Assembly (NCBI RefSeq): GCF_000002075.1
Contig: NW_004797505.1
Location: forward strand, 702,309 to 760,471
Source of the DNA: Aplysia californica
Taxonomy: Eukaryota
DNA length: 58,163 nucleotides
Reading direction: 5' to 3'
Position 1 is the stretch's first letter; each line of letters opens with the position of its first letter. The notes below the pieces were generated by a model. It was given only the letters and a program-made list of their open reading frames with translations, had not been told where the DNA came from and ran no database searches. Positions 1-58,163 of the stretch are shown piece by piece. The translations under genes and the position numbers were made by a program.

Positions 1-510
1 TAATGTCGACAATGAAAGAGGGCACACATTGGAGGGGCTTGGCTTGTACAGGACTGCCTTAGTGAGACAAGTACTTTTGACAATAACACCATGGGTAGTC
101 ACTGGTTATTGGTGTGATTTGGGCGGGATAGTAAACAATTAAATCTCACAAACACACGTAGAGACCCTAGTGATGTCTATTAAGTTTTTATTAGTTATGT
201 ACAACAGAGGAAAGTATAACCATTTATGTGGGCTTTGGTACTCGGAGATCACTCACCGACACCCTCATTACACCCTTAGATCATTGTCTTTTACTTATTT
301 CGTCTAATTGAAGAAAGATTACAACTGTATATTTTTTTCCAGGATCAAAGGACAAAAAGCAATAACTAAGCTTAGTAGGCCTAGTGGCCTCGCTCATTAT
401 CCGCAGAGTGTAAGGCAGATTGTCATCTGATGATCTCAAATAAATGAGATGAACTGAAGCTAATGTGTACTGTGAATTAACACAACGAGACGTTTACGAC
501 TGTCAGCGTG

Positions 511-591
511 TATATAAAGACGGGAACTTGGACAGTGGAGAAGATATTCTTGTCCTAGACGGAACCCAGTACCCGTAAATCTCATAAACAG
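511..591 (+). promoter_or_regulatory. Putative TATA box and short non-coding first exon of the Kazal gene
   Basis: TATATAAAG at 511-519, CAG|GTGAGG donor at 591/592; the ATG-bearing exon at 2392 starts at an acceptor only 4 nt before the ATG, so an upstream non-coding exon is needed. Linking this exon to that gene is inference. Confidence 0.45.
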
Positions 592-612
592 GTGAGGCTG
601 ATCATTTTAGCA

Positions 613-957
613 GAGGCATGTTTGGCGCAAATGTATTTCTGTTTTGAGCATTTTCTTTCTTTTTTTTTTTTCTTTCTTTCTTCGTTTTCTGCAAAATATT
701 ATGTACGCCTCCTGCAAACGTAAACCCCGACTTTCTTTCTTTTCTTTTTTTTTGTATCTTAACATGTCGATGCTTCTGCTCTCCATTTACCGATTAGAGA
801 CTCGTGTGTTCACGTGCCTTTCATTTCACTACTACTGCTACCCGGCATTTCAACTACTCAAACCCATCATTTGTAGCTGGCTCATTGAGTTTGAGTGGTG
901 CTGATCAGGCACTTTTTGGAATGCCTCGCATCTTGACTTGCCAATAAAACTCTAGTA
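613..957 (+). mobile_element. 345-bp insertion flanked by a 15-bp direct repeat (possible truncated non-LTR retro-insertion)
   Basis: CTGATCATTTTAGCA at 598-612 and 958-972; AATAAA at 943-948 near the right end. Confidence 0.4.
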
Positions 958-2395
958 CTGATCATTTTAGCAATTATTCTAAACAGACACAGTTCTGAAC
1001 AGCATATTGTTCTGACAATTAATCGAAATTTATAACTCTCCAGTACAAGTATTAGAAACAATTCCTAACACCCGTAACCTCCTAACTTTCACAGAAGTGT
1101 CTGCAACTGGTTTACCACCCTCCAAATCTTTTCCCAGGCTCCAGTCCCAACTATTCTCATTGGGGGGAGACTTTCGTGCAATTAAAATTTGAAAGCTGTA
1201 AGGGCGACATAAATTATTTTAAATCTGCAGAATGAACGTCTGAACCTACATCCTCTGAACGTTTATTGCCGATGTCTTTCACAATGTCGCAAATAGAAAT
1301 GGCGCATAAATGAAGATAAAGCTTTTTGAGTAGTATCCGCTTTCCTACCGTAGCTGTTACACTGAACCTGAACTTAAACCGTTTCTATTGTTCATAAATG
1401 ATCAAATGCAAGGGGTAACTAAAGAATTCCATGTTAATTGAAATGACTAATAAGGTTACCCCTCCCCGANNNNNNNNNNNNNNNNNNNNNNNNNNNNNNN
1501 NNNNNNNNNNNNNNNNNNNNNNNNNNNNNNNNNNNNNNNNNNNNNNNNNNNNNNNNNNNNNNNNNNNNNCCCCCCACACACACACACACACATTAATTTT
1601 ATATTTTATATTCGCGTGTCTTCTGTCTTGGCAAATACGTGTTTTTTCCCCCATATTTGCCCCCATAGATAAAGGCCTATGAATGAAGTCCATTTAAGAG
1701 GAACACTCCTGGACAGCTTTTTTTTAAATTTTAATGTTCAAGTTTGTCATAGCAATAACATGAAAGAAATACTAAAAAATGAAGTAACAAATGCTAAGAA
1801 TGAAGTAACGGCATGTTAGTTTAATGTTTTGTTTAGGGAGGGTATCGATTTCAATACGTTTTTCTTTGTTAAATCAAAATCTGATCCACTTCACATGAAC
1901 TCATACAGAAGCAAACATTTTCTCGGTCTCAGGTTCATATCGCGTTAACCGAAATACCAATGTTTGTAACAAATTTCAAGCCCATCATACTTCAAATACA
2001 AAGCATTCGTGAAATTTTAATTTCAGTACAAATGAATTCAATTACAATGGCAGAACCGGAGGTGGGGGGAGGAGGGGGTGGTATGAATAATTCTTAAAGC
2101 AAATTTCACGCTTTTTACCTCACCACTGTTAACAAGCATCACTAATACATGACGTAATCCACAAACTAATTTGAACAGGGTGACATCATTTCTTTAGATT
2201 GCATAACATTGTGTCCTATTCTCTGTCAACCCTATTGCTCATTTACGGGTTTGGTCAAGCGAAAATTAGACAATTGAAACCCCAAACAGTAAGTTCAGAC
2301 TTCTAAATTAACAACGAGTGTCTAGAATAGGTAAAATCCATTCAGAAAGCATTCAAATAACTAACTTGTCGAACACCCATGTCATCATCAGCATC

Positions 2396-2593
2396 ATGAA
2401 GTGGCTAGTGTTGGTTCTCCTGGCTGTGTACGTGGGTGGCGCTATGTCTGCGTCCTGTGACGCCTTGAAGAAACGCCGCTGTACCAGGGAGTACAAACCT
2501 GTGTGTGCGACCTTCACCCGGACCTTCCCCACTCAATGCGTCCTCGAGTCAATGAGGTGTGAACTCGCCAAACAAGGCTGGCAGTTAGACAAG
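2396..2593 (+). CDS. Kazal-type serine protease inhibitor, coding exon 1 (signal peptide + most of Kazal domain 1)
   Basis: Acceptor catcag|catc then ATG 2396; hydrophobic leader MKWLVLVLLAVYVGGAMSA; C-x7-CTREYKPVC-x10-C-x6-C Kazal spacing; donor AAG|GTGAGA at 2593/2594, phase 0. Confidence 0.85.
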
Positions 2594-3141
2594 GTGAGAG
2601 CAATAGCGTCTTTGTTCATCAATAATCAATATCCCCAAATCAAAAGAGTGGAACAGNNNNNNNNNNNNNNNNNNNNNNNNNNNNNNNNNNNNNNNNNNNN
2701 NNNNNNNNNNNNNNNNNNNNNNNNNNNNNNNNNNNNNNNNNNNNNNNNNNNNNNNNNNNNNNNNNNNNNNNNNNNNNNNNNNNNNNNNNNNNNNNNNNNN
2801 NNNNNNNNNNNTGTCATTTGGAGACCTTTCGAGATAGCTCAAATGTAGACCACACGGGCGACAGGGAAGTACCGTATATGTTGTTTTTTTCTTTCTTTTT
2901 TTCTTTTTGTTTGTTTTTTCAAAGGTGAAAACGGTCAAGTCTATAATTTCATTCAGCAACCAACCCTAAAATAATATTGTGAATCATAAATAACTACACT
3001 TAGTTTGTAAACGGGCGTTCGAACATCCTTTACCCCAACCACAACCCCATCCCACCACGGCTTCGCCACTCATTTTCTTACCTAAGGAAGATGACTGGTC
3101 CACTCTGTACTAATCGTTATTTTCTCAATGTTCATCCACAG

Positions 3142-3444
3142 ATTGTGTCCAAACGAGACTGCTGTCAGCGGCCAATAACCTCTGAATTCCATTACGTATG
3201 TGGATCTGACGGTGAAGTGTACATGAACCCTATGGGCATGGAAATCGCAGCTTGTGAAAAGAGAGACTATATCAAGTCCGTGCCTCTCTCCAACTGCCCA
3301 AATATCCATCGCCCTCCTGGCACTCTCGATGGCCCTGGCATTGTCCCTGTCCCTCGCCCCATGCCAATGCCTATGCCTGGCCCTGGCCCTATCCCTATTC
3401 CTGCTCCTGAACTTCTCCCATGGGAAGGAATTGTCCTGCACTAG
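3142..3444 (+). CDS. Kazal-type inhibitor, coding exon 2 (end of domain 1, atypical domain 2, Pro-rich tail)
   Basis: Acceptor ccacag|ATT, phase 0; VCGSDGEVYMN Kazal motif; TAG at 3442-3444; spliced product 166 aa (a gap at 2657-2811 lies in the intron). Confidence 0.85.
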   Translation: MVSKRDCCQRPITSEFHYVCGSDGEVYMNPMGMEIAACEKRDYIKSVPLSNCPNIHRPPGTLDGPGIVPVPRPMPMPMPGPGPIPIPAPELLPWEGIVLH

Positions 3445-3464
3445 ACGCTGACGCAAACGCGTGA

Positions 3465-3470
3465 AATAAA
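3465..3470 (+). terminator. Polyadenylation signal of the Kazal gene
   Basis: AATAAA 20 nt after the stop, followed downstream by GT/T-rich sequence. Confidence 0.6.
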
Positions 3471-4330
3471 GTTCCAGAAGCGTCCAGAAATGAATGTCTC
3501 ATGGGTTTTTTGTTCAAACCCACCTTGTCAAAAAGAATGTCTGAATGAAACAAACAGTAGCTTTAATTCAGCATGCGATTCTCAGCGTTTCACGTAACTA
3601 AGCTACATAGGTATGCAATATATCCACTCTCAAACATGATGAAACATGTATGTTTATCTGCAACCTTAAAAGGACTTTATGTCCTTCTCCGAAAGTACAG
3701 AGCCAAGTGATGAGGGCTTGAAAACACCACAAACAATAGTACGTTTGATGGTGTGATAATGGAGAGGGCAGGTGTATTTGTATACTTTTTGGTAAAGTCT
3801 GCATTTTTGTCTTTTTTTAGATTCTACGCTGAAAACTCTCTGAGAAACATGTAGGCCTACTTAGACGGAGTTCACATGCTATTTGTTGTAGAAACTCTTG
3901 GAATTCAAATGTTCGTCTGCTGAATGACTAGCAAACCAATAAATTACAGTTTGATAACTGTTTTTCTCCTGCTCAACACAGTTTACTTAATTTAGAATGC
4001 ATCCAACTTCATCGCTGCACGTAAAGGCCAAGCCAAATTGTGTGGGATTTAGTCCACCGTGATAAAATATAGTTCTACAAACAGGAATCGACTTCACGTC
4101 CTTCGAGCAAAAAAATNNNNNNNNNNNNNNNNNNNNNNNNNNNNNNNNNNNNNNNNNNNNNNNNNNNNNNNNNNNNNNNNNNNNNNNNNNNNNNNNNNNN
4201 NNNNNNNNNNNNNNNNNNNNNNNNNNNNNNNNNNNNNNNNNNNNNNNNNNNNNNNNNNNNNNNNNNNNNNNNNNNNNNNNNNNNNNNNNNNNNNNNNNNN
4301 NNNNNNNNNNNNNNNNNNNNNNNNNNNNNN

Positions 4331-6579
4331 CAACAATGGGGGCACACCAGTCTGTTGGCTCAGAGACTGGCTCAATAACTTCTTGCTCCACCATCTTCTC
4401 AAGCTTTTCTTTCCCTTTTTCTTTCAGTGGCAGGGGGTAGTCGACGAGGAACTGCAACAGAAAACGGTTTTGCTTCTTGATCCAGTGTGATCTTGTAGGG
4501 CTTGTTTATCTTTCCTAACCCCGTAAATAACTCTGCATATTCCGAAGGTATACTTTGTTTCTTCACCTCGTTCACTCTCTCCAAGAGTTTCAAAGCTTCT
4601 ATAGCTGGTCTACCTAACAGAGGCTCATTCAGGTTTGTGACGACATACAAATCCTGTTCTGAAGATGTATTTCTGGTAGCCAATGTAGCCCTGACTACTC
4701 CTTTTACCTGTAGTTCCTGGTGTCCTGCTCCAAATAAATTCTTCTCTGTTTTCTTTATTAGCGGTGAGTTTTTCTTGAAATATCTGTCCGGTATCACCGT
4801 GACGTCTGCACCAGTATCCACTCTATACTTAACTGGCTTTCCTATTGTAGTTATTTGTGCGTGCCACAAGTCATCGTTGCTTTGCACGGCCCTGACACCA
4901 TACTCGTTTTCCAGCTGTAGTGTTCCCAGGAAAATTGTTTCAACTTGTCTTACCAACTTCTTGTCTTTGTTTCTACAAGCTGTGGAGAAGTGTCCTCTCT
5001 TTTTGCATGTGTAGCATTCCGCATGTTTGGCAGGACATTCTTGTTTATCGTGTGGACCTCTTCCACATCTGTGACATTTTTTACCTATGTTTTCTTTTTT
5101 TTGAATTTTTGCTTGGGGCCCTGACCTTGACCTTGACTTTGACCTTGCCTGTAAAACTTTCCTTTCTGTAACCTGTTTACTTCTGAAACTTCGTTTCCAG
5201 TACTTTGGCTCATTGTATGCGATTGTGTCCTAGATGACTCATATGCTCGTCCTATATCTAGACACTTTGTTAGGGTGAGATTTTTGTCTTCCAAAAACTT
5301 TTCTCTTAAGCTTTCTTCTCGCACTCCTATCCCCACCTGATCTCTTATTAAGCGGTCTTGCAACTGTGTGTCTCCGAAGTTGCAGGACTTGGCTAGCTGA
5401 CGAAGTTGTGCAATGTAGGCCTCTATTGTTTCGTCTTGTTTTTGTTTCCTCATGTGAAACTTGTGAGACTCGTAGGCTTCATGTTTCTTTCCTATGCAAA
5501 AGTCGTCAAAAGCTTGTATGACGCTTTGGAGATTTTTCTTATCTGCCTCGTCCTCGAAGTGGAAACCTTCGAAAATGTCTACAGCATCTTCCCCAATCGT
5601 CGCTAGAAACACTGCACATTGGAAATCTTCTTCTTCCTTGTTTAATCTGGTGGCGATCGCATAATTTTCGAAGTTTCTCTTAAACTTTTTCCACCCTTGT
5701 GCTAGGTTTGTGCCATCTGTTACGTTTAATTTTGATGGAAGGGGTACGTTGGCTGTGTATTGCTTCTGCTGGTTTTCCCTGTTATGTTGTGCCATTTCTG
5801 TTCACTTGTTGTGGAACTAGAAATCCAGAATAGATCTACTCAAATAAAAGACTCTAAGTCTAGAAGTCTAGAATCTCCAGACCCAAACAAACAAACAAGT
5901 CACAGTTCCAACTCAACACTGTTCATAGTTCAAAACATCTAGATTCTAGTTAATCCAGGCCTATTACCACATCTAGATAATCTACTTCTATCCAGATCTC
6001 TAGTTTCTAGCTCCAGAATCCAGATCTAGATCTACATCCAAAATCCTTCCCGTTTTCAAACATTTAACTGTCTAAACCTAACTAGTCTAGACCTCTACTC
6101 TCACAGAGCACTGTTCTTGATAGATAAACTCTAGCACTTCATTGAATTTGGGTGTTTTCTTGAAGTAGTTGGCTGTTCAGTAGCCACTTCTGACACCATG
6201 TAAAGTTACCTGGCGGTCCGATGAGTCGGGTCTGTCAGGGGGGGTCCCTTCCAAGATAAGTGTTGCCTCGTCGTGGTCCTGAGTTCGACTGAATACCTCA
6301 GTGAGTCTCTCAGACGATGTCTCTCTTTTTCGCGCCGGGCTCTTGACGTCATCCAAGGGCGTGCCATCCCCTAATTATCTTGTCCCCACAGTAAAGATAA
6401 GAGTCATGTCCCTTGACATCACATGGTTGCAAGCAGCAGGTGAGTTGCTCTGGGGTGAATCTTCGGTGTTGCCGCTCGCTGCTCGAGTGACAGGCTTTTG
6501 ACTTGCAAGTCTACTGCCGCACATAGAAAGGCTGGCTGTATTTTGTCTTGGCATCATAAACTGCCGTGGGCTCATTACA
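4331..6579 (-). mobile_element. Ty3/Gypsy (Mag-like) LTR retrotransposon 1, 5' part only; frameshifted gag-protease-RT start, ends at an assembly gap
   Basis: Gag (5085-5795: WKKFKRNFENY, IRDQ..G), twin CCHC knuckles, protease VDTGADV (4399-4956), RT start VIEPVSEPTDWCAPIV; PBS TGGTGTCAGAAGTGG at 6184-6198; LTR TGTAA..TTACA 6199-6579 (right limit inferred from the terminal inverted repeat). Confidence 0.9.
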
Positions 6580-7337
6580 TTTTAACAATTAAGATTCAGA
6601 TTCATAGTAGACATTTTTTGCTACAACTCTGAATCACTGAATTGCACTGAGTTGCTCAAGTGAGTTGGGGGTTGATTCCCGCAAGTGGGAGTTGCGAGCA
6701 GTCAAAGAGTCTACATAACAGGAGGGGCCACTCCTCTCTTTGAGCAAAAGCGAACCCTTTGCGAACAGAGTTACACTACTTGAGTTTAGAAAATCAAAGT
6801 GAAACCAGCAAATTTTTGGATAAATGTTGGAAGAACGCTTTTTTAAAATGGTTAGGCTGTCAAAAAAACTCTCCCGGAGGTAGGGGTGATTGTTTTCTTC
6901 GTTTAATTTGACTTTAGAATGAAGGGCGAGAGGTCATTAAATTTTTTTTTTAACCCTAAATCTCCGCACTGAACGAACCCGAACTGCTGATGAACAGCAG
7001 TCGGTCTGCGCACGCAAGGAGGTGCTATTTAGTGTAGTAGAGGAACGACAAAAATACTGGAAGAAAGGAAAGGAAAAAATTGCAAAAGAAACAAAAAGTA
7101 TCGGGATGCACATAGAATTAGGTCACTTTCAACATACTAAAAATGTACATTCACGCTTTAATTTGAAATGCTATTTTTAGCTCATGACGTCATCGGGGTC
7201 AACTTTATATAAAAAATATCTTTTAGAACATAGTCATGTTGCACCTTGTTTGAAAGCTCGACAAATATGCTGTTTGAATATGTAATATTGAAAAAGCTTG
7301 GAGGCCAAATAGGAACACAAACACACCAAATGGAATT

Positions 7338-9500
7338 TCACAACAGTAGATCGTGCACGTTCATCATATCTGGTATTTCAAGAGTATCAAGCCCGTCAGG
7401 AAACTCCAGGAGACTGATATCATCTTCCTCAGTAAGTGATGGGCAATTTGTGCAGGTCAAACCCATGTAACCTCCACAGGAAATGGAGCATTCCAGTCCG
7501 TGGCGACGACACGTGCGATTTGTGGACTTACAATCTGTTCTACAGCTGCTCTTAATCACCTTCAACAGAGAATGTGGGGCAGGTGACATATATGTCGTGC
7601 ATGGCTCTAAGTGATCATCGTGCAGCTGCCATCCCCATTGTGTCTTGAATATTACCTGCACTTGAAGATACACCGGAAGACTGTGGTACTTGGCTGCAGT
7701 ACTGGTTGGCGGCAAGCATTGGATTTGGACGGATGTGGCACATGATGCAACCTTTATATAGAACCTCTTGTAGCGCAAGGGTGTCTGCAGCAGTGCCATT
7801 GTAGAGACTGACTAAAGCTCTTTCTCCAGCATCACTGATGTCTTCCTGAGTCTTTCCTGCTGTGCAAAAAATATGAGCTCGCTTTCGAAAATGAGCATCT
7901 GTCAATTTTCTCATTGGAACCACTGTTCCCAGCCCAAAAAGTCTCGAAGTTAAATAACAGCCTTTGACAGCATGAAGAAAATGACACGTTTCTTCGCCTA
8001 GTTTCTCCTACAGGTTCTGGATGTTTAAACTTTTTGTGATTGTCGCCAGATTTTCTGTCTGATCTGAAAATAATAGGCCTGCTACTGAGCAGTGCATGGT
8101 GACAAAGGAGCACAAGCAAGTCTGTATCTTCTCCAATGACAGCTACAGGGTGGGTTGCTGCATACTCCATGGCAGTTTTTACTATGAGTGTGTCGGCATC
8201 TCCAGCAGCGTGAAGACAGTGGCAACCAAGAGCCATCCGAGTGCCTCTAAGGAGGTGAACGAACTCCTGTTTGTTTCTTGGATTTGAAAGGAAGTGTTCC
8301 TTGCTTGAGGTCAATGGCATTTCTTTGGGGAAGACAACAGCTGGTCCGACCGCACCTGCAGAACGCCTGAGGAAAGCGGCATCTTTTACTGATGGGCCCG
8401 ACTCATACCCATCAAACACCACGATGGGCTTAGAATATTTCCTGTTAACATATTCAGCATACCTATTACAAATTACGGAAACGGGCTCTTTCTTCCTCCA
8501 GGGGATTTTGTGAAGACGTGAATCCCCGTCCAATATGGTCACCATGTCCATGTACTCATCTTTCGATGGTGGATCATCTTTGAAGAGGTCTCTCATTGAA
8601 TCAGCCAGCTTGGAAATGTGTGCCTCTCTCTTCAATCTTGATAATGATAGTTCAAAGATAGATGGTGGTGGAGTCGTCAGTTCATACTTCAACACAGATG
8701 AGAGATAATAATTGTCAACATTTGCTGCTGTAATCATCCGCTGAAAGAGAAGTTGAGGATTGACTTTGTATGTTTGCACCCTCCATTTTGGCAGTGATTT
8801 TGGTGTCCATGCTAACAACTTGGTCTTTTCTTTTGAAGGTGGAGTCCTTCACAGGTTTGTCCTGCATGGTCTGCAAAATAACCTTGCCAACATATTTTGC
8901 AGTGTCGGCATTAACTGTGGAATGAGCTGTCACCCCTGTGCATATATTCCGTAATGTCTGATCACTGGCAAAGTGGTTGCGATCTTTTAGGAAACTAAGG
9001 AGCAGTCTCATATCTTTATCATCTCTCGTTTGTCTGGCATCACTGACTTCAATATGTTGTTGACTTGTATTTAATTCTGTACCAGTTACCCGCTGCCTTT
9101 CATTGCATATTATATCAGCACAAGCTGGCATGGACATGAGCTACTGTGTTCTCTGTGTATCTCCCATGCCTCTACCACGTGTCAGTCCCTCTGTAGACTT
9201 TGGGTATTTCATTAAGACTTGCTCAATCACGAGATCAGTACTCAGTCCAGCCCAGAAGCAATCACTTCGACCCAGAACGTGAAAGCCAAACGAGAAGGCA
9301 TTGAAAACTGATGGGTGCTGTTCTTCAAGCTGTCCCATCTTCTAAAGGTAGATATAGACCGACTTGGTGTACTGTGAGTGCCCGGCAGCAGCAAGGAAGG
9401 GGATCATGTCTTGCAAGGATTGTAAATGTAACCACCAGTCACCTGAACCTTCGGCTTTTAAGGAAGCGCTTCAAGAAGACAATCATATCCATGTACTGAA
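7338..9500 (-). mobile_element. Academ (AcademX-type) DNA transposon remnant: transposase C-part, XPG-like nuclease and Cys-rich finger, multiply frameshifted
   Basis: Fragmented ORFs with FLKAEGSGDWWLHL..AAAGHSQYTKS, DLVIEQVLMK, VVFDGY, AAGDADTLIV, GEDTDLLVLL and C-terminal CRTDCKS..CRRHGLECSISCG; matches the Academ transposase + XPG + Cys-finger architecture (family call from recalled motifs, not a search). Confidence 0.7.
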
Positions 9501-10980
9501 GCCAGAGACGAAAAATAAAACAGAACCCCCCCCCCCCCCCCCAAAAAAAGAGAAAAATACAGCTTAAAAAAAAAAATCCCCCAAAAATACCGCTAAAAAA
9601 AGGGAGACACACAGGTTTGAACCCTGGTTAAAAAGTTTTACATCTAGTCAAAAAAAAGTCTGACGCCTTTACCACTAGGCTAGAACGCCACACGTCATTT
9701 CATGTCATGTTAACATTTATATATAGTAGGCCTACATAGATCTATGCACTTGATAAAATTGAACGTTCTTTCATTCAACTTCTGTCAGCATATACACCGA
9801 GTTTGTTTGTTTGCTTGTTTAGTCTACTGGGTAGAAGAGCTCTAATGCAACAATTATAGATCATAGATAAAGTAATTTACTTATTTGTATCAGTTTCCTT
9901 TCACATTTCTTCCAAAATAGAGTTGTTTTCAAATGGTGCGGCCATCGTGATCATTCCGCGGACGATGTGTGCACACCGCAAATCGAGCCTCCGCTAGAGG
10001 CAACGGAGTTCGCGTTTTCAATGAAAATTTTAAAACTTTCCCATTCGTACATTAATGTACATTTTGAGTATTTTAGATACGATGATTTTCTCTATCAACT
10101 GCATTTCATTGTGTTTCTTTTGCTTTTATTTCCTTGCGATTTCTCAAATCTGCCAGACTAATTCATATTCTTCTTCGAAAGAGAGCTTCAAAACACACTG
10201 CAGCGCCATCTGAAGCAAAGAGCAGACTTCCGGCGGACACTTTTTTGGCTGAGTGGACCATCTTGCTATGTACTATCTTTCGAGAAGTGAACGGAATCGA
10301 TACCGGGAGCCAGCTCTAGAATTATCTACACAAAACCTCGTGTTTGCTATTTTATAACGAACACTCGGATTCAACGAGATTTTAGGTCAGGCCCGGCGAC
10401 CTCGTTGAACCCGAGTTCCACTGTAATACTTTTTTGTTCGAGGCATTTCAATAAATGGTCTGGAGGTAACATTTTACGTGGAATAGCCGGCCACGGATTT
10501 TGGACAACTCTTATGGGTTCCTTATTATTTCCCACAACATCATGAGTTTATTAACAAAGTTCCACCATTTGATTTATTTGTCAACATTATGTGTTTATTT
10601 ACAAGGTTCCAGCATTTGTTTTTATTTCCGACAAGCTGACAGATCCCCAAAACACACAAACAATAAGTGAGAACTGCGTAGCTCAGAATGATTGACGCTA
10701 AATAGAATTACATTGTACTTGTACTTGATTAATTTTTTAAAATATATAAAAACAAGATGCAGATTCTGAAGTTGTGCTTTGTCCAGTTCATCGTGTTAGA
10801 AAAATGAGATCATTCACATTGTTGTATAAATATTTCATTAATATTTATAATTACATTACAATTGCATGTATAATAGATATATTAGATTCTAGATCTATAT
10901 TTACAATTACCTCACACTGTCACACTCACATCCTTTCTGCATGCGAAACATTTTCCAAAGGAACAACTCCGGTGTCCAGA

Positions 10981-11441
10981 TTGAGTGATTGATGGATTGA
11001 GTGACTGAGTGATTGGGTGATTGACTGAGTGATTGATAAATTGAGTGAATGAGTGATTGACGGATTGAGTGATTGATGGATTGAGTGACTGAGTGATTGC
11101 GTGATTGATGGATTGATTGAATGATTGAGTGGCTGAGGGATTGAATGATTGAGTGACTGAGTGAGTGATTGAGTGATGGATGGATTGAGTGATTGATGGA
11201 TTGAGTGAGTGATTGAGTGACTAGATTGAGCGACTGAGTGATTGAGTGATTGATGGATTGAGTGATAGTGATAGATGGATTGAGTGGCTGAGTGATTGAT
11301 GGATTGAGTGATTGATTGAGTGATTGAGTGAATGATTGAGTGAATGATTGATTGAGTGATTGATGGATTGAGTGAGTGATTGAGTGGTTGAGTGAGTGAT
11401 TGATGGAGTGAGTAACTGAGTGATTGATGGATTGACTGAGT
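10981..11441. repeat. Degenerate tetranucleotide microsatellite (GATT/GAGT/GATG)
   Basis: Direct reading of the sequence. Confidence 0.9.
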
Positions 11442-11926
11442 GTCGTCTGCCTAGCTGGAGCCAGTGGGGCGAGAACACAGTCTGTGCCTCTGTCTTGTCC
11501 AACTCAATTTGTGACGTAATTGTGCCGTGACCGTTAGTGGAAGGCTCTGGTCCGGATAAGTGTTAGGTTACATGTCAGTAGATCAGTGTTAGGTCACATG
11601 TCAGTGGATCAATCTTAGGTCACATGTCAGTGGATCAGTGTTAGGTCACATGTCAGTAGATCAATGGATCAGTGTTAGGCCACATGTCAGTGGATCAGTG
11701 TCAGGCCACATGTCAGTGGATCAGTGGATCAGTGTTAGGTCACATGTCAGTGGATCAGTGTACTGTTAGATCAGATCAATGGATCAGTGTTAGACCACAT
11801 GTCAGTGGATCAGTGTACTGTTAGATCAGATCAATGGATCAGTGTTAGGTCACAACAGTGGATCAGTGTTAGGTCACAACAGTGGATCAGTGTACTGTTA
11901 GATCAGATCAATGGATCAGTGCTAGG

Positions 11927-12937
11927 CTGTCCCCGTTGGATTATTGTTATGCGATTGTGCGGCCGCGTTTTTTCGCGTAATTCTGCAACTTTTGAATAAT
12001 TTTGGATTCCCCGCGTTCTTTCACGTTTTAAAATATTTTTTTTCCACAAAACAAATTATTTAACGCCTCGCAATGTGACTAAAGGGGAGTAATCACCGTA
12101 ATAAAAGTTGGTTATTTCCCTTGTTAAAAGCATGTTCAATTTTTCAATTGATCTACATGTAAAAAGTTGTTCTCATGTCTACTGGTGTTTCATGTTTGAC
12201 AGGTAGAGCTGGGCGAAGAGTCGATTCTGACAGGTAGAGCTGGGCGAAGAGTCGATTCCGGAACCGATTCCCACGATTAATGCTGTTATGGAAGAAGTTA
12301 CTTTAATCACTAAAATCGTTTTTTCTTAAAGAATTTATATTTGAAAAATAAAAGTTGATGCTTTGTCGTGTTTAGAAATCAAGGTTTTCCTAAATCTTGA
12401 ACATGTTAAGAAATCAAGGTTTTCCTACTGGAAGAAATCACATGATTAGAGAGTAAGTAATTCAAGTAATTGGGTTCGGAGTCGATTCCTACGATTCCTA
12501 ACTTTCAATAAACGGGAACCAAGCCGCCCAGCACTATTGACAGGTGTGTCTGGCTTTAGTGATGTGCCAGCATCAGAGGTCCAAATTGTTTATGTTTTTT
12601 GTTGTTTTTTTTACATTTTTCTTACCTCTAGATCTATAGATATAGATCTACAGCTGAAAGTTACAGAAATTATAAAAAAATTATTATCATTTTTGGGGTT
12701 TGGTTTTTTTTTCTGACAGGTGCGTATTGTTTTCTTTCCAAATACACAACAAATTACTGATACTGATATGTTCTGTTTTCAAGTTTTCTGTACACAAAAC
12801 ATGAAAATTCTTGTTGAAAAAAAAAAGAGAAAAAGATGTCGCGAATGGTGTTACAGTGACTTGCATAATTTTTGCATCATTTTGCTTTTTTCATGCAAAA
12901 TTTGGCAATCTACATTTGCATAATTCTACGGGGACAG
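11927..12937. mobile_element. Non-autonomous TIR DNA transposon (~1 kb), 8-bp TSD
   Basis: Termini CTGTCCCCGTtggATTAT / ATAATtctACGGGGACAG; flanks GTGCTAGG (11919-11926) and GTGTTAGG (12938-12945), an 8-nt duplication relative to the array phase. Confidence 0.75.
12204..12536. mobile_element. hAT-like MITE nested in the previous element
   Basis: TIR TAGAGCTGGGCG / CGCCCAGCACTA; perfect 8-bp TSD TTGACAGG (12196-12203, 12537-12544); internal CGATTCC repeats. Confidence 0.8.
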
Positions 12938-13196
12938 GTGTTAGGTCACATGTCAGTGGATCAGTGTTAGGTCACATGTCAGTGGATCAGTGTTAGGTCA
13001 CATGTCAGTGGATCAGTGTTAGGTCACATCAGTGGATCAGTGTTAGGTCACATGTCAGTGGGTCAGTGTTAGGTCACATCAGTGGGTCAGTGTTAGGTCA
13101 CATGTCAGTGGGTCAGTGTTAGGTCACATGTCAGTGGGTCAGTGTTAGGTCACATCAGTGGGTCAGTGTTAGGTCACATCAGTGGATCAGAGTTGT

Positions 13197-13487
13197 TCTC
13201 AGTGCTACTCTCAGTGGTAGATCTTACTCTCAGTGGTACTCTCAGAGTTACTCTCAGTGGTAGATCTTACTCTCAGTGGTAGATCTTACTCTCAGTGCTA
13301 CTCTCAGTGCTACTCTCAGTGTTACTCTCAGTGGAAGATCTTACTCTCAGTGGTAGATCTTACTCTCAGTGGTACTCTCATTGGAAGATCTTACTCTCAG
13401 TGGAAGATCTTACTCTCAGTGGTACTCTCAGTGGTAGATCTTACTCTCAGTGGTACTCTCAGAGTTACTCTCAGTGGTAGATCTTAT
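13197..13487. repeat. Minisatellite of mixed 19-bp (CTCTCAGTGGTAGATCTTA) and 12-bp units
   Basis: Direct reading of the sequence. Confidence 0.85.
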
Positions 13488-13804
13488 ATTATTCAAGCAC
13501 ACGTGAAATCGTCAAACAAACCGACGAGAGACGCAGAGTGACAGTGGAAGTGCCGTGAGTCGTGGCGTTATTTTATTGGTTGAGAGCAGACAGTAGAGGA
13601 AGCAGCCGGCAATTCATCGGATACACAGCGTAACTATCACAAGGAGGTCAAGCCAAAGCAGAAACAAGCCAAACAATGTCTACAAACAAAACAAAATGAA
13701 GTCAACAAAACAGACCACAGAAGGAAATCATGTCCCCAAAAGCTGTGGATGTAAAGACAAACTCAAACATGACGTAAGCATGAAACGACAGACTCTCCAC
13801 TTTC

Positions 13805-14790
13805 TCACACACACAAACGACAGACACACAACACACACACAAACGACAGACTCACAACACACACATACAAACGACAGTCTCACAGACACACAACACACGC
13901 ACAAACAACAGACTAACAGACACACAACACACACACAAATGACAGACTCACAGACACACAACACACGCACAAACGACAGACTCACAAACACACAACACAC
14001 ACACACAAATGACAGACACACAGACAACGCACAAACGACAGACACACAACACAAACACAAACGACAGACACACAGACACACAACACACCCACAAACGACA
14101 GACTCACAGACACACAACACACACACCAATGACAGACTCACAAACACACAAACACACACACAAAAGACAGATCCATTAACACACAACATCACACAAACGA
14201 CAGACCCACAACACACGCACAAATGACAGACACACAGATACACAACACACAACAAACGCACAAACAACAGACACACAGACTCACAACACACACACAAATG
14301 ACACACTCACAGACACACAAACACACACACAAACGACAGACACACAATACACACACAAACAACAGACACACAAACGACAGACACACAACACACACACACA
14401 AACGACAGACTCACAGACGTAAAAACAACACGTACACAAATGACAGACTCACAGACACACAGCACACACACAAATGACAGACTCACAAACACACAACACA
14501 CACACAAACGACAGACACATAGACACACAACAGACTCACAGACACACAAAACACACACAGACACACAACACACACACAAACGACAGACTCACAGACACAC
14601 AACACACACACAAACGGCAGACACACAGACACACAACACACACACAAACGACAGACTCACAGAGATACACACAAACAACAGACTCACAAACACACAACAC
14701 ACACACAAACAATAGACACACAGACACACAACACACACACGCACAAACAACAGACTCACAAAAACACAACACACACACAAACGACAAATA
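13805..14790. repeat. CA-rich compound minisatellite (core ACAAACGACAGAC)
   Basis: Direct reading; source of the spurious Thr/His and Cys/Val ORFs. Confidence 0.9.
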
Positions 14791-14998
14791 CAATACTGCT
14801 TCAATATAAATACATATAAAATTCAATTACATGTAGTTCCTCATAAAATGAAACTAGAAATACAAAAATGAAAAGAATTCAAAAGTAGCAAAAGTAGAGT
14901 CAAGGTTGTTAATGCAAGGCATTATAAATAGCATTGAACAGGGACTATTATTAGAACAGTCTTTCAACAAGAATCATTATATTGGGTTCAGGACCAGT

Positions 14999-15550
14999 AC
15001 ACATAACATAACAACACACAACAACACGCACGTGTGATCAGAACACATATATATTTAACATAACACACAACAACACACGTGATCAGAACACATATAACAT
15101 AACACACAACAACACATGTGATCAGAACACATATAACATAACAAACAACAACACACACGTGTGATCAGAACACACAACAACACACACCCGTGATCAGAAC
15201 ACATATAACATAACACACAACAACAAACTGACACACAAGTGATCAGAACACATATAACATAACACACAACAACACACATCAGTAATCAGAACACATCAAA
15301 ACACACAACAACACACACGTGTGATCAGAACACACAACAACACACACATGTGATCAGAACACATATACATGCATGTATATAACACACAACAACACACACG
15401 TGTGATCAGAACACATATAACATAACACACAACAACAAACTGACACACAAGTGATCAGAACACATCAAAACACACAACAACACACACGTGTGATCAGAAC
15501 ACATATAACATACACACAAAAACAAACTGACACATGTGATCAGAACACAG
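14999..15550. repeat. CA-rich minisatellite (core GTGATCAGAACACA)
   Basis: Direct reading of the sequence. Confidence 0.9.
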
Positions 15551-15621
15551 GGCATACGTGCAGACATACTTCACAGTGAACAGATCTGGTGGGTTTTTTT
15601 AGTATTACTATTAACTAAATT

Positions 15622-15760
15622 AGTAGAGTTTTTACAGCGCTCTCAACTGCATAAGGTCATATGCGCGCCAAGGGGTGGATGTCAACAGAGAAGTCCAAAT
15701 GGGGAATCAGGCTTACTTTGCTCACCTCTCTATCCTCAACAGCACAAAGTCAGCTTGGAA
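15622..15760 (-). mobile_element. 3' fragment of a SINE-like repeat; paralogue of the sequence interrupted by Gypsy 2
   Basis: Reverse complement aligns to 31080-31136 and then 35335-35413 (e.g. CAACTGCATAAGGTCATAT, GCGCCAAGGGGTGG, GGGAATCAG.CTTACT). Confidence 0.65.
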
Positions 15761-16850
15761 AACTGAGAAAAAAAATGCAAGGACAAGGCAAGACCAGTAG
15801 ACAGAACCATAAACAACAACCACAACAACGTACATGTAGAGTGTTTGTACAGCGTCTACTCCAGAGAGCGCATAGCTTCAGCTACTTCACAGTTACAGAA
15901 ATTTAAATGCAAGAACAAATGTATACATGAACAATACTGTACCTGTGAAAAATTAATCTTTGCTCAAATAAACACACAGAACAAATCCACTCCCACCCCA
16001 CACACACTTTCTCATCACTCATGCAAGCATTATATACATCAAATCTGAGGGAGCATATTCAAATGCATAGTGTCATATACAATATATAATATATATATAA
16101 TATATATACAAAATGTAAAGACTGTACAAAATGCCACCTGTAACAAAAGTATGTATAGAGATCGATGCATATTGTGAACATGAAGCTAGTCAGTTAGAAA
16201 TTCTTTGCCTGTTTCCACAAGTGACCCCCCCCCCCCCACTTCCCTATGTACATGTATACATATATATGTATATCTCTATGCTTCTGGGTTTAGGGGGGGG
16301 GGGGGTGGTTAAAACAGATGGGCCAAGGTGGACAAAGGATCTTTCAGATAATTTTTCCCCCCCCTCCTTCCCCGGGAGCTCTTGAGATGATGATCATCAC
16401 TGAGATGACACATATATGATGACATATATGATGACACATATGTAGTTGATGAAGGAACTCCTGAACGTCTGGTCTCCGTCAGGCGTTCATCACAGGCCAC
16501 ACGGAGTTATGCTAGAGTCAAAAACACCTGTTCTTTTGCCATGCTCTTCATGAAAAAGGGTGTCCATCTCTTCCGAACGAACATAGAGATATTTGCAGAC
16601 ATAGGAGGTAGGGGTTGCCTGGTGTCTGCTCAACTAAAATTAGTGAGAAAATTGAAAATGGCCTCCAAAGTTTAACGACTCTAAAGCTGTACTGTCCTAG
16701 GAAACGGCATACTGTACCCTACAATGATACATAGGGCCCTGTAGCCTACAAAGATACATCTAGCCTATAGATATGTCGGCGTTGTCAACACTCAAGGAGC
16801 TGTAGTAATAAGAAAGTCATTCTTCAACCAGACATTAATTGATTTATTAT

Positions 16851-17623
16851 CAGAGGCGGTGGGTAGTGAAGGGCTCACAGGTTGAGCCCCCCCCTCCCAA
16901 CTCCATCCCAAAGTAAATGAAAGTTTCCTAAATAATGAAATAAACAGTTGAAACCGTTATGGCCGCACGCAATGAACACAGATTGATCAACTTGGCAGCT
17001 TGCTCGTTTATCCAATCACTATTGTCACTGCTTACAAGTATAGTATCCTAACAGCCAATCAAATGTCTTTAGGGCTCAGCACAGAATGAGCCCATTCACA
17101 CGCCCCTTCCGTAATGAAACGCTTCTTGAAAAAAGGTAGAGGACTGCCAAAAATAACACTGTACCATGGGCTCAAGCTCTCCTAGCCCTGACAATGGAGT
17201 GAAAGTTTACGACACATTTTCCCCCCACTGACACAGATACCTACACGCTGATTGGACATTAATTGTTAGGTGCGTTCTACTTTCCGCGACTACAAGCCTA
17301 GTCCAGCTCATAGACAGGCTATGTTTGAAGTGCAGTGTGTGTATGTTTGTGTTTGTGTTGCTGAGGTTTAACAGTTATAAATCATGTCGATCGACTTTTA
17401 AGGTAACTTTTCCATCCAGAAGAATCTAACTAAAAACAAAGAGATGGAAGACAAAGGCGACAAGGTGACTCTTCTCGTTTGAATGGTTCTCAAAATACCG
17501 TGGCTCACCGAGAGTAAAGAAAAATCGGTACTGTTTAGGGCTTATTGCTTGCAAATTTGGTGGTAAAGTCGAAGTGTCGGCAGTCTAAGCTCCACCGAAA
17601 ATTTGATCTAGCCACCGCCACTG
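16851..17623. mobile_element. hAT-like non-autonomous element
   Basis: TIR CAGAGGCGGTGGGTAG / CTAGCCACCGCCACTG; degenerate 8-bp flanks TTTATTAT / TTGGTTAT. Confidence 0.6.
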
Positions 17624-17913
17624 TTGGTTATTAAAGACTTAAGCTGCATTTTTTAATAACGTCCCGGGTGCATAAATACACTAAAAACATCACTCTACTT
17701 TGGTTACCATCAAACAAATGGTTGATGAGAAATCTTGCTTCCAAAGTGTTCCACATTAGGTGAATGGACTACAGAGAAAACTTTAATTCGGATGAGATCC
17801 CTAAGATAAGTGGGAGCTTTGTCCAGATTTTTTTTTTTAAACGTATCCAGTCAGCACCTGATCTCAAAGCCAAAGGAATTTGTCAACAGCTATCAGCACT
17901 GGCTTGAGGTTAC

Positions 17914-18041
17914 AGCAGACAAGCAGAGGTCATAGGTCATAGCAGACAAGCAGAGGTCATAGGTCATAGCAGACAAGCAGAGGTCATAGGTCATAGCAGA
18001 CAAGCAGAGGTCATAGGTCATAGCAGACAAGCAGAGGTCAT
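17914..18041. repeat. 27-bp tandem repeat, about 4.7 copies
   Basis: Unit AGCAGACAAGCAGAGGTCATAGGTCAT. Confidence 0.9.
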
Positions 18042-18176
18042 ATTATATGGAAACTTCCACAAAGGAAAAAAAAGTGAAAGGGTCAGAGGTTACAAAACCA
18101 TTCTGAACTGTGACCTTGTAAAATAGGTCAAATCGTCAGTGGGGACAGAATAGTGACCTTACAACAACAATTTTAC

Positions 18177-18295
18177 CTCATGTCTACTGGCAAAATCATG
18201 AATATATTATCTCATGTCTACTGGCAAAATCATGAATATATTATCTCATGTCTACTGGCAAAATCATGAATATATTACCTCATATCTACCGGCAA
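18177..18295. repeat. 34-bp tandem repeat, about 3.5 copies
   Basis: Unit CTCATGTCTACTGGCAAAATCATGAATATATTAT. Confidence 0.9.
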
Positions 18296-19149
18296 GCAAT
18301 TAGTTGTACTAAGATTCTTAGATCTTTCCACCTTGTATGGCAGTAAACGTGAAATTCATATTATTGCAAGCAGAAAAGAGTAAGTGAGTGGTCATGGAAG
18401 AAGTCGGGGGTCGTCACCAAGCACACTACGACATCGGAAACATTGACAGACATGCAGCGTCATCACACACACATTTGTCCTGTACAGAATGGCACAAGTT
18501 CTCCGTACGTCCAGTCCTCTCCGCCCCACATAACACAGGGGCCCAGCAGAGTGACAAATCGTGTAACAGCATCAACAACACCAGCTGTCACCGATAGATT
18601 TCAGAAACACGTTTCCACGGAAGCCCCACAGGATATGAAGACACTTCCGTGGAGTAGCGACATCTTTGACATTTTTGCGTAACAGACAGAACATTTGTGA
18701 GGCAGCGTGCAATCAGGCACTCGTCAATATAAAGAAATCAGGGAAAGCGGCATTTTTCTGGGGCAATTTTTTTATAATTTTCTTTTTTTGGCTCTATACC
18801 TTCTACATCCATTTAAAACCACATTTCTGCATGGATTGTACTGTAAAACATTGGTCAAAGGCAGAGAAAATTTTAATTAGCAATTTCCAAGGACACTCAA
18901 GTTTTGGAAATCACAAAACTTTGGCGGCCACTTTCTTGCTAATTTTACCTCTGATACCAGGCTACCCCCACCTCCTTCCATGGCAAACATCTTGGCTTCG
19001 ATTCAAGATAGATGGGTAGTTTTTCCACCAATTGCAAGACAGGTAAACAAGCTTTAAGATGACACCGATAACTTCATATGTCCAAAAATTGACGAGCGCC
19101 TGAATCCAGCGCGGCGTGACACATTTGTAACAACATGGACAAGGAACCA

Positions 19150-19774
19150 TCAACTCCCCTCCCTCCCCTCCACATGTTGTCGTCGCTGCAATGTTCTCAT
19201 TGGCCTGAGGTTGGGAGACTCACCGCGTCTGCTCGACCTCACAGGACCACTCCTCCGTGGTGGGGAAAACTCTCCTCCTGCCTCTTCCGCTTCGTCATCG
19301 AGTGGATCCTCAAACATCCTCCCTTCATCAACTGTCTCTTCCTCCTCCTCCTCAACAGCTCCATCTCGTATCGACTCGAAATACTCTTCCACGGTGTAGT
19401 TGAGCTTCTTCTCCATCGCTCGGACTCGCTGAAGGAACATATCTTTGGCGTATTGATACAACTGCACGTCTAGACCGTTGGCGTGAATCACACGCTGCTG
19501 CATCTCTCCCGTGATGTCGATGCGGCTGACGTGGGTGTTTTCTCGCTGCTCAAAGTTCTCGATGAACCGCAGGCCAAACGTGCGCTCAAACAGGAACTGT
19601 GTCTTCCTCTGCTCCTCCACGATCCCGAAGAAGGCAAACTCGAGAAGGTTCTCTTTGGCGCTGGCTAGCAGGGTGGAGTTGACAAACGCTGGCTCCAGGC
19701 TTGACCAGTCGTAGCAGTTGACCTTGGTGAGGTTGGCCAACATCCGGGTCATGCGGTTAAAGGCCAAGTTGTGC
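19150..19774 (-). CDS. HS6ST: Heparan-sulfate 6-O-sulfotransferase, coding exon 3 (last)
   Basis: Acceptor ttttccag|G, phase 2; HNLAFNRMTRMLANL, LLASAKENL..FAFFG..E.QRKTQFLFERTF, N.LDVQLYQYAKDMFLQR are HS6ST-family motifs; TGA at 19150. Confidence 0.93.
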
Positions 19775-19846
19775 CTGGAAAACACAGTCAGAGTATAGTT
19801 ATAGGACATTCACACACACATACACAGTCAAAGCATGAGTAAAGTC

Positions 19847-19890
<44 letters not shown>

Positions 19891-20774
19891 TAAACGCAGT
19901 GTCAGAGTATAGTTATAGTTAAATTAGTGCTGGTCTTACTTATAGGACAAACACACACACATACACACACATACACACACACACACACATGGTTAAGTTA
20001 GTGNNNNNNNNNNNNNNNNNNNNNNNNNNNNNNNNNNNNNNNNNNNNNNNNNNNNNNNNNNNNNNNNNNNNNNNNNNNNNNNNNNNNNNNNNNNNNNNNN
20101 NNNNNNNNNNNNNNNNNNNNNNNNNNNNNNNNNNGTTAAGTTAGTGCTGGTCTTACTTATAAATAGGACAAACACACACACATACACACACACACACACA
20201 TAGTCAGAAAATAGTGCTTGTCTTGTAAGTGAAGGGCGGACAGACAGACAGACACACACACACACACAAATGCCACACGCGACAACAGCAAATTCCTTTC
20301 TTCGCTGTATCAAAGACAAAATGTGAGGTGTGCTGACAAAATGAGTTACTTCTCACAGTTCAAAAATGGAGATATTGACCAAAAATCGACACTTGGGTCA
20401 AATTTCTAGGTTAAGGTTTGCTATTGATGCAATATTCATTAAGTAGTAAATGCCTTTTATTATTTCACACTTACAAATTATAAAAACTTCACCTATAAGC
20501 ATGATCTATTTCCATAGGGCCCTAATCCGAGAATTAACTCATTTAGTCAGCAAACTTCACAAATAATGAACGACATGATCATTAACCCTTACACAGCCAA
20601 CAAGACATGACCATTAACCCTAACACACCCAAAAAGACATGGTATGACAAAACAGTCGCGGAGGAAAGGCTGCTACCTTGTAAAAGTACAACCGTAATTA
20701 ACTAAATGATTCAGCCCCCCTCACCCCCACGAAAATGTTTAATTTAATCCGTCTATGTTAATATGTTGACGTAC

Positions 20775-20969
20775 TTGCAAGAAATGAATTCCTCAAAAGT
20801 CACATCGGTCCAGTCCTCCCCTGTATAACAGAAGGGCACTTCCTCTAGCGTGGCCTCGTGCCCATTGCAATGTAAGCGAGCCGCTTTCCATGTGGCGCCG
20901 CGTCTAACATGTTGCCACTCGCTCAAAAACCGTGGGAGTGGATCACGCAGAAATGTGATATAGTGGTAC
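20775..20969 (-). CDS. HS6ST: HS6ST coding exon 2
   Basis: 195 nt, phase 2/2 (ttccag|G ... AA|gtacgt); YITFLRDPLPRFLSEWQHVRRGATWK contains the 3'-phosphate-binding motif. Confidence 0.93.
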
Positions 20970-22584
20970 CTGGAACAGACAAATCTCAAGATGAATCATG
21001 TGTAGACACGTAAATCTTCACAAAAGATGGGCATTCTGTGTCCAATTTATCTAAATTAAACTTCAGTTTTGTGTCAACGTGAAACTGTTAAGTCAAATCT
21101 CGCTATAGCCCCGTTCACCGCCAGGTTTTGCCTATGTTATGAAAAGGAAAGCTTATATTATATTATCATAGTATTTTCGCTATATTACGTTGCCATCCAC
21201 CATGATACGATCTATGTACGTTGCATTCCGTATTAAACTACGTAAGTTTGTTTCGAGCGCACACGCCACCCACTCGGCGGTGGGATAATCTCTCTCCCAA
21301 GCGACCTTCTGACCCTGGCCTGCGAGCAGTATCATGTGGCTTTGCCAGACGTCAGCCCGATGATCTCAAGGCCAGAGGTGGCCAAGAGGCTTCCATTTTG
21401 TGAGGGATCCTACTCAAATCTAATTGACAGGTTTGACACTGCCCTACCATTGATGGATAAAGGGTGAAATAGTGTTTTCACTTTCCTCTAGCTCATTTAG
21501 GTATTTTCCTAAGCCAACAAAATTTTGCAACGCATTTCAGCAGGCCAGCGACCAAACAAAAATTTTTTTTTTTTTAAATCTTGATCCAGCAATAAAAGTT
21601 TTTCTCTTTGGGCCCTATAATATATTATAGCTGGGTATTCTTTTACTTTCCATCTCATCTCACGCCTAGAGCTATGTCCATTTTCTACTATGATTCGCCA
21701 AACACAGACATTGACCTTATATTTCTTTCTGTAGAAAATTAATAGTTTTTTAAATATTTGAAGGTTTTTAATTGAACTTTATCACACTTAACTCTTTAAG
21801 CCTTCTTGTGTAGTAATTTCCGGGCTTTACACCAATCTCGGAGGGGGTGGGGAATTAAAAATCTGAGGGGTTACAGGGTTTTCACCCATAACTTGATGTT
21901 TTGCAGTAAAATTTTCTTGAAAATAATTTATTTGCAACAGTTTTAGTGGCTAAATGTGTGATCTGCAGCAAAAAATACTGCAGTCTGACCCCCAAATCAG
22001 CGCATCTGTGTGCTGGAGAGAAAGTAAAAATTTACAAACTTCTTTTGCAGTGACTTTTGAGAATGGGCTTTGGCTTTAGATTCTGTTGGTCATCCAACTT
22101 TTACACACCCATATGTAAAGATCTGAGAAGATTGAACAGAGCGATTTCATTTTATCTTGTTTTCACCACGGTCAAACGAACTTGAAAGTTAGTCTACAGT
22201 TGGTAAATTTTCACTGTACCAACACACACAAATGCATTGATTTGAGGGCTAAACTGCCATAACGTTCGCTGTAGAACACACGTATGGCCACCAATAACAC
22301 TTGCAAATCAAATGTTTACAAGTAAATATATATCCTAATTGTCAGAACATCAAATCATTGTGAAAGGCAGGGGCACATGCCCCCAGATTCTTTTTAGGCC
22401 CCCCTGAAACTCCTCCCCCCATGCCCCATGTTGTTAAAATCAAGTCAAATATTACTATTTTCAAACATCAATAACTATTTGCCGCAAAAATGAATTTGTA
22501 CTCAGCATGCAAAATACTACTCGAAAAAAAAGTATATATATACATAAAATGTGTACATGAGACGGGTGCATGAGTAAAAAAAAA

Positions 22585-23166
22585 GGCCCGCTCTATTTCT
22601 CCGAACGTTCAGGAAAATAAACTTGAACTCTATTTCTCCTAACAGTTTCAGTTCTCGCGGGAATTTTAGAACAAACGAAAGTGGCGGCCCCGTTTTGGTT
22701 TTGTCTGTTTTTTTTTCTTGGAGTGTGCATGTGTGTGTGTGTGGCCGGTGGCCTGTGGGCTTTTTTTAAGGAGCGACCGGGGGGGGGGGGGGGGGGGGGG
22801 GGTTACATATATTATAAATATATATATATATATAAGGATTTTCATTTTTGTGGGCGACTAAATGCAAAATAGGTTACTGCCAAGGTCAAGCAGTCTTGTT
22901 TTCTCGCAGTACCTTTTGAAGGTATTTTCAAATGGAGTATCGGGAACGTTGCCCCAACCACAACTGAAGTAGTCTGAATATTTAAAAAACAATAGCTTTA
23001 GAAATTGAATTCGAAGCAAAAAATGCTTGTTCTTCCCAGTCCTCGCAGAACAGCAGAATGAAAGGATGATGCCTAAATCTCGCATTATAACAAAAAATCT
23101 CGAGAATGGACACCGGTCGGAGAAATGAGTTCAACTTTACCCGAACGTTCAGAGAAATGACAACTT
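22585..23166. mobile_element. Non-autonomous TIR element (MULE-like) in HS6ST intron 1
   Basis: Inverted subterminal repeats ATTTCTCcGAACGTTC..TTGAACTC.ATTTCTCC at both ends; flanked by A-runs on both sides (possible 9-10 bp TSD). Confidence 0.5.
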
Positions 23167-23180
23167 AAAAAAAAAAAAAA

Positions 23181-24065
23181 GGAGTGACGCGATGGCAATT
23201 GACTTTATTGACGCGGTAGTGTCCATTGCCACCGAGTGACGCAGTGTCAAGTCTAAAAACAATGCTTTATTTAAAGCTTTCGATTCATAATGTGTTACGA
23301 ACGCATGGAATTTAGATCTTACCCCCTATCATAAGTTGAAGTCAAAGTGCTTACACACACTGGGTTCGAAAGGAAAATAGTATAGAGGTCAATTTCCGAA
23401 TGTTTTGCACTCAAATTCTTCTTTTTACCTGCACAACGGTATTCAAAACTACATGTTAATGATCTATAAACTTATGTTTTATCAGGGATAAATTTTATGT
23501 CATTAAATTTCATAAATTGAAGCGCATTTGAAAGATTTTGTTTCACAATAAAAATGAAAGTCTTGTTTCCTGGCAATCCTTTCGAGCTCCTCATGTCTCA
23601 GTGGGTCAATTTGTTTTCTAATTTCACTGGACGAACATCTAGAGACCAACTTCAACTTGGCATATTTTGAAGGAAAGACGTAGGCTAGCCTCTATGCTTC
23701 GGTGTAGAACCAACACAGCAGGCGATTCTAGAAGTAGCCCACAAACGCACACTAAACTCAAGCGAAAATAAGCTACTTATTAAGGAACATAAATCGGGGG
23801 GACAGGGGTTAGAGAGAGAGAGAGAGAGAGAGACCCCTGCCCCCACACACATAAATCGGGGGGACAGGGGTTAGAGAAAGAGAGAGAGAGAGAGAGAGAC
23901 CCCTGCCCCCACACACAGAGAGGCAAAGAGAGAGGCGTGCGTCGGAAGTTCACAAACGCAGAAAACTGAGCACATATATACAGGCTAGATCTACTCACAA
24001 ACACAAAAGAACTCTATTTACTCGGTGGCACGTCAATTGTCACCGCGTCACTCGGTGGCAGTTGA
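23181..24065. mobile_element. Non-autonomous element with inverted subterminal repeats; exact ends unclear
   Basis: GAGTGACGCGATGGCAATTGAC and GCCACCGAGTGACGC at the left versus GTCAATTGTCACCGCGTCACTCGGTGGC at the right; internal duplicated (GA)n block at 23788-23917. Confidence 0.5.
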
Positions 24066-24143
24066 TAAAAAGTCTAAAAAGACAGGCCTCTATGGCTTGT
24101 TGAAAGTTGTTGAGGGTTCAAAGGGGTTAGGGTTAGGGTTATA

Positions 24144-24254
24144 CGGGGTGCCCACTATGGATGGGATCAGCCGATCGGGTGATCGCCTCAAACACAAACA
24201 TCTTTGTTTTCATTTTCAGGCGATCGGCCCGATCCAGCCGTAGTGGGCACCCCA
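24144..24254. mobile_element. Tiny hairpin MITE flanked by TA, within (GGGTTA)n-like repeats
   Basis: GGGGTGCCCACTA..GATCGCCT / AGGCGATC..TAGTGGGCACCCC; TA at 24142-24143 and 24255-24256. Confidence 0.65.
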
Positions 24255-24401
24255 TATTAGGGTTTAGGGCTAGGGTTAGTATTAAGACCCTGTTCAAAAT
24301 ATCTCCTCCTTTGTGTGTTGTTGGTCGGCCGGCCCTCTGTGAATTCCTTGAAGTCCTTCCCTATAATATTATTTTTTTATACTAACTACACTTTATTTAT
24401 T

Positions 24402-25303
24402 GGCCGTCTTAGTCCGAATAAAATTTTTTCATATTCGGACTCGAGTCAAAAAAAAATAAATTCATATTCGGACTCAAGTCCGAATATGAAAAAATGTTAT
24501 TCGGACTCGGGTCCGGAAAAAAGGTGTGTCTTCGTTCTATAAAAATCTAAACTTCAGTGCTTCCAATTTTCCGCCATTTTTTAGTTCCCCCAACACCTTA
24601 TCTGCCGATCCGATGCCCCCCGCATGTTTCCCACTTTCTTTGTTGTAAAAAAAGGTAAAATTAAAGATTAGCAGACCACCTGGCACCTGCATATTATGAG
24701 CTGTGTAAAAAAAAAAGATCGATTCGTTCAAATACACATGCCGCCTGTGTCATCTCGATTGTTTACCAAGAAAAAGTTGTGTTGCGCACGCCAACTTTTG
24801 ATTCCACAGACCAGCGCACAATTCATTACGTAGATCTACGTTAAGACTAGTTTATTAATGATCAGTTGGCGGGAGAAAAAAGACTGACGCGTATGCGACG
24901 TTCAACGCCCAGACCGATAGTGCCCCCCCCCCCTCCCTGACACGCACACACAGCCACACGTGTGAAGGCCGCCCATCCGACCCCGTCACACGCTAACCAG
25001 CCATCTTTAATTTTGCTTCTGATTAGCTCTTGACAAATAAACATTTATAAATAAGCGCTATGACTTTTCAGGCCCGCCTCAAATTCATCATAAGATAAAA
25101 ACTCGGCTCCTGCACAAAACGCCATTTTGCCCAAAGTGATCCCGGTCTCTAGATCTACCCAGCCTGAGGCGAGTCACGATGAGGCAGGACAGGAAGCCAG
25201 AGTCACGAGTCACAGGAAGTCGGAAGTGATGTCATGCTGGACAAGAATCAAAGTCCGAATAACATTTTTTCATATTCGGACTCGAGTCCGAATAGTCACT
25301 TCA
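24402..25303 (-). mobile_element. Non-autonomous Mutator-like element, copy 1
   Basis: Perfect 9-bp TSD TTATTTATT (24393-24401, 25304-25312); subterminal ATTCGGACTCGAGTCCGAAT palindromes; homologous to 36982-38516. Confidence 0.8.
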
Positions 25304-25331
25304 TTATTTATTTACTTAGATCTCTACTGAC

Positions 25332-25825
25332 CTTCTGTTCTTTCTGGACTTGACATCATTCTCTTGAAACCATTCGTCAACACAGTCATGAAGTTCGGTC
25401 CAGTCAGCGTGAACGCCACACATCCATCCCGTCGAGTGGCGGCTGAAGAGCCAAACCCTGTTATTTCTGGTGAAACATTCGCACTTTTTCACACCAGGTT
25501 CACATTCACAAGGGGGTTGGACATCAAGATTATGAACGAGGTGTCGACCGAATGTCGCTCCCCCTGTCTTCTGAATGTGTAAATAAACTAACACGTCGTC
25601 AGCTTCAAGATTAACATGTCGAGACCTATCTAAAGAACTTTGACTAAAACTGTGCTTCAGAAGTTTCCCTTGTAAATAAGCATCAAAATCGTTTTTGAAG
25701 GGAGCAGCGGTCGGGCTCGTCATTCCAAAACATGATGAACCGGAGCACGTATAAACGGAAAGAAGACAAAAAACAAGCACCATCAATGTTAAACCAATAA
25801 GAATATTCCGAAACTTGGTGGACAT
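25332..25825 (-). CDS. HS6ST: HS6ST coding exon 1
   Basis: N-terminal type II membrane anchor; LHIQKTGGATFGRHL (5'-PSB loop), WLFSRHSTGWMCGVHADWTEL; donor AG|gtcagt, phase 2. The three exons total 1314 nt = 437 aa + stop. Confidence 0.95.
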
Positions 25826-26444
25826 CTTGCAAGATTTTTACACTTTGGAATTCAGGAGGCCGACATTCCACTGGATTCTATCCGAAACAATGCAATCCAG
25901 AAGACTAGATCTAAACGGAAACATCATAAAAACATGTTTACAAAGGGTAGTATAGTGACTAACGATACAGACTACAGAGATGACTGAGCCCTGAGCATCT
26001 CGAGTACTGGAATTAGGAATTGAAGTATCGATTAGACCTGGGCAGAAACTCAAACAATTTATTCGAACAACCGAATACACGCCAAAAACTAGATCTAGGT
26101 CACCGTTTCATTTTGCCAAAGCGATTCATTATTCGTTTCTGGTGTAGGTGTCTATTTCCCAATTATTCAATTTCTTAGGCTAGACCTACTTAGTTTCCCA
26201 CTTGTTTCTTGGTCTGCAATTGGCCTTGAGAGTGAATCGAGTTACGTGCCCTTTAGTGCCTGTAGTGTTGGACTGAGGATGTGGGATAGTTAGGCTACGT
26301 GCAAGGAAGTTTTACAGTTAAGTATCAGGGGATGGATTAAGTTTAGTGAGGGGATGGGAGATGACTCTTGGCTATATGACAGCGAGTGACGTAAATCGAC
26401 TTTTTCCCTCTTTGTTACAATGATGCAGCTAGATCTAGGTGCAC

Positions 26445-26808
26445 ACCGGCGTCTCTAGTGGGCGATTAGGAGCTTTGCTACTGCACACAGGGCACTCGAG
26501 TTCGATTCCAGAGTGGAGGTGGATTCTTTATAGAGTAGATCTATATCTGTTATTCTTCTGGGATGTTGTATCCCTTTCATCCCGGGTCTGTCTGCTGGGA
26601 TGTTGTATCCTTCTCAGCCCGGGTCTGTCTACTGGGATGTTGTATCCTTCTCAGCCCGGGTCTGTCTACTGGGATGTTGTATCCTTCTCAGCCCGGGTCT
26701 GTCTACTGGGATGTTGTGTCCCTCTTAGCCCAGGTTGGCCCTTGCATGCCAGAACCCGACTCATTGATCTAAATTTTGTCGATGGGGGCGTAAAAAAAAA
26801 AAAAAAAA
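26445..26808 (+). mobile_element. tRNA-derived SINE-like element with an internal 37-bp tandem expansion and poly-A tail
   Basis: B-box GAGTTCGATTCC at 26498-26509; about 4.7 x CCCGGGTCTGTCTACTGGGATGTTGTATCCTTCTCAG; tail AAATTTTGTCGATGGGGGCGT + A17; related fragment at 30580-30695. Confidence 0.6.
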
Positions 26809-28636
26809 TTTAAGTTGAAGAAACTTCTTTGTTGCACACTCTAACTTTTGTAAGTGACTTATTACGACCTTAGAGCATGCATCAAAATAACATTGAGTGT
26901 GTATCTAGCTTACGATTATTATTGTTTATATTGCTGCTCATTTATATTATGCATGTGATTGTAAGCCTACTTGTGTGTGCACGTGTGTACGTGTGTGTGT
27001 TTGTGTGCGTGTGTNNNNNNNNNNNNNNNNNNNNNNNNNNNNNNNNNNNNNNNNNNNNNNNNNNNNNNNNNNNNNNNNNNNNNNNNNNNNNNNNNNNNNN
27101 NNNNNNNNNNNNNNNNNNNNNNNNNNNNNNNNNNNNNNNNNNNNNNNNNNNNNNNNNNNNNNNNNNNNNNNNNNNNNNNNNNNNNNNNNNNNNNNNNNNN
27201 NNNNNNNNNNNNNNNNNNNNNNNNNNNNNNNNNNNNNNNNNNNNNNNNNNNNNNNNNNNNNNNNNNNNNNNNNNNNNNNNNNNNNNNNNNNNNNNNNNNN
27301 NNNNNNNNNNNNNNNNNNNNNNNNNNNNNNNNNNNNNNNNNNNNNNNNNNNNNNNNNNNNNNNNNNNNNNNNNNNNNNNNNNNNNNNNNNNNNNNNNNNN
27401 NNNNNNNNNNNNNNNNNNNNNNNNNNNNNNNNNNNNNNNNNNNNNNNNNNNNNNNNNNNNNNNNNNNNNNNNNNNNNNNNNNNNNNNNNNNNNNNNNNNN
27501 NNNNNNNNNNNNNNNNNNNNNNNNNNNNNNNNNNNNNNNNNNNNNNNNNNNNNNNNNNNNNNNNNNNNNNNNNNNNNNNNNNNNNNNNNNNNNNNNNNNN
27601 NNNNNNNNNNNNNNNNNNNNNNNNNNNNNNNNNNNNNNNNNNNNNNNNNNNNNNNNNNNNNNNNNNNNNNNNNNNNNNNNNNNNNNNNNNNNNNNNNNNN
27701 NNNNNNNNNNNNNNNNNNNNNNNNNNNNNNNNNNNNNNNNNNNNNNNNNNNNNNNNNNNNNNNNNNNNNNNNNNNNNNNNNNNNNNNNNNNNNNNNNNNN
27801 NNNNNNNNNNNNNNNNNNNNNNNNNNNNNNNNNNNNNNNNNNNNNNNNNNNNNNNNNNNNNNNNNNNNNNNNNNNNNNNNNNNNNNNNNNNNNNNNNNNN
27901 NNNNNNTACCAATTTATTCGGTACTAGAAACGAATAATGTCCATGCCCAGTATCGATATAATCGGGAGGAAAAAAACTAACTTTTATTGTGAAGCTCAAC
28001 TAAATTGGTCTTGTAGAAAAAACAGGAAGTTTCCGAACTCGATACCAGGCCAGAAGATGGAAGAAAGTTTTTGTGTAGATTCCCTGATTCACTATAACGA
28101 GACAGATTATGAAAGAAACTCTCTACCAAAAAAAATTGAATATTATCGACTAAATTCAATCAGAATTTTAAATTACGATTTTCCCTATGCTGCAAACAAA
28201 AAAAAGTAAAGAAGACTGACTGAAGCTGTGGAAAGACAAATGAACTCATAGATTAAATGTTTTTTTAAAAATAAAAAATGAACAGCTGTAGATCTAGATC
28301 TACACATATTCCCGGCAAAGTATGTAAAACAGTTACTAAATCTGGGTAATGCATAACTTTTTTTTATTTTTACGACGTAGAGAGCTCTTTAAATTTGGAA
28401 GGACAGGAAACGAAAATATTTTGTAACAAAACAAAATATGTATACAGAAGAGCGAATATAGGCTACTCTAAACGAAATCCATTGTGCTGTTGAGATATAT
28501 TATTCACCACTAGGCCTAAAGAATGGTAAAGAGCAGTTCAGACATGTTCGCAGTCATAAAATGCACTTTTAATGGGCGGCCTGAAAAGCGACAAGCTGTT
28601 TAGATTATATTCTAAGCTTCGCCCTACTATGCCGTG

Positions 28637-28708
28637 TCCTCGGTAGTATAGTGGTAAGTATCCCCGCCTGTCACGCGGGAGACCGGGGTTCGATTCCCCG
28701 CCGGGGAG
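28637..28708 (+). tRNA. tRNA-Asp (GTC)
   Basis: 72-nt cloverleaf TCCTCGG..CCGGGGAG; anticodon arm CCCGC-CTGTCAC-GCGGG; T-arm GGTTCGATTCC; oligo-T Pol III terminator from 28713. Confidence 0.96.
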
Positions 28709-30579
28709 GAAGTTTTTTTTTTTTTTTTTTAATTGTCCAAGAATGACAGTTTTTCTTTTATTACGATTTCATTCGTATTTCTGCTTTTTTATCATTTTTC
28801 TTGACAATGGTATCATTGTAATTAAGAATGTGTGGGTCGATCACAGCAAAACGAATTGCCGCACTCTGACGGCGCGCACTGCCTTTGGGACGTGGGTCAA
28901 ACCAGAGAGGGTTTACAGTAATACTGTAAACTCTCTGGTCAAACTTCAGCATGTTTTGGCTGCAGATCACACGCACATGCCGCGAAAATGAAAACTGTCG
29001 CAGATCAATTAGTTTCAAGAAAACCAAGGAGCTTAGAACTAATGGAGCCTCCTCTCTCTCTTCGCGGCGCCGCGAGCAGTACGCCGCGTTGGGGATCAAA
29101 NNNNNNNNNNNNNNNNNNNNNNNNNNNNNNNNNNNNNNNNNNNNNNNNNNNNNNNNNNNNNNNNNNNNNNNNNNNNNNNNNNNNNNNNNNNNNNNNNNNN
29201 NNNNNNNNNNNNNNNNNNNNNNNNNNNNNNNNNNNNNNNNNNNNNNNNNNNNNNNNNNNNNNNNNNNNNNNNNNNNNNNNNNNNNNNNNNNNNNNNNNNN
29301 NNNNNNNNNNNNNNNNNNNNNNNNNNNNNNNNNNNNNNNNNNNNNNNNNNNNNNNNNNNNNNNNNNNNNNNNNNNNNNNNNNNNNNNNNNNNNNNNNNNN
29401 NNNNNNNNNNNNNNNNNNNNNNNNNNNNNNNNNNNNNNNNNNNNNNNNNNNNNNNNNNNNNNNNNNNNNNNNNNNNNNNNNNNNNNNNNNNNNNNNNNNN
29501 NNNNNNNNNNCTGACGGGCTGACGGATAATGACAGGGAGAAAAAAATCATGTGTGTGATACGGACTGTTCAATTCTTTAAGAGTTGTATGTTATAATCTA
29601 GTTTAAAAATCAAAAAGATGTGTAAAATAAGAAGAAAACTTGTCAGAGTAACATAAAATTATCAAACATACCAAATTAAAAAGATAATCTTTCAAGATGC
29701 TAAAATATATAATCATAAGAAATGGATGAAAATATACTTTTAAACTGAATTTAAGATATAAATGATTGCATGATTCTAGGCGTGTGCCATAACTAACTTT
29801 ATGTGTAAGGAATAGCGGACACAAAAGAGGGTCGATGTTTGCTTTATATAATTTTATTGCTAACAGTATGTCTTGGTCTATAAATAATATTATTGATCAC
29901 AATAATTTTGTTTCCTGGTTTTCACAAAGTGAAGCGCACAATGATTTCAAATATCCCCCCCCCCCCAAAAAAAAAAAAAAAGAGATAACAGCACCGTTGG
30001 AAGTGTGATCGCATGCATGAGCGTGGATAACCTTTGAAGGGTTTTTTTTTCTTCAGTAAAGTATATGGAGAGCAGCGTTTTTAGTCCCTTATTGCACCCC
30101 AGAGGTGGATAATTTATCTTAGTGATGACTCTTGTGTAGTAAAATTTGTTGTTGCTTTGTTTGGTTTATCTTTTAACAGCAGAATCTTAAGTGAACCGGA
30201 ATTATTGATTGTGGGATCTTAGGTGAAGACTACAACAATAGAATTAAAACGAGTATAGTTCTATCTAACAAGACTCAAACTCTTATCCACCCCCACCCTA
30301 CCCTCTCCCCTCATCTGATATGGTTCGGTGTTTCTTTAACATAGAAAATATTCATCATTATTGTTGTTGAATATTGATATCATGTTCTAATGGAGCCTCT
30401 AGATATCTACATTTAGACTACAGTAGCATCTAATGTGCACACTCAAAGGAAAGCAATATCTTTAATTAAAATGTATAATATGTATATACATACACACACA
30501 TAATAATTATATATATTATTATACTCATAATAATTATATATATTTATGAATAAGAATACTTTTAAAAAATTGAGTATCT

Positions 30580-30695
30580 CAGTCTTTCTGCTGGGGTGTT
30601 GTATCCCTTTCAGCCTGGGTTGGCCTTGGCATGTAGCGCCGGGGCCAGCCTCTTATGAATTAATGGTTTAAATTGTGTTGCTGGGGGCATAGAAA
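30580..30695 (+). mobile_element. 3' fragment of the same SINE family as 26445-26808
   Basis: Single CTGCTGGGGTGTTGTATCCCTTTCAGCC unit followed by GGTTGGCC.TGGCATG and the AAATTGTGTTGCTGGGGGCAT tail. Confidence 0.55.
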
Positions 30696-30884
30696 CACTT
30701 TCATTCAAATTTTTAAAAAGGGAAACAACTTAACTGTGAAAACTTCGGTCCACTGCAGCATCATATCGGTTCTTACACTTAAATATACAACACAGGTGCA
30801 AGGCATTTTTACTAATTGACTTGCCTAATCTGAAGGACTTCGGAATAAAACCGTCTTTCTTTATCTAGATTTCAGTGCCTTAAT

Positions 30885-31136
30885 CGGGCAATCGCGCAGC
30901 GCAGGTAGCCCACGGTTCCGCCGCGAGAGAGGGCTCCTATCACTACTATCAGGCGTGCGGTGCCGCCCACAGAGCATCCTCCATTACTTTTAATCTCCTT
31001 GAAGAAAACCCATACCTAAATAACTGGTTTGCTACAGTCTTCGAGTAACTGTTTCTGCTGGAAGACCGCGTCGAGTCACGAGCAGACCTTGTGCTGTTGA
31101 AGCTAGAAGCTGAGCAGAGTAAGTCTGATTCCCTGT
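30885..31136 (+). mobile_element. 5' part of a SINE-like repeat interrupted by Gypsy 2 (3' part at 35335-35425)
   Basis: Degenerate tRNA-like head; both flanks of Gypsy 2 are contiguous in the paralogue at 15622-15760. Confidence 0.45.
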
Positions 31137-34100
31137 TGTAGCAAGGTTCACTTCACCAGTCCCCCCCCCCCCCCAAAAAAAAAAAAACAACAACTAGAGA
31201 CACAGACACAGCTTTATATACACCCCAGACCCTATGTTCCCAGAAGCCCTGAATCTCAAGACAATGTGAGAACTGCTCATGGAGTGTTTACAATGAAAGG
31301 AAAACAATTGATTATATAATGGACAAGCAACTGTGGTAGATTATGGATTATGTCCCATATCATTACACCTCCCCTTTTTAGTTTCCAAAATGACGTTAAA
31401 TTAAAATTTGCAATGGAACAATGTCTTATTCACATGTTGGCTAAAATGTAGTTTTTACTTCTTGTGACGGTTTATACTTTAAATCCACCCTGGTTGAAGC
31501 GGTTTTTTTAGGCAACTGAAGTGTTGGAAAATAAGGTCCTTCCTGTAAAAGTAGCTTGTAATCCACCAGAAAAAAAAAGTAAAATAAACCTATAACTGTT
31601 GCTAGTCTACACAGCAATTTAAATCAGGTGGGATCAGCCTACACATTCAGGGTGCTGCTCACCTGAAAAAGACCATTTGGAAACACAAATTCCTAACGAA
31701 CAGTCTACTGTTCTCTATTTTGATTAGAGTGAAAAAGAAAAAGAAACGAACACATCAACACAATACTAGCTCAAAGCACAATCTAGCTACACATTGGCTT
31801 TGAGAAACAGTCCATGAGTTTCATATCATTCGTCACGGTAACGTGCTGGCTTAACGATGGCTCTGCCGCTTCTGCTGAATTGCGGTGCTGCCACTGCAGT
31901 TGTAGATGTCGCCTGCTGATTCTGCATTTGTGACGTCACTGGCTCCATGGACAAGTGCGATGATGGAGATGGTGGAGGCTGCTCTGGAGGGCCTCCACTG
32001 TTACTCCCAGGATTTGGAGGTAGGACCGGATCAGCATGCGTAGAAATCAGAGATTGGTAAACCTCCGAGGACTCCGACGCTGGAAACTGGATGTACGGCG
32101 ACCTCAGACTGTCGCCTCCCTCTGGTCGGCGCAAAAGATGGCGCCGATTCCGCCTCAGCACGCCGCCTGCTGCTGTCTTTACTAGGTAAGACCTAGATCT
32201 AGGTGCACACTGCTTTACAACCTTGGCTAGCTGCTTCCAACCTTGTTGTCCGTCCAGTTTGATGAAAACCGGATCACCTGGTCTAAGCTCAAACAAGGCC
32301 CGAGCTCCGAAGTGTCTGTCATAGTAGGACTTTTGCTTCTGCTTGTAGACTCTGTCCTTTTCGCGTTTACTGCGCGAGGCTGTAAGACTGTGGGAAGTGT
32401 TGGGAATGTCGTCTTCATTTTCCTCCCCATCGCTAGCTCTGCCGGGCTAGCCCCCAGTCCTGGTATTGGCGTAGCTCTGTACGTCAACAATGCCAGAGCA
32501 TAGTCTTCTTGCCTTAACAGGCGCTTGGACAGTTTGACTCTGCACTCTGCCGCTCCGTTCCCAGATGGAAAGTGTGGGGAACTGTTAATATGCTGGAAGT
32601 GGAAGCCCCAGTCTTGGGCAAATCGTTGAAATTCGTGTGACGTAAGATTGGTCTGATTGTCACTGACTACTGTCTCTGGGATGCCATGTCTCGCAAAGAT
32701 TGTTTTCAGTTTCGTGACTAACGTTGAGACTTTCTGGTTGGGCAAGTACCCAATTTCTGAATAACGTGAATAGTAGTCGGTGACCACAACGAACGACCGA
32801 CCTTTCAGTTCAAACAGGTCAAGAGCTACCTTCTCAAATGGCCTGTTGGGAAGCGGCGTTGGAAGCAGAGGCTCTTTGAGATGGGATGCTCTCTCTTCCA
32901 AGCACAGTCGACAATTTGCCACTCTTTCCTTTATGTCTTTCCCAATCTGTTGGCAGTTCTGGGTCAAAGTATGCTAGCGTCGGTGCTTCTGTCAACAGTT
33001 CCTTGACCTTTTTCACTGCTTCAATTTGAGATGGACCCCATCTTCTCGAGTAGCTCTGTCAAGGGGCGGGCAACAGTGGAGAGATTTGGAAGGTGACGCC
33101 CGACGAATTGTACCAAACCCACCATTCTGCGCAGCTCAGTCAGGTTTGTGGGGTCTGGCATTTCGATGATTGCTGACGTCTTGCCGTCATCCGGTTTGAT
33201 CCCGTCCTTGCTGACGATGAACCCCAAGAATTTAATCTCATCCTTTCTCAGCTCGCATTTTTCTTGGTTCAGTTTCACCCCGGCATTCTCAAGCTTCGAA
33301 AATGTTTCTTTTAAGTGTCTCTTGTGCTCCTCTGTGTTTCTGCTGTGAACAAGAATGCCACCTTGGAAACAAATTGCTCCCTCCTGATCACCAAGAATCT
33401 GTTCTATCTTCCTCTGAAAAAATCTCGCTCGCCGAGCAGATCCCTTGCGGCAAGCGTTTGTAGAAGAACCTTCCTTCAGGGGTAATAAATGTAGTCAGTT
33501 TTGCCGACTTCTCATCAAGTGGAACTTGGAAATAGCCGCTTGTAGCATCTAGTTTGCTGAAGATTGTCGAACCCTTTAGTTTGTGCAAGACCTCTTCAAC
33601 GACAGAGAGCATTTCTCACGTTTGACGGCTGCGTTCAGCTTTTTGTAGTCAGTGCATATTCTTACTCCCCCTGATGGTTTGATCACTGGCACGATCGGTG
33701 AGCACCAGTCTGTTGGTTCGTCGATTTTCTCTATGATCCCAGCCTGCTCTATTTTCCTTAGTTCTTCTTTGACCTTGCTTCTGAGGGAAATTGGGATTCT
33801 ACGGGCTGTATGAATACTGTACGGCTGAGCATCTTCCTTCAACTCGATTTTCACTGGTTCAGTTTTGATAACATTTTTATCTAAGCCTCCAAACAGCGAG
33901 TCTACCCGTACGACTAGTCCCATCCTCGCTGCAGCCTCTCGGCTCAGATTTTCTGGTGCTAGCGTCACATAAACTGTCACTGGGTATTGTTTTCCTTTGA
34001 CTGTAAAGTTCATGGTTGCCTTGCCGTGGCATTTCAAAACACCGCCCGGGCTTCTGAGTATTATCTTGGTTTTCTGTAGAACAGGTCTCGGCTCTAACTC

Positions 34101-35329
34101 AGCGAACGTCTCTGCCGTCATGATTGAGACGTCTGCACCCGTGTTAATCTTAAATTGCATTTTGTGTGTGCCGACAGCTACCTTTGTTTTCCATGGCGCT
34201 TCATTACTTTTAGTTTCTATTGACAGTAGGTATGCTTCTTCCTCTTCTTCATCTTCCACTTTTACTTCGTTGGTTTTCTTTCTTGTGTGGCACATTTTGG
34301 CAAAGTGATTCTTCTTGGAGCATTCTCTGCATGTTTTCCCATATTATGCTGGACATTGTCGTCTGCCGTGGGATCCCCCCCCCCCCCACAGTACTGGCAA
34401 TTACGCACGTCTTGCTGGCCACTGCTTCCTCCGCGTCCCCGCAGAGCGGATCCTCTGCGTGGTCCCCCATGCACACTCCCATGTTTGAGGGTTCTCGATC
34501 CAAAGGATTGAACGGCATCGACATTTGGCAATCTTTGCTCTTTGATTTTGGCCTTTACTCTTTCTATTTGTCTTGCCATAGTGATAGCTTTCTCAAGGGT
34601 TAAATCAGGCTCTAACTGAAGTTTCTCCGACAATTCTTTGTCAGTAATACCCAGGACTAGCCGACCCCTAATCATATTGTCCTTACCTGGGAAAGCTGTA
34701 TGCTCAGAGAGTTCGTATAAACTTCTGACGTATTCTTCTATGGTCTCTGTTTCTTTCTGACAACGTTTGTGGAACTGAGCTCTCTCATGAATTACATTTC
34801 GTTTTGGGCTGAAATACCCATCAAACGTGGTCAGAACTGTGTTGAAAACATTGCTATCATCCTGTGAGAGACCAAAGGTAGACATAATCTTTTCCATTGC
34901 ATATATGAGGCTACTAACTTGGACTTCTTCACTTTTCTTCGTCAACTCAGACGCAGTCCTAAATCTAAGAAAGTTTGTCTCCACGAAGCCCATGCTATCG
35001 GTTCACGAAAGTTAAAATTAGCTGGTGGTTTAAAAGTCATGTTTCTTACCGTGAGGTTTCTCCACGTTATATCCTACTCTTGTGTTGTTCTTCTGTCTCA
35101 CTCACTCACATCTGACACCATGTAGCAAGGTTCACTTCACCAGTAAAAAAACAAACTAGAGACACAGACACAGCTTTATATACACCCCAGACCCTACGTT
35201 CCCAGAAGCCCTGAATCTCAAGACAATGTGAGAACTGCTCATGGAGTGTTTACAATGAAAGGGAAACAACTGATAATATAATGGACAAGCAACTGTGGTG
35301 GATTATGGATTATGTCCCATATCATTACA
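31137..35329 (-). mobile_element. Ty3/Gypsy (Mag-like) LTR retrotransposon 2; both LTRs present, internally deleted and non-functional
   Basis: LTRs 31137-31367 and 35121-35329 (TGTA..TACA); PBS TGGTGTCAGATGT adjacent to the 5' LTR; PPT at 31368-31379; TSD CCTGT/CATGT; gag, protease, RT (KLDATSGYFQVPL) and integrase (FARHGIPETVVSDN); RNase H absent (junction near 32948). Confidence 0.95.
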
Positions 35330-35426
35330 CATGTAAAAGACTTCTGTTGACACCCACCCCTTGGCGCTCATATATGACCTTATGCAGTTGCGAGCGCCGT
35401 AAAACCCTCTACTATATAAAAAAAGA

Positions 35427-35615
35427 CCACTAGAGCCACAGGTAGCTGTTTCTGTTGGTAGATCACTAGAGTCACAGACTGTTTCTAATTCTGTTAATAT
35501 ACCACTAGAGTCACGGGTAACTGTTTCTGTTGGTAGACCACTATAGACTAGAGTCACAGGCTAGGTATAACTGTTTCTGTCGGTAGACCTCTAGAGTCAC
35601 GGGTAACTGTTTCTG
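35427..35615. repeat. ~36-bp tandem repeat, about 5 copies
   Basis: Unit CACTAGAGTCACGGGTAACTGTTTCTGTTGGTAGAC. Confidence 0.85.
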
Positions 35616-36347
35616 TGGACTTTCTCCCTAGCTGACATCAAACACCTACCAAACCAGCAAAGCCATTGCCATGATAGAATTGTATCTCTGCGCCCCCCCC
35701 CCCCACTCTTTTTTTCNNNNNNNNNNNNNNNNNNNNNNNNNNNNNNNNNNNNNNNNNNNNNNNNNNNNNNNNNNNNNNNNNNNNNNNNNNNNNNNNNNNN
35801 NNNNNNNNNNNNNNNNNNNNNNNNNNNNNNNNNNNNNNNNNNNNNNNNNNNNNNNNNNNNNNNNNNNNNNNNNNNNNNNNNNNNNNNNNNNNNNNNNNNN
35901 NNNNNNNNNNNNNNNNNNNNNNNNNNNNNNNNNNNNNNNNNNNNNNNNNNNNNNNNNNNNNNNNNNNCACCCCCCCCTCTCAGCAAGTGTTTCGGCCTTA
36001 ACTTCCTGACACTCAAAGCGGAGCCATTACAAGAGTGAGAAAAAAAGGAGGCGTTAAGTTTCACGATAACAATTTTGTTCATACGTGTTTATTGTCAATT
36101 TCTTGGTTCTGTTCAGGATTGCAAGTCACACCGAAGATCGAACATCTTTGATCACCCGGAATGGCAATGGCCGGCCCCGTCCCACAAGTAGGCTATATTG
36201 TTCTGGAAATTTTCCACACGCCAAGATAACTGTGCGCGCTAGAGTTACCCCCCTCAACGTTGTTAAGGACGCCATATTGGATGTTGTGTTTGTCAGTTTA
36301 CATGACAAAGTTTGGTTGATAACTTGATCTATCGCCGAATTTTCATC

Positions 36348-36481
36348 ATGGGAGAAGAAACCGCCGAGCTGTCTGAATCTAAATCTGTCGTACCAGAGGC
36401 GGAGAGCGATTTGTCAATCCCGGACACAAAAGAAACTGCTCAACAGAATTCATATGTCATCAGACCAAATTTTTCCCAAAA
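36348..36481 (+). CDS. TCTEX1D2: Tctex1 domain-containing protein 2 (dynein-2 light chain), exon 1
   Basis: ATG 36348; MGEETAE...QNSYVIRPNFSQK; donor AA|GTAAGT, phase 2. Not in the ORF track (too short). Confidence 0.85.
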
Positions 36482-36981
36482 GTAAGTGAGAATCAAAATC
36501 AAACACTTTTCCGGCGATTTTGTAGTTTCGTTCGTTAAAGTCAAGCAGGGGGGTTTCAGGGGGGTTTGCCCTCCTGACCTAAAAAAAATATGGAGGTGGG
36601 GGGTTCAGGGGGGCATGCCCCCCCTGAATTTTATCCTAATTTGATGTCAGTTAGGTTGCATCCCTGCTCTTTGTGTAGCCTAATTCAAATAGTATTTGGT
36701 CTTCATGACTTCTGGATTTCTTCTCTGAATGTAAACAAATGGATCATGGACTTTAACGAACGGAACTACAAGATCACCACTTTTTCTACTTCTAGAATCT
36801 AGATCTGATCTAGAGCAAGACATTTAGTCTAGATCTACATCTCGATATAGCCTATGTACATCTCGACTCAACTTCTTTGCTTCAGCTTCAATGCTTGTGG
36901 CTTGTTGTGGCTGTCAACTGCTATTTATGCCAGTTTTTCTATGGCTTTGTTGTACCCAAGTATCAGTAGAGTTAAAAATAA

Positions 36982-38516
36982 AGCCGTCTTGGTAAGATTG
37001 TACTTTACCGGACCACCGGTCGGAACTACTTTCGCTATGGCGCCCCTGGTGCCTAGTGGCCCGCTATTCTTCGTTTCCGAGCTCCCCTACTCACTCTCCT
37101 ACTCAGTTTTCTACGTCCTCACTCTTCAACTGCCAGCAATCGACTGATGTCTCTTACCGGGTTTTTCAGTCATCACGACCGTGCCACCGTGCCTTNNNNN
37201 NNNNNNNNNNNNNNNNNNNNNNNNNNNNNNNNNNNNNNNNNNNNNNNNNNNNNNNNNNNNNNNNNNNNNNNNNNNNNNNNNNNNNNNNNNNNNNNNNNNN
37301 NNNNNNNNNNNNNNNNNNNNNNNNNNNNNNNNNNNNNNNNNNNNNNNNNNNNNNNNNNNNNNNNNNNNNNNNNNNNNNNNNNNNNNNNNNNNNNNNNNNN
37401 NNNNNNNNNNNNNNNNNNNNNNNNNNNNNNNNNNNNNNNNNNNNNNNNNNNNNNNNNNNNNNNNNNNNNNNNNNNNNNNNNNNNNNNNNNNNNNNNNNNN
37501 NNNNNNNNNNNNNNNNNNNNNNNNNNNNNNNNNNNNNNNNNNNNNNNNNNNNNNNNNNNNNNNNNNNNNNNNNNNNNNNNNNNNNNNNNNNNNNNNNNNN
37601 NNNNNNNNNNNNNNNNNNNNNNNNNNNNNNNNNNNNNNNNNNNNNNNNNNNNNNNNNNNNNNNNNNNNNNNNNNNNNNNNNNNNNNNNNNNNNNNNNNNN
37701 NNNNNNNNNNNNNNNNNNNNNNNNNNNNNNNNNNNTTGCGCTGTGCGTGCGCGAAGTCGCCCGCGGAACTACCTTTTGTCCGCACGCAGAGTACTATGAC
37801 TATGAGAGCGAAGTTAGGCTAGTAGTCTAGGTGTGCGTAGTAATCACGGACCGAGACGGGTGGTCCGGTAAAGTAAAATCCAGCCACCGTCTTTATTCGG
37901 ACTCGAGTCCGAATAACATTTATTCATATTCGAACTTGAGTCCGAATTTTAAAAAATCTTATTCGGACTCGAGTCCAAAATGAAAAAATGTTATTCGGAC
38001 TCGGGTCTGGAAAAATGGAAGTGTCTTTGTTCTATAGATCTAACGTTCAGTGCTTCCAATTTTCCGCCATTTTTTAGTTTCCCCCACACCTTATCTGTCG
38101 ATCCGATGCCCGCCGCCTCATTGATACGCACCGCTAGTGCCCCCCCTCCCCCTCCCCGACACGCACCCACAGCCACATGAGTAAGCAGGCCACCCATCCA
38201 ACCCCGACACACGCTAACGAGCCATCTTTAATTGCTTCTGATGACCTCTTGACAAATGAACATTTATTAGAAGTGCTATAACTTTTCAGGCCGGCCTCAA
38301 ATTCATCATAAGATAAAAACTCGGCTCCTGCACAAAACACCATTTTGCCCGAAGTGATCCCGGTCTCTACCCAGCCTGAGGCGAGTCACGAGTGGGGCGG
38401 GACAGGAAGCTGGAGTCACGAGTCACAGGAAGTCAGAAGTGATGTCCTGCTGGACAAGAATCAGAGTCCGAATAACACTTTTTCATATTGGGACTCGAGT
38501 CCGAAAAGTCACTTCG
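36982..38516 (-). mobile_element. Non-autonomous Mutator-like element, copy 2 (carries a nested insertion)
   Basis: Perfect 9-bp TSD TAAAAATAA (36973-36981, 38517-38525); homologous to copy 1; relic ORF 38134-38343 (GAEFLSYDEFEAGLKSY) resembles a MULE/FAR1-type N-terminal domain. Confidence 0.8.
36991..37885. mobile_element. TIR element (GG termini, 8-bp TSD; Merlin-like?) nested in the end of MULE copy 2; spans a gap
   Basis: GGTAAGATTGTACTTTACCGGACCACC / GGTGGTCCGGTAAAGTAAAATCCAGCC; flanks GCCGTCTT (36983-36990) and ACCGTCTT (37886-37893). Confidence 0.65.
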
Positions 38517-40246
38517 TAAAAATAATGCCTGAACATTGTTATTTTATAGACTGTCGTTATTCTCATCCAGGTTGAAAATAAAAATATAATATTATTCTCA
38601 CCCGGTCTGAGAATGCAGTGGATTCCGGGTGTTGAGAACGGGTAGGCCTACATGTTGGGTAATAGGATGATAGAAAATAATTTGTGAAAACTATAACTAG
38701 AGAGTACCCAGGGCTCCCCTTTTCAGGCCAACTTAAGAGGTTCCTTCACCCTTCTGTTTACTATTTGAAGGGGTATTTAAGCCCTTGCTTTAGAGACTTA
38801 CAGGATAAAAGTCAATATCTCATAATTTTAAAGTAATTACAAGATTTTTTGCTTTGCAAACATTTAACTCACACGCTCATTCACACAGACACACATAGAA
38901 TGACCATGACTATGGTTGAATGCTAACGATTTTAATTAACTTGAGAAATAAATGAGTAATATTGACTAGAATTAGAGTTTTGTCCTTTTGCAGGGAGGAA
39001 AAGTGGTGGTGGTGGTGGTTGAGCAGTTGGGTCTATCTATCAAAAATAAAATAAAGTTGGCAAACCAAATGGGGTCAACTCCACTATAATACTCCAAGAA
39101 AAATAGACCTGTCACTCTATGAAATCTAAAAGTCGAGATCTCTGTGGGGAAAAAAATTGGGACTTGGTGAAAAAAATCGGGATCAATGACAAATCACCTA
39201 GGTCACTGCCAAGCTAACTTTAAAAAATTCCAGGGGTGTCCAATATTATATCCTGTATATTCCCTCTGCGTGGTGTATGTGTGTGTGGTGTATGTGTGTG
39301 TGGTGTATGTGTGTGTGTGTGAGTACGCGCGTGCCTGTGTGTGTTTTATCTTTTTTTAAAATCCTGAAGTATCATGTCAAGGTCTCCTAGGCCAAGTGTT
39401 TTACACACCCCTTACCCCCCACCTCCCCCCCCCTCGAATAAGTTCCGAAAGACGCTTCAACCAGTGTGCATGAACTTAAATTGACCCCGTCAGCAACGGT
39501 CCCCGACACACGTGGAACTCACACGCCGAAGTCATGTCACATGGTGTGAACGAGCGATTGAAACAGTTTTACTGATGACACTTGATGAGGGGCCTGACTA
39601 ACCAAAACTCGGACAAAGCATGTTTTGGTGAAAGTAGATTTTGAGAATGTCTTTAGTCGGAATGCCAAATCAATACCACTTCCAATCCATTATAGTTGAA
39701 ATAACACGTTTGACAACTTTTGGTGAGTCAACTACTAAATTCGACATAGACATTTTGGAAAATATTTCTCCAAGTTTCTGCTGACAAAAAGTTTGACGAG
39801 TGCTTCCCACGACAGAAAAGAAGGCAAGAGTAAGATTTTAGAAAAATACGGCGCAACAGGCGGAACAAAAAATTAAACAAAAAAATCAGGGTACACGCAA
39901 TCAAAATCGTGAAAATCGGGATGCTTGAGATTTAGGGCAGGGATGAGTGGCAGGTTTTGGAAAATAAACTGATTCATTATTCTTCAGAGCCATCCCAGGG
40001 TTCACATTCCAGTCTTTCCACACTTTCGATGGCGGACAATTCATATTTACTAGTGTGTTAAAGCAGGATGGGGGTAATCTCATGGCAGGGGTAAACTCAA
40101 GGGACGACACCGGCAAATGTGAGCAACCAGAATGTGGGCGGAGCTTCTGTGCTGAAGCAAGCCTGTGTTGCCGGAAAATGCGCGCAGCTGATAAGTAGGT
40201 TGACTAGTCGACTTCTTCTGACACAGAAGGGGACTGTGGTGCATGT

Positions 40247-42057
40247 CTGCCGTCGTAAGGGAAAACGATGAATGGTCCTGCGCAGGTAGCGAGGCAAATT
40301 TTTTAGGAGAGGCAAAAATTGTTTTCACTTTATAACTCATCTATTTTTCACTTTTTAAAGCTGTAATTCACCAGATATCTGATTGAGGTGTTCATAAAGC
40401 AGTTTCTAAAGTTTGAATGGTTTAGGTTAAAAAGTAGCAAACTTATTCGACATTCATCGTTCTCCCTTACATTGCGCACCCGCAGGTGAGCCTTGCGATG
40501 TAAGCGAAAATGACGAATGGTACGGTTCGTCGTTCTCTTTTACACTCGTGAACGTTTATGGGTGTAGGCGATGGTCAGTTGTGACGCATTATTGACAATA
40601 ATGACTGTGTTGTGGTTGCTACAAATAAAAATAAGATGTATACAAACTAGTTATTATACGTGTAAAGTTAGGTGTTTGTTATATCCCAACTGTAACTCGG
40701 TAAACGTCCTTCGTTTCCCTTCCTCGCTTGGTTAAATGCTACACAGTCAGTGGACAAATGAGATGTGCACACATTTTCAACAGCTTGATTTAAAACTGTC
40801 CCATTCGGAGCCAAAGTTTGGTCTCCATATTATCTCTCTATTGTATTCTCTTCAGAAGAGTTTTACTTTTATTTTCGCAAATTGCAAAATGTTCCCTGCA
40901 CGACCAAAGGGATCAACAATTTTACAATGTCAATAATACGATCAGATCATTGCAAGGTCAAACTTTCACGTAAGAAATGTAACAATCTGACAAGACTGTT
41001 TCACAAACGCTTTCAGGAGAGGTAATGCGACGCTCTGTATTTAATAAAGGATTCAGTTGATCGGATCGGAAAACATACCACAAAGTAAAGATCGACAAGG
41101 ACACTTTGAATCTGCAAGACATTATTAGACTCGATCGTAACGTCCATCAAATCATAAAAAATCGTAAAGCAAGACTAAGTGTCGCCACAATACGTCCACT
41201 TTTTAAGTTGGACAAAGAAATTTACTCTCATAACGCAGTGTCATTAATTGCTTGGTAATTCTATAATGATGTCGACCAGTGACACGTGCTAGACAAATTG
41301 CAGCACTATAACCATCGTTGGGATTTTGGATGTCAAATGACTGGACAGCAAACTAACATGACGTTAGTCTGTGAACATCTGGCGGACACTAATATGCAGT
41401 GCTAATAAATTTCTCCCTAAATACTTTTTTGACCCTCCCATCCCCACCCCTTTCCCNNNNNNNNNNNNNNNNNNNNNNNNNNNNNNNNNNNNNNNNNNNN
41501 NNNNNNNNNNNNNNNNNNNNNNNNNNNNNNNNNNNNNNNNNNNNNNNNNNNNNNNNCCCTGTTCCCATCCGTTTTCCCCTCTCTCCCGCCTGCTCTTGTC
41601 AATTCACACCTTCAGCATAGGCCTAATACGTGAAGACAGACAGAAAGAAACACTAAGAGATACATTCTTATAAAGTTGGTCAATTCTACTCTGGGGGAGG
41701 GGGTGGTGGTGTGTTTGTTTGCCAAAAAAAACTAGTATGTTTGTACTGACGCAACAGTGACCAATTGTCATTCGTCGCCCATGCCGAATTTGCCCAAACG
41801 GCAGAGACCAGGGGACAATGCCGAACGAGCAGTGATCCTTGACCGATCGACCATTCGTCATTCTCCCTTACACTGAGCTCTGGCTCGGAGCTCGCCAGTG
41901 TACGGGAAAACGACGAACTCTCAATTACGCAACAACGGATTAGGATATGACCAAAAAATTTACACCAAAAGATGCAGAATTAAATACTCTATGAAATATA
42001 TAAACATAACAAAATCGAGAAATTTTGACCATTCGTCGTTTTCCCTTACGACGGCAG
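40247..42057. mobile_element. Non-autonomous TIR element with 4-bp TSD (Sola-like?)
   Basis: ~32-bp TIR CTGCCGTCGTAAGGGAAAACGA(T/C)GAATGGTC; ATGT on both sides (40243-40246, 42058-42061); internal copies of the TIR motif near 40450-40545 and 41850-41920. Confidence 0.75.
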
Positions 42058-42594
42058 ATGTGTGTGGGTGTGTTTTCAAATCATTTACTCAGCATTGGGA
42101 TAGAGAAGGGGGGAAAGGATGCTTGCCAGACACACACCACCTACTTTTTAAAGCGTATGCAAACCCTTGAAATGAAATTGTAAAGAGTAAAGCTCACGCA
42201 CAACCTAAACTTAAAGGGGGTAATCTGCAGGTTTAATGTGTAATATACGCACATTTGTGCGTAGAGGGGAGCCCTGGTGACCGTTCATGACCTGCCTCCG
42301 AGCGCTGGCTGATTTTTTTAGGTCCCCACAGGGAATGTTATTGTTTCATTTATTTTAAATCTTGAGAGTATGCTCACATATCTTCACCAAAACCCTAGAC
42401 AGGTGTTTATATGTTCTAAATTCAGAAAGAAATTCCCTTGCGAGAGTAGTGTATGTTTTTAAAAATAATAGCCTTAACTGAAAGCTGTTTAATGAAATAA
42501 TGTTAGTAGTATGTCATTGTAATGTTAGAATTGGATAAACAGAATAACTATGTTATCCCTAACGGAACCCACAAAATTGACCCTAGCCTAGGCT

Positions 42595-42845
42595 TATTTT
42601 TTTCTTAATTTTGATTGGCTAAACCATTCAAGAGTAAAATTTTCCATTAGGCCTACGGAACCAATAATAACCATAAATATTTTTTTTCTTAATTTTGATT
42701 GGTTAAACCATTCAAGAGTAAAATTTTCCATTAGGCCTACGGAACCAATAATAACCATAAATATTTTTTTTCTTAATTTTGATTGGTTAAACCATTCAAG
42801 GGTAAAATTTTCCATTAGGCCTATGGAACCAATAATAACCATAAA
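42595..42845. repeat. 84-bp tandem repeat, 3 copies
   Basis: Unit contains TTAATTTTGATTGG.TAAACCATTCAAG..TTAGGCCTA.GGAACCAATAATAACCATAAA. Confidence 0.9.
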
Positions 42846-43107
42846 AGGTGACGCTTTATTTGCTCAAAAGATAAGGTTTTCCCCCGAATCAACAATAGTT
42901 GCTTGAGAGCTGGCCCGCCCGTGAGCGATTTTAGTCACCCTGCGCGCGCTCAGTGGAGAGAGAGAGGGAGACTAGTTTTGTCGCCTGGAGCGCTCAGTGA
43001 CAGGGGGGCCAGATATTCTACATATCGCGGAAACCTTTCAGGATGGTGACCCAGTGGTCAGGAAGTCGTCTTCTAGAAAGTAGATTCTGTATCTCGGGAA
43101 AAAGTGG

Positions 43108-43328
43108 GCTGTCTCAAGAGACAGAATGTATAACTGGGCTGTCTCAAGGAGACAGAATGGTCAACTGTCTCAAGGAGATAGAATGGTCAACTGTCTCAAG
43201 GAGACAGAATGGTCAACTGTCTCAAGGAGACAGAATGGTCAACTGTCCCAAGGAGATGGAATGGTCAACTGTCTCAAGGAGATAGAATGGTCAACAGGGC
43301 TGTCTCAAGAGATAGAATGGTCAACTGG
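43108..43328. repeat. 26-bp minisatellite upstream of exon 2 (repeated at ~44415-44610)
   Basis: Unit CTGTCTCAAGGAGACAGAATGGTCAA. Confidence 0.9.
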
Positions 43329-43425
43329 GCAGAAAGATGTCCTACCACAGGGTTCAGTGATCTGAGCGCAGACTTGGGGTTTGTTTTCGTGTGTGATCTC
43401 TGGAGTTTTGTTTTTCCTTGCCCAG

Positions 43426-43559
43426 GTTCCGTCCGGTGAATGTGAAAGAAATGCTGCATACTGTGCTGGGGGAGAAGTTGACGGGGAAGACGTACAGCTC
43501 CGAGGACACGACGGCCTGGACCAAGGAGATCTCTGAGACCATCAGGGACCGGTTGAAAG
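43426..43559 (+). CDS. TCTEX1D2: TCTEX1D2 exon 2 (copy A)
   Basis: ccttgcccag|G..AAAG|gtcagc; 134 nt, phase 2/1; FRPVNVKEMLHTVLGEKLTGKTYS..WTKEISETIRDRLK. Confidence 0.85.
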
Positions 43560-44706
43560 GTCAGCCAAGTGTTGTCTGGTCCAGCGAGAAACTCTTTAGG
43601 AAACATTTGAGACGGCACACGTCGGTTTTTTGTTCATGTATAACAAAGGGTGCAGTATTTTGGGGTGTTATTCCTTAATCCCTGATTTTTCCTCCATATC
43701 TCTTTGTAAATGTACGTCAGCCCCAACGAGGTTGCAAACAGTCCAAAATCACTTTCAACGAGGTTGCGATAACCAAATAAAAGCATTTAGCGGCCCCAAA
43801 AGCGAAGAATTTTTCTCCTTTCTCTCCATCTCATGCGAAGCATAAGGCCCATCCTCGATTCCTAACATATTGTATTGCTAGATCTAGTGTACCTCCTAAT
43901 AATGGCCCCAAAGCCGAGAGGATGGACGAGGGTTAGCCTACAGTAGAGATGGGAGGGGGTGGGTNNNNNNNNNNNNNNNNNNNNNNNNNNNNNNNNNNNN
44001 NNNNNNNNNNNNNNNNNNNNNNNNNNNNNNNNNNNNNNNNNNNNNNNNNNNNNNNNNNNNNNNNTAAATATTTTTTTTCTTAATTTTGATTGGTTAAACC
44101 ATTCAAGAGTAAAATTTTCCATTAGGCCTACGGAAGCAATAATAACCATAAAAGGTGACGCTTTATTTGTTCAAAAGATAAGGTTTTCCCCCGAATCAAC
44201 AATAGTTGCTTGAGAGCTGGCCCGCCCGTGAGCGATTTTAGTCACCTTGCGCGCGCTCAGTGGAGTGAGAGAGGGAGACTAGTTTTGTCGCCTGGAGCGC
44301 TCAGTGACAGGGGGGCCAGATATTCTGCATATCGCGGAAACCTTTCAAGATGGTGACCCAGTGGTCAGGAAGTCGTCTACTAGAAAGTAGATTCTGTATC
44401 TCGGGAAAAAGTGGGCTGTCTCAAGAGACAGAATGTATAACTGGGCTGTCTCAAGGAGATGGAATGGTCAACTGTCTCAAGGAGATAGAATGGTCAACTG
44501 TTTCAAGGAGATGGAATGGTCAACTGTTTCAAGGAGATGGAATGGTCTACTGTCTCAAGGAGATAGAATGGTCAACAGGGCTGTCTCAAGAGATAGAATG
44601 GTCAACTGGGCAGAAAGACGTCCTACCACAGGGTTCAGTGATCTGAGCGCAGACTTGGGGTTTATTTTCGTGTGTGACCTCTGGAGTTTTGTTTTTCCTT
44701 GCGCAG

Positions 44707-44840
44707 GTTCCGTCCGGTGAATGTGAAAGAAATGCTGCATACTGTGCTGGGGGAGAAGTTGACGGGGAAGACGTACAGCTCCGAGGACACGACGGCCTGG
44801 ACCAAGGAGATCTCCGAGACCATCAGGGACCGGTTGAAAG
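44707..44840 (+). CDS. TCTEX1D2: TCTEX1D2 exon 2 (copy B; probable second haplotype or tandem duplicate)
   Basis: Same peptide as copy A, one synonymous change (TCT/TCC), intact splice sites. Confidence 0.7.
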
Positions 44841-45377
44841 GTCAGCCAAGTGTTGTCTGGTCCAGCGGGAAACTCTTTAGGAAACATTTGAGACGGCACA
44901 CGTCGGTTTTTTGTTCATGTATAACAAAGGGTGCAGTATTTTGGGGGGTTATTCCTTAATCCCTGATTTTTCCTCCATATCTCTTTGTAAATGTACGTCA
45001 GCCCCAACGAGGTTGCAAACAGACCGAAATCGCTTTCAACGAGGTCGCGATAACCAAATAAAAGCATTTAGCGGCCCCAAAAGCGAAGAATTTTTCTCCT
45101 TTGTCTCCCATCTCTGCGAAGCTTAAGGCCCCATCCTCGATTCCTAACATATTGTATTGCTAGATCTAGTGTACCTCCTAATAATGGCCCCAAAGCCGAG
45201 AGGATGGACGAGGGTTAGCCTACAGTAGAGATGGGAGGGGGTGGGTGGGAACACAATGCGGGCTGTGTGAAATTGGATTAACTCTGGAACGAGTAGGTCT
45301 AGATCAAGACCTTTATTTTTTTTCCAATTTTCTTTTCTTCCCTGATCAGAAAATCCAAGCTCCTGCCTTTACTTTTA

Positions 45378-46171
45378 CAGTGGAATCCTGTTATAACGAG
45401 AGGGAGGGACCGGTGCGAAATGTCCATTATAGCAGGATTCTCGTTATAAGGGATCCAGTAATAAATTCAAGGGAAATAGTAAAATAGGCCTAATCTATGA
45501 GTTTGGTGTTCTGTTTATTCCTTATTGTATTTCCCCTGATGATGATTTTGTTCAACATAATCTCTAGGTCTTACTTGATCTAAATTCGAATCAGGTTTCT
45601 TTCTCTAGCACTAGCAATGTTGACAGCTCGGCGTTGGCGATCAGAGAGAAGGGGCTCTGGCTCTAGGCTAACTCGCCCTCTGTGTTGTCCCCCACCCCAC
45701 CACACCCTGTGCTACGTTGTGTCTGCTTGCGCACGTCACACATTCGCTCCATCTATCACAGCATTGTGACCTCTCCATCCCGCACCAGAAAAGTGAGAGG
45801 CACAGTATGCCTAGATAATCTAGACTGGGCTGGCCTATCATGCGATGCGTTCTGCTTGTCTGCGCATTCCACACCCTCCCCACTCATTCGCTCCGGCCTT
45901 CATTGTTGGTTTGCGTTGGCTCTCCCATTCTTTGTTTCGCTGGATCACCAACAACTTTCTCTACTGGCGAGGTTATATGTTTAATTTGTCTGTGCGCTGT
46001 GCACAGCAGCAGCAATATTCCGTTATAACCAACTCACGTGACTGTCTGATTGCGCAATAGCAGTATTTTATTTAAAAAGATAAAGGAGGGGGGGAAAAAT
46101 GGGGTTTTAGAATAGTGGCTTTATAACGGACTTCTCGTTGTTTCAGGACTTGTTATAAGTGGACTCCACTG
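45378..46171. mobile_element. Tc1/mariner(pogo)-type MITE
   Basis: TA|CAGTGGAATCCTGTTATAACGAG ... CTTGTTATAAGTGGACTCCACTG|TA; internal GTTATAA repeats. Confidence 0.8.
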
Positions 46172-46594
46172 TAGTAGATCTAGGCCTAGATGTGAGAGAA
46201 GTGTTCTGGAAAAAAAATTTTTAACAATGCAGAAATGACGGCGAGAACACTGCTCAAACACGTGCACACTGATGTTGTTTGAAAATTTCGTCATCAGGGG
46301 GAACAACTGTTTAAATTACTGGTATTGGTACATTGTTTAATATAATTACTTGTCTCCTTTCTTTTCTTTAGCCTTGGTCACATTCAACGAGAAGTCGGAT
46401 CCAACGAGGACAACAAGCCGGTCCCGGCAACCTCGATGAATGCGACAGCCACTGTATTGTAATTGTTTAGTCCACAAAACTTGGAAGAAATAGATGAAGA
46501 AAATTGGATGATGTGTCCGGAGTGATCCACAGATGGATTTTTTTTGGGGGGGGGCACTCAATACACACACATGCAGTCATGGTTGAGTTCTTCC

Positions 46595-46965
46595 CTGAGT
46601 CCCTCAGTCATCACTAAGTCATTGACCGAGTCGTAGCCAAGTCCTTGAGTTGTCACCAAGTCCTTGACCGAGTCATAGCCGAGTCCGTCAGTCGTCACTA
46701 AGTCGTTGACCGAGTCATAGCCGAGTCCTTGAGTCGTCAGCAAGTTGTTGACCAAGTCAAAGTCAAGTCCTTGAGTTGTCGCTATGTCAGTGACTGAGTC
46801 ATTGCCGAGTCCCTTAGTCGTCACTAAGTCATTGACCAAGTCATAGCCGAGTCCTTGAGTCATCACCAAGTCGTTGACCGAGTCATAGCAGAGTCCTTGA
46901 GTAATCAAAAAGTCGTGGACCGAGTCATATCAGAGTCCTTGAGTCGTCAGCGAGTCGTTGACCGA
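46595..46965. repeat. 42-bp minisatellite, about 9 copies, ending just before the exon 3 acceptor
   Basis: Unit TTGACCGAGTCATAGCCGAGTCCTTGAGTCGTCACTAAGTCG. Confidence 0.9.
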
Positions 46966-46984
46966 TGGTTTCTTCTCTCCCCAG

Positions 46985-47054
46985 ACATGGGCCACGACAG
47001 GTACAAGTTTGTCGTACAGGTCGTGATCGGGGAGCAGCGGGGGGAGGGCGTCAA
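46985..47054 (+). CDS. TCTEX1D2: TCTEX1D2 exon 3
   Basis: ctctccccag|AC..AA|gtaagt; 70 nt, phase 1/2; DMGHDRYKFVVQVVIGEQRGEGVK (Tctex-1 signature). Confidence 0.92.
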
Positions 47055-47728
47055 GTAAGTCCAAACTAGTGGTGTGTGTCTTGTCAAGTAACAAACTTGT
47101 GGTGCGTGTCTTGTCAAGTAACAAACTTGTGGTGTGTGTCTTGTCAAGCAATAAACTTGTGGTGCGTGTCTTGTCAAGTAACAAACTTGTGGTGTGTGTC
47201 TTGTCAAGCAATAAACTTGTGGTGCGTGTCTTGTCAAGTAACAAACTTGTGGTGTGTCTTGTCAAGTAAGTCCAAACTTGTGGTGTGTGTCTTGTCAAGT
47301 AATAAACTTGTGGTGTGTGTCTTGTCAAGTAAGTCCAAACTTGTGGTGTGTGTCTTGTCAAGTAATAAACTTGTGGTGTGTGTCTTGCCAAGTAAGTCCA
47401 AACTTGTGGTGTGTCTTGTCAAGTAACAAACTTGTGGTGTGTCTTGTCAAGTAAGTCCAAACTTGTGGTGTGTGTCTTGTCAAGTAATAAACTTGTGGTG
47501 TGTGTCTTGTCAAGTAAGTCCAAACTTGTGGTGTGTGTCTTGTCAAGTAAGTCCAAACTTGTGGTGCATGTCTTGTCAAGTAACAAAGTTGTGGTGTGTG
47601 TCTTGTCAAGTAATAAACTTGTGGTGTGTGTCTTGCCAAGTAAGTCCAAACTTGTGGTGTGTCTTGTCAAGTAACAAACTTGTGGTGTGTCTTGTCAAGT
47701 AAGTCCAAACTTGTGGTATGTCTTGTCA
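47050..47728. repeat. 28-32-bp minisatellite beginning at the exon 3 donor
   Basis: Unit GTCAAGTAAGTCCAAACTTGTGGTGTGTGTCTT and shorter variants. Confidence 0.92.
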
Positions 47729-48561
47729 GTCCGCCAATAGAATTAACATTTGACATATTCCAGCAGTGTAGCTTATCTATAGGTGTACATGTGGGGGGAC
47801 CATCTACATGTGTACAGGNNNNNNNNNNNNNNNNNNNNNNNNNNNNNNNNNNNNNNNNNNNNNNNNNNNNNNNNNNNNNNNNNNNNNNNNNNNNNNNNNN
47901 NNNNNNNNNNNNNNNNNNNNNNNNNNNNNNNNNNNNNNNNNNNNNNNNNNNNNNNNNNNNNNNNNNNNNNNNNNNNNNNNNNNNNNNNNNNNNNNNNNNN
48001 NNNNNNNNNNNNNNNNNNNNNNNNNNNNNNNNNNNNNNNNNNNNNNNNNNNNNNNNNNNNNNNNNNNNNNNNNNNNNNNNNNNNNNNNNNNNNNNNNNNN
48101 NNNNNNNNNNNNNNNNNNNNNNNNNNNNNNNNNNNNNNNNNNNNNNNNNNNNNNNNNNNNNNNNNNNNNNNNNNNNNNNNNNNNNNNNNNNNNNNNNNNN
48201 NNNNNNNNNNNNNNNNNNNNNNNNNNNNNNNNNNNNNNNNNNNNNNNNNNNNNNNNNNNNNNNNNNNNNNNNNNNNNNNNNNNNNNNNNNNNNNNNNNNN
48301 NNNNNNNNNNNNNNNNNNNNNNNNNNNNNNNNNNNNNNNNNNNNNNNNNNNNNNNNNNNNNNNNNNNNNNNNNNNNNNNNNNNNNNNNNNNNNNNNNNNN
48401 NNNNNNNNNNNNNNNNNNNNNNNNNNNNNNNNNNNNNNNNNNNNNNNNNNNNNNNNNNNNNNNNNNNNNNNNNNNNNNNNNNNNNNNNNNNNNNNNNNNN
48501 NNNNNNNNNNNNNNNNNNNNNNNNNNNNNNNNNNNNNNNNNNNNNNNNNNNNCCCCCCCAG

Positions 48562-48625
48562 GATGTGCTGTCGCTGTTTCTGGGACTCCGACACAGACAA
48601 CTACGCTCAAGACATCTTCATGAAT
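48562..48625 (+). CDS. TCTEX1D2: TCTEX1D2 exon 4
   Basis: cccccag|G..AAT|gtaagt; 64 nt, phase 2/0; MCCRCFWDSDTDNYAQDIFMN. Confidence 0.92.
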
Positions 48626-48775
48626 GTAAGTCTTTTCTTTACGGACATCTTCATGAATGTAAGTCTTTTCCTTACAGACATCTTCATGAATGTAAGTCTT
48701 TTCCTTACGGACATCTTCATGAATGTAAGTCTTTTCCTCACCCCCATATTCATGAATGTAAATGTTTTCCTCATT
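48611..48775. repeat. 33-bp minisatellite containing the exon 4 end and donor, about 5 copies
   Basis: Unit GACATCTTCATGAATGTAAGTCTTTTCCTTACG. Confidence 0.92.
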
Positions 48776-49528
48776 CGTCACTTCTTCACAATCTCCTCAT
48801 TTTCCCAGTGTGTTATCCCCCTTTCCTCGAGGTCGTTCTTTTGCTCTAATGTGTCGACACAACCAGGCACAGTAAACATAATAAAACGACGAATGGACGC
48901 ACTGCACTAATGTAAATACCAAAGGAAGTCACTCGATGATAGCTGAATGGTTGATGAACCTCTGTGAATTTTTACAGCATGTTTCTTGGGCTGCCAAGGT
49001 TTTTTTTAACCACTACGGCTTCAGCGCTCTAAACTGGTGCGGTACTTGAGGGTTTTTCCCTCTATGAGCCTTCGGTACTGTAAGTATTAGGTCATATGAG
49101 TGTGCGAGACATATTAAACATTTTCAATTTGATAGAAATTAACTTTGAATTTTGCTCGGATGGCGGCCAAAGCCTACTCTTAAGGATCTTTATCGTGTGC
49201 ACCTTGCATACGGGATCTCCGAGATTTTTCTTTCACCCTTATCCGAGAAAGAAAAAGTCAGGAGTCCAGAGGATGGGGAAAAGAGTAGAAGGGGGTGGGG
49301 GGGGGAGCAGAAAGTGGAGATGAAAGCAGACGACAGAACATTGCTAGAGAGCAGGAAAGGAGGTGAAAGGAGACGACTTCAGAGAAAGAAGAAAATTTTC
49401 CGTCGCTGTCAGGTTTAGAACGCGGGATCTATTGAATGAGAGGCGAACACCTTATCCTCTAGACTATGAGAGCCCTGTTTTGTGTTTTGTCTGTCTGTAC
49501 GTACACGTCTGACTTTTGACCTCCACAG

Positions 49529-49576
49529 GACTCGTTATTCTGCGTAGCTGCAGCGTACGGCGTGTTCAAATATTGA
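49529..49576 (+). CDS. TCTEX1D2: TCTEX1D2 exon 5 (last)
   Basis: ctccacag|GAC; DSLFCVAAAYGVFKY*; the five exons total 450 nt = 149 aa + stop. Confidence 0.9.
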   Translation, partial: DSLFCVAAAYGVFKY

Positions 49577-50120
49577 GGCAGAGACGAGGGGAGCTACGAG
49601 GCATCGACGCATAGACGTAGAGGGGGCTACAGGGAGAAACATACCCACGGAGAAACAGACATACAAGACATGACCTGATGGACAACGTACGAAAGATTTA
49701 GTGTGATGAAGACATCACCTGATTATACAACGGACGTGACGACTGGATGGGAACACCGTGGAAGCCCCCGCCAAACTTGCTGTGGCAATGTCAGATAAAT
49801 GTTTGAAGATTTCTCATCTCATCACTGTCAGAAAGTGCTGCAAGAATTGGGGTGGGGAGGAGCCACTGATGGGAGGGGTGTGATTCAACAGCTTTGATTT
49901 TGTTTTGGTTATCCAGTAACTTTTTCAGGATGGGGGGGGGGGAGAAAATTGCACTCTTTTGATGAATGATTTTTCTTTTCGTGAATTGTTCATAGAAAAA
50001 TGTATATAGATCTATATGTGTGAGAAAATGTGAGAGTGAGTGGAAGTGACTGCGCCATCTCTGGAAAATGCTGGTTTGAGAGTGTTGTGTCTTGGTGTGG
50101 CACATTTCTTAACTTTTTGT

Positions 50121-50322
50121 GTTTGTCTGTCATCTCACCTTTTGTAACATTTGTCTGTCATCTCACCATTTGTTACATTTGTCTGTCGTCTTACCTTTTG
50201 TTACATTTGTCTGTGTTCTCACCTTTTGTAACTTTTGTCTGTCGTCTTACCTTTTGTAACATTTGTCTGTCATCTCACCTTTTGTTACATTTGTATGTCA
50301 TCTTACTTTTTGTAACATTTGT
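50121..50322. repeat. 28-bp tandem repeat, about 7 copies
   Basis: Unit TTTGTCTGTCATCTCACCTTTTGTAACA. Confidence 0.88.
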
Positions 50323-51149
50323 GAGGCATATATATAATAAGGGGTTGAGATGCAAAACCCTCCAAGTGACATATATCGGAAAAAAATGAGTTTTTCGTCA
50401 AAATTGGAAATTGCTTTCAATTATCAAATGCACAAAGTGTTTTTGGCCAAAACCCAACCCATCCTTCACAAAAGCCACCAAAAAAATCTCGGTAGATTTG
50501 TGTTTGTCTGTGTCAGGGCATTTGAGACTACCCGGTACTTAAGTCCCTTTCAACACAATGTCGCTAAAGAAGCTACTTTACAATTGCTGGAAGTTTAAGA
50601 GAAAAAAAATGAACCCTCCAGCTGAATGTAGGATTCGAACCTATGGTGAACTTGGGAGAGGGCCTTTCATACTCACTCCAGATGAGAAATAACGTGTGCC
50701 GTGTTGCCCCCCGAATGCTAGCTCAGCCAGATGTCAAGGACATGTGGTTACTTGACGGAGGCATTGCGCTGCCAAGAGAAAAATGCTCCAAGCTAAAGGG
50801 ATTTGAAAACAACAACCACAAGAGAAAGCATTGAACAGGTGGGTCAGTTTCTGCACTGCCCAGTCACAAAGTCCTTCATTTGTCTCCAGTGGGGTTGGAT
50901 CAGGTCCCATTGCTTTGCCTACATCTTTTGAGTGGCTTTTTCTACTTGTACCCGTCAGAATTTGTGAATGTAAGTTTGGAAAGTTTTTCAATAAACTGAG
51001 AATTAAATATTGGCAAAAGTATGATCTTATTCGGGTCTTTATCAATTTTATTCGTAGTTTGGTAATGACATAAACAGGTTGCTACAAGAGCCCCCGGCCG
51101 TCAAACATCTAACTAGGATAAATTATTCAGAATATGGGATTGTGAGGGG

Positions 51150-51686
51150 AAAACCAGCAATGTCATTTTTTCTCATATGACTTCACGATAAAAATCGCAA
51201 AAACACTGCAGCACTTTAAAGACTCTGCTCAACATGGGTTTCATGATTACTGCTACAATACATTCATCAATTTGAGGATTGTAAGAAAAAGGTATTCATT
51301 AGGAGAGTCTGACAAATCAGCGCAAGAAGGGTATTGCTCCACTAGGAAAAAAGCAAAGCAATCGTTTTCAACACGCCTCTTGCCCATTCAATGCCTTTTG
51401 TGTGAAAAGACTATCGAATAGACACATGACAGCAAGGGAATCAAGAAAGTTCATAAACTTGCTAAATATGTTACCAAAACAGCTGAAGCCTCTATAAAAG
51501 AAGCTGTAAACAAGAAATCTGACCCAAAACTTCGGGGCCACATTGAACATGTTGTTCTCATTGCCCAAGAGGCATGGTATCATGAACCATGTAGAAAAGC
51601 TTACACACGTAAGGAGGATCGACGTTCACAAGCTTTAACATCTAAATACATGTACTGTTCTGGAGAAGAAAAGGCAGAAGCTGAAG
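51150..51686 (+). pseudogene. Decayed N-terminal fragment of an Academ-like transposase; continues at 56512-56603 after Gypsy 3
   Basis: HGFHDYCYNTFIN and LIAQEAWYHEPCRKAYTRK motifs; the frame resumes as EEEAHSMAFQYVCQFVE when the LTR element is removed. Family call from recalled motifs. Confidence 0.5.
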
Positions 51687-54600
51687 TGTAATGTTAGTAT
51701 ACACACACGACTGTAAACTGGAGAGACGAACACACACGACACCAAGCAATCTAATAATGAGCCCGGGTGTAGTGTCTTTTTATGTTGATCCCCGAAGTGA
51801 GTAACATTAAAAGTAAAAGCCCATGGCATACGGGGCGCTTACGTGGATTAAGAAAGAGTAAGGTACAATACTGTGACTACAGTGACATCTCCCCTTTTAA
51901 TATTTAAGAAAAAGGAAAACCTCAAAATGGATTAAAGATGATTGGTTTCGAGTCTCTCAAAGGGGAATGTTCTAACTTTAACAAAATTCACACACAGAGT
52001 TCAATTGTCTTTGAAGCGTCGGGGCTTGCACTTGAGTACCTGGTAAAACATTTCAATAAAGTTCTTTGGTACTTCAGAATTACCACATTTCAAATTGTCT
52101 TTGTCACATTCATAGAACTGCATAGCGTCCAGATAACGAAACTAAGAAAATAAATTACCTCGAACAGGTAGGTCTACACAACTGTTGGGTAATCAGCTAA
52201 GAATAAACACACACAAAAAGTAAAACCAGTAATCGAAAGGATACGACTGGGTCGCAAGAACATCAGTCCGGGTAACGAACGGGTCTCCTGATCACTCGTC
52301 CACTTCGGGTAGTTATTGGAGCAGGACTGGCTGGAGCGGCAGCTGGCTGAGGGGATGGTGGTGTGACATCAGGCTCCACCGGCTGGACAGCTGGTGGCGG
52401 AGGTAAGGGAACGAACATTGGAGTAGGCTCTGGGGTGGCAACAGGTGAAGAAGGCATGGAAGGAGGGTCGACGTAGGGCTTCAGGTGTTTGCGGTTCCGG
52501 CGGTAAGCCCTATCCCCTGACTGTATGATGTAAGACCTCGGTGCACGCCCTATCCCCTGACTGTATGATGTAAGATCTCGGTGCACACCGTTCTTTGACC
52601 ACCGCAGGGCCACCCCACTCCTTCTCGTTCTCCAGCTTCTGCAGGACGAGCTGACCAGGATTCAGCTCCGGGAGGTTCTGGGCTCCGTGACGTCTGTCAA
52701 AAGCTTGTTTGTACTTACGCTTCGACTCAGCGTCTCTGACTGCAATCTTCGCCCTGTCGTAGACCTGCTGGTTCAGGTTTGACGGTAGGATTGGCAGGGT
52801 CGTCCTCAGGCGTCGCCCAAGAGCAAGTTCCGCTGGGATCGCCCTCGTCGGTGACACCGGTGTAGACCTGTAGATCAAGAGTGCGAGAAATGGGTCGTGC
52901 TGACTCAGGGCTTTCTTCGCTTCCTCGGCTGCTCTCTCCGACCCGCCGTTGCTCTGGGGAAAATGAGGACTGCTGGTCGTGTGTTTAACCCCCAGCCCTT
53001 GGCGAACTTGTGGAAACGGTCTGACACAAACTGGGGACCGTTGTCAGTCACCAGTAGTTCTGGAATGCCAAACCGAGCGAAGATGTTTTTTAGTTTGTAC
53101 ACAACAGTCTCTGAGGTGGTGTCTGGCATGTAGGCCACCTCCAAGTACCGTGAAAAGTAGTCCACGAGAACCAGGTAGCCATGTCCCTTGTAGTTGCAGA
53201 AGTCAGCACCAACCATCTGGAACGGCCGCTCAGGTAGAGCTATCGGGGTTAGAGGTTCGCTTGGTTGTGCTGGACGTTTCCGCTGGCAATGTTCGCATCT
53301 TGAGACGACTTCCCGTATCTCAGAGCTGAGACCAGGCCACCAAATGGAAGATTTGGCCCGTTCTCGACACTTCGACACTCCGAGGTGACCGTCGTGGATC
53401 CTGCTGAGCATCTCTCCTCGCATTGCCTTTGGGATTACGATGCGGTTACCTCTGGCGAGTAGTCCATGGACTTCGCTCAGTTCACTGGAAACTGCGTAGA
53501 GGTCGCGAGCTTCGGACCTGACGTTTTGTATGAATTTCGGCCAACAGCTTCTTGTGTACTGTATCGCAGCACTGATCGCTGGATCCTGTTGAGACTTGTT
53601 TTTGATTTCATCAAGTTTGCTATCTGTGGCATCCCATGACATCTGGATTGTAGCGACATGAGCCTCGATCTTTTCACCAAATTCTTCAGGCTTGGTGCTC
53701 ACTACTGGACTTCGGGACAAGGAGTCTGCGACAGTCATGTTTTTCCCTTGGGTGTATACTGCTTTTCCGCTGTAGCGCATCATCCTCATCAGCATTCGTT
53801 GGCAGCGGACAGGTGCATCATTCAGTTCCTTAGAATTGATCAGGGGAACAATGGGCTTGTGGTCGGTGAGCAGTGTGAATGACGGCAGCCCGATGAAGTA
53901 GCGATCGAACTTTTCGCACGCCCATGTGGCCGCCAACAGTTCCTTTTCAATCTGAGCGTAGTTCTTTTTCGGCCCTAGATATAGTTCTGGAACAGTAGGC
54001 CACTGGCTGAAGAACTCCTCCAGTCCGTAGCTGCTTGCATCGGCGCTTACAATGACAGGCTTCCTCATGTCGAAGAAGGCGAGTGTTGGAGCCGACGACA
54101 GCAACTTCTTGACTTCAGGGAAGGCAGATGACTGCGCTGGAGTCCACGCCCACTCAGCATCGTGATTCGGAAGATCGGTGAGCGGCTTCATGACTGTTGA
54201 CAGATTTGGCACAAAGCTGCCCAAATAGTTCACCATGCCGAGCACTCGTCGTAAGTCTGTAATGTTCTCAGGCTCTGGCATCTCAGTGATGGCGCTGACC
54301 TTGGATGGGTCTGGCCTTACACCCTTCCCGCTGATGATGTGGCCAAGAAAATCGATTTCGTCCTTGTCAAACTTGCACTTGGATTTGTTCAACTTGACCC
54401 CACGCTCCTTTAGCCGCTGGAAGACTTTCTTCTTCAGCTTATCATGTTTCTCCTGACCATCCGTGTGCAGGAAGATATCGTCCATAAAGCACTCAACACC
54501 GTCTATGCTCGCTAGAATGTCTTGCATCGCGCGCTGAAATATCTCAGGCGTAGAGGTGATTCCAAAGCAGAGACGTCTGTAGAAGTGCCGACCGAACGGT

Positions 54601-56506
54601 GTAATGAAAGTGGTCAGCTTCGCGGAGTCGTCGTCCAGTGCCAACTGCCAAAAGGATGAAGTTGCAACAAGCTTGCTGAACTTGTTGGATCCGCTGAGTT
54701 TGTACAAGATGTCGTCTATGGTGGGCAGCATGAATCGTTCACGCTTCACCGATAGGTTGAGCTTTTTTCTTCAGATTTGTGCAGATTCTAACGCTACCAG
54801 ACCTTTTTCTGACCGGGACCATGGGCGCGTACCAGTCAGTAGGAGGGCTGATCTTCTCAATGACACCTGTGACCTCCATGCGGTCTAGTTCAGCCTTGAC
54901 TTCGTCCACGAGTGGAATGGGAATCCGACGTGCGACGTTAACGGAGTGTGTCTGTGCATCTTCTTTCAAGATGATTTTCACTGGCTCGCAGCGTATAGGT
55001 TTAGGTCCCTCATCGCCGAACACGAGGTTGGCAGAGTCTATTCTGTCTCGAGAAATCAGTCCCAGACGAACTGCGGCGTCACGACTGAGAAGACAGTCGG
55101 TGTCGTCGTCAAGGACGAAAACACAGAACGCAAAGTTGCGATTGTTGTGCTGCGTAGTTGCGATAAATTCTCCCACGCTCCTTATGACTCCACCAGGACT
55201 GCGAAGAACTGCAGATGTTGTTTTCAGCTTTGGACGAGGACTGAGACGGTTGTAGACGGCCTTCGACATTATCGAAACATCGGTCCCTGTGTCTATCTTG
55301 AAGGATGTAGCTCTCCCTCCAAGGTTCAGTGTAACGCGCCATGGTGGCTCGCTAACTTCGCCGAAGTTAACATCGGTAACGACATTACTGTCCACGTCTT
55401 TGTCAACAGCACCTAAAAAGAACGAAGGAGTTTCCGATTCAGTGATTTCGTTGACATCGCGGCTGCTGCTGCGACAGACTGTTGCGAAATGATTGCGCTT
55501 GCCGCATTTTCTGCAAGTTTTCCCACGCGCTGGGCAATTGTTTTGGGCATGACCTCTTCCGCAGTTGCTGCAGTTAGAGAAAGTTGACGGTGATGCATGG
55601 CTGCCTCTGTGTTGTGAGTGTATACCTGTTCTTTGGTCGCCTCTACCCCTGGGATGAGCAGGCGACGAATATCCCCTCTGGCCGTAGCGCACTGCATCTA
55701 CTGTGACTGCTGCACCTAGCTGACGTTGGCTACTGACCTGGCCCTTTACGAGCTCGAAATGGCGTGCTGTTTCGATGGCTGATTTCAAAGTAAGAGTTGC
55801 CTCGAGTTGTAAGCGCTATGACAGTTCATTGTCCAGTACTCCTAGGACGATTCTATCCCTTATGGTTCCATCTCGGTCCTTAAAGTCTGCATGTTCTGAA
55901 AGCTCGTACAGGGCTCTAACATATTCTTCTATTGTCTCCCCACTGTTTTGTGCTCGTGCATGAAACTTTGCTCTTTCGTGGATAAGATTCCGCTTTGGGA
56001 CAAAGTGAGCGTCGAAATTCTCTAAGACAGTGACAAAGTTGTCCCTAGGATCGTTACCTTCGACGGGAGCAGGGAACGTGAACGTGTTAAATATCTGTTC
56101 AGCTTGGCGTCCCATAGCGTAAATTAATTAACTTACCTGAATTGCTCCGATCTCTGCGTTCAGTTTGGTGGCTGTGCGGTATCGTAGCATACGCTGTTGC
56201 CACTCGGGCCACTCGTGAGGTTTGGAAAAATCAAACGGTTCAAGAGGCTTGAAATGAGGCATTCTGACACTTGTGACACGTTATCCACTGACTTCTGACA
56301 CCATGTAATGTTAGTATACACACACGACTGTAAACTGGAGAGACGAACACACACGACACCAAGCAATCTAATAATGAGCCCGGGAGTAGTGTATGACTTT
56401 TTATGTTGATCTCCGAAGTGAGTAACATTAACCAAAAGCCCATAGCATTCGGGGCGCTTACGGGGATTAAGAAAGAGTAAGGTACAATACTGTGACTACC
56501 GTGACA
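51687..56506 (-). mobile_element. Ty3/Gypsy (Mag-like) LTR retrotransposon 3, near full length, frameshifted
   Basis: LTRs 51687-51887 and 56304-56506 (TG..CA); perfect 5-bp TSD TGAAG; PBS TGGTGTCAGAAGT at 56291-56303; PPT at 51888-51898; gag with twin CCHC, protease IDTG, RT FMDD, RNase H DASSYG/YAQIEKE, integrase H-H-C-C and LVTDNGPQF. Confidence 0.96.
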
Positions 56507-56594
56507 TGAAGAAAAAAAGAAAGCTCAAGCTGCAGAGGAAGAAGCCCACTCCATGGCTTTTCAGTACGTCTGTCAGTTTGTGGAAAAACAAAAG

Positions 56595-57225
56595 AATAAA
56601 TAACACATCTAGTGGAGAGGATTTGTAAAAATAGAAACTAACCACAACTAGTGAAGACATTTGGAAATAAAAGAAAATGAAATAAGTAACACATCTCGTG
56701 GAGACGGTTGGTAAAGAAAAAGAAATAAAAATATTTTGGGGAAGTGTTTTCTTCTTTATTTTTTAATTATAAAAAAAAAAAAATACACTGACAGCTAATG
56801 AAGAGTAATGGAGCCAATAGAGCCAGTTTGATTGCAAGGTGTATAGTAAAAAAGCGATGGCATAACATTGTATTCTGTCTTTGTTGTACAGTTCAAGGGA
56901 ACTAATTCATGTTTTATTTTAACCGTATTTAGTAGACTCTTGTAGGCATTGCTGTTTCCCTTTAACGACAACACTCTTCCTGGCTGGGAATATTTTTTTT
57001 TACAACTGTCACCACAAGTAGAAGATGTGTTATTTATTATTTTTTATTATTTGTTTGTTTCCACTGTTTCGGCGAGATGACTAGATGTGTTAGTTATTTA
57101 ATTATTTCGGGGGGGGGGGGGGGGGGGGGTTAACAACTGTCTCCACTAGACTAGATGTGTTACTTTTTAAAGAACAATTTTATATGAACTGTCTCCACTA
57201 TATTAGATCTATGTGTGTTATTTAG
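56595..57225. repeat. Foldback-like region with inverted copies of TAACACATCTAGTGGAGA
   Basis: Forward copies near 56600 and 56690; reverse copies near 57010-57030, 57065-57090, 57140-57160 and 57190-57220. Confidence 0.5.
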
Positions 57226-58121
57226 TTTATTTTTTTGAAAATGTGTTAGTGAAAAATAATTCCCCCCCCAACCGCCCCTGGTGAGTGTGTGGGTGTTCTC
57301 AATTTGAAGTATCGTGCTATAGTTCTCCTTGCTCACCATGGGGAGGGAGGACTAGGACTTCAAACAGGGCACATGTATCTACTTATCATTTGAAGTTGGA
57401 TATCACTGATTAAAATGGGATAAAAATCAGGACAATTTCATTCTTGCAAATTGGATTTCTTTTATGTCATGTCGTCTACACTCTCTTTCTACTGATGCAA
57501 AGACTAAGTCTTCATAGAGTATGGAGGGGGTTAAGACTGGCTTAATGATTTAATATATTAATTCGTTATTGTCGCAAAATGAGCAATTAATTGTAGGCTG
57601 GGACACTGTAAATCACTCATTGTATGGGTCCTATGCGCACACCAAAAGAGCGCTGTTTGATATCGGGCACAAAATCATATACTGACAACATTTTTTTTTT
57701 AGATTATCTGGCTCGTTTAAAGGTAAACAATCCCAAAAATCCCTATGAGTACATTTCACATGACAAAAAAATCAACATCAAAAGACTTGTCAGATTATCA
57801 TCAATCCCTGACAGAAAAGTGTTGCTGAGCACCGACTAGCCTTTTCTTCCTCTCCAGAACGGCGGCGCTCCCTCAAGTCTGAAACTCCTGACGTCACATC
57901 TCACAGCTCTAGTTCTATTATAACCTCTTTGGTTGTGTAACCAAAGATTCTCTACTACCAAAGATCCAAAGATCGTGTATACCAAGATGGTTCAATCGCC
58001 CTATCTCCTGTCGCGCGAGACTTGGGCATGACCTTGTGTTAGCGCATGACGGCCTGTGATATACGAGTGTAAACAAACGTTCCGGTGATCTAGAGTAGAA
58101 CGTGTGCAGTTTTTGCCTGCG

Positions 58122-58124
<3 letters not shown>

Positions 58125-58161
<37 letters not shown>
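58125..58161. repeat. (GA)n microsatellite
   Basis: Direct reading of the sequence. Confidence 0.95.

Positions 58162-58163
<2 letters not shown>

What the first reader, a model, noticed from the sequence alone, without database searches (positions are those of the whole stretch)
376..57211. Window-wide excess of TA-NNNN-TA palindromes that behave like 6-nt insertions at TA: candidate mass transposon-excision footprints
Seen: at least 20 TAGATCTA (e.g. 5831, 6027, 9737, 10890, 12629, 12643, 23986, 24831, 25150, 25906, 26090, 26430, 26536, 28289, 32194, 36830, 38035, 43879, 46175, 50007, 57204), at least 9 TAGGCCTA (376, 3852, 9727, 28511, 38643, 41618, 42648, 45485, 46181) and 5 TACATGTA (12154, 14828, 15831, 16249, 51647). 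A rough composition estimate predicts only about 1-2 of each in ~53 kb. They chain through shared TAs (TAGATCTAGATCTA at 28289, TAGATCTAGGCCTA at 46175), and I saw none in host coding exons. Paralogue evidence: MULE copy 1 reads GGTCTC-TAGATCTA-CCCAG (25150) where copy 2 reads GGTCTC-TA-CCCAG (38368); Gypsy 2 encodes CAPRSRSY across TAGATCTA (32194) where Gypsy 3 has CAPRSY (a codon-pair duplication could also explain this one). Established: Tc1/mariner elements duplicate TA and can leave terminal bases on excision. Inference: TA-targeting families with GA..TC, GG..CC and CA..TG ends have left frame-preserving 6-nt scars at high density, or another templated-insertion mutator operates.
Basis: partly seen in the sequence, partly recalled or inferred. 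Interest (0 to 1): 0.78.

Follow-up and report, generated by a model that had tools for sequence, protein, structure and literature searches.

The report
Transposon-like scars at TA sites
This sea-hare DNA is peppered with three short palindromic words that are 5-6-letter insertions at TA sites, most likely scars left when cut-and-paste jumping genes departed. They are so numerous genome-wide that they distort word statistics and seed a repeat, but the jumping genes behind the two commonest scars were not found.

Summary
The window has 23 TAGATCTA, 12 TAGGCCTA and 5 TACATGTA, against about 1, 0.35 and 0.7 expected. Flanks are mostly unrelated and no site lies within 59 nt of an assembly gap.

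The excess is genome-wide: about 2x10^5, 5x10^4 and 7x10^4 copies. The scan has reported it before on other pieces of this genome (s1-759907, s1-697565 and others).

Polarity is shown at scale.
- Site 25150 reads plain TA in 98 of the 100 paralogous copies listed (387 in all).
- One MITE-like family (737 copies with plain TA) has two adjacent TAs. The G-TA-C one collects TAGGCCTA, TAGGCTA and TAGCCTA. The C-TA-G one collects TAGATCTA and TAGA[A/T]TCTA.

Class-specific target flanks and these variant series fit end-joining after Tc1/mariner-type excision, with element ends GGC..GCC, GAT..ATC and CA..TG.

A matching TA-flanked Tc1-type family (CAGACTTCAAC...) was found only for the CATG scar. 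No source element was found for GATC or GGCC.

Several window sites are not in-situ insertions. Site 24831 is inherited within its repeat family. In 26430 and 32194, AGATCT is native Gypsy integrase coding. Six sites are duplicated copies.

Verdict: real, mechanism probable but incomplete; a new variant of a known kind.

The parts
5831..5838 (.). TAGATCTA, unique flanks, polarity not tested
6027..6034 (.). TAGATCTA, preceded by ATC (decayed neighbouring unit), polarity not tested
9727..9744 (.). Chain TAGGCCTA-CA-TAGATCTA: three TA-X-TA units sharing TAs
10883..10897 (.). Chain TAGATTCTA + TAGATCTA (one-letter-longer variant next to the canonical form)
12629..12650 (.). TAGATCTA-TAGATA-TAGATCTA cluster
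23986..23993 (.). TAGATCTA, C at -1, polarity not tested
24411..25302 (.). High copy number in the genome. Host of sites 24831 and 25150.
   Evidence: (5116 first-look candidates, copies 82-88% identical)
24831..24838 (.). TAGATCTA inside the 14-nt palindrome ACGTAGATCTACGT. Inherited within the repeat family, not an in-situ event.
   Evidence: all 17 family copies carry it or CpG-decayed forms; no empty copy found
25150..25157 (.). TAGATCTA = +6 insertion at a TA of the repeat (C-TA-C context)
   Evidence: window copy 2 at about 38368 reads TA; 387 genome copies, 98 of 100 listed read TA; only this copy has GATC.
25319..25837 (-). Context: ORF with a weak Sulfotransfer_2 hit, read as the first coding exon of a host sulfotransferase gene. 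No motif inside. Four TAGATCTA lie 70-720 bp upstream.
   Evidence: E 6e-4, 20.4 bits, below the 22-bit Pfam cut-off; profile 2-39; single-copy depth
19153..19809 (-). Context: ORF with the C-terminal Sulfotransfer_2 hit, read as a later exon of the same gene. No motif inside.
   Evidence: E 1e-7, profile 140-252
25906..25913 (.). TAGATCTA in the gene's 5' flank. Present in other individuals' contigs. One run has G>C at 25908.
26090..26097 (.). TAGATCTA = +6 at a CTAG relative to a paralogue
   Evidence: L020:359-441 reads AAAACTAGGTC, 79% identical alignment
26430..26437 (.). TAGATCTA in a Gypsy integrase C-end fragment. AGATCT is native Arg-Ser coding, so the word probably arose by flank substitution.
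26536..26543 (.). TAGATCTA in the gene's 5' flank, confirmed by contigs of two runs
28289..28302 (.). Two-unit array TAGATCTAGATCTA
   Evidence: 29,165 such places genome-wide
32194..32201 (.). TAGATCTA in Gypsy 2 integrase (CAPRSRSY against CAPRSY in Gypsy 3). A +6 at CCTAGG and a codon-pair duplication fit equally well.
   Evidence: Gypsy 3 reads CCGAGATCTTAC
36793..36837 (.). Cluster TAGAATCTAGATCTGATCTAGAG ... TAGATCTA
38035..38042 (.). TAGATCTA in repeat copy 2. The paralogue reads TATAAAAATCTA, so this is not a clean +6.
43879..43886 (.). TAGATCTA at a CTAG, older than the local segmental duplication
45161..45168 (.). Duplicate copy of site 43879
   Evidence: 95% identical duplication, 42758-43964 against 44065-45246
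46175..46194 (.). Mixed chain TAGATC-TAGGCC-TAGATG
   Evidence: About 10% of TAGGCCTA genome-wide abut a GATC unit.
50007..50014 (.). TAGATCTA within ATATAGATCTATAT
57204..57211 (.). TAGATCTA, polarity not tested
376..383 (.). TAGGCCTA, G at -1
3852..3859 (.). TAGGCCTA at a G-TA-C target
28511..28518 (.). TAGGCCTA
38643..38656 (.). TAGGCCTA at a G-TA-C target, followed by a decayed CATG unit (TACATGTT)
41618..41625 (.). TAGGCCTA, 62 nt from a gap and not touching it
42648..42823 (.). Three TAGGCCTA (42648, 42732, 42816), each in one unit of an 84-bp tandem repeat: one origin copied by duplication
44123..44130 (.). Fourth copy of the same repeat unit, in the segmental duplicate
45485..45492 (.). 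TAGGCCTA
12154..12161 (.). TACATGTA
14828..14835 (.). TACATGTA
15831..15838 (.). TACATGTA
16249..16256 (.). TACATGTA next to a TA/CA-rich simple repeat; chance origin plausible
51647..51654 (.). TACATGTA

Best explanation
The words are repair scars left when TA-targeting cut-and-paste transposons of the Tc1/mariner/pogo kind excised.

Proposed sequence of events:
1. Insertion duplicates the target TA.
2. Excision cuts the non-transferred strand 2-3 nt inside each element end. Both flanks then keep the TA plus a short 3' overhang of element-end letters.
3. End joining fuses the two flanks.

How each class would arise:
- Ends GGC..GCC. Full 3-nt overlap has a centre mismatch and gives TAGGCTA or TAGCCTA. 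A 2-nt overlap gives TAGGCCTA.
- Ends GAT..ATC. The 3-nt overhangs cannot pair. A 2-nt AT overlap gives TAGATCTA. A looser join gives TAGA[A/T]TCTA or TAGATATCTA.
- Ends CA..TG. The Tc1/Tc3-type 2-nt cut gives TACATGTA.

Each class has its own target flank: C|TA|G for GATC, G|TA|C for GGCC, A|TA|T for CATG. Scars carry new TAs and cluster in hot regions such as the 5' flank of the sulfotransferase gene here, so they chain. Slippage then grows (TAGATC)n arrays.

Shown: polarity, TA specificity, class-specific target flanks, the variant series, and a living-type CA..TG family.

Inferred: that the fillers are element-end letters for the GATC and GGCC classes, and the overhang lengths.

Some occurrences are only passengers. 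They were copied with repeats, or are native AGATCT codons in Gypsy.
For: Polarity:
- Site 25150: 387 paralogous copies; 98 of the 100 listed read TA.
- Of the 8 copies with 3 or more letters there, four have the form TA-X-TA: TACGTA, TACTTCTA, TAGATCTA and TAGGCTA.
- Site 26090 is +6 against a paralogue.
- L007:4125 splits the conserved NPxENxW motif of a Tc1-like transposase, FNPVDLENIW against LNPKENLW.

Assay on one MITE-like family with 737 plain copies:
- At the C-TA-G site there are about 40 lineages of the GATC class: 20 intact, 5 TAGAATCTA, 1 TAGATTCTA, 9 decayed and 6 arrays. There are no GGCC.
- At the G-TA-C site 4 bp upstream, the first 100 variants hold 18 TAGGCCTA, 6 TAGGCTA, 7 TAGCCTA and about 9 decayed forms, against only 4 TAGATCTA. 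The relaxed listing shows about 60 TAGGCCTA and 17 TAGGCTA.

Genome-wide flanks (my hand tallies of the listed sites):
- TAGATCTA: C at -1 in 53% of 64 non-array sites, against an 18% background.
- TAGGCCTA: G at -1 in 43% and C at +1 in 43%.
- TACATGTA: A at -1 in 40-47%.
- The 7-mers and 9-mers share their class's flank.

Only 3 of the 16 possible palindromes are enriched, which implies fixed donors.

A matching family for CATG:
- TA|CAGACTTCAACATA has 677 ends. 81 of 100 are flanked by TA with variable upstream sequence, and A is at -1 in 56%.
- There is a MITE copy at L007:942-1530.
- There is a transposase-bearing relic with CAGA-type ends.

Literature:
- Tc1/mariner footprints are 2-4 bp, and ZB leaves 0-3 bp (PMC7913693).
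- The pogo-type element Passer leaves 0-4 bp (PMC9976928).
- The canonical Sleeping Beauty footprints are 'cag' or 'ctg' between the TAs (PMC5224488). This is the exact analogue of GGC/GCC here.
Against: - No TA-flanked element with GAT..ATC or GGC..GCC ends was found in the 258 kb I could read, nor as a filled allele at the two hot sites.
- After TAGATC or TAGGCC no recurrent continuation other than TA was seen. The sample is too small to detect families below a few thousand copies.
- GA and GG termini are unusual for described Tc1/mariner/pogo elements (my own knowledge).
- TAGGCCTA fills about 7% of copies at the MITE site, against about 0.9% of GTAC sites in general. Part of that count may be a subfamily that inherited one event.
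- At a SINE-like T-TA-C site none of the 100 listed variants was TAGATCTA, and the commonest +6 events were plain tandem duplications.
- No allele pair 'element present / scar' was seen.
Confidence: 0.66

Rival explanations
1. An element-free writer. A host or domesticated TA-site nuclease or transposase, or a templated repair pathway, breaks C-TA-G and G-TA-C sites. It fills them with a fixed 3-4 nt without any mobile element ever sitting there.
For: No source element was found for the two commonest classes. About 3% of all CTAG sites are filled. Scars cluster in a gene's 5' flank.
Against: No known repair pathway adds a constant GATC or GGC(C). The variant series is what paired element-end overhangs predict. 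The third class has a matching transposon family. My search space for elements was tiny.
Confidence: 0.12
2. Mostly inheritance. A few insertions or native palindromes arose once in master copies of repeats and were spread by amplification, duplication and microsatellite slippage. The count would then reflect copying, not many events.
For: - Site 24831 is shared by all 17 copies found.
- The 84-bp repeat and the segmental duplication copy five window sites.
- AGATCT is native in Gypsy integrase.
- There are 29,165 array places genome-wide.
- There is a 7% fill at one MITE site.
Against: - Most window and sample sites have unrelated flanks, and four lie in single-copy DNA.
- 98 of the 100 listed copies (387 in all) read plain TA at 25150, and 737 copies read plain TA at the MITE sites.
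- The class-specific flank preference holds across 100 unrelated genome sites per class.
- Copying does not explain why only TA is hit.
Confidence: 0.12
3. A generic palindrome-making mutation, such as snap-back or hairpin synthesis or hAT-type P-nucleotide footprints, acting at TA.
For: All three words are perfect palindromes, and some extend into the flanks (24831, 32194, 50007).
Against: - Thirteen of the 16 possible TA-xxyy-TA palindromes are not enriched.
- The inserted letters are not copies of the flanks.
- Non-palindromic members (TAGGCTA, TAGCCTA, TAGAATCTA) belong to the same classes.
- The extended palindromes follow from palindromic target preference.
Confidence: 0.04
4. A sequencing or assembly artefact, such as adapter or junction letters.
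For: The assembly is a gapped draft, and AGATCT resembles adapter ends.
Against: Contigs built from runs of other samples and studies carry the sites, one with a SNP inside the word. The words decay by substitution in paralogues. They respect target flanks.
Confidence: 0.01

Closest known systems
Sleeping Beauty / Frog Prince canonical excision footprint (TA-CAG-TA or TA-CTG-TA)
   Same: TA is duplicated, and three element-end letters are resolved to either strand's version. The pair TAGGCTA/TAGCCTA is the exact analogue (PMC5224488).
   Different: The end letters are GGC/GCC rather than CAG/CTG. A 4-nt form (GGCC) is commoner than the 3-nt form. The element itself was not found.
Tc1/Tc3 (C. 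elegans) and Minos footprints: TA plus 2+2 or 4 end letters, a 6-bp in-frame scar (my own knowledge for Tc1/Tc3/Minos; the 2-4 bp range is from PMC7913693)
   Same: A +6 at TA. TACATGTA is the expected scar of CA..TG ends. A TA-flanked CAGA... Tc1-type family is present.
   Different: Those scars are known from experiments or single loci. Here they number 10^4-10^5 per class and dominate the 8-mer spectrum.
pogo-superfamily excision (Passer: 0-4 bp footprints, PMC9976928)
   Same: TA target and short variable footprints.
   Different: I examined no pogo-like element. An earlier scan note (s1-721802) proposes one with GA..TC ends, which I could not test.
hAT / Transib / V(D)J-type palindromic (P-nucleotide) footprints
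   Same: Palindromic look.
   Different: Those palindromes copy the flanking host letters and sit between 5-8-bp duplications. Here the filler is constant and the duplication is TA.
Microsatellite birth from insertions
   Same: (TAGATC)n arrays start from a unit that already holds 1.33 repeats.
   Different: The seed is a class-specific insertion at TA. Mixed GATC/GGCC chains cannot arise by slippage.

Membership tests
Tc1/mariner/pogo (IS630-Tc1-mariner) excision footprint | The scar sits at a TA and contains that TA twice (target-site duplication retained) | tested here: met
   Empty paralogues read TA: 98 of the 100 listed copies at 25150 (387 in all), and 737 copies at the MITE sites. Filled copies read TA-X-TA.
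Tc1/mariner/pogo (IS630-Tc1-mariner) excision footprint | The filler equals the terminal 2-4 letters of both inverted ends of an element that duplicates TA | tested here: inconclusive
   Met for CATG: the TA|CAGACTTCAAC... family has 677 ends, 81% flanked by TA. No element was found for GATC or GGCC. Only 258 kb was readable.
Tc1/mariner/pogo (IS630-Tc1-mariner) excision footprint | Heterogeneous scars of 0-4 nt that follow from joining short 3' overhangs | tested here: met
   The GGC/GCC/GGCC series and the GATC/GA[A/T]TC/GATATC series, each with its class's target flank.
Tc1/mariner/pogo (IS630-Tc1-mariner) excision footprint | The same site is occupied by the element in another allele, paralogue or species | tested here: not met
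   The only filled allele at the hot CTAG site is C8:1466153-1466403 (251 bp). It has no inverted ends, and its left end belongs to a 23-copy repeat with variable truncation.
Tc1/mariner/pogo (IS630-Tc1-mariner) excision footprint | The scar's target flank matches the insertion preference of the element | tested here: inconclusive
   CATG class: A at -1 in 40-47% of scars, against 56% at CAGA-family insertions. Not testable for the other two classes.
hAT-type hairpin (P-nucleotide) footprint | Inserted letters are the inverted complement of the adjacent flank, within an 8-bp duplication | tested here: not met
   The filler is constant whatever the flank, and the duplication is 2 bp.
Simple hexanucleotide microsatellite | Units arise by slippage of a pre-existing tandem copy | tested here: not met
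   Single units appear at plain TA. Mixed GATC/GGCC chains exist. Slippage may still extend arrays.

The most novel reading that the evidence does not exclude
The two commonest scars (GATC, GGCC) are not by-products of resident selfish elements. They would be written by element-free or domesticated TA-site enzymes with their own target words (CTAG, GTAC), acting preferentially in open germline chromatin such as gene 5' flanks. The roughly 3x10^5 scars would then be a fossil map of that activity and a new class of sequence-specific insertional mutagenesis.
Probability: 0.12. Interest if true: 0.9.

Novelty: new variant of a known kind. Interest (0 to 1): 0.6.

Why it matters
Excision footprints are textbook at single loci. 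Here they would be a major mutational force.
- About 1 in 30 CTAG sites in the sample carries the GATC scar.
- The scars dominate the 8-mer spectrum.
- They add two codons when they hit coding sequence, as in the Tc1 transposase and perhaps Gypsy.
- They seed a palindromic hexanucleotide microsatellite.
- They pile up in a gene's 5' flank.

If the reading holds, scar words give a countable record of past cut-and-paste activity and of its target and regional preferences, even for families that have since vanished. They are also a caveat for motif discovery, indel models and microsatellite studies in molluscs.

The paired TA sites 4 bp apart in one repeat family offer a clean natural assay of target choice.

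Tried and rejected
- **Candidate GA-ended inverted repeats all proved internal to longer repeats.** These were L003 TA|GAGGTGTTAC, L004 TA|GAATTACAAAG (upstream TACCYY is conserved in 4641 ends), and TA|GAGGTTTTACGGCG (the tail side of a very abundant SINE-like repeat).
- **De novo terminus finder on 258 kb:** nothing usable.
- **Filled-allele hunt at the two hot TAs.** The C423, C405 and C460 continuations are unique. The C8 251-bp insert is not an inverted-repeat element.
- **ORF scans.** Pfam was run on 129 ORFs of 110 aa or more from the window and sample. Only two Tc1-like relics appeared, with no pogo, mariner or MULE transposase.
- **Paralogue indel spectrum within 258 kb:** too few alignments (7 six-nt events).
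- **One assay pattern had a badly chosen right flank** and gave nothing.
- **Exact-protein look-up of the sulfotransferase exon,** to fetch other haplotypes: not on record.
I did not try to obtain them by other means.
- **Literature searches** for the word, for Aplysia transposon footprints and for genome-wide footprint accumulation found no description.
- **Order-5 Markov expectation** is not a valid background, because its 6-mers already contain the scar.


Full report
**Material.** The window is G000:C235:702309-760471 of a 927-Mb, 4332-contig animal assembly. Earlier scan notes call the animal a sea hare. The window has 11 N runs, five more than the program listed. No motif lies within 59 nt of a gap, and none of my comparisons crosses one. 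I filled no gap.

**Observation.** The full counts are 23 TAGATCTA, 12 TAGGCCTA and 5 TACATGTA. Order-3 Markov expectations from the window itself are 1.07, 0.35 and 0.73. An order-5 model "expects" more only because its 6-mers already contain the word.

Flanks are unrelated apart from one segmental duplicate (43879 and 45161), one 84-bp repeat unit present four times (42648, 42732, 42816, 44123) and one two-unit array (28289).

The excess is not a property of this window. In 171 kb taken at fixed places on 20 other contigs the counts are 37, 10 and 21, against 1.8, 1.0 and 3.5 expected. The other palindromes of the form TA-xxyy-TA sit near expectation, apart from the TA microsatellite.

Whole-genome pattern counts carry a 3-of-4-letter filter three places out on each side:

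| Word | Filtered count | Estimated true count |
|---|---|---|
| TAGATCTA | 142,223 | about 2x10^5 |
| TAGGCCTA | 33,120 | about 5x10^4 |
| TACATGTA | 52,237 | about 7x10^4 |

The two-unit array TAGATCTAGATCTA occurs at 29,165 places. The scan has already reported this phenomenon on other pieces of the genome. My count agrees in order of magnitude with the 177,000 given in note s1-759907.

**Not an artefact.** Contigs built from public runs of four samples were laid on 23000-27000.
- The single-copy stretch 25282-26582 holds four TAGATCTA. One contig of run X1 reproduces it without gaps. X1 is possibly the assembly's own sample.
- Contigs of run X5, from a different study, reproduce it in pieces. 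X5 has a G>C change inside the word at 25908.
- A contig of X10 differs from the window over 25330-26004 only by 6 gap letters.
- A contig of X7 differs over 25433-26582 by 22 gap letters and 3 substitutions.
- The tool did not print where those gaps lie, so I cannot say whether scars are polymorphic.

**Polarity in the window.**
- Site 25150 lies in an 890-bp repeat with long terminal inverted repeats (24411-25302). The second window copy reads TA there. Genome-wide, 387 copies match the flanks, and 98 of the 100 listed read TA.
- Only eight copies have three or more letters at that spot. Four have the form TA-X-TA: TACGTA, TACTTCTA, TAGATCTA (the window) and TAGGCTA. The other four are tandem duplications.
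- Site 26090 is +6 at a CTAG against a paralogue in L020.
- Site 24831 is different. All 17 family copies found carry ACGTAGATCTACGT or CpG-decayed versions, and no empty copy exists. That word was inherited with the repeat.
- Sites 32194 and 26430 lie in Gypsy integrase C-ends. AGATCT there encodes Arg-Ser, and Gypsy 3 reads CCGAGATCTTAC. A +6 insertion, a codon-pair duplication and simple flank substitution cannot be told apart.
- At site 38035 the paralogue reads TATAAAAATCTA.

**Polarity at scale, and the key result.** I therefore used gapped patterns on the whole genome to read what lies between two fixed flanks in every copy of a repeat.

A roughly 220-bp MITE-like family contains ...CTGCTCAG-TA-CC-TA-GTTTTGAG.... 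737 copies match this exactly with plain TA at both places.

At the second TA (context C-TA-G), the class totals below are my own tallies of the listings:
- The short variants include 8 intact TAGATCTA, 3 one-letter-decayed forms, TAGAATCTA, TAGATTCTA and three arrays. There are no TAGGCCTA.
- With a relaxed right flank the GATC class rises to about 40 lineages: 20 intact, 5 TAGAATCTA, 1 TAGATTCTA, 9 decayed and 6 arrays or chains.

At the first TA, four bases upstream (context G-TA-C), the first 100 of 116 variants are:
- 18 TAGGCCTA and about 9 decayed forms;
- 6 TAGGCTA and 7 TAGCCTA;
- single TAGGGCCTA and TAGGACCTA, and two chains;
- about 8 of the CATG class;
- five of a fourth, CpG-bearing class (TACCGGTA, TACGGTA);
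- only 4 TAGATCTA.

The relaxed listing shows about 60 TAGGCCTA and 17 TAGGCTA.

Two TAs four bases apart in the same repeat therefore collect different words.

**Target flanks genome-wide.** I tallied these by hand from the sites each search listed.
- Among 64 non-array TAGATCTA sites listed from contig 1, the base before the word is C in 53%, against an 18% background at TA.
- For TAGGCCTA it is G in 43%, and the base after is C in 43%.
- For TACATGTA it is A in 40-47%.
- The shorter and longer relatives share their class's flank. TAGGCTA/TAGCCTA have G at 36%. TAGA[A/T]TCTA have C at 55%.
- In the pooled 226 kb these relatives are themselves enriched. TAGGCTA/TAGCCTA occur 39 times against 11 expected. 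TAGA[A/T]TCTA occur 10 times against 1.4, with only 2 for C/G in the centre. TAGATATCTA occurs 5 times against 0.2.
- The window holds 15 of the 7-mers and 4 of the 9-mers.
- About 3% of CTAG-type sites in the sample carry the GATC word, and about 0.9% of GTAC-type sites carry GGCC.

**Mechanism.** The evidence has these elements:
- a fixed filler;
- a retained TA duplication;
- class-specific palindromic target flanks;
- a graded series of 3-, 4-, 5- and 6-letter fillers.

Together they are what end joining after Tc1/mariner-type excision produces. The literature gives 2-4 bp footprints for the superfamily and 0-3 bp for ZB (PMC7913693). It gives 0-4 bp for the pogo-type Passer (PMC9976928). 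For Sleeping Beauty it gives the canonical "cag or ctg" between the two TAs (PMC5224488). TAGGCTA/TAGCCTA is that same two-way resolution of a 3-nt overhang with a centre mismatch, for ends GGC..GCC. A 2-nt overlap gives GGCC.

For ends GAT..ATC the 3-nt overhangs cannot pair. This explains why no TAGATTA class exists. A 2-nt AT overlap gives GATC. A 1-nt join gives GA[A/T]TC. A blunt join gives GATATC. All three are seen. These overhang lengths are inference.

The 6-nt form preserves reading frame. In L007 it splits the conserved NPxENxW motif of a Tc1-like transposase, giving FNPVDLENIW against LNPKENLW in L017.

**Source elements.**
- For the CATG class a fitting family exists. TA|CAGACTTCAACATA... 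has 677 ends. 81 of 100 are preceded by TA with otherwise variable upstream letters, and A precedes the TA in 56%.
- Its ends recur in pairs about 580 bp apart.
- There is a 589-bp copy at L007:942-1530.
- There is a decayed transposase-bearing relative.
- For GATC and GGCC I found none. Three GA-ended candidates were internal parts of longer repeats. No recurrent continuation follows TAGATC or TAGGCC in 226 kb. The possible filled alleles at the two hot TAs were unique sequence or a 251-bp insert without inverted ends.

With 226 kb read, families below a few thousand copies would be missed, so this is absence of evidence only. An earlier first-stage note (s1-721802) proposes a pogo-like element with GA..TC ends, and follow-up s1-759907 says a fitting family was mapped. 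I could not test either.

**Caveats.**
- TAGGCCTA fills about 7% of copies at the MITE G-TA-C site, eight times the general GTAC rate. A wider target context or a subfamily that inherited one event may contribute.
- The 13-24 five-letter forms at the same site cannot be decay products of the six-letter form at that frequency, so several independent events are required.
- At a T-TA-C site of a very abundant SINE-like repeat, none of the 100 listed variants was TAGATCTA. The commonest +6 events were exact tandem duplications (TAGTGTTA, TACAAGTA). Footprint-like forms were also present: TACATGTA twice, TACTCGTA twice, TACTGTTA three times, and TACTGTA, TACATA and TAGGCCAA once each. TA alone is therefore not sufficient; the flank matters.

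**Context in the window.** Two ORFs on the minus strand carry Sulfotransfer_2 hits: a clear one at 19153-19809, and a weak one, below the Pfam cut-off, at 25319-25837. I read them as exons of one host sulfotransferase gene. The four TAGATCTA at 25906-26543 lie 70-720 bp upstream of the first ORF, in single-copy DNA. This agrees with earlier scan notes that these words pile up at gene starts. No motif lies inside those two ORFs.

**Age.** The excess of one-letter neighbours over intact words suggests a mean decay of about 0.06 substitutions per site for GATC, 0.10 for GGCC and 0.13 for CATG. This is rough, being based on 226 kb.

**Chains and arrays.** About one in ten TAGGCCTA abuts a GATC unit, against a chance rate below 1%. 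Window site 46175 is one such chain. Slippage cannot make mixed chains. Regional hot spots, or re-use of scar TAs, can. Pure (TAGATC)n arrays are far more frequent than independent re-insertion would give, so slippage probably extends them. That is inference, in line with note s1-697565.

**Verdict.** The insertion-at-TA reading is shown for many sites but not for all window sites. Excision scars of three or more TA-targeting transposon families are the best explanation, with confidence 0.66. The missing GATC and GGCC elements are the main gap.

I found no description of such mass accumulation in the held literature. The kind of event is known, but its scale, its class structure and its role in seeding a microsatellite appear new.

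Noticed in passing
G000 genome, MITE-like family site ...CTGCTCAG-TA-CCTAG...: A fourth, CpG-bearing scar class shows up at the G-TA-C site: TACCGGTA (2 copies) and TACGGTA (3 copies). It would be invisible in k-mer statistics because CpG decays quickly.
   Followed up: no
G000 genome, SINE-like site GGTGT-TA-CAAGAG: Exact 6-nt tandem duplications recur in many copies: TAGTGTTA about 12 times, TACAAGTA about 9 times and TACAATTA 5 times per 100 variants. They may be subfamily markers or a separate +6 duplication process.
   Followed up: no
L007:3768-5022 (G000:C15:253768-255022): A decayed Tc1-like transposase relic is bounded on both sides by (TAGATC)n arrays. It also carries a TAGATCTA that splits its NPxENxW motif.
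   Followed up: partly
window 25330-26582: Contigs of two other runs differ from the window by 6 gap letters (X10, no other difference) and 22 gap letters (X7) in the 5' flank that holds four TAGATCTA. Another run's contigs break at 26092-26095 and 26435-26444, next to two of the words. The gap places were not printed.
   Followed up: partly
window 42597-45246: An 84-bp tandem repeat (three units) lies inside a roughly 1.2-kb segmental duplication (42758-43964 against 44065-45246, 95% identical) that straddles an assembly gap. It multiplies one TAGGCCTA and one TAGATCTA.
   Followed up: partly
window 19153-19809 and 25319-25837, minus strand: Two ORFs with Pfam Sulfotransfer_2 hits (the upstream one below the Pfam cut-off) suggest a host carbohydrate sulfotransferase gene with a roughly 5.5-kb intron that holds repeats. 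A weak Kazal-domain ORF lies at 3004-3441 (+).
   Followed up: partly
G000:C389:612000-747000: About ten copies of one MITE locus each carry the same complex chain (TAGAATCTAGACCTAGAATCTACATCTA and shortened forms). They are spread over 135 kb, so this is a large tandem or segmental amplification.
   Followed up: no
G000:C8:1466153-1466403: A 251-bp insert sits exactly between duplicated TAs at the hot CTAG site. It starts GATAAAATAAG and ends CTAAGATC, without inverted ends. Its left end belongs to a 23-copy repeat with variable truncation, so it is probably a retroposed fragment.
   Followed up: partly
window 35717-35967, 37196-37735, 41457-41556, 43965-44064, 47819-48552: Five assembly gaps that the scan program's note did not list.
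   Followed up: yes
L003, L004, L006, L009, L010, L017, L018, L019 and window 35406: A SINE-like repeat (...GGTTTTACGGCGCTCGCAACTGCATAAGGTC...GAAGATTAGAGGTGTTACAAGAGAG...) occurs in 8 of 20 random 10-kb samples. It is probably among the most abundant repeats of the genome.
   Followed up: partly
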